Part shown: piece by piece, positions 1 to 64,000 of the stretch | Layout of the letters: each line of letters begins with the position of its first letter | How positions within the stretch are numbered: position 1 is the stretch's first letter | Assembly: GCA_905178155.1 (NCBI GenBank) | Contig: CAJINV010000001.1 | Coordinates: 5,536,757 to 5,600,756 of the forward strand | Source: Amoebophrya sp. A120 | Taxonomy: Eukaryota; Protista; Dinoflagellata | Direction of reading: 5' to 3' | Length of the DNA stretch: 64,000 nucleotides | Made by a program: the position numbers and the translations under genes | Notes under the pieces: model-generated | The model's database searches: none | What the model was told of the DNA's origin: nothing | Seen by the model: only the letters and a program-made list of their open reading frames with translations

Positions 1-346
1 GGGTCGTTTGGCACTGGCGGTACCCAATCCGTTACCCTTGCGAACTTGTTCCCTGGCTGGGGCTGGTGGTTTGGTGTCCCCTTCGTTCGCCCTCTGTTCC
101 CATCGCGGGGCGGGGCCGAGGTTTTGTTTCGTGGATGATGGACCGCGCCAAAATTTGTCTGTGGCGCGGGCATTATTGTGGCGGGAAGGCCCAGCTGGGC
201 TGGGGTTGAGTAGGGTGCGCTATTCGTGGCACCCTTGCGGGGTAGCTGGTCGTACTGGGGGTACGGAACTCGTCTTCGCGTAGACGTGCGTGGGGGTCTC
301 CCGCTCGCTCGGGTCTAGTGGTTGAGAGGCCTACTAGAGGTTCTGG

Positions 347-378
<32 letters not shown>

Positions 379-3300
379 CTCGTGACAGGGTTAGGAGTCA
401 CGCCAGGCGCGTGCAACGCCTTTGCTTTTGGTTGCTCCCTCGCCTCTGAGTTTTGGAATTTCCTACGAGGATTTTCGGTTTTCTAGCAAGGTTTGCCTGG
501 GTCGATTTGGATCGACAGCAGTATTTTTCAGCCGATATTCGGACTTCTTTCCTTGCCTTCCAAGCGGGATTGTTGCAGCCTCGCGAACGGATGGGCCTCG
601 GCCGTAGGAGTAGGGCACTTGGCGATGCTCAGCGGCAGTGAGTTGCTCACAAGCGACGGCCTGCTCTTTGGTGTTCGGTTGGAGTTTGCCGTACCTGCAG
701 CGGCTGGGTTTGTTTCATCGGGCCGCTTGCTATTTTCCCACCCAGACAGTGGCTGGGGGCACGTTGGAGGTGCGACGCTATTCTTAGACTTGGTTAACCG
801 GTCGGGAAATTTTGGCTTGCTGCGTGCCCTAGGGAGGCTACTTCTTGGAAGTTTCGGATGGCCCGCTTGTCTTGTCGGGTCGGCTAGGCTAGAATAGCTA
901 CCGGGGGTGGTCGAGAAGGTTGTTTGTGTTTCCCTGGCGTTAGTCTGTTTAATCTGCTACTCTTGGATGATCGCATGGGATTTGAGTGCCACAGTGGGAA
1001 GCTAGCTTGGTGCTTGGCTGTTCTAGTCCGTCGCGTTAGCGCAGTGGTTTGTCACTTCTCGGGGGGAAGTTGCTGCTTCTGTTATGATGCGATGTGCTCT
1101 GCAGCTGACCACGCAACGCCTGAGCCTGATCGGGAATTCAGGCCGCCCGATTTGAACCTTGTTTAAGCTATTCGTCTCGCAATTCAATAGGCCCCGGGGT
1201 TGCCTAGCTCTCTCTCGCTCATCTTTTAGCCTATTTCGCTGTGTTCACGGTTATTGCCATCTGCTCTGCGACGTGGAATTTAGCCCGGGGGATTTTCCAT
1301 GCTCCTCGACTTTGTGTTTGTCCTGAGAACATCGCTTGCGTTCTGCTCCGGTGGGAGCTTGGTTTTACTGGTGTAGGGTGCCGCCGCTCGGCTACCTCGC
1401 GGACGGTCCTCTGGCTCTGCTGGTCTTGTCCGTCCCCATGGTGGATAGTGCGATCCTTGTCAGGAGGTGCCGTCGGCTACATTTCGCAGTCAATATTCTC
1501 AGGCGCGTTTGTTGGCCTTGCTTCCCTAGAGGCGGAAATCGGATGTCCCTGGAGGGGGCTGCTAAGAGGCGGGGTCTCGGTGCTTATGATTGGGGGGCTG
1601 TAGCGCCAGCCTTGAGGCTGCACTGGAACAGGTTTTGACTACCCGGCGCGTGGCCTTTTCTTGCGTAAATTTTCTGGAAGGGAACTATAGGCGCCTTTTC
1701 CGTGTTTCTAAGCTTTTTCGGGGAGGCGGACTTCGGGTCAGCAGCGATGTCTCGTTGTCCCGGTTTAGGAGTTTCCCTTCAGTAGCTTCACAGGGGTTTT
1801 GGCCCGGATGGTCGCGTCAGTAGGTTATAGTGAGTGCTCGCAGGGGCGAATGCAAGTTGTGTAATGGAGTCGAGTTTTGGACTTTGGTCGCCGAGGCTTT
1901 TTGCGCCGTCTCTGGGATCCTGGCGGGCGTTGTTCGCCTATGTGGATATGTAGCGCATGCTACGGGTTTTGTTGTGGAGTTTTACACTGTCCCCCTGGGG
2001 ACGATGGTTTCGCTAACGCTATAGGCTATGCTAGGCCGCCCGGCCGTGCCAGTCATGAGGACGGTGGATTTTGTTTTGCCTGGGGCGCGTGCTCCCTTTA
2101 GTATGGCCGCAGTACCCCGGGAACGGGTATCAGATTTTCCCCAGGTGGGGGCTCTGGTTTTGGGTCATTTGCCAGTAGCCATCGTTCGGGGGCAAGTGGC
2201 CATTCGCCTGGTTGATTGCTGGCAGGCGGCTTTAGGGTCCGTCTCAGGATGTTCTCTAGCTGAGTTGCGGGAGGAGGTAGGGTGCTCGTGCGGGTTTTGG
2301 GGGTACCACGTGGACAGAGGTTCCTCGCTTTCTTAGTCTGTAGCCAGTTAGGTCCTTCCCCAGGCCGGGAGGACCCGCCTCTTCGGTTCACCAGTCGGGA
2401 ACCCGGAGTCCTAGTTCGCCTTTGATTCCGCGCTTCTTTTGGGATCATGTCCGCTTTCGCTCCCAGGTTTCTCTTTCTTTCTTTCAGATAGATCTCAACG
2501 TCCCGGGCCCCACCGGGCGGCGTTCGGAATTTTGGGAGAGCGGGCCCGGGCAGGGTTGGTTTTTGGAATTGCTTGCTGGCATGGGGGGGTGGTTGCTGCA
2601 TTGGTTGGTTGCAGAGCATTGGTGTATTTGAGAGTGGCTCGCTAAATTCCGGCTGCGCCCGCTAGTGGGGTCTGCTGTTGTTGGGCGGGTCCGTGAGGGA
2701 CCACTGTTCTGGACGTTGGGCAGGCACTGTGCTTTGTCTGCTTTGTTGGGCCCGCTTCGCCTTTGTCAGAGGGGGCACCTAGGGTCGCGTCTCGACGAGG
2801 ATTGTTCCTCTGTGGCTGCTTTTCATCTTTCGCTACTGGACCACATGGAGTGTGGTAGTTACTGGTTGCTACTATGCAGCTTCGCCCTTTGCCTTATTTT
2901 CGATACAGGTGTGGAGCTCTTTTCCTGTTCCGCGGTGGTTTTGTGCCTCTGCATTTCTGCGTAGGTTGGTCTTGCGCGGCTGTTCGCCCGGCACCGGGCC
3001 GCGCCCTCCGTAGCGCCTGGGTCAATCGCTGTCAGATGGTCTGCTTGTGACTTTTGGAGTCCGACCTTGTTGTGCATTGCTGCGATGTTTCCTCGCCATT
3101 TCTCGCCGTCCTTGTGTCATCGCTATCTCTGTGTCGCGGGATTACTACCGGTTTTCTTCCGTGCCGCCGGGCAGTGATCGTTCGCGCGGGCAGTGCCTAC
3201 TGCGTTTGGCTTTCGACTGTTATTGTCCATCCTCCCGCCGCTTGCCGCAATTCCGGCCCTCGGTCTTGTGCTAGTCTGCGCATCGCCATCAGTTTTCTCC

Positions 3301-3409
3301 GCCCGTGCCGGCGGGTTTTCCCGGTACGGGAGATGAGTGGCGTTTTTCTCTTGGCATTGAAGGACTTTCTCTTTCGCTTTTTGGGAGTGGCTTTTGGGCT
3401 TGTGTTGTA

Positions 3410-4111
3410 TGTCTTGCCACCTCGCTTGGGTGGGGTGCTATCTGTTCCCCGGAGGTATCAATCCTTTCTACGTTTTGCGGCTCGCCACGGAGGGGCGGTG
3501 GATCGGCGCTTTCAATGCAATGCTCCTCTTGCGGGATTTTGGTCTTAGAGTGTATCTCGATTTGTGTCTATCTTGGTATCGATGGGCTTCCCCTCAGTGG
3601 TTTTCCGTGTCGGCTAGGGGCCGTGTCCGAATTTTGTGCCTTGCGGGCAGTTGTTTCATCAGGTCCAGGGCGCAGAACCTTTCGCGCGGGTTTTTGGAGT
3701 TTATCAAGAGGACTCTGCATGGGAGTTGGGTAGATCCCTTCTGGGAAATTGCCTCTTGATTGCTGCTGGAATGTGGGGGGTTCGAGTGCTTTCTGATGTT
3801 TCCCGGAGGTATCCTTTCTACATTTTGCGGCTCGCCACAGGGGGGGGGTGGACCGGCGCTTTCGATGCAGTATGTCTTGTGCGGGATTTTGGTCTTAGAG
3901 CCCATCGTGGTGCGTGTCTATCTTGGTGTCTATGCGTTTCCCCTCAGTGGTTTTCCGTGTCGGCTAGCGGCCGTGTCCGGGTTTTCTGCCTTGTGGGCAT
4001 TTGTTTCATCCGGTCCAGGGCGTAGACCCTTTCGCGCGGGTTTTTTTGGAGTTTGTTAGTCAGCAGGACCCTAAGTGGGAGTAGGGTGGATCCCTTCTGG
4101 GGAAGTGCCTC
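3410..4111. repeat. Diverged tandem duplication, ~350-bp unit x2
   Basis: Shared blocks such as GCGGGATTTTGGTCTTAGAG, CCCCTCAGTGGTTTTCCGTGTCGGCTAG and GATCCCTTCTGGG recur about 350 bp apart; boundaries approximate. Confidence 0.85.
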
Positions 4112-4414
4112 GCTTTTTCGGGATGTAACAGCCACTGATCCTGGTTGACTTGGAGCTGCTACCGCTTCAAGCATTTTCCGGCAACTTCTGCGCTGCGTGC
4201 GCTCATTCTAGACCCGGTTACCCGGGGGCAGGGAAATAACGTGGTCTGCGTGCCCGTGGTTGCGAGTTTGGGTTGCAGCTGCGCTTGCTTTGCAGGCTGT
4301 GTTCAGTCTGCTCTCTGTCTTCCCCTTGGGGGCAAGTGGGGCTGGGGCTGGCGCTGTTCCCCCCATTCAACCACCGGTGGTGGGGTTCTGGGGGGTCTTG
4401 CCCTGGGGGCCAGG

Positions 4415-4939
4415 TGGTGGTGGAGTGGGCCGTTCCCCGCTACGGAAGCTGGGCACGGCCTGCTTGACCCAGCCCCAATAGGCGCGGTCCAACGGGCCGC
4501 TTGGGTGTGTGCTCTGGATAACACTCGGAAGGAACGCAATTAAAGACACATCTACCCTGGTAGAACCTTTTCGTGGAGTGACTGGAGGGAGTTTCCCCCC
4601 GTCCGTTTTTGTATATGGGCTGGCAGATCCCTAGAAGCTAATGCCTGGAGTTGTTGGTCTTCCACCCCTCTGAGTGGGGGCGGGGAAGGAGCCAACGCGG
4701 ACGTAGTCCGCAGGTTTCGCGGGATAGTTTGCTGTGTGATGGATTCACATCGTTTTCCCCCCCTCCCACCCAAGTGGCCGCTCACGTCGTGCCGGTTCGT
4801 CCGGACAGACGTGTTGGTGGTGGAGTGGGCCGTTCCCCGCTACGGAAGCTGGGCACGGCCTGCTTGACCCAGCCCCAATAGGCGCGGTCCAACGGGCCGC
4901 TTGGGTGTGTGCTCTGGATAACACTCGGAAGGAACGCAA
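4415..4939. repeat. Identical 125-bp direct repeats (4415-4539, 4815-4939)
   Basis: TGGTGGTGGAGTGGGCCGTT...CTCGGAAGGAACGCAA occurs twice, exactly 400 bp apart. Confidence 0.95.
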
Positions 4940-6072
4940 CGAAATTTGATATCGAGATTGATTATTTCTCCGAGAAAAATTTTGAAATTTCGATGGGAAA
5001 TCAATCGATTCATCGATGGGGGTTCTTGATATCAAATCTCGATTGAAAATCAATTCTTGATATCAAATCTCGATTTTTTTTTGATACATATCAATTATGA
5101 ATAATCAGATCAAATGAGATAGAAACGATATTTTCTTTTCTTTCTTTCTTTCTTTCTTTCCATGCCCGGGCATGGCTTCAAATGTTCAAGGCCCTAAAAG
5201 TTCCGTTGCAATCCCAATTTCTTCTTTCTCGATTTGATCTCGCAATAAGACAACAGCTGAGCACGATATTTTCTTTCTTTCTTTCTGTTCGTGCCTGGGC
5301 TTGGCATCAAAGGATAACGATCTTATTTTCTGTGTGTGCCTGGCCTTGGGAAACGATATTTTTCCTGATGAGATTATATCTTAATTTTGGGATATTTTTC
5401 AATAGATTTTATTGCAAAGATAATAGAAATCGATCCGATATTCGAAGATTGATAATATCATGATTTTCCCGATCAAAATCCCGATAATAAATCCCAGATT
5501 TGAAAGAAAAGAGAAGAAAATAACAGAGATCCGATTTCTCGATATCGATATCATGATTTTCTCAGAAAAAAGATAGAAAATTCCATCATCATGATTTTCC
5601 ATCCCGATCAGAATCCCGAAAATAAATGAAAAGAATAGAAAGAGAAATTAGATTTCTCGATATCATGATTTTCAATGAATATTCGATACCCATATATCAA
5701 TCCCGATGGATCGATCCTGATCCTACCTTGTCTTCCTTCTATATCAATATCTTATTTTATCTCTTCCGAAAATAAATAAATTTTCGGATGCTTGATATTG
5801 ATTGGATCTCATCCTAATTCTAAATTTCATGAAGAAATAGAGTCAATTCATCCCATTTGACAATTATGAAGATTTGAAATAATAAACCCGAAAAAATGAA
5901 GATTGCAACGATGAAAACACGAGTAATGAGTCTCTGGATTCGCATGTAATAATCGATTTTCCGCCGGTGATGTTTTCTCTTATCTTCTTCATTGATTGTC
6001 GTGTGGTCTGGGTCAATGCCAAGATCCACCGTTTTTTGTTTTGTGAATTTTTCTACCCTATCTTTCATGTCC

Positions 6073-9000
6073 TCAGCATGTTCTTTCATCAGATTCGAGT
6101 TTTCCATTGTGGAATGATAAATGTCGCGAAAAATGTTTGTGAATGAGTCCAGGTTCCAATTGGTGGGACACACAAATGATGGTTTTAGTTTTGAAGTTTT
6201 CGAATAGAATCTCAAAAATTCTCCGTGTCTCCTCCGTTGTCATGTTGTTCGTGATTTCGTTAAGAAGAAGAATGTCGAAATCTGAATTCCGGTTGTTGTC
6301 GTCGTTTTGGATTGATGAATTCGCATTGTTGTTTTCCATTTCGGAGTTCTTGAATGATTTCTCCCCCTCTGCAACAATTCTGGCCGCCTGCAGCAGTTGT
6401 TGTTCCGAATAGGACAATGCTTCTGCATCATCACCCGGCTCGACGCTGGGTGAACTTTTGTGATCGTTTTCATTTTCCTCTTCTCTAATTTCTTTTTCTC
6501 GATGAAAAAAGGCGCGCAAAACAGCATGCACGCGGTCCGCAGGGAGATTCTTCTTTATGTTGAGGTTATACTGCACCGAACCGCGCAGGATGACCGGCGT
6601 TTGCGGCAGCGCGCGGATGCGGTTGGCGCTCGTGTTCTTGTACAGAATTTCGCCCTGCTGTGGCAGAACCAGGCCGAGCAGTAAAAGCAGAAACGTCGTC
6701 TTCCCGCTCCCGGTGCGTCCCGTGACTAAAATCTTTTCTCCTCGGCGAATCTTCAACGAGAGGTTGTCCAAAGCGGGTCTTGATAGGTTGCTTCCAAAAC
6801 CATCGGACGCCCTTCCTCCGGCCGCGTCCGTAGATGAGAATTCTCGCCCTGTGGTAATTTCTTGTTGGTAGCGCACCGTGACTTTCTTCAGCTGCACAAG
6901 AATGTCGCCTTCATGTGATGTTGTCAGATTTCCATCTGGAGGCAGCAAATCGAGGCCGCCGGCGGGCGAAAGTATTTTATCTTCGTCAAGTGACGAGCTC
7001 GATAGGCTATCTTGTTCTCCCTGTAGTTCCGCAAAAGCAGCGTCCCTCTTCGTAGTAGACATAACTTCAGACCTGCTCTTACTCCCTGCTCGTGCTTGGC
7101 TTGCTTCCTCCGTCAGTTGGCGCAATCGCTCCACACTGATCAATTGCGATTCCAGTTCCATTCCTTTTTGCGTTGAGTCGCGCAAAACTTCGATGCTTCC
7201 AATCACCGCCAGGGACAAGAGTGCGTACGTGCCATCGTTGACGTGCACAAAGTTTGTCACCCCGTTCTTCATCGCCAACAATTGCAACCCAGGGTACAAA
7301 TGGACCACAACGTGACAGAGAAATTGCAAAACCGCAAACCTCGCGCCGAGCCACCACGCGCTGGCAATCGTGAGAAATTGCGCATTCCCGGCTTCCCGCA
7401 AGGCCTGAAAAGTTTCCGTTGCAAACTTGTCCGCGTAGTTGAAAGCACGCAGCACCACTGAGCCGCCGCGCTCGCACTCCGCGAATCCGTGAAAGACCTT
7501 TGCGAGAAATTGCAATCGGCGGACTTGCGCTTTCCGTCTGACCGTGCGGACGAGCGTGATTGCACTTCGAAATTGGACGACAAGGAGAGCGATTCCGATG
7601 AAAATCGCAACAAAAGCGACGATACTGGACGTTTGTGTGGCGGGAAAAAGGTCCTCTGAGCTTTCATCTACTACTTGCGCACCGTTTATCATTTTTCCTG
7701 GTGAATCCTCATCTTTTCCAATAAAAGTCTTTGGGAAAATGTTTCCCACATCGATTCCGGCCGCCCCCAGCAAACTCTCCGCGCCGCTCTTCGCTTTCCT
7801 CACCACTTTGCTCAGCACGTAGTGGTGCGCGAGAAACGCGCCTAAAACCAATACCGACAAAACGCACAGGAAAACGGGCATATATGGATTGCAAAAATGT
7901 CTGGGTCTGGAAGAATCCGAACTTGTGATGCTGCATTTGGATTCCAAAAAAAACTGCAATGCATGACCAGCAAAGGGAATGCAGTTTTCGCTACGCGCAG
8001 AGGGCATTTGTCATGCGGAATAGGAATCACGGAGCCCTCAAAAAGTCTGTGATGCTAGGGCATGCATCACAGACATCACGGCCCATGCAAAACGTGCATG
8101 ACAAGTCTCAGAATCTTCCAGACCCAGACATTTTTACATTTGATAGGACAAGGAGGTACACCAAATCGGACATGGGGTTGTCGTCCAATTTGTCTACATC
8201 GTAAACATATGGATTGCAAATGTGTCTGGGTCTGGAAACTTGTAATGCTAAAAGTGAATGATAGACGCGCCGCAATACGCAGCTATGCATGACAAATCTA
8301 GTGGCTGCCATGTCTTACGTATTCCGCATGGCAAACTGCCTTTTCGCTTGACAGTTAAGAGGGCTCTTTCGTGCCTATGCAACGCAGATTCTCGAGTCAT
8401 GCCAGACAAGCATGACAGACTTGCATTCTTCCAGACCCAGACATTTTTGCATTTGATAAAACAAAGTGGTTCAGAATCCGGCCACTCGACTGCCGGTCCC
8501 AGAAACGGTGCAAATCCGCCTGCACCAAACACTTGTGGAACAGGTTGTCACCAATCCTCACCGCTGCCTTGTTTCCACCGCGGAGTTGCTGCGTCTCCGC
8601 GATTGCGAAAAATACGATGCCGGTGAAGGTCAAGGCGATGAAAATTTTCGGGAGTTCGTCTTCCCTGAATCTTCCGAAGAGAAAGTGTAGTGCGTGCGTC
8701 TCTTTCTCCCGGCTGCCAACGTACGTGAGCAAGACGATCCCGAGCTCCGCCGCAACGACGCTGAGAAGCAGACTAAAGAAGAGCACAATTGTGGTGAGAA
8801 ACCCAGCTTGACCGACGTACCAGTAGAGTGCGCGACTTGTGCTGTAAAGCTGGTCCACCGTGTTCTCGAAAACAGGTTTCTCATGCGTTAAATCGATGAA
8901 AGATTCCAACGATGATGTTGCACCGTGATCGGCGGTAATCGGAGAAGGTCGCGCTCCTGGCGATGTCGCGACGAGCGCAGTTGGTAATTCTTGATGTTCC

Positions 9001-12000
9001 TGTCGTGCAACAGCCGCAGAAATTGATGTTCTCCGGGGCCGCGTGCGCACCGTTCCTCTGTCGTCGAGTAGAAGCTCATGGGTGACGACGCGTGACAGAG
9101 GAGTCGAGTTCACCCAGTGCGTCCCTGGCGATATGAACACTACGGCACCACGATCCAGTCCCAAAAATGGCGACTCTGGATTTTGTGCCCCTGTTTGCTC
9201 TGGATCGGCGTCTGGGGAAGTTCTTCTTGATGTTTCGAGGTTCCAAGTAGAAGATGAAAACAGGTTCTGCAGAACTCTCTGCAAGGTGATTGAGTCGACG
9301 CTCGACAGCGGATTGTCTAGCAAGAGCAGGAATGGCCGACGTGCTCTTCGCCCGAGCTCATTTTCATTTCCAGGATCAACTTCAACTCTGTCCTGCTTAC
9401 ACAAAAAGGTGTAGTGGTACAGACACCGTGCGAGTTGCAACCTTTGGCGCTGTCCACCGGAGAGATTCCCAGCGTTGCCCCGCAGTTCCGTTTCCAGATC
9501 GAGAATTTCCTCCTTTAATTCACAAATCTGCAACACAAGGTCAACCGTTTCGTCATTAACCGGCAAACCGAAGACAACGTTTTCCGTGACCGTTCCGTCG
9601 AGCAAGTAGGGCTGCTGTGGTGCGTAGAGCACCACGCAGCTCGCTGTGACGAAGACGTCGGAGCCAGAAGCTGTGCTTTGCATGGATTTCAGAACAGGCG
9701 ACTCTTCAGAGGATGCCGGGCAAGCGACGTACAGCTCCCGCATCAATGCAAACAGAAGCATGCTTTTCCCGCTGCCGGGCGGTCCATGGACTGCGCAAAC
9801 ATCCCCAAACTGGAGAAGTAGCCCGTCTCGTAAAAGAAGGTTGTGTTGATGATCCATCGTTTGATTTTGTTGCCACGCGAAACGCATCCCGCTTCTGATG
9901 CGGGCGACGCAGCCGGTGATCATGTGGGCCGTCGCGAAATTGGCGTCTGCTGTTGAAAAAGTTTCGCTCTCTGCTCCTGGAGACGACCGGCTTTTTCTGC
10001 CGGTGAGTTCACTTCCCTCGTCTTCCTCATCGTTTTGCGCCGCTTCTTCATGGTGCTCAATAGCTGCCATTTCGATAATTGGGACAACTGGCGTATTCTT
10101 CTGGCTGCTCAAATTGTAGCCCGACAAATTGCGTTCACCAAAACTAGTCGCAGGCACCTGCGGAACTGCGCGTTGCGTGTAAACCCAAAAGCTCATCATT
10201 CGGGCGTGCAAGAGCTGGAAAACCAAGCCGACGCGGATTCGAGACGCAAGGAAACCAAGAATGGAGACAAGTCGTTGGATCGAGCCGCGGAGAAGCACCA
10301 GCGACGCGACAGTGAGCGTTGGACCAGAGCTGCCGTTTGTATTGCCCGTTGATAAAACGTAAAACAGGGCCACCAGAAAGATGATTTCTGGGAAGATACG
10401 GAGGAGAACGTGCAGCAAAAGCTCCTGAAATCCACGAGCGAAGAACAGGTCCGTTTCGAGCCGGCGGGCCCGCAGAACTCGCTTTTCGGTGAAGAACCGG
10501 TCCCAGCGGAGAATGCGCAGGCCCCGAACGTGCTTTACAGCTTCTCCGACAAGATCCACCCGCAGGTCGCAGGCCCGAAGAAGTTCGCTCGATGTCTTTA
10601 CGGCAGTCAGAATAATGCGAGCGCACAAGTAAAAAAACGCGACCGTTGCGCCCACCAAAAGTAGGAGCGCGAACAAAACGCCGTAAGACGCAAGAGCGCC
10701 CGTAGAAGATGAATCGTGCGGCTGCGGGACAGGCGGGTCTATGACTACCGTGTCACTGGCTCCGGCAGGGACTGTACTTCCAGAAGCACTACTCGACGTT
10801 GGCATTGCGGACACGGTGAGTTGCGAGTCCGCTGGTGATGGCGCAGTGCCTCCTTGTGAATGCTGCGCTTCTTGATGCACCTCGGTACTTGTTTCCGGTT
10901 TATTAGGGGGTGAAGTGTCTTTTAGATGCGCTGCGTCCTTCGCCTGCAGGGTGTGGAATGCGGCCGGTTGTATTGCAGCGTCCGCTATTCCGCCTCCACG
11001 ATCAACAGCTGAGGAGTCAGGTGCTGTAGAGCCACGAAGATTTTTGTTACCCTCGTGAGCAGCGGCAGCGACAGCAACGTGCTCGGCCCCAGTTTGCCCC
11101 TCAGCGAAGTCTCCCTGTCTCGTCGATGCTTGCATTGCAAAGAAGACAAAAACGATCAGCAAGCGAACAGGTAACGCTGTCACGATGTAGGACGTGTCCA
11201 TTATGCACTGGACGAGCAGCCGTGTGTTCCAGCGGGCTAGGTTGTAGATATTGACCTCTTCTGTGTTCTCTACCCAGTGCGTGTGCGCCGTCGGAGAGGA
11301 AGACGCGGCTCTTCGAGGCCTTCGCCGCTGCAGCAGGTCGTGTTCGTCCTCGAAGTTTGCGTTCGGAAGTGCCTCGCCGGCTTGTTTGTTGGTCGTTGGG
11401 ATTTTCGTGCTCTTGGAGGTGGAAACATGACTGCTAGTACTGCCGTCTTCATCCTCCAGCACATTATCCTCCCGAAGATCTTCGTAGGTCGTCGGCAGCC
11501 GCATTGCAAGACTCGCGTCCCGCGCCGCAACACCTTCGCGACGGCCCTCCGGCGAGCCTAGGAGTAGCCAGGTGCGATACGACGGGCTGCTCTCGACCAT
11601 CTCGACCTCTTGTTTTTCGGCTTTGCTGCTTTTGTTCTCGGGTGTGCTTGCTCCGGCCTCTGTTTCGAATCGTTCGCCTTCTTTGTGGAACCCGCCGATT
11701 CCTCGCTCGCGAGGGTGCTCCGCAGGGTCATCTGCAGTACCTATGGTCGTGGTCCCGTCTTCGAATCTTCGCTCATTTATTCCGCCGCCGAAGTCACTGT
11801 ACCCGCGATCCTGGGCCCGGAAGACGAATAGGCTGTGCAGAAACAGGCCCCCAATGAGGGCGGATTTCATCTGCATAGCGAGGAACGCGGATTGGAACGA
11901 CACGTGGACGCTCAGCGCCATGGCGAAGAGCGCAGCGGCTGTGTTCAGTGAGAAAAAGAGAAAATACGCCGCGGAGAGCTCTTGCAGCGATTCCTGTTGT

Positions 12001-12585
12001 TCAGCACCAGCCAGGTCCTCTGGTGTCCCTTTATTATTCGGTATAATTCCAGGAACACTTCTTCCGTGCAATGCGGTAGCTTGGCTCTGGATGTCGACGA
12101 TCTGACTAGTGGTGTAGAGCACGAACGCAAACAAAAGGTCCCTGATGACGTGGAGGGAGTTCAGCTGCAGGATATTCGGCAAATACACCCGGATCAGGGA
12201 GCGTAACACCGCGGCCCGCTGGTCGTCGGTGGTCGTGTGTAGGAGTTGAGATTGCTCCGATCGCCGACTCAGCTCCTTCATCAAAAGGTCGGTGCAGTAG
12301 GCCTGTGTGTGATGATGATCTCCGTCTAATGAATGTGATTTTCTTGTTGTGCTTCTTCAACAAAATCAAAAACCGGAGCGAATGAAGATATCGATAGGCA
12401 TGGCAATTGTTGAATAAATAACGAAAAAGGTAACAAGTACTTACCACGTCCGCAGGGGTTCCCGCCAGGCTCGGGATTGAATCTGACGACATTTCGACGC
12501 TGGGCGACGCATTTTCTTCCAGACATGGCGTCAACCAGTCGAACCACAAGTCGCTGCGGCGCTTGTCACGAAAGATGTTTCGCAT
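6073..12585 (-). CDS. ABC transporter, ABCC/MRP-like (spliced)
   Basis: N-terminal LWFDWLTP; NBD1 GPPGSGKS / LSGGQRQ / LLLLDNPLSSVD; TMD2 GRILNHF-VYDVDKLDD rebuilt across an introner; NBD2 GRTGSGKT. GT-AG intron 12303-12444 and introners at 7883 and 8208. Further introns possible. Confidence 0.9.
7883..8145. mobile_element. Introner, family A (263 bp)
   Basis: TIR core AAAAATGTCTGGGTCTGGAAGA; TAT..ATA ends; imperfect DR GCATA/GGACA; removing element+5 nt gives YLL(M/V)PVF in frame. Confidence 0.9.
8208..8458. mobile_element. Introner, family B (251 bp)
   Basis: TIR TGTCTGGGTCTGGAA; perfect DR AAACA; spliced HFVYDVD. Confidence 0.95.
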
Positions 12586-13019
12586 TTTGATGAGCGAGTA
12601 TCTGATTTCGAATTTGCCGATTGCCACTTGGATCCCTGCGGCTTCGTACGTTTACACGTGACGAAGTGGTTAACTAAGCTTCAATACATCGATGTCAAGG
12701 TAAGAACGGCAAAAACGAATTGTGGCGAATTGAGTGTCTTTGCGAGATGCAGCCACGAAAACGACAACGAAGGGATCAAAAGATGCGAATGTGGATTACG
12801 AAGACGATTCGCGACTTGAGTTTGGCACACCCCGAAACGAAATGACACCATCGACAGAACGATCGAAGTCGACGATCAAAGTCCACATGGCTTCTGAAAA
12901 AACGACTTTTTTTGCAGCCGCAGGCAACTGCTTGACTCCAACACAGTTCCGCACATTTTTGCGCGAGATGCTCCCGACCGTGTCTTTCATTCTGTCACCG
13001 CTCTTACGTTTTGTTTTGA

Positions 13020-16000
13020 TTATCGAAAAAAGCTCACTACTGAATCTAGTATGCTTCCTTCTTCCGTAGTTCTACCAATTTCAGTTGCAGCATCTCCTGG
13101 CGACGAACTACTTTTTTTCGTATCCATGCCGGCACCCACCTCAGGATCGGCTTTTCTTGCTTTCTTCTTTGTCGGTCTATCTTTCGCACCGTCCACGACG
13201 AGGTCAGGTGATGGAGTGCTCTCCTGCCGCCCGCATTTCGCGGATGCGCAGTTTGCCTCGACAGTACTTGCGTCGGTTACCACTATTGGCGGAGGTTTCA
13301 CTGCCGGCGGTGCTGTTGTTACGGCAGGTTTTTTCTGCTCTACTGCTGTCGCGGTCACTTGGGCGGGGGTGCTAGGTGGCTTCACGACTTTACCCGTTTT
13401 TGATGCAGGCTCATCTTGGAGAACCTGGTTGGTCTTTATCGAGAAAGACAGCGTTGTGGCAGTCTTTTTACCCCCGGCGATAGCTTCCTCTTCCGCTAAA
13501 GTCTGTTCCGGCACCTCCGTCTCGTCTTCAACGAGTGCTTGGCGGACAATGCGCTCGTCTATGGCCTTTTTCACGAGTCTCTTCGCCGGATCGACTTGTC
13601 CACTCTCCAGGTTCAGTTCCTGCGCCGACACTTTCTCCCGCGGCACCACTGGTGTTCCGGCAGCTGGGGTTGTGCTACTGCTGTCAACAGTGGCAGCTTC
13701 GGCACTCACAGCGGGCTTGCTTGGCCTTGTCTTCACCGGAGCAGTGTCCTTTCCTTGTTCCGCGGGCTCATTTATTTCGGTTTCCCCAGAACCGTCCTCC
13801 AGTGCGAAGTCCCTTCCCCTCTCGGGATAGCCGTCGCGCGCACCGAGATTCTTCCTGCGAAGGACCTCGATTATCGCGTCACCAGCGAACTGCTCTGGGT
13901 TGCGGCACAGAAAGGGGAGATTGTTCTCGACCGGGTTGGAATAGTGGATCTCCGCGAGGACGCTGGGGTACACGAACCAACAGCGGACACGGTGAATCTC
14001 TTCGACCATTCTGTCTAGCACGGTGGTGGGGATCGAGCGAAGATAGTCGACAAGTTCAGGCGTGACCTGGTAGTCGTTTTCGTTTAGGCATAGATTGCGC
14101 GACACAACATGCAACAAGTTTGAGTTTGGTTGCAAAAGTACAACCAGCAAGCATGGGCTGTACGCAAAAAAAACCACAAACAAGTACGATATTCGCCGGC
14201 CACTTGATGAGCATCTTTGAGTAGTCGATGAAATCTTCAAAGGGAAGCTCCCAGAAGTCCGAAAGTAGAACTGGAATGCAGTCTGCAAACAGCGCCTCGT
14301 ACAGCCGCAGACTCCATGCAGATTTTCCCCGGGGAACGAAGCAGAACCTTTGGGGATAGAGTGCATAAGTTGGATTCTAGCTGTTTTCGTGTAGCAGCCG
14401 ACGCTACAAATAAGTGCTGACAAAATAAAGACGAGTACGCCTGTGAATGAAACTGTGTAGAAACAACTGAATCTGATGAAAGCACAGTACTTGGAATCCC
14501 CCATCAAAAAGTGCATTTCGTGCAGCGAGGTGTAACCGACGTAGACGTCTTCTTTCTGCTCCAAATTTTCCATCACCCTCACGATTTCGTTTCGCACATC
14601 CGTTCCCCCCAGCGCCGGGTGCACGCCGCGACTGGGGTCGGTGCGGCCGAAAAACACCACGGTGTACTTTTTTTCCCCCACCGGCTTCGCTGCTGCGGTC
14701 AACGACGCAATTTCCTGGCGGTGCATGTACCCCGGGATCGCGATGTCCTTCCAGGAGGAGAACGGGGCTTTCGTGATGTGCGGGAAGTCGTTGTAGAGAG
14801 AGGTTTCCGGCGTCAAGAAAATCGACTCCGGAAAGACCTGTCGCCACGAGAAAAACACGTTGATCCCCATGCCGCTGCCGAAGGTGAAAAAGTGTTTTCG
14901 CTGGTTGTGCTTGAAGTAGGGCAGCTCGGTGACGAGCTGCCGGTAGGCTAGGTCGATTTCCGGGAGCTGGAGGAACCCGGACTCGAAAATGCAAATTGCA
15001 TACCCCGGCACAAAGAAGTAGTCCGCCTCTTTTGGGTTTTTCGTCCTTAGTCTCGCGTGCTGCATCAACCAATCGTGGAAGTGCACCTCGGACGCCCACT
15101 GCCCCCGGCCGCAGAAGGACGCGGCTTGCGCGAGGTGGTGGAAGAGGGTGGGGATTTCGGTCACAGAATACACGTAGATCTTCAGCTGGGAGTTCTTTTT
15201 CGTTTTGTCCTGCTTGAAATACTTCGTCTGCGGGAGCAGGTCGAGCAGCTCTTTGCTCCGGTCGCACGGCGGGTTGGTTCTGTCGATTGGGCCGGTCAAC
15301 GGGGGTGTTTCGCAAAGCCTGGAGCTGACCAGCGGGTTCTCCGGGCTGATAATATAGTCCTTCATGTTGTCGCTGGACCGCACGACCAGCTTCCCATTCG
15401 TGTGAAATCTCAACCCCTCCACCGCGGTTGTGAAAGACGTCGTGTAGGCATGCAACTGCTCGTTCGCGGCGGTCAAGAGTTCCGCGGACTGGGACACGAG
15501 GTTGTCAGAGATGACGCCTTCCGCGGTAGATGTTTCTGTTTTGCTGGATCTTTCATTTTCGCCAGTCGGGTCTCCGTTTTTCTCGTCTTCCGCTCGCACT
15601 GCCTGCAGTCCGCGCTCATACTTCCGTTCCAACAACTGTTGCCGCAATAATGTCACGTCTTGTCCGGAAAAGCCCCACTCACCCTTCTCGTTCAAGCTCG
15701 GATGACTGCCAGCGTAGAAAGCGTCGAATAGGCTGTAGTAGATAAAGGCGCTGTCCTATCCAAGAAAAAAACACCATCGCAATCACATTTAGGAGGTTTT
15801 GCATCAGAAATTTCTCTCGCATGACACATTTTTCTTGTATTGCAAAAACCCCAAGGGAGATCACCAATAACTCTTGACTGTGATGCATTTTTGCGCATAA
15901 CAAGAAATTTTGTATTGCAAAAATGTGCAAAAGTGATTGTGATGGTGTTTTTTTCTTTAATATGTCCAAATCGTCCTCGAATTCCGTCAAATACTTAGTG

Positions 16001-16356
16001 TAGAAGAACAAAATCGTCGACACGCCAAACAAACAGGTGTTTGAAGCATGCGCCAGCACGTTCTGCATCGCTTCCAAACCCTGCTGCTGCGCTTCGCCGA
16101 GGATCTTCGTGAATAGCAAGTCCGTCACGACGGGAAGGTTCTTTGGGTAGGCCTCGGCGGCCAGTCTTGGCTTCTCCTCGCTCCACAAAACGGAGTCCGC
16201 GGGGAACGTGCCCTGTTCCACCGCTTCGGCGTTGACGTCCGAGCAGTCCGGTATGTTCCACACACGATTTAACTGCTCTTCCGAAGCTTTGAAGGCTTGG
16301 GAATCGTAGGAACGGACGACGGGGGCGAAGGCCCAGGCGAGTAACACGCGCACCAT
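13020..16356 (-). CDS. Exostosin-like (GT47) glycosyltransferase (spliced)
   Basis: Signal-peptide-like N-terminus; RTKNPKEADYFFVP; after removing GT-AG introns 14348-14490 and 14067-14187 reads SKFCFVPRGKSAWSLRLYEALFADCIPV; introner at 15757; low-complexity C-terminus. Confidence 0.9.
15757..15962. mobile_element. Introner, family C (206 bp)
   Basis: TIR AAGAAAAAAACACCATC(G/A)CAATCAC; perfect DR TGTCC; spliced DDLDSAFIYY joins two ORFs in frame. Confidence 0.95.
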
Positions 16357-17320
16357 GATGAACATTCGTCGCTGGTTCATATGCATAGAGGTGTCAACAT
16401 ATGTTCTTAAAATTTGTAAGTACTCAGGCACGCGTACATGGCAGAAACCACACGAGAAATTGACGGGAGAATTTGCACTAAAATCAAGGACTAATGACCA
16501 AACTCACATTTGCTTCGTGTATCGCCATAATAACGAAAACCGATTACTGGAGCGAGTAGGCATCAAATCGAGCGAATGGCATCTTTAGCCACATGATAGA
16601 TCGTGATCGCTTTTCTTGTCAGTAGGTCTTGGGCTTTCGGCTGCTCGAATAACTGTTACGTACACGAAGGTGGAGAGCGCCGGACCGAGTCCGAGTGGAC
16701 TTCTTTTAGACGATCAGACCGACAGTTCCACGATATCGAAGAATGGTCCAAAAATGAAAGCAGGGCTGCAGCCGTTTTCTCGAACATCTACTTGTTTATT
16801 AGTTGTCGCCTGGGACAGCGTCACCATGCAACACCCCGAGTTATTGGTCAGATGATAGATAACGCACAGGAGAACTGCAAGCCCAGTGTTTCAGTTTTTA
16901 GATGCGCACGGCTTCCGGCGTTTGTTAGTACGCGCTGCGTCTCAAGAGTCACAAATACAGTTCTAGAGTGTGCTGCTGTAAGTTCTAAAGTCACAAACTC
17001 GGCTTGCTACGAAAGACGTCAAAGACTGTGTTAGTGCGGTTGCTGCAGAAAAAGATGCTGTCGCAATATCGAAGAGATATTGAAGGAAAACCGAAGGAAA
17101 AGCGTAGCTCTTGTGGCGCATTGAAAAGCTAGCAGGTTGATTGCTACAGATGTTTGTGTACACAGGATGGCCTGTAGTAGATCATAAAGATAAAGGATGG
17201 TCGGTACATAATAAGGATATTCACCAGTAGGGCTAGGGTATTTCTATTTCGTGGCTCAAGTTTCAATCTCTACCATGACTAGTTATAAGTCAGAAAACCC
17301 ATTATTTAATGGTTTCCCGC

Positions 17321-17535
17321 AATAAAAACAAACAATAGAAACGAAAAACAAAAACAAATAATGGAAACGAAAAACGAAAACAAAGAATGGAAACGAAAAA
17401 CGAAAACAAAGAATAGAAACGAAAAACGAAAGAATGAGAACAAAGAATGAAAACAAAGAATGAAAACAAAGAATGAAAACAAAGAATGAAAACAAAGAAT
17501 GAAAACAAAAAACGAAAACAAAAAACGAAAACAAC
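17321..17535. repeat. A-rich minisatellite, 13-bp GAATGAAAACAAA and variants
   Basis: Direct inspection; perfect copies at about 17445-17510. Confidence 0.9.
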
Positions 17536-17607
17536 GAAGCGCAGCCAAAGTGACCAAGCTTCTAAGAGGCGAAACCTCCAAACGATGAGGCCTCGAAACG
17601 CCGAAGG

Positions 17608-18705
17608 AAGCCTCGAAGCAGCGAAGCCTCGAAGCAGCGAAGCCTCGAAGCCTCGAAGCAGCGAAGCCTCGAAGCAGCGAAGCCTCGAAGCAGCGAAGCC
17701 TCGAAGCAGCGAAGCCTCGAAGCAGCGAAGCCTCGAAGCAGCGAAGCCTCGAAGCAGCGAAGCCTCGAAGCAGCGAAGCCTCGAAGCAGCGAAGCCTCGA
17801 AGCAGCGAAGCCTCGAAGCAGCGAAGCCTCGAAGCAGCGAAGCCTCGAAGCAGCGAAGCCTCGAAGCAGCGAAGCCTCGAAGCAGCGAAGCCTCGAAGCA
17901 GCGAAGCCTCGAAGCAGCGAAGCCTCGAAGCAGCGAAGCCTCGAAGCAGCGAAGCCTCGAAGCAGCGAAGCCTCGAAGCAGCGAAGCCTCGAAGCAGCGA
18001 AGCCTCGAAGCAGCGAAGCCTCGAAGCAGCGAAGCCTCGAAGCAGCGAAGCCTCGAAGCAGCGAAGCCTCGAAGCAGCGAAGCCTCGAAGCAGCGAAGCC
18101 TCGAAGCAGCGAAGCCTCGAAGCAGCGAAGCCTCGAAGCAGCGAAGCCTCGAAGCAGCGAAGCCTCGAAGCAGCGAAGCCTCGAAGCAGCGAAGCCTCGA
18201 AGCAGCGAAGCCTCGAAGCAGCGAAGCCTCGAAGCAGCGAAGCCTCGAAGCAGCGAAGCCTCGAAGCAGCGAAGCCTCGAAGCAGCGAAGCCTCGAAGCA
18301 GCGAAGCCTCGAAGCAGCGAAGCCTCGAAGCAGCGAAGCCTCGAAGCAGCGAAGCCTCGAAGCAGCGAAGCCTCGAAGCAGCGAGGCCTCGAAGCAGCGA
18401 AACGTCGAAGCAGCGGAGCCTCGAAGCAGCGAAGCCTCGAAGCAGTGAAGCCTCGAAGCCTCGAAGCAGCGAGCCTCGAAGCCTCGAAGCAGCGAAGCCT
18501 CGAGGCCCCGAAGCAGCGAAGCCTCGAGGCCCCGAAGCAGCGAAGCCTCGAGGCCCCGAAGCAGCGAAGCCGCGAAGCCTCGAAGCCTCGAAGCAGCGGA
18601 GCCCCGAAGCAGCGGAGCCCCGAAGCAACGAAGCCCCGAAGCAGCGAAGCCCCGAAGCAGCGAATCCCCGAAGCAGCGAAGACCCGAAGCAGCGAAGCCT
18701 CGAGG
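17608..18705. repeat. 16-bp satellite CGAAGCAGCGAAGCCT, ~50 near-perfect copies then degenerating
   Basis: 16-aa (48-nt) periodicity in the overlapping ORFs; the unit is a dimer of related 8-mers. Confidence 0.98.
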
Positions 18706-18739
18706 CGGGGCAGCAACGTGCGAGACGAAACCGCGAAGC

Positions 18740-19815
18740 ACGAGCCGGCGCCAGGTCGTGGCCAGAGGAAGCCTGCCAGGCCGGTGCCAGATCATGGCCA
18801 ACCCGGTGCCAGATCACGGCCGAACAAAGCCCGCCAAGCCCGCCGGTGCCACACCATGGCCAAGCCGGTGCCAGATCATGGCCAGGCCGCCCGGTGCCAG
18901 GTCGTGGCCAAGCCGATGCCAGATCATGGCCAAGCCGGTGCCAGATCATGGCCAAAGCCTGCCAAGCCGATGCCAGATCAGGGCCGAGCCGGTGCCAGGT
19001 CGAGGCCAAGCCGGTGCCAGATCATGGCCAAAGCCTGTCGGGCCGGTGCCAGGTCGTGGGCGAGCCGGTGCCAGATCATGCCCAAGCCGGTGCCAGATGG
19101 ATCGTGGCCAAGCCGGTGCCAGGTCGTGGCCAAGCCGGCGCCAGAGATATCATGGCCAGGCCAGCGCCTGATGAGAAAGATCAAAGCCAACCCGGCGCCA
19201 GATCATGGCCAGGCCGCCCGGTGCCAGGTCGCGGCAAGGCCGACACCAGACCATGGCCCAGCCGGTGCCAGATCATGGCCAGGCCCGTTCCAGGTCGTGG
19301 CCAGGCCGAAGCCGGCGCCAAGTCATGGCCAGGCCGAAGCCGGCGCCAGGTCATGGCCAGGCCGGGGCCAGATCATCTCATGACAAAGCCAAGCCGGTGC
19401 CAGATTATGGCCTAGCCGCGCCCGCCGGCGCCAGGTCGTGACCAAGCCGGTGCCAGATGAATCATGGCCAAGCCTGCCTGCCTGCCTGTGCCAGAGCATA
19501 GCCAAACCGGTGCGGAATCATGGCCATGCCTGCAAGTGCCAGGCCGCGGCCAAGCCGGTGCCAGCCAAATCATGGCCAAGGCGGTGCCAGGTCGTGGCCG
19601 CGCCGGTGCCAGGTCATGGGCATGACCGTGCCGGTGCCCGATCATGCCCAAGCCGGTGCCGGACCCTGGCCAAGCCGGTGTCGGGCCCTGGCCAAGCCGG
19701 TGCCCGACCATGCCCGCCCCCCGCCGCCAGATCGCCCCCCCGTCGGCGCCAGCATGCAAGATGACGGCAGCGGGCAACCTGCCCGCCGCGCCGGCCGGCG
19801 CCGGATCGTGCCAAA
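18740..19815. repeat. Degenerate 22-bp satellite GGCCAAGCCGGTGCCAGATCAT
   Basis: Direct inspection; many diverged tandem copies. Confidence 0.95.
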
Positions 19816-20141
19816 GCCGTTCTGGCGCTTTGAAAATCGCCGGCAGATGGGCCTGCCTGTGCTGAAGCGCCGACAACGATTCTCCACAGAGAGACGCTGA
19901 GCGCTACTATTCATCTAGCGGAATGCTATTAAGTCTGCAGGTTACTGAACACGGGAAGCGGGATAAGGCTAGTCTTGTTCTGTATAATAATCATAATTTT
20001 CGTAAGAAAGCAGAGCACGAACAAATGTCGCAGCTCAGATACTTAGTCCGGTCTCGCATCTTGTTTCTTACATCTCTAGAGGAGGTGATTGATAAACTAC
20101 AGCAATGCAGGGCAAGGGATAGACTGACCGGATTGTTCTGC

Positions 20142-21940
20142 TTACTTTGTATCAAAGTGATACACAACGAAGCCCATGCCTCGCCGCTGGCCCCGTTGCG
20201 TGCCAGCCCCGCCCCCAAATCCCTGCCCGCGGCTGGCCCGGCTCAGGTCCTGGCTAGAAACCATCCACACGCTTTCCTCTTCGGTGTCGTCGTCCATGTT
20301 CCAGCCAGCCCCCGGCGCGAGCTCCTTCTCTGTCATCAAGAGAAAAGACGTCTCGCTGAGTTTCATCGCCTGGCCCGCGGTGATGAGCGCCGGAATACCC
20401 GCTTCCGCGTCCCCGTCACAGGTCACGAGCTGTTTGAGTGAAGTTTTGTTGTATGCATGGATCTTGTGATGTAAAATTCCATGGCCGCTGCTGCAGCATG
20501 AGAGAAATTTAAGTATTTTAGTGCGACCACTTTGTAGAGGGCTGAAGTAGGCGTATGCAAGTTATTTACCTCGAGGACTGCGCCCGTAATCGGATCGACG
20601 CGGACCTTTTTGTGATAGACATAGATCGAAGTTCCTCCGGCTTCGACCTTTTTACCGCAGTTCTGCAGCTCCAAACCCAATAAATTTTTATTTTTTTCCT
20701 CGACCACAGTGTTCACGACACTGCGCAAGTGTTGTATCAAATTCTTATCGACGGACGTCGATTTCTTTTCATACTTTCCACTATTGATGATTCCGATACT
20801 TTTCATCTGCGCATCGGTTCCGGAATAATAGCGAAAGTCGGTCGTCATCGCGGCGTGCAACACGGCGACGCCGCGGGTTATGGAAGAAAAGAAAACTGCT
20901 GCTCATTGCGATTTCCTGAATAAACGCTACAGAGAAAGATGTTTGCAAAACTGCAAAAGGAGAGAGAATCAGATGGCAATTCCTCGTGGGTGACACACGC
21001 AAGCCTTCCACACAAACGCACGGCAGCAAATGGCTTGCGGCAGACGCTTTCTTTCACATGGTACCGCTCTCGAGTGATGTTCCGTGGCTGCTCTTCGCCA
21101 TCTTGGCCTTTTTTCTGGAACAAAGTCAGGTCTTCAGGGTTTGTAGTTCAAAAATACTGCTCAGTGCTTTCTTGTCGCTTGCAATCGAAAATCCACTTTG
21201 TTTCATAAATACAGGACTGCCAACATAACTAAAAAACTATGCCAAAAGACAGACTTACGCACACGTGGAACCGCTGAAAATCGAATGGAATGTTGGGTCG
21301 GCATTGCCTGCGTCGTGTTCTTCTTGATGCACGTTGGGTACGCTTTGTATATCCGTCGGATCGGGTTCGGCTGATTTCGCGCCATTGCGTTTTGACAAAA
21401 CGGTTTTGCGCAGTCGAACACATTGGCCATATGTTTCTTCGGTCGGCCGTGCCCGAGCTTGGAGAACAAACCGCCACTCCTCGGGCCAGTTTGCTCTCCC
21501 GTGTCCTTCCCCCGAGCCCAACCTGCCAGGCGGATATTTTTTCAAGAAAAAAAACAGAAATGCGAAAAGTGGCACCAAAGTATACCGCTGCGAGCCCTGT
21601 TTTCGAGCACTCAGTGGAAGCGGGCCTGCATCAATCAGCTCAGTTTCATTTGTGTCTGGACATTTCATTTTCTGACTCGTCAGATACTTCTTCACTTCTA
21701 CTTGCCATATCTTTCCCCCGAGCTCCAGGCGTCCGCTTGCTTACGGTCGGCAATTCGCTCAGCGCGATAGCCACTCTGGACGTTGTCTGCAGGCGATGTG
21801 ATTGCCCTGTCTGAGTGAGGTGCCTTGAGACGCTTCCTCTCTCCACTGGCAGCGCCTGTAAGAGCGTTTGCTTTCGCAGGAGGAGCAACCACAGCGCTCG
21901 CTTGGAATCGACGACCAATCTGGTGTTGGCGTCAATCAAG
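20142..21940 (-). CDS. Probable multi-exon hypothetical protein gene or remnant
   Basis: Chain of protein-like minus-strand ORFs (20142-20426, 20423-20863, 20878-21123, 21203-21469); no recognisable domain; exon structure not resolved. Confidence 0.35.
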
Positions 21941-23211
21941 TAGCAGCTCTAGAATTGACGGCGCCAGCTCCTGGCGTCGACGCGCCGTCGTTGCCCATTG
22001 TCATACCCGAAGCAAGTTGCTGGCCACTATTCCGCAAAACCCTAAACCCTAGGCGACGGCGGGGCCGGTCGGGTTGTGTAAGTACTTATTTCCGGGTATC
22101 GCTGCTGGTTCAGCTGGTGCGAAGTTTGCTTCTTCGAGTTCGAAGTGATACCGGACGCCATGACAAGCGCTGGCGGCTTGCCTCAGTCTCGCTTCGACGG
22201 CCGCATTGCGTGGCGGAAGAAGGGACCGCTGAGCGACCGATCATAGGTCACATTGTGATCCAGCACGGAACTGCAGCTCCTGAACGCCCGGCACCGCACC
22301 ATCTTCCCTAAACCCTAAACCCAATGTGGAGCCACACGTTGTAGTAGACCTATTGTTCTCGAAAACTGTACTGGCAATTGCTTGAAACCGAAACTCGAAA
22401 GAAACAAAAATCTGATCTACAAGTGTGCTCGAATAAACTAATGCCTATCGATATGAAGAGACATCGCGAATGCAAATGAAAAGCACCAACGAGACTGCGA
22501 ATCAGAATTCGAGATTGAAATTAGCAAGGTAAAGAACGGGTGTAATTCAATTGGAGACCTAGGATGAAGCATGTCGTGCACATAAGATGATCTTCAGTCT
22601 TTCGACATTATCCCTGAATAGAAGATCAATGTCGTTTTACTTCATGGAAACAGTCAGATCTCCGTCACGCTGTTGATCGATGCGACCGCCAGATGCCTAA
22701 GCCAAGCTGATAAAGATCTTCGAGTACGTGCCGTCCGTGTTGCTCGATCACATGGTCCAGAAACTGCTCCCTCGGAAACAAAAACACCAAGGTTGGATCT
22801 TCGGCTCTATCACATAAATGACCAAGGCTAGTCATGATCTTGTTTTTGAATCGTCCGCCTAACGTGATCAGTTGTGAGAAGATTGATATCAAGATCACTT
22901 CACACACACACACTGGCTGCCCTCCGCTTCGTCCTCTGCACGCACCGAAAATTTCCCGAAATGGTTTGTCCTCAAGGGCCAAGCAGAACAAATAGAGTGC
23001 ATATGTATTTGCTGAAAAAGCATGAAAAATACCTTCTCTCAGCTTCAAGCGTCTTTGACGCCTTGCATCACTGTGAATAAAGGATAGTTGGTTGCGAATG
23101 GGAATGGGTAAAATATTTTTCTTGTATAAAACACGGCTTCAAGCTTTGATTGGACTGCGCGGCAATGCCAGGTCGTGGTAGGAAACAACGGCGGCTGATG
23201 TTTTTGTGACA

Positions 23212-24912
23212 TCATTCGGCGGATGCTCGACAGAATCGCCAGTCGATATCGTCGTAGACTTCGTGAAAACGATAGACCTGTTTCCTTTCATCCGCCCAAT
23301 CTCCACGCTCGTAGTCCCAGTCTGCCTCCTGTCCTATTTGCATTAATTCGCTACAAAAGTATTCCGCCCACCTCCTTGCCCGCCATCCGGATTTGTCACG
23401 CCATTCATGTAGCAATTGCGAGCCTTCTCGAAGCAGTTTGTTTACGTTTTGCGGGCACATTGCGGCGTTGATAGACTCCACGATCTGGCTCTCCTTTTCG
23501 TATTTGTCCCAGTTGCTGAGCTTTCTCCACGTCGGTAAAGCTTCGTCCAACCTCGGCACTCCAACGGCGCGATGCAATTTTGAACTACCGTAATCGTCGA
23601 GCCCAAGTTCAGCACAAGCGCTGCTGGTACAAAACTTCTTGTCGTAGTCCACATCGAGATCCTCTGCGTCGTGGAGCAGGGAGATTTGGTGGTCCCTGTC
23701 TTCGCACATTAGCCGCTGAAAAAAGAAAGAGTACTTGGCAGTTTGCTCATCGCGGAAACGGAAGCGCGTCACATGCTCGAATTTGCCATCGCGGTAGCCC
23801 TGTAGCCACTCGTTGATTTCTCGACGCGCAGCTTCATTTTGCGTGTCCATCAGATGTTCAATCGCGTTACGCACGCCACACAGCAGTCCCGGGACGCTAG
23901 AGTCGAAATCGTGCTTGAAGAAAGTTTGTCGCAAACTCGGAGCTACGACGTCGATCCTTTGTTCTAGGAAATCCGCGTATTTGTTCCACGTCATTGTCAT
24001 GGCGTAGGCTCGAAACTTTTTGTGATCCCGAAGACTTCGCCCTTTGCAGAAAATGGTTTCGTGGAAGTCCCGTAGCTTTTGGCTTTTCGTTGCTGCAACT
24101 TCAGCATCGCTTTCGACCGGACGGAATATTTCCAAGAATGGTGAGTGTCTCCTCGGCGGCGACAGCCGGTCGTCATCACTAACACCACCGGGAGAAATCT
24201 CCAGAACGTCCGAAGTCCCAAAAAGCCAATTGTAAAATCCGCCGGTCGAGGACGAGCTAGGGACATGCATACCGATCCTCGTCTCAGATGTATAAATAAC
24301 TTTCCTTCCCTTGCACACAAGCACAAGTGTTCTATCGGAACCAGAAGCTCCTTGCTCACGCTGGATCCCCGCCCCCGCACCGCCGGGCCTACGCCAGCGT
24401 CGGTACTCGTGAAGCAATTCGTTCATACGGTGCACGCTGCAGCGGTGAATCTGTGTCATGTCGGCACTGGGAGATACTACCACAAGCTGGAACAAACTCA
24501 TTTTCGGGCCAATGTCCTCACTAGGCGAATAGCGCGCCGCGCATACTTGTTGGAAGATACGGTGTGTCGCGACGAGTGCCGCTTCGATGTGATGTGCACG
24601 ATCGTCGCGCAGTGTAGATTGAAAATAGGGCTGCGGGTTCTGCAAAATCGCGCGAAGTCTAGTATCAGTGGCTCGGAGAAGGTCGGTTATAACTGGCGCT
24701 CTTTTGTTGACACTTTCGAAGTGGCGAGAATCCCCTTCGACGAAACCGACCTCATGGAGGGTGTAGATGACGTTCCCGCTACCTGCTTCTGGCCAGCTTT
24801 GATACACACCGATTTCCGGTCCCGTTGCGTTCACCGAGTCTCTGAGTTTCTTTGTCTCATAGTTGTGCTTTCTGCGCCGGAAGTCGGCGACATCAAACAC
24901 CTGGTTACCCAT
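23212..24912 (-). CDS. Hypothetical protein with KEN/HEPN-like RNase motif
   Basis: 609-codon open frame (first likely ATG 24912; upstream exon possible); FDSSVPGLLCGVRNAIEHL resembles the RNase L/IRE1 KEN motif. Confidence 0.7.
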   Translation of the reverse strand: MGNQVFDVADFRRRKHNYETKKLRDSVNATGPEIGVYQSWPEAGSGNVIYTLHEVGFVEGDSRHFESVNKRAPVITDLLRATDTRLRAILQNPQPYFQSTLRDDRAHHIEAALVATHRIFQQVCAARYSPSEDIGPKMSLFQLVVVSPSADMTQIHRCSVHRMNELLHEYRRWRRPGGAGAGIQREQGASGSDRTLVLVCKGRKVIYTSETRIGMHVPSSSSTGGFYNWLFGTSDVLEISPGGVSDDDRLSPPRRHSPFLEIFRPVESDAEVAATKSQKLRDFHETIFCKGRSLRDHKKFRAYAMTMTWNKYADFLEQRIDVVAPSLRQTFFKHDFDSSVPGLLCGVRNAIEHLMDTQNEAARREINEWLQGYRDGKFEHVTRFRFRDEQTAKYSFFFQRLMCEDRDHQISLLHDAEDLDVDYDKKFCTSSACAELGLDDYGSSKLHRAVGVPRLDEALPTWRKLSNWDKYEKESQIVESINAAMCPQNVNKLLREGSQLLHEWRDKSGWRARRWAEYFCSELMQIGQEADWDYERGDWADERKQVYRFHEVYDDIDWRFCRASAE

Positions 24913-25703
24913 TCTGAATGACAATGAGGACCAATACCAACAATATGCAACTCGAATATTATAAGAACTTGCCGTGCAGTCGTAGTGAGCAACAAAGGAA
25001 TATTGCGCATGAAGGTCTGACGCAGTGCGGTTCCCGAACAAGGAATTTACATCAGAAGTGTAAAGATGAAAGCAAAGTCAGTGCTCGCCCTGTTCGTAGA
25101 CGAGAAGTTCTTGTAGAACTGCGATGTTTCCTCGCACAGGGACTCCAACTTGTCCTCATCGTCATCAAATAGATTGCATTTGCAAAAATACCGAACACGA
25201 GGCACGGAAACGGGAATGCGTGCGATGATGCGGCGCACGCAACTTAATTATTGGGAAAAGTATGCATACTTGTACCCGACTCGGGATCTGCCGACGGGCT
25301 TTGCCCTCTGTCTCTATTATGTCTACAGTGAAATAGACACTACAATGTTGATCACATAATTAGCAGCTGTTCCTCGATACAATCGTGCAGTCCACGTTTC
25401 GATCTGAGCACATAAAAGTGCCTACGCAACACAGAAAAAATGTTGAATGAGCATTGTTCATTCGGTTTCGTCACGACGCAGTCACGATCTGCTGATAAGG
25501 TGGGTGTCAGCAGCAAAATGATAGATACATAAGTAGCCAAGAACTCTATGCGATCTGCTTTGTGCACCCTTCGGCTCACGCATTCCAAAAATGAGGTGTG
25601 AATAAAACCTCGCTGCAGCGGCATCTTCATAAAACACAAAGCATTTGAAGCGTAATTTACATTTCTCATTTACTAAGGAGCGTCCCTCATTGTTGGGGCG
25701 CCT

Positions 25704-26942
25704 CTACAATTTTCTCGTTACCTTTCGACCCGGGACACAAGGCTCTAGTATACCATGCGGATCAGGTATGGATGCAAAACTGGTGAAAGTTCGCATGCTA
25801 CTCGGTGATACAGACCGCGCCATGCTACCACTCTCCGCCCAGCTGGCTTCCTCCGATCCCCAGTATGAAGGAGTGCATGCCGTGCTGTCTGTCTGGCTCG
25901 GCACGGCGTGCGAACGTCGCGAAGGAACCGGCGATGCGGGTGCCTCTTCCTCTTGCACCATTCCAAAGGGCGTCAATCTCGGCACCATAAAGCTATCGCC
26001 TGCTGCAGCGCTGGTTTTAGTATTGACAAGAGACGAGGACGATGCTGCCCTTGTTGCAGTATCATATCGATGAGAATTCCTGCAAGTCGCGGCTTCCGCC
26101 TTGCCACCTGAGGAAAGATCTTCATCGCTGCCAGTACTGCTATGGATTCCGACTCTACCCACGGCGGGCAAAGGTGCTTCTCCCAGTGGAAAATTGATTC
26201 CCGCTTGTCCGCCGGATGACGTGTTCACTTTAGTCTCGTCAAACTGCATTTCATCTTCGTCACCGGCTAGTACATCAACATCCGCGTCTTTCTTCGTCCA
26301 GAAGCAATAATGGCAATACGGACACGCTTCTCCACCTTTGCAGCCACCCTTGCGCTTTGCGTACTTGCAGGGGGCACTGCAGGTCACCGGGTGGCCGACG
26401 GAACCCCACGAGCCCGGCATTTCCATCAGGATCTCAAGCTGCCTCTCCTTGTGCCGGCCGCGTCCGTTCCTCGCACGTTGCCGACGTTTCGAAGTGGGTC
26501 GTTCAGGCGGGGATGGCGGCTCCGGGGGGACTTGTTCGACTGATGAACCTGGAGAAGACGCACTTCCCGCTTCGCTGATCCTTGCCAGAAGCGGCGTGGA
26601 TAGAGCAGGTGGCAAGCCGGGAGTAGCCTCCGGGGAGGGTGTAAACGGTGTTGACTCCTCATGCGCACCAGCAGCGTTTTTCTGGTCGTCAGGCAATTTG
26701 GGCTGCGTTTGTGCAACGGTGTTCATAGTCTGGATTTTGCGAAGTTCGGCATCTAGGCCTGGAGGCACCAATCCTGGGGGAATCGGGCGGACATCAGTCG
26801 GTTGTTCACTGGGCGTGCCGCATGTGCTTTTGAATCCCACTCCGTCCGCGGCAGGGAAGTTGTGGAGAAAAAGAAAGGCTGTGATGGTGATTGATATGAA
26901 ATCACACATCGGCGCCCCAGGGCGAAAAGCGGCCGAGATCAT
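25704..26942 (-). CDS. CCCH-type zinc-finger protein, dinoflagellate type
   Basis: GSVGHPVTCSAPCKYAKRKGGCKGGEACPYCHYC flanked by P/S-rich low-complexity sequence; start uncertain. Confidence 0.8.
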   Translation of the reverse strand: MISAAFRPGAPMCDFISITITAFLFLHNFPAADGVGFKSTCGTPSEQPTDVRPIPPGLVPPGLDAELRKIQTMNTVAQTQPKLPDDQKNAAGAHEESTPFTPSPEATPGLPPALSTPLLARISEAGSASSPGSSVEQVPPEPPSPPERPTSKRRQRARNGRGRHKERQLEILMEMPGSWGSVGHPVTCSAPCKYAKRKGGCKGGEACPYCHYCFWTKKDADVDVLAGDEDEMQFDETKVNTSSGGQAGINFPLGEAPLPAVGRVGIHSSTGSDEDLSSGGKAEAATCRNSHRYDTATRAASSSSLVNTKTSAAAGDSFMVPRLTPFGMVQEEEAPASPVPSRRSHAVPSQTDSTACTPSYWGSEEASWAESGSMARSVSPSSMRTFTSFASIPDPHGILEPCVPGRKVTRKL

Positions 26943-28054
26943 CTTTCTTGATGTGTGTTTGAAATTCAGAGATAGAAGTAGAAAACGTCGATAAAGCAAA
27001 ATGACGTCATAACAAAAACGGAAGAATGGAATGAATGCAAACAAAGAGACCAAAATGGCGAAAGTTTGAATAATCTGTATCCAGTTCCGACAACCTCACG
27101 TAAGAATCTTCAACGTGCTCGTTTTGATTGCTACACTTAAGCGGAAACGAAGTAAAGGAATTCAATACGAAGCGAGGATTTGATGACAACTTCGTGCAGA
27201 TAGTGATAGGGAAGGTGTCAGCGGGAAAAGGCGAATGCAGGGGTAATTGCAATTGAAGAGAAAAAGCAAAACGACTCTTGACAATGTATTGGAAATGCGG
27301 GCGTCGTTGCTTGATCTTCACAATAAAAAAGCGACGTACCAGGCACGTACTCAATGAGTCAGTCAAAAGTCAAAACCCGGATCCAGCAGAACATAAAACC
27401 TCAAGAACGGGATTGGCCTGTGAAAAACAAAAAAGAAGTTGTTTCTGAATCTCAGGAATACGCTTGATCTCAAGCACGGGTTGTGGAATGAGTATGAGGA
27501 GCTCTGAGCCATGTACGCTGATCGCAAATAATGTTTCGGATCCATGTTTTAGATCGTAGTAAGTTGCCAGAGATCGGTTTGATCTACTTTCTTTGTTGTC
27601 CTCGAGGGAAGGCGGGTGATCTCCTGTTCCAAGCATAAGAACAGGCTGTCGTTGGTACCTTCGTTCAATTCAAGGAAGCCTTTGACAGGTCATGCTCGTG
27701 CTCGATTTATTCTCCTTTGTACTGTTCCAAAAAAAGCTCCGTGTACTTTTTGCCATCTGTATCATACTTAGCAACCGCTGTACTTGTAAGGGCAACATGT
27801 GAGTTCACACTCACTCCTTCATGCACTTTGCACTGTGTAAATGTAAGTAAGTACTTTCAGTTCGATTCTAATTCTATGGATTTTCAATTTCAAGCGAGTA
27901 ACCGAACCATTCGGTGTTGGACGCTGTTGGACGCCTCAGATTGCTAGATTGATTCCTTTTCTAGTACCAACACCCAAAAATTTTGCATTTTTGGTGCTAA
28001 AGATTGAGGTAAGATCGTTTTTGATACGGTATGAACTGCGGTGGTGGACGTAGC

Positions 28055-31000
28055 TCAACCTTTTTCAGGTTCTGGCGTTTTTTTCGAAAGCCTTCTGTCG
28101 TTCTCGTCGTCGAGCAGCGTTCTGCTGCCGTCGATGTTTTGCACTGACGCATCTTCCTCAGGTATGGAGGAACTCGGAGGAAACGAAACCTGTTGCGTTA
28201 CACCGTTCGGATTCTGTTTCTGAATGATCGATCGAGCTGAGAATGCTGTGAAAAAGAAAGCAAAAGATTTCGAGTACAACTAGCTACGTATGCGAAAATT
28301 CAAACAAATCAGTACCTCTCTTGACGGCTCGTCGCCGTTGTTGAGGTTTATCGTGTTGCGGACGGCCTCTTGTGCACTGACGGTGAGAAAACGGAAAATG
28401 GTCCCATCGTCTGCTCCAGAGGCTCCTGCTCCGTTGCCTGCTCCGGGCTGCGCAAAGGCACTTGCAATACCGGTTCCCGTTGCGCTACTCGACCTACTGC
28501 CGCCCGCGATTTGTTTTCTCGCCGCGCCCGGCAGCGCGAAATCCACTCTACTATCGTTTGGGAAAGCTGGACTCTGCGCTTGCGCGTTCTGCTGGCCGAT
28601 GCCGGTCCCGTGGATCAAGGAGTCGCGCAGGATCGCCACGCCGGTAGCGTCAAGCGGGGGCGCGGTGGAATTTCTGCTGGCCCGCCTGCTGGCCTGCGCG
28701 GCCTTGTGCTCCATCGCTCGATAAAGCAGCGTGATGTTTTCGGACATTCGCCCGTGGTCGCGTGGCTGAGAACCGCCCGCGGCCCCGGCAAGGCCTGCGG
28801 TAACCGCGTTAAACTGCACCACCATGGAGGGGGACGCGCCGACCGTGAAGAGACTGGGGCTGGGGCTGAGCAAACTGTGGATGCTGCTGCGGATGCTGTT
28901 CTTCTTGCTCCCCCCCGTTTGTTCCCATCCGTTTCCGGACCGTCGGGAACGGAAAGACTGGCCCCGGCCGTGGCCCGAAGTGTGCAACGACGTGGAATAC
29001 TCGGACTCATCGTCGTTCGCGTCCGAGGAATCTTCCCGGGGATAGGAATAGCTTTTGTTTGCCGCAGGAGTCGTGGTCGCGTTCGCATTTTGGGCCTGGG
29101 ATTGGCGGAAAAATTGCTCCAGCTTCTGGCTCGCGAGACTCCCCCGGAGCAGATCGTCGGTCGCTATTGCGCTGCGCCGCCCGTGCATCACCGCTGTCCG
29201 ACCGCTCTGTGGGAAAGATTTATCGACAAGTTCATTAATATGCTGGGCCATCTGCTTTGCATCCACTAGAAATTGTCGGAAGAACATCGGGAAAAACAGG
29301 ACAAGATCAACCCAAGACGAAAACGAATTGCAGAATCAATTAATATACTACTTTCTTCTCGACTTGGCAAGTGCGTTGGATCTGTTCTCCGATGGTCATC
29401 GGATTGATCCCATCCTGCAGCATCATGCGCTCAAAAACAGTATGACTCTGAAAGAGCCCACTGATGCGGGCACCAAGGATGGAGGCCAGCAAAATGGGAA
29501 ATATCAAGTTTTCATCGACGGTCCTGCATGTTGATTTTGTATTTCAATCGCTTTTTCATGTTGACGACAAAACAAAAACCATGACAGAAAAAATGCGAAT
29601 TTCATACAGCAGCTCGTCAAGCAAAAAAAAGAACAGAGGGAAAATACAGAATAGCCGACATCTCGCAGCTCAGGACCGTCGCTGTCAATGGTAGTCTGGT
29701 GAGTGCCGCAAAGAAGCTCGCCATGCCGAAAGCGACCGCTGTCTGCCCGGACTCGTAGCCCCACAAGGAAAATATTATGCCTCGAACAACGTACCTTGAG
29801 TTTTTTGAATGGATGCGACATAAAATCACAAACCGAAAATAGGATTTCTCCGTGAATTCACTCGCCCTTACGCACACAGAGGATGCCAACGTACTACCAA
29901 GACCAAAACTGATCCAAGCATGTTTCATACCCCATTGTTCCACCACAAATTATGATCGGCATGAGAATTCCGCCACTTCCTCCCGCCGAAAACGCGAGAC
30001 TGCAGGCCAACAGCTTTCCGAAAAAGAACAACAAAGCGTAGCCGACTTCTGCTCCGTCCACTTCCCTCGGCTTTGCCGCGATCTGGTCAATCATTTTTGT
30101 TACCGAGTCGCTCCCCTGGCCCCAGACGCCCCGGTAGTCGGCCACGAGAAACACCAGCGCGCCGACGAGCGCTGCGGACACACCGGACGCCAAGCCGACG
30201 TACCTCTCGTGCACGTAGGGCTGTAGGTACCAGAAGGCCCGGAAGCGGATCACGGAGGTCGCGAAAAGCGGGAGGCAAATGCCCGCCAGGATGGAGGTGA
30301 AAAGCGCCGCGGGAAGGGTCCCCCACGGAATAGTGTTGTAGTCGTCCAAGTGGTTGGCCTCGATGGGGAAAAGGGGACCGGACATGGTAAGGCGCGTCAG
30401 GAGCGCGGAGCAGAGACTGGCGAGGAGAACCAGTGTCGTCACGATGCCCTCCTGCCGAATGTCCACGTATTCCTCAATCGCGAACACGATCCCGGACAGC
30501 GGGCTGTTGAACGCCGCGGAAAGCCCGCCGCAGCAGCCCAGCACCATACACAGCGGCACTTTCAGTTGCGGCAAGGGCGGCAGAAACTTACTGTTCGGGA
30601 AGTAGCTGTGCTCGATGTTGGTGTAGCTGTACACCGCGGACGCTACCGCCGCGGATAAATGAATCGTTGGGGCCTCGATCCCGAGTGGGTTGCCGCTGGC
30701 GACGTACAGGCTCGACAGGATCAAACGACAGATGCCCACGCGGAAGGGAATCGGGCTGCCAATGGCCAGGGAGATCTTGGTGGCAATGGTCCCCCCGCCG
30801 ATGCACTCCGGGAAGAGAGTGCGGGTGATGTAGCCAACGACGCTGGAGCCCAAACCGGCGACCACGATCTTGTAGATGACGAAACCGGCGGTTTCGCTCG
30901 GGTCGACGAGATATGAAATGCAAATATGTCTGGGTCTGGAAACTTGTGATGCTAGTTTGTGCATTTTGGGCGCACTGCGTTACGCAGCCACGCATGACAA

Positions 31001-31712
31001 GTTTCTGAGCTCCTATGTGTTTCGCTTCCCGCATGACAAACTGCGTTTTTGCATGACAGGTAGGAGGCTGCTTTCCTGTTCATGCATGACAGATTCAAGA
31101 GTCATGCGAGACAAGCATGACAAACTTGCACTCTTCCAGACCCAGACATATTTGCACTTGATACGAGATTTCCGATGAAGTCCACCGCCTTGTCCCCGTA
31201 GAGGACCATCTTGTGAAAGAGCACATTCATCCCGCCAACCGCGCTGCCCAGGAAAATCACGAAGCTCAGGGTTACCGCAGTTTCGATGGCCAAGTCCTGA
31301 GATGAAGTTGCAATATGAAATTCATTGTGGAATAATCCGTGGGATTTGGAAAGCTTCTTCGACGGGTACGATAAACCGTTTTCATCTATAATTGACGCAC
31401 GTTCTAATTCTACCTCGCGCAGTGACGGACCCATGAATTATTACCCTAGAGAAGAACCTGTAGCGACTTGCTCTCCTCTTCCCCATGAGAAGGGCCATCC
31501 TCCATGTTCAGCGAGTCCTCGGCTTCATCGTTGTCTATGCCGGCCGCCCGAAGAGCGCCCTGGAGTGCCACCCGCGTCTCTGCCCCAGCGGTCGCGGTGA
31601 TTTGCCGGGGGACGTTCTCGCTTGACCGCCGGGCCGACACCTGCAGAAAATTGCTACCAGCACCACCCGAGGTGCCGTTCGGGGTTGAGGTGCCGCCGCT
31701 GTCTGCCGTCAT
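28055..31712 (-). CDS. CLC-family chloride channel/transporter (spliced)
   Basis: PECIGGGTI, GNPLGIEAPTIH, LSAAFNSPLSGIVFAIEE, GGSGGILMP; introner at 30912; further introns and a long C-terminal tail. Gene ends approximate. Confidence 0.85.
30912..31163. mobile_element. Introner, family B (252 bp)
   Basis: Perfect DR CGAGA; alignable with 8208-8458; spliced FIGNLVDPSE. Confidence 0.95.
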
Positions 31713-32278
31713 GCCGGACCCTGGCGTAGGTTGAGCTCTTCCCTTTGATGGCCCTCTGCTGCTTAACAAGGTGAGCTACCGCATGTTGATCAATGGGCTG
31801 CAGCGCTATGAGGCACTATCTCGCTCATCGCGCAAAGCCTGTGACCCCGTTCAGACTGCGAACGGAGTTCTGTCTGGACTTTCGAGAAGATACTTTTTTG
31901 CAGAGAATAGTTGCACGTGCACTCCACGGTCACACTGAACTCGTTTCTTCACGCATGCCGATACTCAGATCAGATTGTCGGTCCTCGTCTTTTCTAAGCG
32001 ATTATTGGTGCTCTCGTTTTCTTGTCATGATCGCTCAAGGAGAATTTTCTAGACCAGAGGTTATCATCCTCGAGCCTGCGTAAGTAAGTACTTTTCTTGC
32101 GCAGGGGAAACGAAACATCCGCCCTACAGGCTTTCTTGGATGCACCAAATTGGCCAAGCCAGCTTACGCACCCCATGGTGACTCTGATGATTTTCTCAAT
32201 TTGCTTGCCTGCGTCGACGAAGTACAAGTAGTCCCTCCATGTATAGCACAATGTCCATAACTTCTGTTTATCTATCAA

Positions 32279-35200
32279 TCACTGATTGACCTGCTTTCCA
32301 CATTTCCGATGCAGAAGCCAGTCGTCAACTTCTGCGAGCCTTTGGAGTTCCAGCTTGTGGAATTTTTTCCACAAGTCCAAAGTGGGCGAGCTGCACCCGT
32401 GTGAGAAGCAGTAAGCCTGGAACAGATCCAGCCAAGCGTACAGCAAGTCTTCCTCGACCAGCTCTTTTTCCCTGTACTGCTGCCGCGTCGCAGCATAAGC
32501 GTCAACCATCGCTTTCTGGACGTCGTCGGAGAGCTCAAAGACCGGCGAGGCGTCTGTGAAAAATTTCTTTGGGTAAGCGGAGCATGATACACACAACAAA
32601 TTCAGAATTGCCGCAAAGATTTTTTTGTCTGTAGTCGAAATCTGAAAAAAAGATCTATCCAAAGAACTTCGGATCATGGTGATTGGCCCGACATCTAGCT
32701 TCAGCAATGAAACTAAAATACCTGCTGAATTTTGCTTCTTCTCCCTTGGTTCGGTTTGTATTCTGTTCACCTCGTGGAAGTAGAAGCGCAGCTGATCTTA
32801 TCAAAGAAAAAAAGTTCGTCACGATCACTCATGCGCATTCTTGCAATACAAAAACAAAATTGTTTGTCATGCGTAAAAATGCATCACAGCCAAACTTCAT
32901 TAGGGATTTCCCTAGTGTTTCTGCAATACAAGGAAAGTTTGTGATGCTGAGAAAATTTGTAATGCAAAACCTGCAAGTTAGTGACTGTGGCAAACTTTTT
33001 TCTCTCCATAGATCTTCGATCTTCTGCGCAGATGATGAAGATGTCGATCCAATTATTTCCATCTTCTTCTCCTCTTCACCAGAAAGTTCCATGTCTGAAG
33101 GTGTTTCGTGAGCAGTTACTGCCGCGCTACTCACTGGCGGGATAAGCACCGCCTTGCCCATGGCCAAGCAGCTTTTCGACCCGGGGTTTTTCACCCCCGA
33201 AAGAAATGCCGAGCGGGAGTCTTTGGAGAACACAATTCCCTGGGCCTCCGATGCAAACTCCAACTCGTAAAACCCAAAGAAGATCGGGACTTTCTGCGTC
33301 CGCAACACCTTCGTCAGCACCGCGGCATTCACGACGGCTTCGTCTTTGAGTTGCCCGGACTGCAGTTCCGTCTCGTCCACGACGAGCACCGAGCCGGCGG
33401 CGAGCTCGAGGAGTCCCGTCTTCATTTCGTCCGTCTCGGGGTCCTTGTGGCCGCGGAAGGGCGCGCCGTTTAACCCATCGAGACTCGCGTCCAGGTGATA
33501 CATATCAAATGTAAAAATGTCTGGGTCTGGAAGAATGGAAGGCGTGTCATGCTTGTCTGGCATGACCCATGATGCTTGTAATGTATGATCCAGCATCACA
33601 GATTTTTGGAAAGCTTCCTGATGCCATTTCCGCATGACAAATGCCCTCCTCGCGTAGCACAAATGTGGCTCCTCTTGCTGGTCATGCAATACAGATTTTT
33701 TTAGATTCCAAAGTTAGCATCACAAGTTCCAATCTTCCAGACCCAGACACTTTTACATTTGATAATACACGTACGGGTGCACCCTGCGCAGGGTGGTGGT
33801 GATGTTTTTGACGGAACCCGGAAGCGCGGAGAGTGCGGACGCAGTGTCGGAGGTGGTGCCATCATCTTCCTCAGCCGCGAGCACGAAGTTCATCGGCGTC
33901 ATGCCCAGCGGCGACTCCTCCGTTTGCTGCTTGCTCTTCGTGGAGCACAAGGCCATCAACAGGTACTCACTGAACAACCTGCCGCTTTTTCGCATGATCG
34001 TTGAGGAGGAGCTTGAAGAACTGCTGCTAGTAGTATGTACGATATTATCGCCGATGTACTTCAACGCCGCTTCGCGCAAAGGTGCCAATCGTTCCTCGAC
34101 CGATTTCTTGTCCACACTACCACTCCTCATCGATTGAAAGTGCCGACCGATAAAATCTATCGGCAATCGCTGGTTCTTGTGAATGACCTTCAGCACGTGC
34201 AGCCTGGGTTTGCTTCCAGCTAGCGAAACGACCGCGACAACGTCGACGACGTCATGGATGGCAACGCCGGCCTCCTCTTCTTGGGAGTCAGCGAAAATGA
34301 GCTCAACGCACTCTTCTCGACGAGACGCGTGCAGCTGCTCCTGTTTTGTTGGGGTGGTTTTGATGTACCGTGCTGGCATTGACTTGATTTCGTTGTTTTT
34401 CTTCACTAAACAGCAAAAAGTACTCGCAGATGCAACAAGAATACCGGTTGTACAAAAATTTTACGTTGTTCACCACAAAAAAAAATCACTGTGTTTACCT
34501 CATTTTCCGCGCCCACGTCCTGCCCCAGCAAACCCCCCTCCACTGGGCTATCTTCCCGCGTTCGTTTGTGCTTGGATTGCTGCAACCCTGCCTCGACCCA
34601 CCGGCTTTCGTATGGGACGGGAATGGCGTCACATGTTGTGCGGTCCCAGTAGTATTCTTGTTCTTCCATGCGGGGGTCTTGCACCAGCTCCACACTGCCC
34701 GTAAAATTCGCCTGGACGTTCAGCTCAGGGGTCACCATTTCATCTCGGTACTTGAACAGCGTGAAGCCTGTGCGGCTCTCGTTCGACCGGAAACCGTTGA
34801 AAATTTCCGCCTCGCTGCCCTTGTTGATGACAAACCCCCGGTAGCGTACCAGCTGGCCATCGCGCGAGTGCTGAAAAGAGAAGATCGGCAGGTATCAAAC
34901 GGAAAAATCCCCCCTCCCCATATCGAAATGGAAATCTGTGATGCAGGATTTGAGGCACCAAATCGACTTGTCATGCTAGAAGGCCAAGAGCCGCAGTCGT
35001 GGTCCCTTTTGCAGGCAATTTGTCATGCTGTTTCCCACTCTCAGCTGCCTCCTATCATTCTGAAGATGCAAGGCTCCCCCACGCCACCCAGCACTACAGT
35101 CCGCATCTTTTCCCGTGTAGCATGACAAAGCTGATTTGTGACAACAAATCTGCATCACAGATTTCCGTTTCGATATGGGGAGGGGGGATTTTTCCTCACA

Positions 35201-35735
35201 ATAGCAGGAGGTCGAGCCTCTCCCGGTGTCCGGGAACGACTAGCTCCGGCGTGTCGGTGGTCGTCAGCTCGATGGATTCTGGGGGTCGAGACAGACAAAG
35301 GTTCTTTGAAGAACATTTGATTCCGACAGGAATGAACAATTGTAAGTGCTGTGTGCTTGTAGAACTTTGTTGACAACAAGAATGCTTGATAGGGACATGA
35401 ACAAATGATCACTCGTGGCTCGTGCAGCGAGAGCGACCGACACAAAATAAACAAGCAAGCTACGAATAGATGTTTACTAAAACAAACTTACCCCACTTCC
35501 CTTCTTTCAAAAACGCTTCTTTGGCCGCATCCGTCTCGAGCAATGCGTACTGCTTTTCGAAGTCCGCGTAGAGCGCTTTGAGCAATCCGCAGGTTGGCCC
35601 GCCTCCCACGATCTCCTCGCAGAGCGGCGGAGGGAGAGAAGATGGAGGCTTGGTGTCAAGTGTGGTGGCGGTTTGCGCTTCTTCCGTTGTCTTCAGCCGC
35701 TTCGCGGAAGACTCACTTTCGTCGACCATACCCAT
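32279..35735 (-). CDS. MCMBP: Mini-chromosome maintenance complex-binding protein (spliced)
   Basis: LVRYRGFV...KYRD N-domain; LDGLN...KDPETDEMKTGLLEL...LVVDETELQSGQL...QKVPIFFGFYELEF; C-terminal WKKFHKLELQRL; three introners plus GT-AG introns. Confidence 0.85.
32799..33010. mobile_element. Introner, family C, inverted relative to 15757 (212 bp)
   Basis: Perfect DR GATCT; spliced KIEDQLRFYF. Confidence 0.95.
33503..33764. mobile_element. Introner, family A, inverted relative to 7883 (262 bp)
   Basis: Perfect DR ATACA; ~31-bp TIR; spliced HPYVYHLDAS. Confidence 0.95.
34893..35203. mobile_element. Introner with long C-rich TIR (311 bp)
   Basis: TIR GGAAAAATCCCCCCTCCCCATATCGAAA(T/C)GGAAATCTGTGATGCAG; perfect DR GCAGG; spliced LDLLPIFSF. 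Confidence 0.95.
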
Positions 35736-36763
35736 CTTAACCACTGTAAAAGTAAATGGCACGATTGATGTTTTTAAAAGCGGGTCGCAAGAAGTAATTG
35801 GTGCAATAAAATCTCAAACACTAGTAGAAAAGCAGCGAATACGTAATTGTTGGATTTCAAGTTGTTCAGATGTGTTGACAACCTGAAAAATGCGACAAAG
35901 AGTGAGATCGCCTGTAATTCGTGCTTAGCTTTTGCTGAACTGGAAGCGGAAGTAGAACTTTTCGTCGAAAGGAGACAAAATAAAGGCCAAATCGGTTTTT
36001 TGAAGCCGTTTCCACCTTTGCGCATCAACATCATCTGTAGTTCCAAATCCGCATAGATTTTCACACATTAGCGCAACGATGACGATGAGCAGCACCAAAA
36101 TTCATATATTTGAACAGTGACTAGACCCACATCGAAGTATGTGTCAGCTACACCGGAGTAGCCGTATCAAGCTCGAAGACGAGAAAATGAATCCATTGAG
36201 AACTACTAGAGAACGCAGCTGCTGCGACACGCGCAGCCCACGTAGCAAAATAAGACAGTTTTTCTCTTGGGTTGAAAACGCTTTCTTAGTCATGCATTTG
36301 GCAAGCGTCAGAATTGTTGTTGAAAGTTTTCTTTTTGCAAACGACAAATGAGAGTAGAGCTCGAAACGTTAAGTGACGGAAGGTAGGTTCGTTTTTCAGA
36401 CTATATCTACAAAAAGTATTCATTTCTAGCTCTGCTTAAGCGAGTGTAGAAGAAAAGAGCCTTTGATAAAGCAAAAACTTTCGTATGGCTCATCTGGTGC
36501 AGAGTGTCCTCATTTCCTAGAAGAAGTGACGACCCAGGAGAGATCGATCTCTGCTGGAATCGTCATAACTTAGTGGCTTCGTCCCGCAAGTTCTGTTCAT
36601 TCTGTCCCAGGATACATTTGAAGAAAGGGAATGCGAGATCATTGCTAACAAGTGACGGACCGTCCCTGTTCTAGTCTTTTCGCTCATTTGTTGTTTGTCG
36701 TTGTCCTCCCGCATTCGCACTGCAGGATGACTTTCTGATTCATATCGTTATCGCATTTTTGTC

Positions 36764-39728
36764 TCACATCGGTAGTCCCACCGTTCGCATTTTTCTTGCA
36801 CCACCGGAGCGCTGCCGATTTGTCCGCGCCTGCTGCGCTTCGGTCGTACGCACCCGTGCCGAGAAGGCAGCTTCCTTCATGACGAAATCGGTTCCGCAGT
36901 ACTGCCAGGGCTCCAAAACCCCGTACTGCGGGGTTTCCACCCGTAACGGACTATTGGACAAGACGTGGCCCTGGCGGAAGTCACTCAGCAGGCAGCTCCG
37001 CCCACTGTAGGGGCAAACCTTCACATTTTCGCCGATGTTGTAGGGACTGCGCTTCACGCGCGGCTCGTTGACGGGCGCCAACCGGGGGCGCAGAACTGCA
37101 TAGTCCTCGAATTCCCGTTGCTGGAGTAATCTCTGTTTGGTCCGCGGGTCCGGGACGAACTGCGGTGAAAACAGTTCCTGCTCCAGCATGCCCGCTTGCG
37201 CTTTCGCCCCAGGAACGTTCGCCAGCACGTTCGGGTGAACGTCGCAGAGCTTGATGCGCGGTCGCAGTGGGGACGGTCCGTCGATCTGGTCTTTCGCGTA
37301 CAGGAGAGACAGAGTCGTGTTGGGACTCAATGTGCCGACGTCAACAACCACTGCACGGTGCTGTGAATGTAGATCATGAGGATAACCTTTTTCTGTTTAC
37401 GTTCGATATCGGATCATGAAAAAAAATATCGTGTTCAAATAGCAAAGCAGAATAAATAAAAGTTTATGTTGATAAGAAAACACCCCTATACTGAACAGAA
37501 CAAAATACCCATCGCACCGCCGGCACTGCGTCACTCGCAAGACTTCCCACTCGTGGTCCTTTGGCGAGTACCACGTCCACCGTGTCGCCCGGCAAATACT
37601 GCCAATCTTCCAGCATGCGCGTCCCCTCCGATCGGTCCGATTGGACGAAGCTGAAGACAGGCAAGCCTGGCCGAACGGAATGGAAGCGGAACCGGTAGGC
37701 GGACTGTAGGTCAATGGACCCCAACGCCTGCAACCTGTACCACCCGCGTTTGTACAAACTCTCGAACACCCGACCGATGGACGAAGAAATGCGTTTTCCG
37801 GTTTTTTTGTTCTTCCCACCATAGCAAACACTGTCGAAGAGAATCAGGTTCTTGATCTGCATCTCGACATTCGCGGGTCGGGCGACGTCCAGCTGAGCGA
37901 GCTCCGCAGCGGTGCGGTTGTCATTTCCACTAGCAGGCGTAATAGTTGTACTACTAGCAGCTGCACCGGCTGCGGCGCCCTGATGTTGATCCCCACCGCC
38001 CGCGAGGTTCGTGTTACTCGGCCCGGCACCAAAGAGTGCCTGCTGCTGCTGCTGTCCCGGGGCGCGCACGGCTAGGTTTTCCAGCAAGGGCGCCAAGCCG
38101 TAGATCGCGATGTCCTGAATGTTTTTTCCCTGCGTGGCCGTCATGAAGCCCGCGCCGCGCTGGTATCCGTGGAATCCGAAGGAAACGTGGCGGAACTTCC
38201 AGCTTTTCCCCATATTTGGCGGACCGATCCACGTTTTCTCCCAGCCCTGCCAGGCGTCGATGTTTTGCAAATCACGGACCACCGCGGTGCCGTCGTCCCC
38301 CGGACCCTGCAGCTCGTCGTTGAGCATTTTGTACACGAAGTGCAGCCGGCGGCCGAACATCTTGTAGTAGGCCGAGGCCCACAGCTGGCGGGCCACGCAC
38401 TCCCGCCACTTCATCTGGAACGCGATTTTCTGCGTCTTCCCCTCGTACTGCCGGTAGATCAGCACCGGGTCCACACTCTGCCGGAAGGACTCCTGGTTTG
38501 CGGTAGTACTACCGTCTTTGTAGAAATCCCGCGCCCAGCGCTTGTAGCTCATCTCAGCCGACGTGGAGGCTACAAAGTGCGCCCGCGGGGTTCCGTTGCC
38601 GGGAGGGGAAGAGTCTTCTTCCTCGATATTAGCGGAGGAGGATTTCTGGTAGCCCTCCTCGCCGTTCATCCACGAACTGTAGTCATTGAACTCGCACACC
38701 TCGTGCGGATTGTTCACGTTCATGCACCGCAAACACCCCCGCAGCGTCCAGTACTCCGGGTCCTGGTCGCTCGCACAGTCCTCGCTCAGCTTCCCGGACT
38801 TTTCGGGAAACTTCGACAGCATCTGCGCAAAATTGACCCGGTCGAATTGCTCGGTGAAAGGCGAGACCTGCATGCAGATGTTCTTATTGATCGTTGCCTT
38901 CTGCGCCACGAAGTTCGGGTAATCCAGGTACACGGGGTGGCGGACTAAATGCATGTCCTTCCACCCGATGGAACTAATGGTGTCGTACCAGACCCCCTTC
39001 GCCCCGCTGGCTTCGTACATGGACCAGCGGGCGGTTCTGGGCAGCAGGAACCGCTGCCCGTGCCGGCAGGTTTTCCTTTTCGTTTTGGATTGTAAGTACA
39101 CAGCCAGCCGCTGGTAGCACGGGCCCATCACAGTGCCAAAGTCGCAATTGCCGACCGTCGGACGCCACACCAGGCACATGTCGCCCGACCGGAGCGTGTA
39201 GCTGCCCCCCAGCTTTTCCAACTCGCGCTCGTGCATGGGGATCAGCGCATCAACCGACTTCCGCAAATCTTCCGACTCCACGTTGGGAGCCTGGAAAATC
39301 CGCTGCAGCTCCTGCGGAATGCGGTCGAAGTAGCCAACATCGTCGCTCTGCAGGTACTCGCCACCGCGAAGTCGCGCCTCGGTGGGGAAAAGGTCCTCTG
39401 CGATCACCGCCTCCGGAAGCGCGTCGTTTGTGGACACCTGCGGTAAGAGGAACACACTAGGTTGTAGTTCTTCGCCGCTTTCGGGGGAAGACGCGAGTGG
39501 AGTCGCGGTAGTGTCGCTTGCTCCGTCGCCCACGACCGGGCTCGCGGCTGCGCTACTTTCCGTGCGTGGGGAAGGGGAGAAGTGATCCCTTGGGCTGGCC
39601 CACGCTGTCGTTTTTCTTCGCTTCGATTCAGTGCCAGGCAAGGTCGCTTTTCTCGTGGCGGAAGAAAGCTGAGGCAAGATTAGGGAAGCAAGAAATGCGG
39701 GAAAGACGAGGCACGGGAATGTCGGCAT
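36764..39728 (-). CDS. Large hypothetical, probably secreted protein (at least 2 exons)
   Basis: 786- and 195-codon ORFs separated by an AT-rich intron-like gap (~37360-37505); hydrophobic N-terminus; no domain recognised. Confidence 0.75.
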
Positions 39729-41621
39729 CTTCTTAATTAGCGCTCTATTGATTCTACAACAGACACCCGGCACGTTATGGCCCTGCAAGACCTGTTTTTG
39801 AAAGCGAGTATTTTTTTTGGACAAGAATAAATCCGTGATCGATCAAGAAGCTAAATATCCTGTCGCCCGTACGGACTTGTGTGGGAAAGTAGAACCCTTG
39901 TATCGATCCAGCTTATTTTAGAAACCAGAGTGTCGGTAGGCTATACTTCGAAATGCAGACGCACTCCGCCTCAAGACTCAAACGGTGCAGTAAATGCATT
40001 GATTTGAAGAAAGATGGGAGTATCGAACTATCCGGCTAGATCGATCAAGCCTCGTAAAGGCAGAGGGCCATGGTCTTTAGACCAACAAATGGAAGATCAG
40101 AAAAACGCTAGATACGCGCGCGCACAGACTTGTTCGAACTGAACCTTTACTCTCAACTCTACAGACTGACTCACTCAATTTGCGGTGAACACGCTAACAT
40201 CAGAGCTCAGACATGGGATCAAAATACTCTTATCAGCACACCATCGCGGCTCTGTGCAGAAAATTCCGGAATAACACATGCTCTGACGACGCTCTCGTGA
40301 TGCCTCAAATTACTATACCAACAAAAAAAGCTAGAACCTGGCCACACGCACAAGTTGAAAAAAGGCAGCACGCCGTTGTAAGAGCACACGCTCGACTCGA
40401 GCAACCGTCGTAAGAGCTGGACCGAGTAAGCAGTCCAAAAATTCTTCTCAATCTCTTCTATCCTCTAGCCAAAGAACTCAACGGCAAAACAAACAAATCA
40501 GTTCGGTTTTCCTTTTGCGACTCCGATGTGAAAATCACGGTAACAAAATGGGTTCTTCATGATGCCAGCGACAGGCACGCCGCAAAACTGCATCAATGTC
40601 TTCATCGAGATATGTTTTCCTCTCAGTGGTCTCCTGGAGCCTTCCATGAGCAAGTCGCTCTCACGAGTTTACGCTACGATTTCTGTAAAAGAGTATCTTG
40701 TTGTTTTGTTGTTTCGGGTGGATGACGTGTAATAAGTGTCATCTTTCATCATCTGTAATACCGTCGTATGAAAAAGAGCATTCTCCTTTATAGTATTAAT
40801 AGGAGTATTTCTTCTTTATAGTCTTCAGCTTCTTCTTGTGCGATAGACGCAATGATTATCCCATGGTGAGGTGTAGGTGACAAAGTTAAATTCCGTGTAC
40901 TGAGGAATTACAATCTTGTTCTTGCAGTAGAAAAAAGATGATTGTTCTAGCACAGGTAAAAATCATGTTAAAGCGTTCGTATTTCGCTTTCGCAGTCCTG
41001 AAATTTTGTGAGAGTATCTTCTGAGTATAAAACATCAGAAGGCCATTTCGGACAGGCAAGACTGACGAAGCAAAGTAGAAATGGCAGTTACCCACCCGGA
41101 TCACTTCGCTTCTACAGAATTCTAACCGAGTCTGGAGGCTTCGCTCCTGGCACATTTTATGCTTTTGCTGTTTCTTTATTCTTTGTTTGCTTCCTCTCGT
41201 ACCTATTCCGCAGAAACGGTTGTATGATAGAAAAACATGGTTGATTGATACTATATTACTGGTTTCTCAAAAGAAGTCATGGGTAGATTCTTTTCTAGAT
41301 ATCGGAGTAGAAAAGCGATCGTTTGAAAATATTGTTGTCATGGTAGATTGCCATAAACTACCTGTTTTATGAATCGAGGGTCACTTGAACTAAAATAGTT
41401 GAAAAACTTTGATGTTAAGAGCCACTATTGATAGATGTTTTGACGCATTTTCTACATTCTCGCAGGATGTTCTGAATTTTCTAGGTTTTCGCGGTTCTAC
41501 TTTCTCCTTTTCTCTTTCTTTACTTTTCGTAGTGACTTCGTCGCCCTTTTTTTGTCGACACCAGTCGCCCGCCCTTTTTTTCATCGGCGCCGGCCGACCA
41601 CGCACCTCCGTCGCCTGCTAC

Positions 41622-44600
41622 CTACCCCCCGCCAAACAGCGCCGGCGTGTCCCAGCCTTCCACCGCTTCGCCCGGCAGCGGGGGGTGGTCCTGGTCGACC
41701 TGAAAGCGAAGGAACTCGGCGCCGACGGTGGAAGTGGGTAACTCCGCAGCCAATCCGCGGACCTCCTGCAGAAAATGCCGCAGCTGCGCCGGTCCGTCGG
41801 GCACCGCGGTAAGCTGCTCGCGCATCGACTCGAGAAGGCTCGCGCCGGGGAACAAACTTCCGGCAAAGAGATGCAGCGCCGCCAGTTCTGGCCGCTCTCC
41901 GTCCTTCTCCAGCGCCAAGTCCCGCGGAGTCCTCGGCCGCTGCTCTGCTTTGTTGGTCGGCGCGAACAACCGAAGCGGTCCGAAGGCGCCGGTCCAGCCA
42001 AAGACCTGCTCCGCCTCGAAGTTGCTCACGAGCAGTGCAACCTTTCCCCCGGGGTCCGTGTCGATCTCGAGAACGAACTCCGGCATCTTCGTATGCAAGA
42101 AAAAAACTGTATAAGTGTAACTCTGTCATGCAGAACATCCAACAGAGTTACGCCTGTCATGCCAGACAACCATGAAGTCCTCTTTTCACTTGTGTTTTCC
42201 CTTAATACAAGTTACACATGACAGGTTGTCTCTGTCATGTAGAGCAAATTTGTGTTGCTGTCAGACAAAGAGAGTTCTTACACTAACACAGTTTTTTTCT
42301 TGGATACTTCGCTGCTTTCGCAAACGGATCGCATCCCGGCGCCGCGAGTGTGCACGCAAAGTCAAGGGTCGCGAGCACGGTGATCTCCGAAGTGCTTCGA
42401 CCCAGCGTGCGGGGCAAGTCGACGAAAGCAACCTATATTTTTTCGTAGGAGAATGAAAGTGTCCTTGAAATGTAGAAAGTAGGTTTGTGGAGATTTCGGA
42501 AGCTGGCTGGCAGGTAGGAGCAGCTGAACAAGCAGGCACTTCTTGCGCAGCTAGGCATAAAGCCATAAACACAACTACGTATATCAATCTGGAAGTAACA
42601 GAGGTCGGCAGGCTCTGGTCATGCACGAGCCCGCCACACATCATTTCTGAAAAGTACGCCCATAGAAAGCCACGCACTTACCTGGGAGAAGTCGCCGTAC
42701 TTTTTTCCAGCGTTGCCGGGCTGCTTCAGCCACTCAGCCAGGTCGCTTAATCCGCTGGAGACTTGTGGCGCTGTTGGCTGCATTGACGCAGACTCCTCGA
42801 CATCGCGTTCCTCCTCGAGCTCCTGCTCGAGCTCTCGCTCATGCTGGTCGCTGCAGTTCGCGCGGTGTCCGGGTTTTGCCAAATTCGGCGCGACCTTGTT
42901 GACACGGTCAAGCAGCTTCTCGGCGATCGGGTCATGGTTCTGTATCTCGTGGCGGAGCCGTTTCTGCGTTAACAAGGTAAGCTTCTCGGGGTTCCGGGGA
43001 TTTCCGTACAGGTCCGACAGCAGCGCTTTTTCGGTCTCCACCCCCGCGTCCGCGTAGAGCTCAAGGAAGCTGGCTAAATTACTGTCCTGCGCCTGTGCCT
43101 CGGCCTTGGCGTTTCGCAGAAGTCTGCTCTTGCGGATGCACAGTGCGCTTTGACTGACAAGCGGGCCCATCAACCTTCCACACTCTTCTACCGTGTTCTT
43201 GCTATGCATTGCAAATACGCCAGAGTCAGGACTTTTGTGATGCAAACTTCATCTGGATGAGGGAAAGAACACCTGTAAGAGCAGACACGTACGACAAGGT
43301 TTATTGAGAATAACTGCTCCTGCGTTTCGCGCACTAAAAATTACGTCTTCGCATGACAAAAGAAGCTCTGCCTTTGTTGATGACCAATAGACCAGAGATA
43401 TTTTCCAGAATGCCAGAGAAGCACCACGCGTTCCACTTTTCCAGGCCTGAACACATGATTTGCATTTGATAATTCCTTGCCCACTGCAAGACTGCGTCAA
43501 TGTCCTTTACATCCAAGTCCGCCTGCTCGACGGTGCCCGCACTGGAAGCCGAAGCTGGCGCGTTTCGCAACTGCTCCAGTTGGCGTCGACAGTTGTCGCG
43601 TTTTTTGGTCAGGGAGCCATCCGCATCGCCATCGTCCTCGATCATTTCGTCGAGGCTTTTCATCGTTCGTGTAAGCTTAGCCATGTCGCCCTCCTTCTTC
43701 ACCTTGTCTGCGTTCTTGACTGCATCGAGCTGCTTCGCCACTTCGGCCGCAGCGATGAAGTTCACGATCTGCCCGCGGCCGACCTGGCGGGCGCGAAAGC
43801 AGGTCTGGCGGAGCTTGTCGAACGTCATGCCCTTTCCCAAAGTTACAGCGCACTTGCAATTTGGGGGCAGCGCGTCGAAGTTGGACCCCCGCAGATTCTC
43901 GTCGCTGATGTACAACAGGCACCCCTTCATGCTGGCCACATAAGGCGACTATGCATTGCAAATAGGTATCTCTGGGTCTGGCTGGATGCGAACTGGTGAT
44001 GCTTCAATAATGGATGACGCAAACTTCTGATGCTTAACATTCGGATGCAAACTTGTGATGCAGACTTGGGAAGAACGGGCAAAAGTCTGTGTTGCCCTAT
44101 CAGCAAGAGAAGACAGGCGATCTTTGATCGCCAGGACACTGCATTTCCCATGTAGACAAGAAGGTGCGAAAAAGTGCATTGCAGGTCCTCTACAGACGCA
44201 AGATATGGCACAACGCACTTCTCTGTTTTCTCCCAGACAGAGACCAGTGACAACATATTTCCAATTGGTAGCGACTCACTGAAAGCCATTTCTATGCCGC
44301 TACGGAACAGCACCCGGCGCTGGTGCTTCTCGTCGAAAAAGACCGCGGCCTTCGCTCCAGTTGTTTCTCTCAGTTTCAGCCAGGCAGCGCAAAAGTCTCG
44401 GCTTGACTGGTCCAAGATGAGTGCGCCGCCATCTAGCAAAACGTCGAAGGCCTGGAATTCCCCGCCCAAAAGTTGCAGCACCTGGGCCGTTACATCCTTC
44501 CCAGTGGCGAGCTCCTCGCAGCGGCTGTTTGCTTTTTGTCGCAGCCGCAAAAGCTGGAGGCCTTTGGTTGCCAAGCCCGGCAGGTTGCGCTGCTCAATGG

Positions 44601-47600
44601 TTGGCGGCGCCACTACCTTGAGATCATCGGTTCCCGCAAAACCCAAAGTGACGCCCTTGCTCCCCGGCGCATGCGGGTCCTTTACCAGGTCGCCCGCCGT
44701 TGCGCGAATGCTTCTTGGAAATTGGCGCGCCTCTTTGGGAAAAACCCGCTTGCTCAGAAAGAAGTCCACGACGGCCATGCTTTTCGAGAAGACCTTCACG
44801 ACCTTGCGGAGGCAGAGCTGGTCGTCGAGGTTGATCTGGTGCAGGTGCTGGAGGTCGTGCGCGTAGCTGTAAAAATGGTCACCCAGGACCTCCATCCACT
44901 TGTCGTAGTACCGCGCGCCCTCGTGGTCAGGTAGGCACTGGAGATCATCGAAAACCTCGCGCAGCTGGTCCTCTTCGAGTCCGCGGTGGTAGTAGTGCGC
45001 GACAGTCAACATAATCCCGGTGTCCGGATGGGCGTACTCCGTCCGCTCCGCCGGCTTTCCCTTGGCTGCAAAAGGAACCGCCATACGATGCGAGGGCCGG
45101 CCAAGGTGCGCCCCGTACTCGACCCAGTGACGCTTGACCAATACCGTCCGCAGCACTTCGTGACTAAGGAGTCCGCAGTAGATCCGCGCCAGGTCGCGCG
45201 TCTCGTCATCTGGTAGCCTGGCGAGGTGTTCCGTGGGATCTTTCTCCAGCACGGCTGCCTTGAAATCTTCGCAAATGTATTGACTGTTGACGTCATCGAG
45301 GTACCGGAACCTTGGCGCAATCTCATCCTTACAAACCCGCGAGGCGACATCCTTCTTCAGCTGCTCGTAGCATTCGTCCTGTTTGGCATGATCGAGCAGT
45401 CGCCAGGGCAAGAAAAAAGCGCTGGTTTGGCTCTTCCTCCGAATGATCTCCTCGTTCGCGGCGGTGTCCACGTGCACGACGTCGGGGCCGAACCTCTCAT
45501 CTTGCAGGTATGAGATGCCGAGTTCCGATATCCCACAGAAAAAGACCGACAGGTCATATTTGTAATGCAAAAATAAATACACAGGAAAATCTGTCATGGG
45601 CGAGGCCATAACATCCTGTTTAGGGCACGCAATACAGATTTTTTTGTCTATTTATTTTTGCATTACAAATATGACCTGTCGGTCTTTTTCTGGGGGATAT
45701 CCGAAGCAAAGCGCAACACGTCCATGGCGGCCCGGTACCTATCACAGTGAAAAATGCCCCCCACCCCTGAAATTGCAACAATTTGTGATGCGAAGTTTCC
45801 AAATGAAAGCTTTTTGTCATGCATGAAAGGAGTAAGAATCTTTCTGATGCAGATTCTAGTCGTGTTTCGCATCGCTTGCATGACAAGCACCGCTCTTGCT
45901 GGGATCTTTTGCAATACAAACTTTTGCTATTCACGATCGGAAATCTGTGATGCTGATACACGCAAGAGGGCGAATGTTTCATTTGGAAAGATTTGCAATA
46001 CAAATGCTTTCAAGTTCGGGGGTGGGGGCATTTTTCATTGTAATAGTACCGCTCCTCACCTTTGGCAAGTGTGCGCGGCTTCCCAATCGTGTACATGAGC
46101 TGAGTGCGGGGTGCAAGAATTTCGTCGCTTTCGTCTAGGTAGTCTCGTGTTTCATCTTCCAGCAAGCAAAAAATCTCGGTCAGTGCCGCCAACGTTGCCT
46201 CGTCACCGCGATGCTTTTGTTGCCCGACGGGTGCACCAGGACTAGCATCAGCATCTTCGATCCCGGCGACCAGTTCGATCACCTTGTTCTTCAGGGACAT
46301 GCAGTCGGACTATCCACGACAAAAATGCCTCTCCGGTATAGCGACCTCGCTCTAACGTAAAGTCCAGGGAGCAGTAGGTGAAGAAAACTAATCATACCAA
46401 AAACTCCTGCTGCTCCCTTTGGGTAAACAAATAGCACTGCGCCACTGCAAAGCCACTGTAGGTGCAACCGCGTGACGCGAAAGCGCCTGTCACTGATGCA
46501 TGTCGGTCTGGTGTGCTTTTGCGCGTGTACGCGAGTGCATGCTTTTGAGCGTATGTGTGCGCTTTTCCGACAAAGTCAGACAGACGGCAACTCAAGATCG
46601 CTATACCCAGTTGTATGCTTTCTGCCTCGGATACTGCTGGGGCCATTACCAAAACGCCTTTCTGCGTGCGCAGCTCTCGAAGGTCGGAAAGGAGCTCAGC
46701 CAGTTCGTCTGCGCTGCGCTCGTGGTCTCTACGGAAGAATAGCGACTTATCGACCTTAAAACAGCCCCCACGCCAGGTATAAAAATTTTTTGCGCTTTTG
46801 TTTCCAAAACCACAGTATACTCTTTTTTTCGTATAATTCCGCCTTGATAAAGTAAACGCAAAAACTCATGCGCCGACGAAGATGATGCAAATCATAACGG
46901 GATTTATTTTGGGCACATTGTGCACCGTGGTGGGCCAGCGTGTTGCTGCGCCATTTATTTATTCCTGGGGAACAAGGGAGCTGATTTGAATCGGATAAGG
47001 CACCAACCTCCTCCGAAGCCATCCGCCGAGTTTATGCTGCCAGTCCTTCGCGTTCGTCGCCAGCTGCGAACCCAGAACAATAGCCCGCGGTAGGCATTCC
47101 GTGCCCTTTCTCGACGAGAGCAGAAGCACAACGGCCATGATGACGCTGGTTTTCCCTAGTCCCATGGAGTACTCAAGCAGTCGGCTCTCCGTGCCTGTCA
47201 CAAACTCCACCGCGATTCTCTCCTGCAAGGCCCGCACACGCAGGTCATTTTGCACCTCAAAAGCGAGCACTTCCGGCCATTGCTCCAGATCTGACCAACC
47301 CGTCTCCTTCAGTTCTTGCAGAAGCGGGTCATCCCATTCTCCCTTCCGCATTTTTCGCAGGATCTGCCGCGAGCGCTGGAAGTTGCGAGCTGCGATCAAA
47401 AACTCTCCAATGCTGGTTCGCTGACGAACAGAGAGGGAGAACTGCTGCTCTTCTGTGCCTGCCGTCGGGAGGCAATCAAGGTCGTCACACCACATCCCGA
47501 TTAAAGACGAGCGCGCCGCGGTGGATACCAGACCACACTTCAGAGCAATCACATCGAAGATACTCTCGTACTCTTGCCGGACTTCCTCCCATACCCGGTC

Positions 47601-50600
47601 CATTTCGTTAGCGTAGTCTAGTAGAGCCTTTTTTGCGACCTCCAGGTACTGTGCGCGAAGTTCTGGCCTACTGCTCAAAGTGTTCTCTTCCTCCTGTCGT
47701 TGAATTTGCAGCGCAGCGTCTTGACTTTCGTCTAGTTCCTGATGAAGAATTTCGGCCAGCCCCCGGTATTCCTCCTTGACAGTGACGGGCGGCAGCTTTG
47801 CAGGTATTTGTGTCCTCGGCGAAGTTCGATCAACTGCAAATACGTCTGGGTCTGGGAAGAAGTTATTATAGTGTTTTTAGCCTCTCCATATATGAGAAGC
47901 GGACATCTGTATTACCTGGTCGGGCATGACACATTATTTCATCTTGAGGGATTTTGCACAATGAGAAACTACCATAAGAAGTCGTATTTTTGCATGACAA
48001 AGTTCGTGGCGGTTATTTTCGGCTTCATGCCTGACAGATAATTTAGTATTGGTTTATTCCAAACGCGCAATACAGGTTTGCAGTCTCCCAGACCGAGACA
48101 TGTTGGCACTTCATAACTACTGCCACTCGCCCCGGTTTTCGAAGTCGCAGAGCATTTCTGGTTGAATGCAGTTCCGCTAGAGGTGGCGCTTTTGCTCATT
48201 CGTCGTCTTTTTCTAGAAGGCGATGATCCAGCAGCAGGCGACTCGCTAGAACCGGACAGACCGCGCAACTCCGCGAGTGTAGGCTTTGCGTGTGTGATCC
48301 CATTGCTGAGCCCGTGCATCGCGCGCTGATTGTGTGACCCCATTGAAACAGAAAGTTCTGAGCCCATACCACTCACTGATTCGTTGTGAAACAAAAAGTG
48401 TTGTCCGGCTTGCGAAGTCCCAACATCTTCTTTGGAGTCGCCAAAAAATGCGTCGACTTGTTCGTGCTCAATCCGCTCCTTCGCGCGCGCAAACGCCTCT
48501 TCGCGCGCTTTCGCATTTTCGGGCGACGCTGGCTTCCTGGGCGCCGAGCTTGCGGCCTTCTGCAGATCGCGGAACCACTTCGACAGCTCCTTGTTTTGCC
48601 GCCAGCGGGTGACGAGCGTGTTCACGCTTGCAGCAAGTTGCGACCCTGTCTCTATCGGCGCGTGCAACAGAAGGGCGCCCGTGACTCGGGGGGGAAGATT
48701 CTTTTCCGTCAGGATGGAGGGCGGCTTTTTGCTGAAACTGTCCTTCACTTGCTTCGCCAATCCGTCCCGCAGTAGCTGCTCCGCGAACTTTTCGGGTGTG
48801 AGGGAGGTTGTAGTCGAGGAAGCTGCAGGAGCCTTTTTGTTTCCCTTGGCACGTTTTCCGGACACAGGCACAGTTTTGCTGTCGACTTTTTTCTCCGGCT
48901 CGTCCACCCCAAAGTTGATGTTCTCGAGTACAGTAATGATTTCTTTTATCACAATGAAAAATGCCCCCGCTCTAGGACTAGTTCAGCAGAGCAGTGGTGC
49001 ATTCGGGTTCGCCTACGGAGAATGCGACGCATTTGTCCCTCGGAAATCAAAATGTCAGGCAGCTCAAGCAGGACAGACATACCGATCGTCTAACTAGCGT
49101 GTACCGCCGGGCAACATAACTTTGCTTCACTACTCTGACCTAAAAATTTGACACGCTAATCCACGCATGGCGGCAAGTGATTCTATAGGGACTTTTGCAA
49201 TGCATAAACTAACTTCCACGCGCCGGGACGTGGGCGTTTTTCAGTGTGATATGTTTCCGGAGTTCTTCTTCAGAATACTCGTGAGCAGCCGGAACGTCAA
49301 ACTTGCGATGTGCAGGCGCCGCAGGAAGTTTCGTCGGGCGGTTCTCCCCACCGTCTTTGAAAGATCGCAACCAGAGCAGCACCCTGAACATCTTGCGAAA
49401 GCTCTCTGCGTTCCGAGGGTAGTCCAACTGCAACCGCGCGAAAAGTGTCCGCAGCCGCAGGGTGCTCGTGCCGGTACTGGCAAGCGTCAGATCGTACAGC
49501 TGGATAAAATATGCATTGCAAATATGTCTGGGTTGGAAAACCTGTGATACTGAATGAGCATGATAACAATTGCAGCGGTTGCATTGGCAGCTAAGCAAAG
49601 CATGACAAGTTTTGGGAACGCTCTTCGATGCCTAGCACGCATTGGTATTCCAAATTGGTTTTTTGCATGACAGAGGAAGCTGCTCTTTTGCTACTCAAGC
49701 AACACTTGCTTTTCAGGAATGCGATACACGCATTCATACGCTCCACTTTTTAACACCCGAGCATATTTATTTTTCGCATTCGATATAAAAAAATCAGCAG
49801 CACCAGAATGCCCGCCTTCCTCGTCGACACATAGCTCGCGACGCCGCGTTTGCAGCTTTTCGACCAACTCCGGAATGGGCGCCAGGAGCAGGCTGGCGGT
49901 GCTGGCATCTTGCTCGTCGCTGGTGTCCAGTAGTAGCTGGCCGCCGAGCGTCGTCCGGGCCTTAGCGTCGGCAATTATGCTTTCCAAGTCGTCCTCGGCC
50001 GGCCCTTGGTCCTCGTCAATAGCACCGTGTGGCGAGTCCGGTAGCACTGGAGACCAATGGCGGAGAACAGACACATCCTGCCCGTGGTCACTTTCTACTT
50101 TTATTTTCCCGCCAGCAACGAAATACGCGACGGCCCCGCACATTCCGGCCACGTTCTCCAGGGTCACCCGCTGCAGCTATCCTGATTAAAAGTGCTCCCA
50201 CCCGATAGTCAAGATGCCAATTTTGCAACACAAATGCAGACATTTTGCGGATCACGCGGCCTTAAAAGCTCCTATATCTGGCGTAGCGAAGGTTAGCAGC
50301 AAGGATAGCCGCATCACAACACCATCAGCTTATCCTTTCTGATGCTGCCATCCTGATTCTGTAAGAAGGATATTTGTGTTGTGATGCTAAAGAAGAATAT
50401 AATATTTCTTTGTGTTGTTGTAAGACGTCTCTGCATGTAAGAAGAATATTTGCGTTCTTGCGCCTCTGTAAGAAGGATATTTGTGTTGGTGTAAGACGGA
50501 CTCCTGCTTGCAGTATCACAAATTCCGATTATACACGACTGCAAACGCTTTTCTTCTTGATGAGGATACACATTTCCAATCTCTCTGTAGACACACTTCT

Positions 50601-53600
50601 GCATGACAGCTCTGGGGTGGGGACAATTTCGCTTAGGATAGCAGCTCTTCCGGTGTCATCCGCTCAATTGGGGGCCGGCTTTCTACTCCGACCAGGTACG
50701 CCCGAAGGTTTCTCCCGTTCACGCGCGAGGCAGAGACGTCACTCAACTCCCGGGGGCGGCTCGCTTCCAAACTGTTCGAACCCACGCGACGGAGGGTTTT
50801 GGTGATTTCGGCGAAACAAAGCGACACAAGGAACCCAATCGCCGGCGTCAAACACAGGGGCTCAACCGGGGACATCCACACCCGGACCCGGCTGCGCTCG
50901 CTTCTGGCATCGGGGGCGCCCGCTCCTCGCTGCGGGGAAAGCTTCAAAACCACAAGCAGGACCCTGCGCGCGTCCTCGATCTCCGCGCCGCCGAGCTCCA
51001 CACCGTGGCCGGCACGCAGCAGCTGGAGCCCTGTCGCCGTGCCCGTTAGCCCGGTCAGCCTGTCGGGGAGAAGGCGGGACGTCAGGAGGGACAGGTAGGC
51101 CAGGTAGTAGGTGGCGGCCTGGCTCCTTGCCCGCGGTCGCAGCGCTCCCAGCTCGTCGACGACATCGATCACGAAGTAGCCCCGAACATCATCCAACATC
51201 AACGTCGTTCGCCCGCTCGCGTTATCAAATGCAAATTATATGTCTGGGCATCGAAACTTGTAATGCTGAATGGTCAAGATTGAGCACGCCTTGAACTTGA
51301 AGTGCAGTGCAAAATGACAAATTTTTCAAACGCTTTCTGATGCGCAGCACGCATTACAGGCTGCGACTTTGCATGACGAGAGTGTCGTGGTGCTACTTTT
51401 GGTTCTTTTGCTCCTTTTTTATGCAATACAGATTTTCTAGAAATGCGATCATGCAATACAGATGCAACCTTTCCAGACCCAGACATATTTGCAGTGCATA
51501 CATGTCCCGCTTCGCCTCGGCATCCGGCAGCAGCAGTACACGGTTGCTGCTGGCCCCTGCTTCATCCCCGGGCGCTGCAAGAACGAGGCCGCTCCGCAGC
51601 CCCTGCAAAGTGCCTAGCCTCTGGTCTTCGGAGACGCACCGGCCGTCGAGCTCGGGCACGCTTACGGCGTTCCGCTTTCTTGGTCCAGCGCCTCCTGCTC
51701 CGCTTCGCGCGATGTCCCCCACATGGAACGATATCCCGGGATACTGTGGAAGCTCCACGATCAGCAGTGGCGTCTCGTCTGCGACACCTCCTTCGCGCTC
51801 GTCCGGTGCAGGCGCATAAACGTGTAGCAGCTGGCGCGCCGCCAATCTTGAAAAAACCCGCTCGTGCAACGTTCTCACGGCTTCCGCTTTCGTTGATAAC
51901 AGCCGCCGGTTGGTTCGCAGTTCGAAAAGGGTGCCGGATTCTGGTCGGAATTCGAAAGCTGCCTCACCTCGTGCGAAGCCGTCGGCCTTGAAAGTCCTCG
52001 GGCGAAAGCTGATTACCAAATCCTCCGGGTCCGCGCCGCTGCTTTTGGACAGCCATAGAGAGTGCCCCGCGCTGATGTCGGAAGGCTATCAAATTCCAGA
52101 ATGTGTCTGTGTCTGAATGCAGCTTTCATAAGCATCTATTTCACGATCACGGGCTTTGTAAATTGCCATGCAGGGTCCAAACATATGAGCATACATTTCA
52201 ACTGCTTTTATACAGCCGTGAAATGTACAAATATGTATGAGTCCTGCTTTAGAGTAAAGTGTTCCAGCCCGGGGGTTCGAGCGGGGTGTCCCGACCCTCG
52301 GGATTCGGGATTTGCAGCACGGCCCGTCCCGTGTTGCAAAAAGAACCCGAAATCCGTATTTTTTGCAGCATGGCCTGCTCTGTACTGCAAGTCGGGGCTC
52401 GAGTGGAGTGTACCGTCCCCCGGTTTTCGTGATTTGCAGCACGGGCCAAATAAAAAAAGCCGATACTTTGCGGTTTTTTTGCAGCACAGCGAGGGCCATG
52501 CTGCAGATCGGGGTCTGAGCGGAGTTTCTCGTCCCCTGATACTCGTGATATGCAGCAAGGCCCGGCCCGTGCTGCAAAAAGAAACCGATCTTTCACAATT
52601 TTTGCAGCACGGCTGGGGCTGCGCTACAAATCGGGGCTCGAGCAGAGTGTCCCGTCCCCCGGGAATCGTGATTTGCAGCAGGGCCCGAGCCGTTCTACAA
52701 GAAGAAGCAGATATGCCGGAATTTTTGCAGCACGGACCGGGCCGTGATGCAAATCGGTGTTCGGCCGGAGTGCCCCGTCCCCCGGGACACGTGATTTGCA
52801 GGTACTGCAAAAAGAAGCTGATATCGCAAAAACAAACCGATCATACTTCTGATTATTTGCAGAACAGCCCGGGCCGTGCTGCAAATCGGGGCTCGAGCGA
52901 AGTGCCCCGTCTCCCCGGGACTCTGATTTGCAGCACGGCCCTGCCCGTGCTGAAAAAAGAAGCCGACATTCCGGATTTCTTGAGGAACGGCGGGCCGAGC
53001 TACAAATCGTGGCGTGAGCGGAGTGTCCAGTCCTCCGGGCCTCCTGATTTGCAGCAAAAAGATCCCGACATTGCAAAAAGAAGCGCACATTTCAGAACTT
53101 TTGCAGCACGGCCGGGGGCGTGCTGCAAATCGGTGTTCGAGCGGAATGCCCCGTCCTCGGGGACTCGTTATTTGCAGCACGGCCCGGCCCGTGCTGCAAG
53201 AACAAGCAGATACTGCAAATCGGAGCTCCGGCGAAATGTCTCGTCCCCTCGGGCCTCGTCATTTGCAGCACGGCCCGGAACCTGCAGTAAAAAGAAGCCG
53301 ATATTCAGGATTTTTCGCAGCACGGCAGGCCGTACTGCAAATCGGTGCTAGAGTGGAGTGTCCCGTCCCCCGGGACACGTGATCTGCAGAACGGCACGAG
53401 GACGCGTGCTTCAAAAATACGAAGGCAATATTTCAGATTTTGCGCAGCGCGGCAGACTGCAATCGCTGCGCGCGCCTACCAGACGCCAGCCTATGCGCCC
53501 GCACGACCGGCACCATAGCCGCGCGCTACATCTTGACACCCCCAGACACAGACACGCCCGCACTTGATACCGGTAGCCCGGTTTCTCCATTCCCCTCGTC

Positions 53601-56600
53601 CTCTGGCTGCTCGGCTTGGTCCGGGTCGGCGATTTCAGCAGCTGCAGCTTTGTCGACCTCCGCCCCATCGCCGAACACCCCCGCCCCGTCGACCAGCACT
53701 GCCCTTCGTCCGCTGCGGTCCTCGATTATCACCGGTGCTGCATCTGGTTCTGCTTGGCGAATCTCGAAGAACGTGCCCAGATCGTCCACCGGGTGGCTGC
53801 GAAAGCTCTGGCCGTCCCCACATGCTTCGAAGGAGAGGGCTGCCCCGCTGAAGAAGTCGCGAAAGCGCTGGTGGTCAGAGATGCTGCGTGGCAGGCTCTT
53901 CACCGGTGAGCCGTTGACCCGGAAGACGCCGGCGACGACGTCAACATCCAGCACATACCCACCCGGTGCTATCAAGTGCAAAAGTGTCTGGGTCTGGAAG
54001 AATGCATGTTTGTCATGCTGGTCTGGCATGACTCTTCAATCTGCCATGCACGTTACGCAAGAGCAACGCTTTTATGTCATGCAGAAACGCGCTTTGTCAT
54101 GCAGAGTGGGCAACACCTAGAAGCTCAGAAACTTGTCATGCCGGGCCAGCACTTGTGGCCCCACCATGATACGCCACCCATCGCCACAAGGTTCCAGACC
54201 CCGACACGCTTGCAACCCATAGACGCCGCCCGGTACCAATTTGCTCCGCCGTCGTGGTACTTGCGCCAGGCCTGCCGCCGCGTCGGCTTTCCCAGTCCGA
54301 CACGCTTCCAGCTGGTTCCCGCGGACGACACCACCGCCGCCACGCCCTGCTTCCAGTAGCCCCGCACGAACTTCGTAACGCCCTCGGACTTTGCGGCCGC
54401 GGCCGCCCGGTGCAGCGCCGGCGCAAGGCGGTCCGCCAGTCGCTCGGCGAAAAAGTAGGCGCCGCGCCGCAATGGACTCCCGCCGTCCGACTCCAGCAAG
54501 CCACTACCACCGTAATCGACCACGATCGCCCTGAACGTCAACCACTCGCGAAGATTCTCGGCCACGCCGTTTATCATTTTTGAAACGGCCCCCCACAGTG
54601 TAAACAGAACAACTCTCGAAGTGCCAGTGCAAGATAGGCCTCTCAGAGGCCTGTCTGGCACTGGCACTGATATTTCGAACTCAGAGGCTCTGAGTTCGAA
54701 ATAAACTTCGAACTCGAAGCGCTACACTTAAAGTTACGCTCTAGCAGCAGGCGACGCAATTCAAACCCAATTCCGCTCGCTACAACACAACCTTTCTTGC
54801 GTTGCAGCTACCAATGATGAAAAAATAGCAATTACGACACGCCTCTTGGCGCTTCCGATACACAAATATACAAAGATCAAGATGAGAGTCCCAAACTAAA
54901 CCCATTAAACCCCGAAAACCCTTGCAGCGACGGACCGCGACGGTACTGAAGAGACGAAGTCACGACGCCCGCTGGTGAAGGCAAGTCGGATCAGGTGCGA
55001 CGTGCCGGTAGCTCATAGTGCCCCTCCTAGCTATCCTAGACCTAAATCTATACCAAGGAATGGAGACCCTTCCTCCCGAAGCTGCTTGGTGCCACTAGGC
55101 CCCGGGGCGTTTCCGATGAAATCGAAATAGCAGCCCTAATCTTTCTAAGCCCTAGAACCCTAGCTGCGACGGCCGCGGAGCCGGGTCGTTCGTTGTAGGA
55201 AGAAGATCGTAGACCGCAATGGATGTCGCTACAGGAGAGAGATCGCTACGTACTCAATTTCATGCACTCAACATCATGAGTCTATATGTAACTACGCCGA
55301 AATGTAAGTACTCAACGATAGAGAAGAGAGGCGCCAAGAAAAATCGCCGGGAAAAGCAAACTGCTTGGCTATAAATATAATAGGGCCCAATGAAAGAAGA
55401 TAAGAAACAGAGTAAGAGAATGACGAAGCCGTTTGAGGAAAGCGCTAGATCATGCGAGTGCTCTGATCTATCCAGGAGCGCTTCCTGCCAGTTCCAATGC
55501 TTGCAGCGGTGCTTCCGATATAAAAAGAAAAACTGTAATCCGGAGCCCTAAAACAAACGCGTCAAATTCTAAACCCTTGCAGCGACGGTCAGGGACGGGT
55601 GCATGCTTGATGGAAGAAGGCACGTCGCCCGCAGTTGAAGGCAAGTCGGAGCCAACAGGTGGACGCGGCGGCGCGCGTGTCTTTGCCGGGCCTATGTAAT
55701 CTTACGCCTAGACCTATCCGTGGCGGAAAAAACACCCGGATGAGAGAAAAGCTGCCCGGGGCCAGCAAGTTGGGCCCCGAGAGAGCTTCCTTCTGCCTGG
55801 GGCCAGTTGGGCCCGGGGAGGTGGGTTCTTCTACTGCGACGCCTCCGGTCTGCGCCGTCAAATATAAACAAAGCGAACCACTACTGGGACAAGGGTGGGG
55901 GGCCGGGTTTCATGCTGATACTTTTCGAAACTGCCCCGGCATGCTGCTGCTGGTCCTCTGGGTGTCCGATAAGAAGCGCGGGGTCTTCTGCGAACGTCAA
56001 GGAGCCCGCGACCGCCACATCCAGCACACGCCTGCGATGCAGCTCGCTGCCCGCGTCACCCGCACCGCGCAAATCGTCGAGCCACTTGATTGCCGTCCTC
56101 CGCACCAGCATGAGTAGCTTTGTCGCGTCCGTCTTGCGCGAGGCCGGGCTGTGCTCGAACAAGTGGAGGCCGACGAAACCGGACACATAGAGCAGAGTCG
56201 TTTTGTCCCATGCGTTTTTCGAACTTCCCAAGCGCTTCCGTACCTCTCCAGCAAGGTCGTGCCGCCGGGTGCTTTCCGGGTTCACCAGGTCGCGCGACGT
56301 GGTGCGGGCCCACCGTAGATTCTGCTCGAAGTTCTTCTGGTCCTCCGCCGCGGCTCTTTTCCCGCTCCCGCCGGTAGCAAACTGCACGCCATCGAGAAGT
56401 CCCGCCGTCTTCTTCTCCGGAGCCGCCTCGGACTGCGGAAATTGCGTCTGCTGCAAGAGTAGCTGTGCATCGCGAAGGCTGACAGGGTCCCCAACCTGCC
56501 AGAGGACCAAGCAGACGAAATGCGCAACGGTCTCGCTGTTGAGATTGACATCGCCCCGGCCGATCATCCCGCACAACCGCGCCAGCTGGTGCTTCGAACC

Positions 56601-59600
56601 GGCGCGAAGCCTGCCGAGCTGCTCCAGCGCCCTCTCCTGCGTGCCACTACCGGAAGCAATTCGCGCGGCGCAGGCTTGGTTCTCATTGTGGTCGGCCCCT
56701 GCGAACTCCTGCAAGCTCTTGAAACTTTCCTCGCTGATCACGTACTGCAGCAGCGACGCAACTGGACCGAGGTCCCAGCTGGCGCGGGGCTTCCACTTTC
56801 GTCGGTCGGCGTGCGCGTGCCCCGCGGCCATCTTCCTCGCGAATGTTTCGCCCGCCGCGGCGCCCCGAATCTTCGGAGGCAGGTAGAGGAGATCGAGGTC
56901 CATGCGGTTCTCCCGGATGATCTGGCCGCTCTTCAGCTTCTTCCACTGCACCGCTTTGGCCTCTGCAGCCTTGCCGTTGAGCGTCCCGAGCCGGCAGAAC
57001 AGCGGGGCCCGGCCGGTCGTAGCGTCACACTTGTGGCCCGCATCTTCAAGAGCCTGGCGGAGGGGCTCGAAGTCGTCCCATGCCTGCGTCCTGCCGAAGT
57101 ATCGAATGCAAATATGTCTGGGTCTGGAAGATTCCGGGATTTGTGATGCATATTTTGTATGGTCCATGATGCATGTAATGCATGACCTTTTTTACCCCTC
57201 AACCACAGTCACCCCCTTTACGAACAAAGCCTCAGGCTTGATCTCGGAGGGATTGGGTCAAGCTCTAACGCGGGATCGGGCCCGAGGTGAGGACACGTTA
57301 GAGTGGCTGCATGTCCTGGTCCATTCCGTGGCTTCCAAGCAGCAATTCCACCGTAAGACAACCAGGCAAAACGACGAACAAGACGATAGGACAAGGACTG
57401 ACTAGGTCTGAAGGACTGGGGTCTCCAGCAGTCCTGGCAAAAAAAAGTAGTCGCTATGCCTGCCCGTCTTGGAAAACCCTCGAGCCAAATTGCTGTGGTT
57501 TCCAACATCACCGGCACATCGCCAGCTTTCGTCCTTCTTCGCGGCGTGATCCTCGTCACCTGGTAGTCCGGCTCGTAGTAAAATGTCAGCCTGCTGTCGT
57601 ACAGGTTTTGCTTTCTGTACCCCAAGAAAATCGGGAACGCCGCGTCAATCTGCGGGACTTTGCCCTGCAACTTCGACCGCAGCGGCATTAAAGGAGCGAC
57701 GCACTCCACCTGCTTCGGCCCGCGGGCGACCGCGGCTACGGTCAACGCGTTTCCACCGGAGGATAGTGTCTCCGAACAACAATATGGGACTGTGCTCGCG
57801 GCGTCGTTCGCGCACCACTCCAAGCACGGAGGACTCGATCCGGGCTTCGTCGACGCGAGTTCCGGTGTGCCGAACCGACACCACTTGACATACGCCGAAT
57901 CGACCCCATTGATCAACAGGGGCGTCCCGGCTTGCCCGAACTTCAGGAACAAAGTTCTCTCCAGCAATTGCGCGACGCCCCCGGTGTACGTCAGCATCGG
58001 CGCCCCGCCGGTTGCCGCAATCGCGAAGATGTCGTGCTCGTTTTGAAGCAATTTCGTGTCGTTCGTGCGCTGCTGGTAGGTCTCGTGGATGTTTTCCTGT
58101 AGAACATCGATCGCTCGAAGATGTTTTGATAATTCCGAGATAACAGCGCCACCTTGACGAAAAACTTCTTCTAGGGTGGCAACGGCGCGGCTAGGCAGTT
58201 CGCGAGCACTAACTCCTGCGTCATGTTGGTCGTGACCCGCGCGTCGGTGCCGAAGAGGTTGTCGGAGCGTCTCGGAACGATGATAACTCTGTCGGTTTCT
58301 AGATCGACAATCAAACAGACCAGATTCTGTGAATTTTTACTCAGCACATCCGGACACATCCTGCAAGTTTTTTGACAGCACCCGTCGAAGACTAGAGAAA
58401 AGCATCCCCCCTTCGCCGCGTAATCTGCGCAGCAGCTCAGTGGCGCAAACAAGCCACCGGGTGGCGGTCGGAGATATTCACCTGATTCATTATCTTCGCA
58501 TTTCTCCAAGTCCATCGCAACCGCTATCGTTTCCACCGACTGGTGATACACCAAAGTCGCCAAAGCCTCGCTTGTGTTGTTGTTCAAAGGTAGGAACGGG
58601 TCGGTGGTCGTTGTGCTTGTCGTCGTCACGTTGTAACTTATGCCGGCCGCCTGATTCGCTTCTAACTGCAACTGCGCTTCCTTGTGTTTTCTCACCTTTT
58701 CCAGCGCCAAGTCTAGTGTCTGGAAAGCCTTCGGCGCCTCGTGGACTTTAATTTTCCTACCGTTAGACCACTCTAGCAACAGGTTCTCCTGGATCGAGAT
58801 CGTCACGCCCACGGTGATGTTTCCGACTAGAACCGTTTTACACCGGATCAAGTCGTGGATGATGATGTTCGCCAGCACTTTTGTTTCAGACACTTCATTA
58901 CTCATCCGCAACACTCGCGCCCGCTCCGCCGTCGTGTTCAGATTGTCCAACTAGAAGCGGCACCGACACCGCATGTGCGTCTTCACGCCCGCGCGGAGGA
59001 AGTTCTTCCCCGCGACCAGGATGTAGTCGTGCTGCGCGACAACTAACGGCTCGATCGTGTTGATCTCAAGTGGCGGCTCGACGTTGAATTTCAAGCCGGT
59101 CGAGAGCATCATCGGTTCTTCAAAGCCCTCTGTGAAAGTGGAAACGTTGTATGGCCGCGGGTCTAGCTGCGCTTCGGACGGGTAGACGCGTAGGAATCTG
59201 CTCAAGTACTGCACCTGGACCTCCTGCGACCAGGACTGGGTGGGGTTAAGCGCCGCGCTGGTCACGCAAGTAGTCATCGTCTGGCTCACGGGAATTGCCT
59301 CCACTGGTCGGCCAAGCCAGAAGATGCATTTCACTGTCGCGTCTTGCTCGTCGTCGGGGAGAAGGTTCTGATGCTTGATGGACACCTCTGCACCGCCATA
59401 AGTCGAACCGAGAAACGGGGTGAGCGAGTAGAGCATCGGCCTCTCCCGGACTTTCACCGACAATAAATGTTCCGCCACGTGGAAGAAGGCGAAGCGGAGG
59501 GTATCTGATGGTAGAATCAGCTGCAGCTGCACTTTCGCGGTTCCGCCCTGCGACTGCAAAGCGAACTCCGCTGCTTCATCCGTCAACGTGCATTCCGCGT

Positions 59601-62600
59601 TGTTCTGGTCGATCACGACCGCTGGGCTCGTGATGGAATTCTCAAAAAAGCAGCACAACATCCCCGCGACCAGATTCTTCCCGCGGATCTTCAACACCGC
59701 CGTCGCTGCCGCTGCGCGCGCGATCAGCCGCGGCGCGATGGAGAGGACGCGGATTCGAGCCGTGAGCGGGATCATCGCGTCCTTGTAAATCTTCAAAACC
59801 GGATCCATGGTCTTCTCCAACAAATTACTGAACACTACCCCGTCCGTGGAAACTTGAGTCTTGACTTTCGAATCAGACGGGAGGAATTCCGGCGTGCGGC
59901 ACTTCACTGTGGTTGGATTCAGGTAACCCACGTTGTCCGGTCCGGAAGCCACGTGCTTCCCGCCGAAGATGCAGGTCAAGTACACGGCGTCGATGAAATT
60001 GCGCCCGTGCAGCGTGACCCACTCGTAGCCCTCAACGTTGAATTTCGTGGGGTACACAGCTAACAGCTCGGGCTTCTCCGTGAAGTAGAAGTTATGCGTC
60101 GGGCCCATCTGCGCGGCGCCGCATTTCAAAGTGAGAGTCACTCGCAACGCGGAGGTGAGCCGGGGGATCGTGACCGTCATCAGCTCCACTGTCTGCACCA
60201 ACGCCGGGGTCGGCATAGAATCAAAGTACAGCTCGCATTCGGTGCTACCGATTGGAAATAATTCGCCAAAAATCGCCAAAGACGCGCAAGGCGTCAGCGC
60301 GTAGAGAGCTCGTGAAGCTGTGGGCGAGTTTCTTCGGGACGCTGTAGTACTCGAACGGGAGTAATGGGGTTGAAAGGCTGATAATCTGGATTGACGTCTG
60401 CTGGGAGAAGGACGCAGGGACTCGGCACTGGACCCGCGTGTCGTTTTTCACATAGGCGTCCGTGAGTAGATCGCCAATCCGACACCACACGTAGAGATAG
60501 CGGACTGGGGTTAAGTCCAGTTGCCGTTCGAGGTCTGTGTAGTGGAAGTTGTGCCCCTCGACGACCAAACTGTAGTCCCGCGTGCCCTGCTGCGGCGCGA
60601 GACTTAGCGGGTTCGCCGCGACGAAAATCGCGGAGCTGGGTCGTCTCACATCGATTTCCACGTAATTGGTTTCCTGGTTCACATCGCACAGAAACAACGT
60701 CACCCGTGCCTGGCTGTTGTAATCTCTTCTCATAAACCCCGCTTTGACGAACCTTGGAGAAGGTCGCACCTGCAATGAATCTTCGCACGCAAAATCGTGT
60801 CGGAAACGATCTCCACCGGGAAATCGTTGTCGTCGCCGCCGATGGGATAGCCACTAAAGCGAACCCTTAAGGCGGAACTCATCGCGTTGTAGTCATCCCT
60901 ACTGGGGATCAATTGATCAAATTTGTTCTTCATGTGCTCCTTCGCGCGCCCAATGTAGCTGTAGAAGTTGTGCCCGTAAATGGTGATCGTGTTTTGCAAA
61001 TATGCGCCGAGGGAATCCGGGTAAATTTGCCTGATTTTCGGCAACCGGTTCGGCGGAATGAACCACAGCGAGTTTTGCGCGATCGTCGTCGGCGGACAGG
61101 CGACGGACACGAGGAACTTCTCGAAGAAAAGCTTCTGCGGAAACGCGCACATAATTTTCGTTGAGTCGACCACCGTGGAGTGCTCCGACACCGCGTATTT
61201 TTGCTGGTCCATGAGATCAACAATCTGGTTCCCCGGGCAATCCGCTACGTAGTCGGAGGAGAACAAGCAATTGCACCCCGGGACGAAATTGTCGCCCATT
61301 GCCGATCTCCTTGTAGCCCTTTTCGAAGATATCGCCATACTGCATTTCGTCCAGTCGGTACAACCCTCCCTCCGTTAAGCCCGGAGGGGCTTTTAGTTCT
61401 TTCAAAACTGGCTCTGGGTTCACGGTTACTTTGTTAACGAAGAACCAGGTGACACCGTCGAACGAAGCGCACATTTCGGCGGACAGTAAAGTTTGGCTCC
61501 GCAGCGTGAAGACCGGAAGGTCGCAGTAATGCCTGGCCGCCGCGCCGCCGAACAGTGACTGCGGGGAGAATTCCCCAGCCTGGGTCGCGAACTTCTGGTC
61601 GACGGCCAAAACCCTCCCGGCGCCTAACAGATCTTCATCTTCAAAGGGCTTCCTGATGCCTATTCCGCATGACAAATGCTTGCCCTCTCCGCGTAACACA
61701 AACTGGATTCCTGTAGTTGTTGGTCACGCAATACTTATACAGACTTTTTTGAAATCCAAAGACAGCATGACAAGTTGCAATCTTCCAAACCCAGACACTT
61801 TTACAATCCATACGAAGGTGTGCGCTGCAACATTTGTGGCCAGTTCCTCCGGGATCGGCTGCCCAGCAGACTGCGCCAGACTGTACGCGAAGATTGCGAA
61901 CGCCTCCCGTTGCTGCGTCAATACCGCGTCCTTTGTCAACTCAAATATTACGACTCGCTGACTGTCGGGATTCTCGGGGAGGATCTTGATGTACGGAGTG
62001 AAGGTCAGCGCATTCAGAGCCTCGGCGGTGGTGGAGCCGGTGGCCGCCTTCGCGGATGAGCTGCTAGCGCCTGCCGCCGTTCCTGGGACCCCTGCGCTTT
62101 TTCCTGCTTGCATCGCTTTGACCATCGCCTTGCCACGTGCGTCGACCTCCTTCCAAGCTTCACACGTCTTTCGCTGCGAGTCCTTGCATGCCTTCTGCAG
62201 CTTCTTGCGCAAAGCCTCCAACTTTGGGTCGGACTTGGCCAGGGCGAGCATTGCAGCCTTCTCGGACTCCGGGCCGCCGCCGTTGCTGCCCTCGCGTCGC
62301 TGGCCGAGATATACCTCGAGGGAATGCAGGCTCTTCTTCTGGTCCGCGAGCGGGAGGCAGAGGCTCCCGAGAAAGGCCGCAGCATCGAACTCCAGGGGGA
62401 ACTCTCGCAGAGTCGGGTGAAGTTCGCAGGCGCACCGGTCCAAAATCAGGCAGCAAGTGAGGCCGCAGAGAATGACGGCGCTCAGCCCGAGCAGGTCCTG
62501 TTTCTGTGTGGAGTCGCCAGCGCCGTCGGCTGTGTCGCCACCGCTGGCACCGTGCAGCTCTTGGCCCAACTGCGTAGAGCGCTGCAGCAGCTCGGTCAGT

Positions 62601-64000
62601 GGCCCCCGCAGCAGCCGCCGCCCGTCCTCGTCCGTGGCTGTTAAATCGTCGAGCGCTTTCGCGGTTACTCGTCCGGAGTCGAGATAACCCCACAGGGCCG
62701 CGATGTTTTCCTGCACATCCAGCAGCGTTTCGGCAAAACCTTCGCGCCCTCGCTGCATCCGGGTGCGAATGCCTTGGATCCCGAGAAATCGACAAATGCC
62801 CAAGAGGTTGTGGAGGTTCGTCACGACGCGCACGACGTCGTCGTCTTCTTTCGGGGACTTGGATGCTTTCCCGCCTACCTTCGCCGGCGGCGCGGAAAGA
62901 TCAGCAGGCAACAATCGCCGCCGCGCAAAGTCGGGCTGCGGTTCCGGAGCAGTGGGCACACCTGAAGACGCGATCTCCGATGGCTTTGCAGTGGCTTCTA
63001 GCTGCATCTTCCACGATTCAATGCTGGAGATCGAAAACGGCCACTTCTCATCCACATCCTCCCGCGTTAGGGACACGGTGCAATCCGGCTGTCGGGGGTC
63101 CAGGGAGCTTTCGACCGTTCTGATCAAGTCGGTGGCCGCGTCGACGGCCTCGTTTGTCGCTACGCGCTCTGGGTCAAACGACGCGCTGGTACCTGGAGTC
63201 GGAAGATGGCAAGATGAGAGAGTAGACAACGTCTGTGTATAATGCGTGTAGGAACCGATGACTCACGGTGCCGCACTGCATACGGGGGCGTCTTACTTCA
63301 TGAGAAACGTCGAGTTCTTTGTAAAAGAGAATTGGAAGTATTTAGCTACACGTGGCTGCTGATCGATGAGGAATAAAAACGCATCTACGAGCCTTCTACC
63401 TTCATGTCTTTTTTGTAATTTCAACAGTCGCCGCGCCAGCTTTCGACTGCCCTCAATAAACGCTGATAGCCTGGTCACCTTCGTCAAGTCCTGCACGGTA
63501 AGTTCCTGGTCATCGGGCGCGGCCATCTGCTGGAGCTGCCAACACAGATACCGATGCCAAAGTCTTTTTGGAAGCAGTGGATCACCCAAAACTTGATCGC
63601 CGTAAAATTTCAAAATGGACCGAATCGCAGCCCACGAAGCACTCCGCCGCCAGCCCGAATGGTTATCGTACGGAACGTCGCGGACCTTGAACGTCGTCTT
63701 CCGGGTGTTGGGCGCCGGCTCAGCACCGGCCGTTTGCAAGAAAAGCTGTGTGATCATTTCCGTGTTCGATCCCGTGCTTGCACGCCGCTGCTGCGTCTTC
63801 CTCTTGGGCTCATTTATCAAGACGGCCGGCTCCGCCTCTTGCGCGCCAAAATCTAAATCGAAATCAAGCTCCTCTGCATAAAACTCCTCTTCAGCAGCTG
63901 CGCCCGGCATGAAGTCATCAGCATTATCAACACCGAAAGCGTCCTCTATGACGATCGGACTTTTTCCGTCTTTTCGTAGCTTCACCGCTGCGGCGCCGCG
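41622..64000 (-). CDS. Giant DUF3638/DUF3645 P-loop protein (5' end outside window), 16 introners plus GT-AG introns
   Basis: Family motifs in the expected order: KVRD..WRRSASW; LPENP..VVIFEL; LGRLRAG..LWQVG; VNGSPVKSLP; PEVLAFEVQND..MGLGKTSVI; LDESDEIL; YGAHLGRPSHRMAVPF..EYAHPD; ERELEQELEEER. Frames link across each introner. Domain names from motif recall, not a search. Confidence 0.85.
42092..42306. mobile_element. Introner (215 bp)
   Basis: TIR CAAGAAAAAAACTGT..AGTGTAA; perfect DR CTTCG; spliced AKAAKMPEF. Confidence 0.93.
43203..43471. mobile_element. Decayed introner (269 bp)
   Basis: TATGCATTGCAAAT...ATTTGCATTTGATA; DR CTTGC/ATTCC; frame restored by element+5. Confidence 0.8.
43950..44270. 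mobile_element. Introner (321 bp)
   Basis: Perfect DR GCGAC; diverged TIR (right end GGTA); spliced FSESPYVASM. Confidence 0.88.
45529..45699. mobile_element. Fold-back introner (171 bp, ~60-bp TIR)
   Basis: TIR includes CAGAAAAAGACCGACAGGTCATATTTGTAATGCAAAAATAAATA; perfect DR TCCGA; spliced FASELGISY. Confidence 0.95.
45740..46045. mobile_element. Introner, C-rich TIR (306 bp)
   Basis: TIR TGAAAAATGCCCCC..CCCC; perfect DR GTACC, which allows a GT-AG reading 45739-46049; spliced EERYRAAM. Confidence 0.95.
46311..46633. mobile_element. Decayed introner / GT-AG intron (323 bp)
   Basis: TATCC...GGATA ends; DR 2/5; in-frame GT-AG 46310-46634. Confidence 0.7.
46748..46997. mobile_element. Decayed introner / GT-AG intron (250 bp)
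   Basis: TATCG..AAACAGCCCC / GGGAGCTGATTT..GGATA; DR 2/5; in-frame GT-AG 46746-47003. Confidence 0.7.
47828..48115. mobile_element. Decayed introner (288 bp)
   Basis: GTCTGGGTCTGGGA / TCCCAGACCGAGAC; left TAT mutated to GAT; DR AGTTC/ACTAC; in-frame GT-AG 47834-48120. Confidence 0.85.
48947..49206. mobile_element. Decayed introner (260 bp)
   Basis: Left end TATCACAATGAAAAATGCCCCC matches the 45740 family; right TIR and DR eroded; in-frame GT-AG 48943-49213. Confidence 0.75.
49510..49785. mobile_element. Introner (276 bp)
   Basis: Perfect DR TAAAA; spliced DFFIQLYDL. Confidence 0.9.
50178..50640. mobile_element. Introner with internal short repeats (463 bp)
   Basis: TATCCT..CCCACCC / GGGTGGG..AGGATA; perfect DR GCAGC; spliced PEELQRVTLE; internal CTGTAAGAAGGATATTTGTGTTG twice. 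Confidence 0.9.
51223..51500. mobile_element. Introner (278 bp)
   Basis: TGCAAAT..ATGTCTGGG TIR; DR CGCGT/CATGT; frame restored. Confidence 0.88.
52087..53569. mobile_element. Large introner (1483 bp) containing a palindromic satellite
   Basis: TATCAA..GTGTCTGTGTCTG / CAGACACAGACAC..TTGATA; frame restored; GT-AG reading 52086-53570. Confidence 0.85.
52270..53470. repeat. ~122-bp tandem array (~10 diverged units), two palindromes per unit
   Basis: GATTTGCAG recurs at roughly 120-bp spacing; TTGCAGCACGG-N5-CCGTGCTGCAA hairpins. Confidence 0.95.
53970..54221. mobile_element. Introner, family B, inverted relative to 8208/30912 (252 bp)
   Basis: Reverse-complement alignable with 30912-31163; DR GGTGC/GACGC; spliced YRAA(P/S)GGYV. 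Confidence 0.9.
54572..55920. mobile_element. Large introner (1349 bp) with hairpins and internal duplication
   Basis: TATCA..TGAAAC..GGCCCCCCAC TIR; DR CCGTT/CTTTT; element+5 removal joins ORFs 55881-57167 and 54125-54667 in frame. Confidence 0.85.
57100..61812. mobile_element. Giant cargo-carrying introner, family A (4713 bp)
   Basis: Matching TIRs, perfect DR CGAAG (57095-57099, 61813-61817); arms align with the left and right parts of 33503-33764; spliced host reads AAHTFGRTQAW. Confidence 0.92.
57190..61643 (-). pseudogene. Captured IPT/TIG-repeat surface-protein fragment with ShK-like Cys motif
   Basis: Repeated P..G...I.G.NF...C.F...C units (TITIYGHNF, VTLHGRNF..LTCIFG..VKCRTP, PFLGSTYGGAEVSI); CEDN..C..C..CQKTCRMC; no start codon, at least 4 frameshifts, in-frame TAG at 58951 and 58171, no introns seen. 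Confidence 0.85.

Follow-up and report, generated by a model that had tools for sequence, protein, structure and literature searches.

Genes and elements in the window

The window, by which we mean the whole 64,000-nucleotide stretch of Amoebophrya sp. A120 DNA that was analysed, holds host genes with ABC_tran, GT47, Voltage_CLC, MCM_bind, DUF3638 and DUF3645 domains on the minus strand. The largest is a giant DUF6606/DUF3638/DUF3645-type gene (41763..64000, minus strand), which runs past the window end and whose homologues are colinear over 41.8-63.8 kb. Domains, colinear homologues and five CT..AC joints (GT-AG on the minus strand) bear out the statement of a first-pass annotation that all hosts lie on that strand. 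A search with the ABC host protein (E<=1e-20) returned no match.

Inside these minus-strand genes we count 22 elements with TAT…ATA ends, terminal inverted repeats (TIRs) and a 5-bp direct repeat (DR), 15 of them in the giant gene. They measure 171 to 4713 bp and appear all to follow the same removal rule, described below. With TIRs, a target duplication of constant length and short copies devoid of coding capacity, they have the hallmarks of MITE-type elements, and are likely non-autonomous DNA transposons with TAT…ATA TIRs and a 5-bp target duplication. The DR is perfect in 13 of the 22 and imperfect (2-4 of 5 matches) in nine, including the copies A7883 and B53970, named here by family and start position.

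Family A is present in orientation 1 at 7883..8145 in the ABC-transporter gene (DR 3/5) and in orientation 2 at 33503..33764 in the MCM-binding-protein gene and at 57100..61812 in the giant gene, the latter two with perfect DRs. Family B occupies 8208..8458, in the same ABC-transporter gene, and 30912..31163, in the CLC channel gene, both in orientation 1 with perfect DRs, as well as 53970..54221 in the giant gene, in orientation 2 (DR 3/5). Family C lies at 15757..15962 in the GT47 exostosin-like gene (orientation 1) and at 32799..33010 in the MCM-binding-protein gene (orientation 2), again with perfect DRs, as has a further element of the latter gene, e34893 (34893..35203). The remaining elements are all in the giant gene. 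They comprise those at 43203..43471 (DR 3/5), 43950..44270 (perfect DR), 45529..45699 (nearly palindromic, perfect DR), 46748..46997 (e46748, DR 2/5), 47828..48115 (worn ends, DR 3/5), 48947..49251 (DR 4/5), 50178..50640 (463 bp, perfect DR) and 51223..51500 (DR 3/5). To these are added 49510..49785 (perfect DR) and two long elements, in each of which the host frame requires a +5 removal: 52087..53569 (1483 bp, with an internal array of ~123-nt repeats, DR 2/5) and 54572..55920 (1349 bp, DR 3/5). Perfect DRs also flank 45740..46045 and e42092 (42092..42306), near the 3' end of the gene.

Homologous copies in both orientations

For pairwise alignment we cut 45 nt off each end, so that the TIRs could not drive the score, and compared forward with reverse-complement local scores; shuffled sequences reached maxima of 23-31. 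The interiors of A7883 and A33503 scored 21 forward and 134 reverse-complement, and those of A7883 and A57100 (both arms) 23 and 96. Within family B, the pair 8208/30912 scored 112 forward and 16 reverse-complement, 30912/53970 scored 18 and 116, and 8208/53970 scored 19 and 62; the C pair scored 20 and 104. These end-trimmed alignments confirm the opposite orientations that the first-pass annotation had assigned within all three families. Its description of the families as independent does not hold in full, since A and B share a nearly identical 30-nt TIR. Likewise, the A copy that it placed at 57100 is indeed in orientation 2, but what begins there is just the left arm of an element of 4713 bp, whose arms span 57100-57188 and 61645-61812, the right end at 61812 lying beyond the range of that annotation.

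Both orientations are also common in 172 further loci, taken from contigs with one common public accession prefix and with host strand computed: family A is divided 21:15 (p=0.41, no significant bias) and family B 13:5.

Removal of the element plus five bases

Among removals of element+3, +4 and +5, the long two-sided minus-strand frames come from +5, which opens 1919 codons across A7883 and B8208 and 1090 across C15757. Between 63262 and 42620, removal of 14 elements at +5 together with one 88-nt GT-AG intron leaves 3253 open codons. The frame test does not separate the three lengths for e34893 and e42092, the former being settled by an RNA-like joint. The rule is specific: of 190 elements in the further loci, 77 have coding-like sequence on either side when removed at +5, while 4 do so at +3 and 3 at +4.

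RNA-like data consist of assembled contigs from runs X1-X4 of one sample, which are not on record as RNA and are taken as RNA-like since their contigs skip the five GT-AG introns. Their joints skip 257 nt (252+5) at B30912 in three of four runs, and 217 nt (212+5) at C32799, 267 nt (262+5) at A33503 and 316 nt (311+5) at e34893 in all four. The minus-strand frames, these joints and the 3253-codon frame together uphold the earlier proposal that element+5 restores the reading frame. C15757, the reverse of C32799, is likely skipped in X1, judging from contig coordinates and depth arithmetic, and RNA-like support for both orientations comes from this C pair only, its C15757 half by that arithmetic. 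Suggestively, an X1 contig piece begins exactly at 8459, next to B8208, preceded by 82 unplaced nt. No joint at A7883 is among those listed, and B53970 and A57100 lie outside read cover. For these and the other copies, frames and homologues suggest the same removal. All four joints fall at perfect DRs; X1-X4 have essentially zero cover over 42.7-50.7 kb, so that the evidence at imperfect DRs is that of frames and homology.

The contigs of X5, a run whose kind is not on record, have an even depth of ~43 and are continuous through the boundaries 7883, 8458, 15757 and 15962; among the X5 joints listed none skips an element, such contigs dropping rare variants. Of the raw RNA runs, X9 contributed 103 reads and X10 contributed 3; every one matched in part, and within element sequence, so that exon cover is zero.

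Ends, stem and direct repeat

Both ends carry TAT, seven bases and AAA, in the window and in a 93-element profile, where the motif is partly imposed by the detector. The lengths of DRs in the further loci peak at 5, with zero at 6-9, and the 5-bp DR is perfect in 205 of 252 elements, a proportion that the detector partly favours. Canonical U2-type GT/GC…AG ends are not a feature of these elements. A GT-AG register at element+5 exists in one of the 20 window elements examined (45740..46045) and a GT/GC-AG register in 9 of the 93, being absent from 84; none of the four elements with RNA joints has one on the sense strand, and the DR of 49510..49785, which is without any G, makes it impossible there. 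To this extent the earlier interpretation is borne out, in that removal does without canonical ends. A search of the entire window against Rfam at the gathering threshold gave 0 matches, and hence no group I, group II or other curated catalytic RNA.

The first-pass annotation went further and took orientation independence to exclude donor, branch and acceptor motifs. This does not follow, because the symmetric TIRs and sub-terminal repeats offer the same motifs both ways: over the 93 elements the sense 5' profile equals that of the reverse-complemented sense 3' end, and 60 of 93 sense reads, like 58 of 93 antisense reads, have a branch-like hexamer, CAT[GCT]AC, at a distance of 35-49 nt from their 3' end. 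The hexamer could equally be a transposase-binding repeat, and the five RNA-confirmed canonical introns, judged by eye, show no clear branch consensus.

Guidance of removal by the TIR stem and the DR, as also proposed, fares differently for its two parts. For 81 of 93 elements folding predicts a terminal stem whichever way the element is read, with the last 30 nt paired; no more than three A-U pairs make up its base, and in about half of the copies a mismatch comes next. There is no sign of RNA-level selection on this stem, as G·U does not exceed A·C in the sense strand (77 vs 86 in 85 elements) and sense and antisense folding energies do not differ (51/93). Asymmetry of the arms relative to host sense gave nothing significant, the best position being 4 (27:14, p=0.06). 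Ligation guided by the DR is doubtful, as +5 holds, on frame and homology evidence, even where the DR has 2 of 5 matches, and with nine of 22 DRs imperfect their identity looks dispensable.

Several small signals bear on the register of the cut within the DR. At e46748 six of seven aligned homologues have proline at the junction, which favours a cut behind DR base 3 at the earliest; of 12 ambiguous residues this is the sole informative one. In four of four informative mismatches at DR base 5, the A/T allele is on the upstream copy, while mismatch direction at bases 2-4 of 24 imperfect DRs, like a codon model, gave no consistent register. AG stands at DR bases 3-4 in 18 of 135 elements (11.5 expected, p=0.04; antisense 6), and in 15 sense against 4 antisense cases in the 93-element set, a hint that is lost after correction over 288 tests, a different flanking position having reached 19 of 135; ~87% of elements are without AG at these bases. 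Whatever the register, the first or the last intron bases are essentially free.

A possible modified spliceosome and its alternatives

Our best guess, to which we assign a probability of roughly one half, is removal by a modified, U2-type spliceosome that is guided by the TIR and takes its cut positions from this symmetric repeat; we prefer it to an endonuclease/ligase route. Elements would insert in either orientation, as seen in the window and computed for other loci, and exactly element+5 would be removed at the RNA level, as seen for four copies and suggested for C15757 and the rest. As the joints show, GT and AG would not be required. Either orientation would present the same 5' UAU-N7-AAA and 3' UUU-N7-AUA, which are present in the sequence, and a predicted terminal stem. 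The nine imperfect DRs suggest that the cut would be set by a constant distance to the TIR ends and not through DR pairing. The intron would probably take in one base ahead of the 5' UAU and four bases beyond the 3' AUA, and so may begin N-U-A-U-C/G, a degenerate donor retaining the U at +2; catalysis by the putative spliceosome would then yield a putative lariat. Two of the five RNA-confirmed canonical introns of the window start with GTAT, and in the published Table S4 all nine predominant non-canonical A120 motifs have T at +2, a pattern in which the aligner may matter. A120 retains U2, U4, U5 and U6 and nearly all spliceosomal proteins, U1 snRNA not having been detected (PMC7789003); the presence of a spliceosome does not discriminate, since canonical introns need one anyway. 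The weak AG hint and the predicted pairing of the last 30 nt would count against this reading, as would the free terminal bases, the inconsistent mismatch direction at DR bases 2-4, the missing sign of RNA-level selection on the stem, and the origin of the RNA-like contigs from one sample. A spliceosome normally does not tolerate free first or last intron bases.

The lack of a required end dinucleotide would fit a separate, non-spliceosomal machine, which we regard as a serious possibility at less than even odds. Either a structure-guided endonuclease with an RNA ligase, or an unknown system like that of Euglena, would read the TIR stem and cut both strands at fixed offsets summing to 5 nt; apart from DR pairing, which has no part in it, this is the route drawn in the first-pass annotation. 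The stem, predicted for either orientation in 81 of 93 elements, and the tolerance of 171 to 4713 bp under one rule are in keeping with it, as are the undetected U1 snRNA of A120 (PMC7789003) and the non-conventional introns of Euglena, which need inverted motifs at fixed junction offsets (PMC12501133) and reportedly leave as circles (PMC11282704). However, a stem base of three A-U pairs, so often followed by a mismatch, and the lack of a G·U-over-A·C signal speak against this route, and the slight surplus of AG, like the N-U-A-U start, favours a spliceosome. Spelled out in full, and held still more tentatively, this route would be a second mRNA-repair system of Amoebophrya, in which a ruler-type endonuclease/ligase acts on any UAU-N7-AAA…UUU-N7-AUA stem, in either orientation and from 170 nt to 4.7 kb, and takes exactly five flanking bases of any sequence as well, undoing insertion and target duplication at the RNA level at tens of thousands of sites.

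Template switching by reverse transcriptase at a hairpin with a short DR would also be blind to orientation, the elements then staying in the mRNA or being bypassed in translation. Direct repeats with secondary structure are a known recipe for false non-canonical junctions (PMC4176328), the contigs derive from cDNA, and all four joints fall at perfect DRs. Nevertheless, single 2.3-kb contigs skip three elements jointly with GT-AG introns in four of four runs, retention would shift the frame in one of the eight named elements and bring in-frame stops in the other seven, and the conserved-domain frames are open and colinear over 3253 codons, even across DRs with 2 of 5 matches and the 4.7-kb element; we consider an artefact very improbable. 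Programmed or somatic excision from DNA, taking one DR copy and leaving clean templates for transcription, is in our view equally improbable. TIRs with a DR are a DNA-transposon signature, and strand symmetry and the missing RNA-level stem signal would fit DNA recognition, but X5 contigs cross 7883, 8458, 15757 and 15962 with no skipping joint among those listed, and in the RNA-like runs there are loose ends at which further copies of the elements are still joined to their flanks. Least probable of all is the use, in both orientations, of cryptic GT/GC-AG sites in or near the TIR or DR, for although this is known for other introners such as those of Polarella and Aureococcus (10.1101/2020.10.14.339549), nine of the 93 elements have such a register and a DR/IR organisation is reported in 15% of canonical A120 introns (Farhat, PMC7789003), the four exact element+5 joints without such a register, and its absence from 84 of 93 elements, refute it as a general rule, so that the canonical sites that would have overturned the first-pass annotation are excluded for RNA-covered copies and conceivable for a minority only.

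The data narrow the removal route without showing that the spliceosome is bypassed. A non-spliceosomal route would imply an mRNA endonuclease/ligase system that acts genome-wide, whereas a spliceosomal one would mean that the spliceosome has given up both terminal dinucleotides.

Relation to known introners

The elements likely correspond to the published introners of Amoebophrya sp. A120 (Farhat et al. 2021), with which they share an inverted repeat of TAT, seven less-conserved bases and AAA, a DR (3-5 nt as published, 5 bp in the Fig. S19 legend), a similar length (published mean ~240 nt, median 262 in our loci), a hairpin model, co-oriented gene blocks, inconsistent splice dinucleotides and RNA-seq support (PMC7789003). 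Both the elements and the question of their splicing were thus already known, and a hairpin-guided unusual splicing route has been proposed in print, with the border position left open (PMC7789003). Term searches of that paper's text and supplement gave no statement on how the elements are oriented with respect to their hosts, and the sections consulted describe neither a fixed element+5 rule, nor a DR whose identity is dispensable, nor gene cargo of kb size; nor did we find a statement on Amoebophrya element orientation in the literature searched, including PMC9860276 and PMC12130899 and leaving aside subscription papers and some supplements. What appears to be new are the constraints that both orientations work, that the removed length is always element+5, that DR sequence and even DR identity seem irrelevant, and that kb-sized cargo is tolerated; together they imply a machine that takes its bearings from the symmetric TIR alone and measures the cut from there.

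Introners of Polarella glacialis and Aureococcus anophagefferens are likewise TSD-flanked, transposon-like and phase-biased, and form introns in either strand orientation with GT/GC/GA-type ends (10.1101/2020.10.14.339549; Huff et al. 2016 cited there). Their 5' sites are still GT/GC/GA and their splice sites are drawn from constrained TSDs, whereas the DR here is almost without sequence constraint and 84 of 93 elements lack a GT/GC-AG register; every class there is biased to one orientation, in contrast to the A ratio given above. The MITE introns of Fritillaria borealis, also of TIR and TSD origin with genome-wide non-GT/AG ends, are reported to be removed by an adapted U2 spliceosome (PMC11282704, PMC13326754), a precedent for spliceosomal excision of such introns. 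They differ in having mostly AG-AC or AG-AT ends and a TAC exon context, and the U1 5' end is conserved in that species but was not detected in Amoebophrya. Non-conventional introns of euglenids resemble the window elements in their MITE-like inverted ends, junction-blurring DRs, non-GT-AG borders, coexistence with canonical introns and inverted motif at a fixed junction offset (PMC12501133, PMC11282704). They belong to an unrelated lineage and have the motif N3CDG…CH'GN5-6|R (PMC12501133), which, judged from profiles, is not that of our elements, with TAT…ATA ends and free flanks; circular products and mutational dissection are on record for them.

Cargo and repetition of the elements

Between the arms of the 4713-bp element lies a cargo of 4456 nt (57189..61644, minus strand), which resembles a fragment of coding sequence: it has IPT/TIG domains, switches frame several times and contains one stop. 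The six frames of this interior gave no hit to a Pfam transposase, and no match to the cargo was found by blastn against the 172 loci or by protein searches, which covered longer proteins only and viral contigs. The families themselves recur across the genome: elements of the further loci are up to 97.7% identical to those of the window, and run X5 has a very high summed depth over element sequence.

Elements, families and orientation

Self-comparison of the window and a scan for end motifs define elements with TAT-N7-AAA at the start, its reverse complement at the end and a 5-bp direct repeat (DR) on either side. The main analysis yielded 20, and two long elements (52087-53569 and 54572-55920) bring the total to 22. 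The DR is perfect in 13/22, while the two copies match at 2-4 of 5 positions in the other 9/22, those starting at 7883 (A7883, the letter denoting interior family A, B or C), 43203, 46748, 47828, 48947, 51222, 52087, 53970 (B53970) and 54572. The elements belong to a real, already published system and are very likely the introners of A120 described by Farhat et al. (2021, PMC7789003), part of whose account gives the same inverted-repeat signature, short DRs, a hairpin model, an undetected U1 snRNA and a splicing route left unknown. A scan with the pattern of the terminal inverted repeats (TIRs) returned at least 172 loci, all on contigs of one public accession prefix; the 172 loci listed hold 252 distinct elements, 205 of them with a perfect 5-bp DR. 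One stretch on another contig (L060:2932-3237) is 97.7% identical to window 45740-46045, an identity that would be in keeping with recent transposition.

The first-pass annotation had described three independent families with members in opposite orientations. When both TIRs were trimmed before pairwise alignment, the named members fitted only the claimed orientations, with scores well clear of those of shuffled sequence (at most 31). Interiors of A7883 and A33503 scored 134 as reverse complements and 21 forward; B53970 is reversed relative to both B30912 (116 vs 18) and B8208 (62 vs 19); and C15757 and C32799 scored 104 in reverse and 20 forward. Families A and B are not fully independent, being two interiors on one end type with nearly identical TIRs. 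Likewise A57100, put forward as a member of family A reverse to A7883, belongs there, yet as one arm of a split element rather than a short whole copy. Over the window and the loci listed, with strand computed rather than RNA-based, orientation to the host divides 21:15 in family A (p=0.41) and 13:5 in family B (p=0.10), and none of the orientation edges is inconsistent (0/200 and 0/61, respectively). No statement on the orientation of A120 introners was found in the literature searched, which included the text of the relevant papers, with figures, some supplements and subscription papers outside it.

Host genes and the extent of removal

As first proposed, all hosts lie on the minus strand. 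They comprise an ABC transporter, a GT47 protein, a CLC channel and an MCM-binding protein, as well as a giant DUF6606/DUF3638/DUF3645-type gene (41763-64000) with 15 introners inside, colinear from 63.8 to 41.8 kb with seven long homologues of 2300-4760 aa. The stretch 41763-64000 has the look of four or five genes but is this single one.

The proposal that host frames are restored by removing each element plus five bases, i.e. one DR copy (+5), is borne out. Such removal leaves 1919 open codons across A7883 and B8208, 1090 across C15757, and 3253 once 14 elements of the giant gene are excised together with an 88-nt GT-AG intron. Of six candidate acceptors for that intron, the one that maintains the frame was used. 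The two long TAT…ATA elements, also kilobase-sized, have worn DRs and require +5, the frame closing within tens of codons at +3 and +4. Inside 52087-53569 is an array of a ~123-nt repeat; 54572-55920 contains short palindromes at 54620-54703, and 80 nt of it are duplicated (54916-54990 / 55571-55650). Among elements of the listed loci with enough flank, sequence is coding-like on both sides in 77/190 at +5, compared with 4 at +3 and 3 at +4, while element+5 lengths of all 252 are evenly spread over the three frames (95, 77 and 80).

A codon model trained on window exons made host strand callable for 74 elements of the loci, giving 93 with 19 from the window. Insertion shows a phase bias: in the window and loci listed, the DR starts at codon positions 3, 2 and 1 in 55, 31 and 13 of 99 cases (p ~1e-6); the ratio expected from a strand-symmetric target profile is only 42:32:26.

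Evidence from RNA-like contigs

Four runs (X1-X4) represent contigs of one sample whose RNA status is only guessed; they skip five CT..AC introns and therefore behave as spliced minus-strand RNA. These contigs skip exactly element+5 at B30912 (257 nt, 3/4 runs), C32799 (217 nt, 4/4), A33503 (267 nt, 4/4) and the element at 34893 (316 nt, 4/4). At C15757, record 6 of X1 ends at 15751, immediately ahead of the DR, leaving 89 letters unplaced; bin depths show zero cover inside the element, and the next bin holds 89 letters at the depth of that record. Family C is thus removed both ways round, C32799 by its direct joint and C15757 by inference from end-point and depth arithmetic, and it is the only family with RNA support in both orientations, the opposite-orientation members of A (A7883) and B (B53970) not being among the copies seen spliced.

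How the elements may be removed

The first-pass annotation attributed removal to the TIR stem and DR rather than to donor, branch or acceptor motifs. According to the data, the cuts are placed by distance from the TIR; a guiding role of the DR is doubtful, because +5 holds where DR copies match at only 2/5 positions. Nor does the exclusion of splicing motifs stand. Since element ends are inverted repeats, transcripts carry the same ends in either orientation (UAU-N7-AAA at 5', UUU-N7-AUA at 3'), with both end profiles alike, and 60/93 sense and 58/93 antisense reads contain a branch-like hexamer at a distance of 35-49 nt from the 3' end; donor or branch signals borne by the TIR would therefore be equally orientation-blind. 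Introners of Polarella and Aureococcus are described, in part of the source, as working in both orientations with GT/GC/GA-type ends (10.1101/2020.10.14.339549). The mechanism is usefully constrained by orientation symmetry, a fixed +5 with dispensable DR identity and kilobase-sized cargo, none of which seems to have been reported before; taken alone, they are no evidence that the spliceosome is bypassed.

We favor removal by a TIR-guided modified spliceosome, at a probability of roughly one half. Several weak hints point to cuts a single base upstream of the 5' UAU and four bases downstream of the 3' AUA, in which register the intron would start N-U-A-U-C/G, resembling a donor without its first G. 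In the element at 46748, a proline kept in 6/7 aligned homologues calls for a cut no earlier than just after DR base 3; AG occupies DR bases 3-4 in 18/135 vs 11.5 expected (p=0.04, with another position reaching 19); the A120 motif table, as it appears in part of Farhat et al. (2021, PMC7789003), has T at +2 throughout; and 2/5 canonical introns of the window start with GTAT. Fritillaria offers a precedent, as far as the relevant parts of two reports go (PMC11282704, PMC13326754). A terminal stem is predicted in both orientations (81/93 elements; single folds of the C pair, z -6.0 and -5.2), but its G·U and A·C counts (77 vs 86) give no indication that it is under selection at the RNA level. 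Counting against a modified spliceosome are the near-free end bases, the missing AG in about 87%, and a 3' 30 nt predicted to be paired. Removal by a separate endonuclease/ligase or a Euglena-like system is a serious, if tentative, alternative. Excision at the DNA level seems very improbable, X5 contigs continuing through element boundaries among the joints listed, as expected if elements stay in DNA; equally little weight falls on the skipped forms being an RT artefact. General use of cryptic sites, named beforehand as fatal to the original proposal, can practically be dismissed as far as the ends are concerned, a GT/GC-AG register at element+5 occurring in only 1/20 window elements, 9/93 overall (antisense control, 3/93) and 0/5 RNA-covered elements. 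In the element at 34893-35203, a GT..AG register exists solely on the plus (antisense) strand; annotation could be misled by it into a wrong-strand canonical call.

A split element with cargo, and minor observations

The segments 57100-57188 and 61645-61812 are the left and right arms of a family A element minus ~18 central bases, with a perfect DR outside. Between them lies a cargo of 4456 nt (57189-61644), coding-like throughout on the minus strand; it has IPT/TIG domains, switches frame four or five times and includes a single stop. The cargo takes the place of the ~18 central bases; no duplication was observed at its edges, and no introns were recognised within it. The exons flanking this 4.7-kb element match adjoining parts of the same homologues of the giant gene, none of which the cargo matches; its parent gene was not found by protein search of longer proteins or by blastn against the 172 loci listed. 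The arrangement resembles Pack-type capture, by gap repair, of part of a host gene.

Elsewhere, 14065-14488 is absent from record 6 of X1 save 160 letters, the genomic minus frame there being stop-free; this gap probably represents two ordinary introns. Long tandem arrays with 13-, 8/16- and 22-nt units occupy 17270-19900, upstream of the GT47 gene, and strong strand skews mark window 1-4000.

Follow-up and report, generated by a model that had tools for sequence, protein, structure and literature searches.

Within the window, a 64,000-nt stretch of the Amoebophrya sp. A120 genome that was analyzed at its full length, the coding sequence of a reverse-strand gene is interrupted at 57095..61817 by one Amoebophrya-type introner that encloses a cargo of IPT/TIG coding sequence. 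The features of the locus are listed below.

46962..47876, reverse strand: DUF3638 exon of the host gene (PF12340, E = 7.7e-16), which the gene model enters in frame
54567..55920, reverse strand: internal control within the host gene, a 1354-nt inverted-repeat intron that one X4 contig skips
55921..57094, reverse strand: host exon downstream of the element, with RNA-like X4 contigs carrying this locus's alleles
57095..57099, no strand: direct repeat CGAAG, left copy
57095..61812, reverse strand: predicted intron of 4718 nt (element plus one direct-repeat copy; slides by up to 5 nt; a slide by 1 gives GT..TC)
57100..57188, no strand: left arm, family A introner (profile positions 1-89; the 3' arm in the transcript)
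57189..61624, reverse strand: cargo, a decayed internal piece of a giant gene of IPT/TIG repeats, in host sense
near 61330, 60800, 60310, and 58098: cargo frameshifts
58171..58173, reverse strand: second cargo nonsense codon TAG (Asn in P0008)
58951..58953, reverse strand: cargo nonsense codon TAG (Lys in P0001, P0002, and P0008)
61625..61812, no strand: right arm (profile positions 94-262; small 3- to 6-nt insertions; core 61645-61812 certain, 61625-61644 probable)
61813..61817, no strand: direct repeat CGAAG, right copy (exonic in the model)
61813..63192, reverse strand: host exon upstream of the element

The direct repeat matches at five of five positions. Just inside it lies the terminal inverted repeat (57100/61812), which has 24 matching positions in 30 nt and begins on either side with TAT. 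Its sequences, TATCGAATGCAAA and TATGGATTGTAAAA, follow the pattern of Amoebophrya introner elements: TAT, seven variable bases, and a run of A's. The original prediction had described a perfect CGAAG repeat around two arms that are complementary parts of one family A introner of about 262 nt. Both a profile of 57 members and pairwise alignment bore this out, since the left arm equals model positions 1 to 89 and the right arm positions 94 to 262, and the arms are collinear, without overlap, with 81% identity to the copy at 33503-33764 and 83% to the reverse complement of 7883-8145. The proposal that an interior piece had been replaced also held, although the piece may be smaller than the proposed 20 nt or so: the pairwise alignment gives 18 to 19 nt of lost element sequence, and on the profile reading the loss may be only about 4 to 6 nt, together with a 6-nt tandem duplication. 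Between the arms lies, as predicted, about 4.44 kb of IPT/TIG coding sequence (Pfam PF01833, E = 2.7e-18).

As a control for chance, we compared direct repeats across size classes. A five-of-five repeat was found in 141 of 162 elements of 240 to 300 nt versus only one of eight paired spans of at least 1 kb, and that one is the 57095..61817 element. That the element belongs to a repeated intron family is also seen in DNA run X1, whose contigs bridge both arms over about 20 to 40 other letters. A composite of two whole introners was dropped as a candidate because the junctions are interior rather than terminal. The span 49510-51500, scored as a single paired element, was a false pair made up of two separate elements.

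Pack-MULEs are several-kilobase terminal inverted repeat (TIR) elements with captured gene fragments, and they have Mutator-type TIRs and an 8- to 11-nt target duplication. The 5-nt duplication found here places the element outside that class. It resembles more closely the single-copy Pack-TIRs, which the accessible text of Tan et al. (2021, PMC8277862) describes as two arms of one TIR element, with an internal breakpoint, around a host duplicate of 100 to 5000 nt. At our locus, both flanks come from one TIR element with at least 10 terminal bases covered, the internal non-transposon sequence falls within that size range, and a same-genome parent of at least 90% identity was found, at the protein level only, with matching alleles in X1. 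The median element loss in Pack-TIRs is 4.6%, compared with 2 to 7% here. Pack-TIRs were described in animals, whereas this element interrupts coding sequence and would act as the intron in its own right.

The model of the host gene has 2459 codons, 10 junctions (the start of one was picked from four tried), and 0 stops. Assuming that the cargo decayed at this site, a host gene dead for as long as the cargo would be free of stops with a probability of about 4e-5. The flanking exons had been assigned to the DUF3638 family; they do belong to the same gene, and its DUF3638 exon is reached in frame, but the domains themselves are absent from the flanking exons and lie downstream (DUF3638 and DUF3645, 46962-47876 and 43930-45651). 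No longer protein matching the host exon was found, which is weak evidence, and no homologue spanned the host junction. Six of the eight other elements in the modelled gene have degraded direct repeats. End-paired introns of 1.35 kb and 1.5 kb adjoin the element in this intact gene, and the first of them, the 1354-nt inverted-repeat intron, is spliced in one RNA-like X4 contig, where the joint 54566->55921 bears this locus's alleles at 54503 and 55995.

Removal of 4718 nt at the element would join CACACCTTCG to GCAGGACG, and this deletion gave AAHTF-GRTQAW in frame, as originally predicted. The predicted splice ends also agreed: no slide within the direct repeat yields GT-AG, the best being GT..TC, and on reading the sequence we found the nearest in-frame AG 16 nt past the inverted repeat, beyond a closer AG that is out of frame. 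The missing GT-AG is ordinary here because more than 60% of the introns in Amoebophrya genomes are noncanonical, according to the accessible text of PMC7789003. The end duplex has a predicted energy of −52.4 kcal/mol; 12 other elements gave −33.5 to −70.1 kcal/mol.

Although the X4 contigs are RNA-like, none of the searched runs is recorded as RNA. The joint 57099->61818 was absent from the contigs and reads of X4, X8, and X9, with an X4 depth over the host gene of only 2.6 to 3.8, too thin for this purpose, and none of the listed X4 pieces covers the initial 580 nt of the upstream exon. Run X5 gave 85 reads, all on repeat ends, and X6 and X7 yielded no reads at all; the unique sequence of the locus was absent from X5 to X7, and X8 and X9 held only arm matches and short partial pieces. 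One X4 contig with this locus's alleles terminates precisely at 57099, which is no more than a hint of splicing, since spliced and unspliced molecules would diverge there.

Were the 4.7-kb piece unremoved or rarely removed, the gene would be expressed as two halves or be only just dead. Dinoflagellates use spliced-leader trans-splicing, which on this reading would serve the downstream half. The unobserved junction and the concentration of RNA-like contigs on the downstream half of the gene fit this reading, as does the fact that RNA-validated introns were analyzed at 40 to 1000 nt only (PMC7789003, accessible text). In unspliced RNA, a stop would follow 30 codons beyond the junction, ahead of DUF3638. 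We nevertheless regard nonremoval as very unlikely, given that the exact in-frame fit is kept, that there is no decay over 2459 codons, that the X4 contig enters the direct repeat and halts exactly at its end, and that the gene's 1354-nt element is spliced out. With an unbroken host frame and a kilobase inverted-repeat intron that is spliced out elsewhere in the gene, it is likely that the ends define removal. The whole 4.7-kb piece is thus likely still cut from RNA at a junction that is itself predicted, and if it is spliced, introners are likely recognized by their ends rather than by their length.

Coding similarity in the cargo spans 61621 to 57305 and identifies it as an internal piece of a family of proteins of 4400 to 4800 residues (P0044, P0078). 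Two stops and four frameshifts amount to six disruptions in about 1439 codons. Against its relatives, the cargo shows 25 differences in 307 aligned residues, of which 19 are cargo derived, 1 is parent derived, and 5 are unpolarized, so that 19 of 20 polarized changes fall on the cargo side. This pattern shows the cargo to be a dead internal fragment that decayed without selection. No intron is evident over about 4.3 kb, compared with a genome-wide average of 1.42 introns for each kb of coding sequence (PMC7789003, accessible text). A canonical cargo intron at about 58500-58330 was considered and dropped, as P0008 aligns across it. Six A's stand at the 3' junction of the cargo. The protein search returned no longer proteins matching the cargo, which is weak evidence; the cargo was absent from the metagenome and viral contigs searched, and the TIR pattern from the viral contigs. 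ESM Atlas returned nothing more specific than generic IPT/TIG clusters, and recognition stayed under its threshold.

The cargo had been taken for a captured gene fragment, and its source was indeed found in this organism, among A120 gene models: P0002 (CAD7969974.1) is 91% and P0004 (CAD7969972.1) 94% identical to it at the protein level over 307 residues. Each of the two models is placed on a contig with a recorded length of 1,750,138 nt. P0002 departs from the cargo after 58861. In X1, a second copy has the P0004 residues at 59861, 59858, and 59825, lacks the 3-nt and 6-nt insertions that are likewise missing in P0001, and has an extra base at 58098, the site of the P0008 frame change. With such alleles it looks like the parent and not like a twin composite; the idea that it is another decayed copy was dropped, since the alleles are ancestral according to P0001, P0004, and P0008. 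No parent copy lies within the 64-kb window, which a 27.7-kb X1 contig overruns at the right end; the nearby-source bias reported for Pack-TIRs formed by gap filling (PMC8277862, accessible text) is therefore not seen here.

In X1, the cargo allele of this locus has a depth of about 22x at 59655, compared with 22 to 28x in the unique flanks, depth not being equal to copy number. At 58654-58991, X1 cargo alleles match this locus with 0 differences and are distinct from the parent. The X1 reads fit one cargo plus the parent, and one contig deviates. This 1654-nt contig matches 57175-57602, includes about 13 arm bases next to the cargo, and has a remaining 1226 nt that were not placed on the window; no other contig is counted at 57275-57295, where its depth of 24x is close to that of a single copy. 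Neither arm-cargo junction is bridged by a listed piece. This contig, with its departure at 57175, and the position of both junctions within high-copy repeat arms would fit an assembly or haplotype artefact, with the cargo or its left junction arranged otherwise in most cells. We consider this highly improbable: the locus has its own cargo alleles in X1, the arms form the two collinear halves of a single element whose direct repeat is perfect and whose fit is in frame, and the deviating contig itself has arm bases adjoining cargo. Moreover, contigs drop branches beside high-copy repeats, and the contig would be accounted for equally if the left arm held one more nested insert, which would leave the anatomy unchanged.

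The same contig could instead be a second, partial composite, as expected if the composite had formed elsewhere, decayed, and then been transposed as a unit into this exon. The direct repeat, perfect here and degraded in most other elements of the host gene, the intact TIRs, and the multicopy TIR introner families of 0.7 to 1.2 kb listed for A120 (PMC12130899, supplement 8, accessible part) agree with such a move. Perfect direct repeats are, however, the family norm, and cargo depth (again not equal to copy number) and alleles fit one copy plus the parent. We found no further copy of the arms with cargo in the window and no cargo match in 162 introner-rich loci (632 kb) of a related assembly. 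Transposition as a unit is thus distinctly unlikely in our view; mobility of the composite is unsupported, and it probably never moved as a unit. A cut-and-paste move that left no twin may still have occurred.

We think it somewhat probable that a resident introner of about 262 nt in the DUF3638/DUF3645 gene was filled in place, by break repair, with an IPT/TIG copy that is now dead, and that it is still spliced. An introner would have inserted into coding sequence and made the 5-nt duplication that the anatomy displays. A break about one third into the element would have been filled from the IPT/TIG locus with the loss of about 4 to 19 nt of the element, following the gap-filling model (PMC8277862), and the cargo would then have undergone the decay, free of selection, that its changes show. 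In the pre-mRNA, the paired ends (predicted duplex, −52 kcal/mol) would bring the splice sites together, and the intact frame and the spliced 1354-nt neighbour suggest that splicing would take out the 4718 nt just as it does the 250-nt copies.

The template may have been RNA, because no cargo intron is seen in about 4.3 kb and P0002 departs after 58861, as though the parent had an intron there. A reverse-transcribed piece of IPT/TIG mRNA would then have been put into the resident introner, still spliced. The cargo has the same sense as the host and the six A's at its 3' junction, and one X1 contig lacks the 207-nt canonical intron of the host, so intron-less gene copies exist in this genome. 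In the related assembly, family A copies carry nested inserts at similar interior positions. Both cargo ends, however, lie inside coding sequence, far from the 3' end of the 4400- to 4800-residue homologues, there is no long target duplication of the kind present in L063 and L009 (13 and 21 nt), and any introns of the parent may postdate the copy. We hold a cDNA filler to be unlikely. We gave less weight to a poly(A)-primed retrocopy, as coding similarity continues to 57305 and the homologues extend thousands of residues further. Our best reading is that the locus is a single-copy Pack-TIR that arose in place when repair-type copying filled a resident introner, and that it is likely still spliced.

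The A120 introner elements in the accessible text of Farhat et al. (2021, PMC7789003) share with this one the TAT...AAA inverted repeats, the 5-nt direct repeat, noncanonical splice ends, membership of a repeated family, and insertion into coding sequence; this element differs in being 18 times the usual length and in containing a host-gene fragment, and that text makes no mention of cargo. Length alone is not new, since A120 already has TIR introner families of kilobase size on record (PMC12130899, supplement 8). Among these (Gozashti et al. 2025), fam26, fam38, and fam103 are TIR-bounded introners of 0.7 to 1.2 kb in several copies, and fam38 has open reading frames similar to LTR elements between its TIRs. 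The interiors of the long families are transposon-like or unassigned, and the accessible text does not discuss host-gene capture. The family comparison covers 38 of the 58 A120 rows in supplement 8, and the file contains no A120 match for TIG_, PF01833, IPR002909, or DUF3638. Some large short-element families there have alignment spans of 4 to 16 kb and host-type domain matches, and these spans, in a column of partly uncertain meaning, may hide cases like this element.

Soybean Tgm-Express1 is, like this element, a several-kilobase TIR element with captured gene fragments in a transcribed gene, and some of its transcripts are correctly processed (PMC1947982, accessible text). It is nested in a canonical intron that already existed, and its fragments enter the transcripts as exons, whereas the element here would define the intron. 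Euglenid nonconventional introns are end paired, without GT-AG, and tens to thousands of nucleotides long, and their ends matter for splicing; they belong to another lineage, have the motif CAG/CTG, and are not described with a captured gene fragment in the accessible texts (PMC11282704, PMC12501133). Our literature searches, which covered open papers as well as listings and the starts of abstracts, returned no introner with Pack-MULE-like or host-gene-fragment cargo, and PMC12005148 does not mention the word introner. The locus is a new combination of known parts.

The original prediction had gone further and seen in the composite a vehicle for genes. This was not upheld: the cargo is dead and a second complete copy did not turn up, as would fit single-copy, in-place gap filling (PMC8277862). 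That introners are self-removing gene vehicles, spliced by their paired ends, keeping kilobase cargo harmless in exons, carrying it to new genes, and seeding the decayed gene fragments found across this genome, we find distinctly unlikely. Gene shuffling is not shown because the cargo is dead and apparently single.

How Amoebophrya, a parasite of marine algae, splices noncanonical introns without detectable U1 snRNA is an open question (PMC7789003, accessible text). The locus offers a natural experiment on it: the ends of a 262-nt intron with 4.4 kb of foreign coding sequence between them, in a host gene that is intact. A positive junction would mean that nothing beyond the ends is needed and that splicing passes over a sense-strand coding insert rich in possible GT and AG sites. 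The finding also suggests that size-limited intron surveys miss a class and that introners may serve as neutral shelters for large duplications inside exons.

The window holds numerous elements of ~250 to 300 nt whose inverted repeats begin with TAT and whose direct repeats (DRs) are 5 nt long. They fit the account of Amoebophrya A120 introners given in PMC7789003. This motif, together with the named A120 proteins matched by the cargo, suggests that the window comes from A120 or a strain almost identical to it. One composite element, in the giant minus-strand DUF3638/DUF3645 host gene, is far longer:

57100-57188: left introner arm
57189-61624, minus strand: cargo, an IPT/TIG-repeat coding fragment of ~4.44 kb
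61625-61812: right introner arm

The composite termini, at 57100 and 61812, are inverted repeats matching at 24 of 30 nt, and CGAAG flanks both, so the perfect DR of the original prediction was present at both borders (5/5). By pairwise alignment, the arms are 81 to 83% identical to two ordinary in-window copies (79% identity between those two). Against a profile of 57 related copies, the left arm covers positions 1 to 89 and the right arm positions 94 to 262, making them, as had been proposed, the two halves of one ordinary introner around the cargo. The accompanying estimate that about 20 nt of interior had been replaced agreed with the pairwise alignment (18 to 19 nt lost at the cargo site) but not with the profile (only 4 to 6 nt). 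The composite has the structure of an Amoebophrya introner, and its status as an intron is predicted.

A pattern scan gave a control set of at least 174 stretches in 162 loci, which total 632 kb; the top 80 rows of the listing all lie on contigs with the prefix JACKZZ01. Their copies of family A, the ordinary ~262-nt introners, are at most 85% identical to those of the window, and the loci thus belong to a related genome. Across the listed control loci and the window together, 177 paired elements were scored for DRs. A 5/5 DR was found in 141 of the 162 of ordinary length; among eight spans of at least 1 kb, only the composite had one, another scoring 3/5 and six 0 to 1. All-against-all pairs of at least 300 nt gave a 5/5 DR in 5 of 186 cases, all five with complementary arms. 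The composite is therefore a single insertion, not a chance pair of termini.

At least four family A copies in the related assembly carry inserts of ~0.2 to 1.0 kb:

L009, 11473-12727: related insert in a family A introner, 21-nt target duplication that starts at a (C/G)TGACA-type motif
L063, 3862-4492: related insert in a family A introner, 13-nt target duplication that starts at a (C/G)TGACA-type motif
L030, 632-1465: family A copy with perfect DR, insert of 0.2 to 0.6 kb, simple-repeat end (ATC or GAAT)
L062, 571-1051: family A copy with perfect DR, insert of 0.2 to 0.6 kb, simple-repeat end (ATC or GAAT)

None of these inserts has a stop-free frame longer than 114 codons. The duplications in L063 and L009, together with ~250 nt that their inserts share at 70% identity, point to another mobile element, which may target introners. 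Judging from the four copies, introners gain inserts in a few percent of cases. Among the insert-bearing copies compared in the window and the listed loci, the composite alone has host coding cargo, and it is quite unlikely to be mobile as a unit.

Our host gene model leaves out every inverted-repeat element together with 5 nt, and also one 207-nt GT-AG intron; one junction start was selected out of four tried. The model runs for 2459 stop-free codons, from 64000 to 46965, across 10 junctions and reaches the DUF3638 exon, bearing out the claim that deleting 4718 nt keeps the host in frame. A 1-base shift at any junction created 9 to 63 stops, and with the 4718 nt left unspliced the protein would terminate 30 codons past the junction. 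Three introns in the model exceed 1 kb (4718, 1354, and 1488 nt). Because more than 60% of introns in these Amoebophrya genomes are noncanonical, according to PMC7789003, GT-AG ends are not required of the composite. Had the insertion killed the host gene, and given that the cargo decayed in place, the chance of a stop-free frame would be ~4e-5; this argument is void if the composite arrived recently.

Elsewhere in the host gene, a 1483-nt element (52087-53569) has family-A-like ends around a diverged tandem array (52272-53453), and its removal preserves the frame. In older host elements (47828-55920), DR mismatches fall mostly at positions 2 and 3 of the left (plus-strand) copy, the intronic copy adjoining the 3′ splice end. 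The mismatch at 48947 produces AG, and selection on the acceptor may underlie the pattern. In the window, 17556-18740 and 18743-19715 are two neighboring tandem-repeat arrays whose AT skew is strong.

One contig of X4, a run classed as RNA by guess only, omits one host intron exactly, with this locus's alleles on both sides (depth, 2.6):

54567-55920: inverted-repeat intron of 1354 nt, TAT-initiated repeats, degraded DR (3/5)

This contig indicates transcription of the host gene as well as removal of an end-paired intron that is five times as long as usual. Inside the intron lie palindromes (54620-54703) as well as a pair of 80-nt repeats (54916-54990 and 55571-55650); the intron is unique in the DNA run X1, and its longest stop-free frame is 95 codons. 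The predicted joint 57099->61818 was not among the four joints listed (X4, X8, X9, and X7), and the X4 pieces listed miss the upstream exon. One contig in X4 that bears the alleles of this locus terminates exactly at 57099, the last base common to spliced and unspliced molecules, which is a hint only of splicing, as contigs cannot show RNA ends. The two 55-nt composite ends form a predicted duplex of −52.4 kcal/mol, a value within the spread for 12 other elements; duplex prediction gave no better internal partner for either end. Failure of the composite to splice is very unlikely. An RNA-like X4 contig of 247 nt aligns to 57255-57321 at ~89%, with four gaps of one base each; it may have been transcribed from the parent or another relative.

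A search of 1.84 billion representative proteins and a Pfam TIG match upheld the view of the cargo as a captured IPT/TIG gene fragment. Its A120 relatives are the annotated models P0002 (CAD7969974.1; 91% identity) and P0004 (CAD7969972.1; 94%); remoter ones include dinoflagellate proteins of 2136 and 4837 amino acids. Coding similarity spans 61621 to 57305, an internal part only of the large homologues. Two TAG codons and four frameshifts disrupt the reading frame. Over 307 residues, the cargo and the two A120 models differ in 25 places; outgroups placed 19 of these changes on the cargo side and 1 on the parent side, with 5 unassigned. By its sequence, the cargo copies a conserved gene and is itself dead and neutral. 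A cysteine-rich stretch (58500-58370), conserved in the search match P0008, resembles a ShK-type domain; it had no Pfam match in the cargo domain search. Two strain A25 models, P0003 and P0151, resemble the same IPT/TIG stretch, and the many small gaps in the P0003 alignment suggest that decayed copies may exist there too.

Over the cargo, second X1 alleles encode P0004 residues at three tested positions. This second copy lacks 3- and 6-nt insertions likewise absent from the search match P0001 and adds a base at 58098, where P0008 shows a frame change; on these grounds it looks like the parent. With variant rows covering 40 of 296 and contig depth a poor gauge of copy number, a near-identical twin of the composite could conceivably exist. 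Against the assembly stands a 1654-nt X1 contig that follows 57175-57602 apart from one mismatch and a single gap, taking in the end of the cargo plus ~13 bases of the arm; its other 1226 nt have no listed alignment to the window. This contig, the sole one counted in X1 at 57275-57295, may reflect an insert nested within the left arm, a partial second composite, a source locus with ~13 nt of arm similarity, or a local misjoin. As an explanation of the composite, we consider an assembly or haplotype difference highly improbable. X1 also holds further genomic copies of several host exons (54222-63444) with many amino acid changes and frameshifting indels, one contig lacking the 207-nt canonical intron (63193-63399) length-exactly; they may be decayed intron-less gene-family fragments, possibly cargo or retrocopies elsewhere.

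Repair filling of a resident introner from the IPT/TIG gene is the most likely origin of the composite: the introner would have broken internally and the gap been filled from that gene. A cDNA filler is unlikely. The paired ends of the enlarged element likely still direct splicing, which would have kept it harmless. We infer this route and its timing, as well as splicing at the 4718-nt joint. The composite works like a Pack-TIR in the three respects open to testing, with parent identity at the protein level only; by target-site length, it is not a Pack-MULE. Single-copy Pack-TIRs with small gaps and internal breakpoints, requiring no transposition, are described in PMC8277862. Kilobase TIR introners of A120 are already tabulated in PMC12130899 (supplement 8), and euglenids are known to have long end-paired introns (PMC11282704); in the open-licence literature searched, none of the papers found described an introner that had captured coding sequence of its host. 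That introners serve as gene vehicles is improbable. The composite is a real case and a good test for end-defined splicing.
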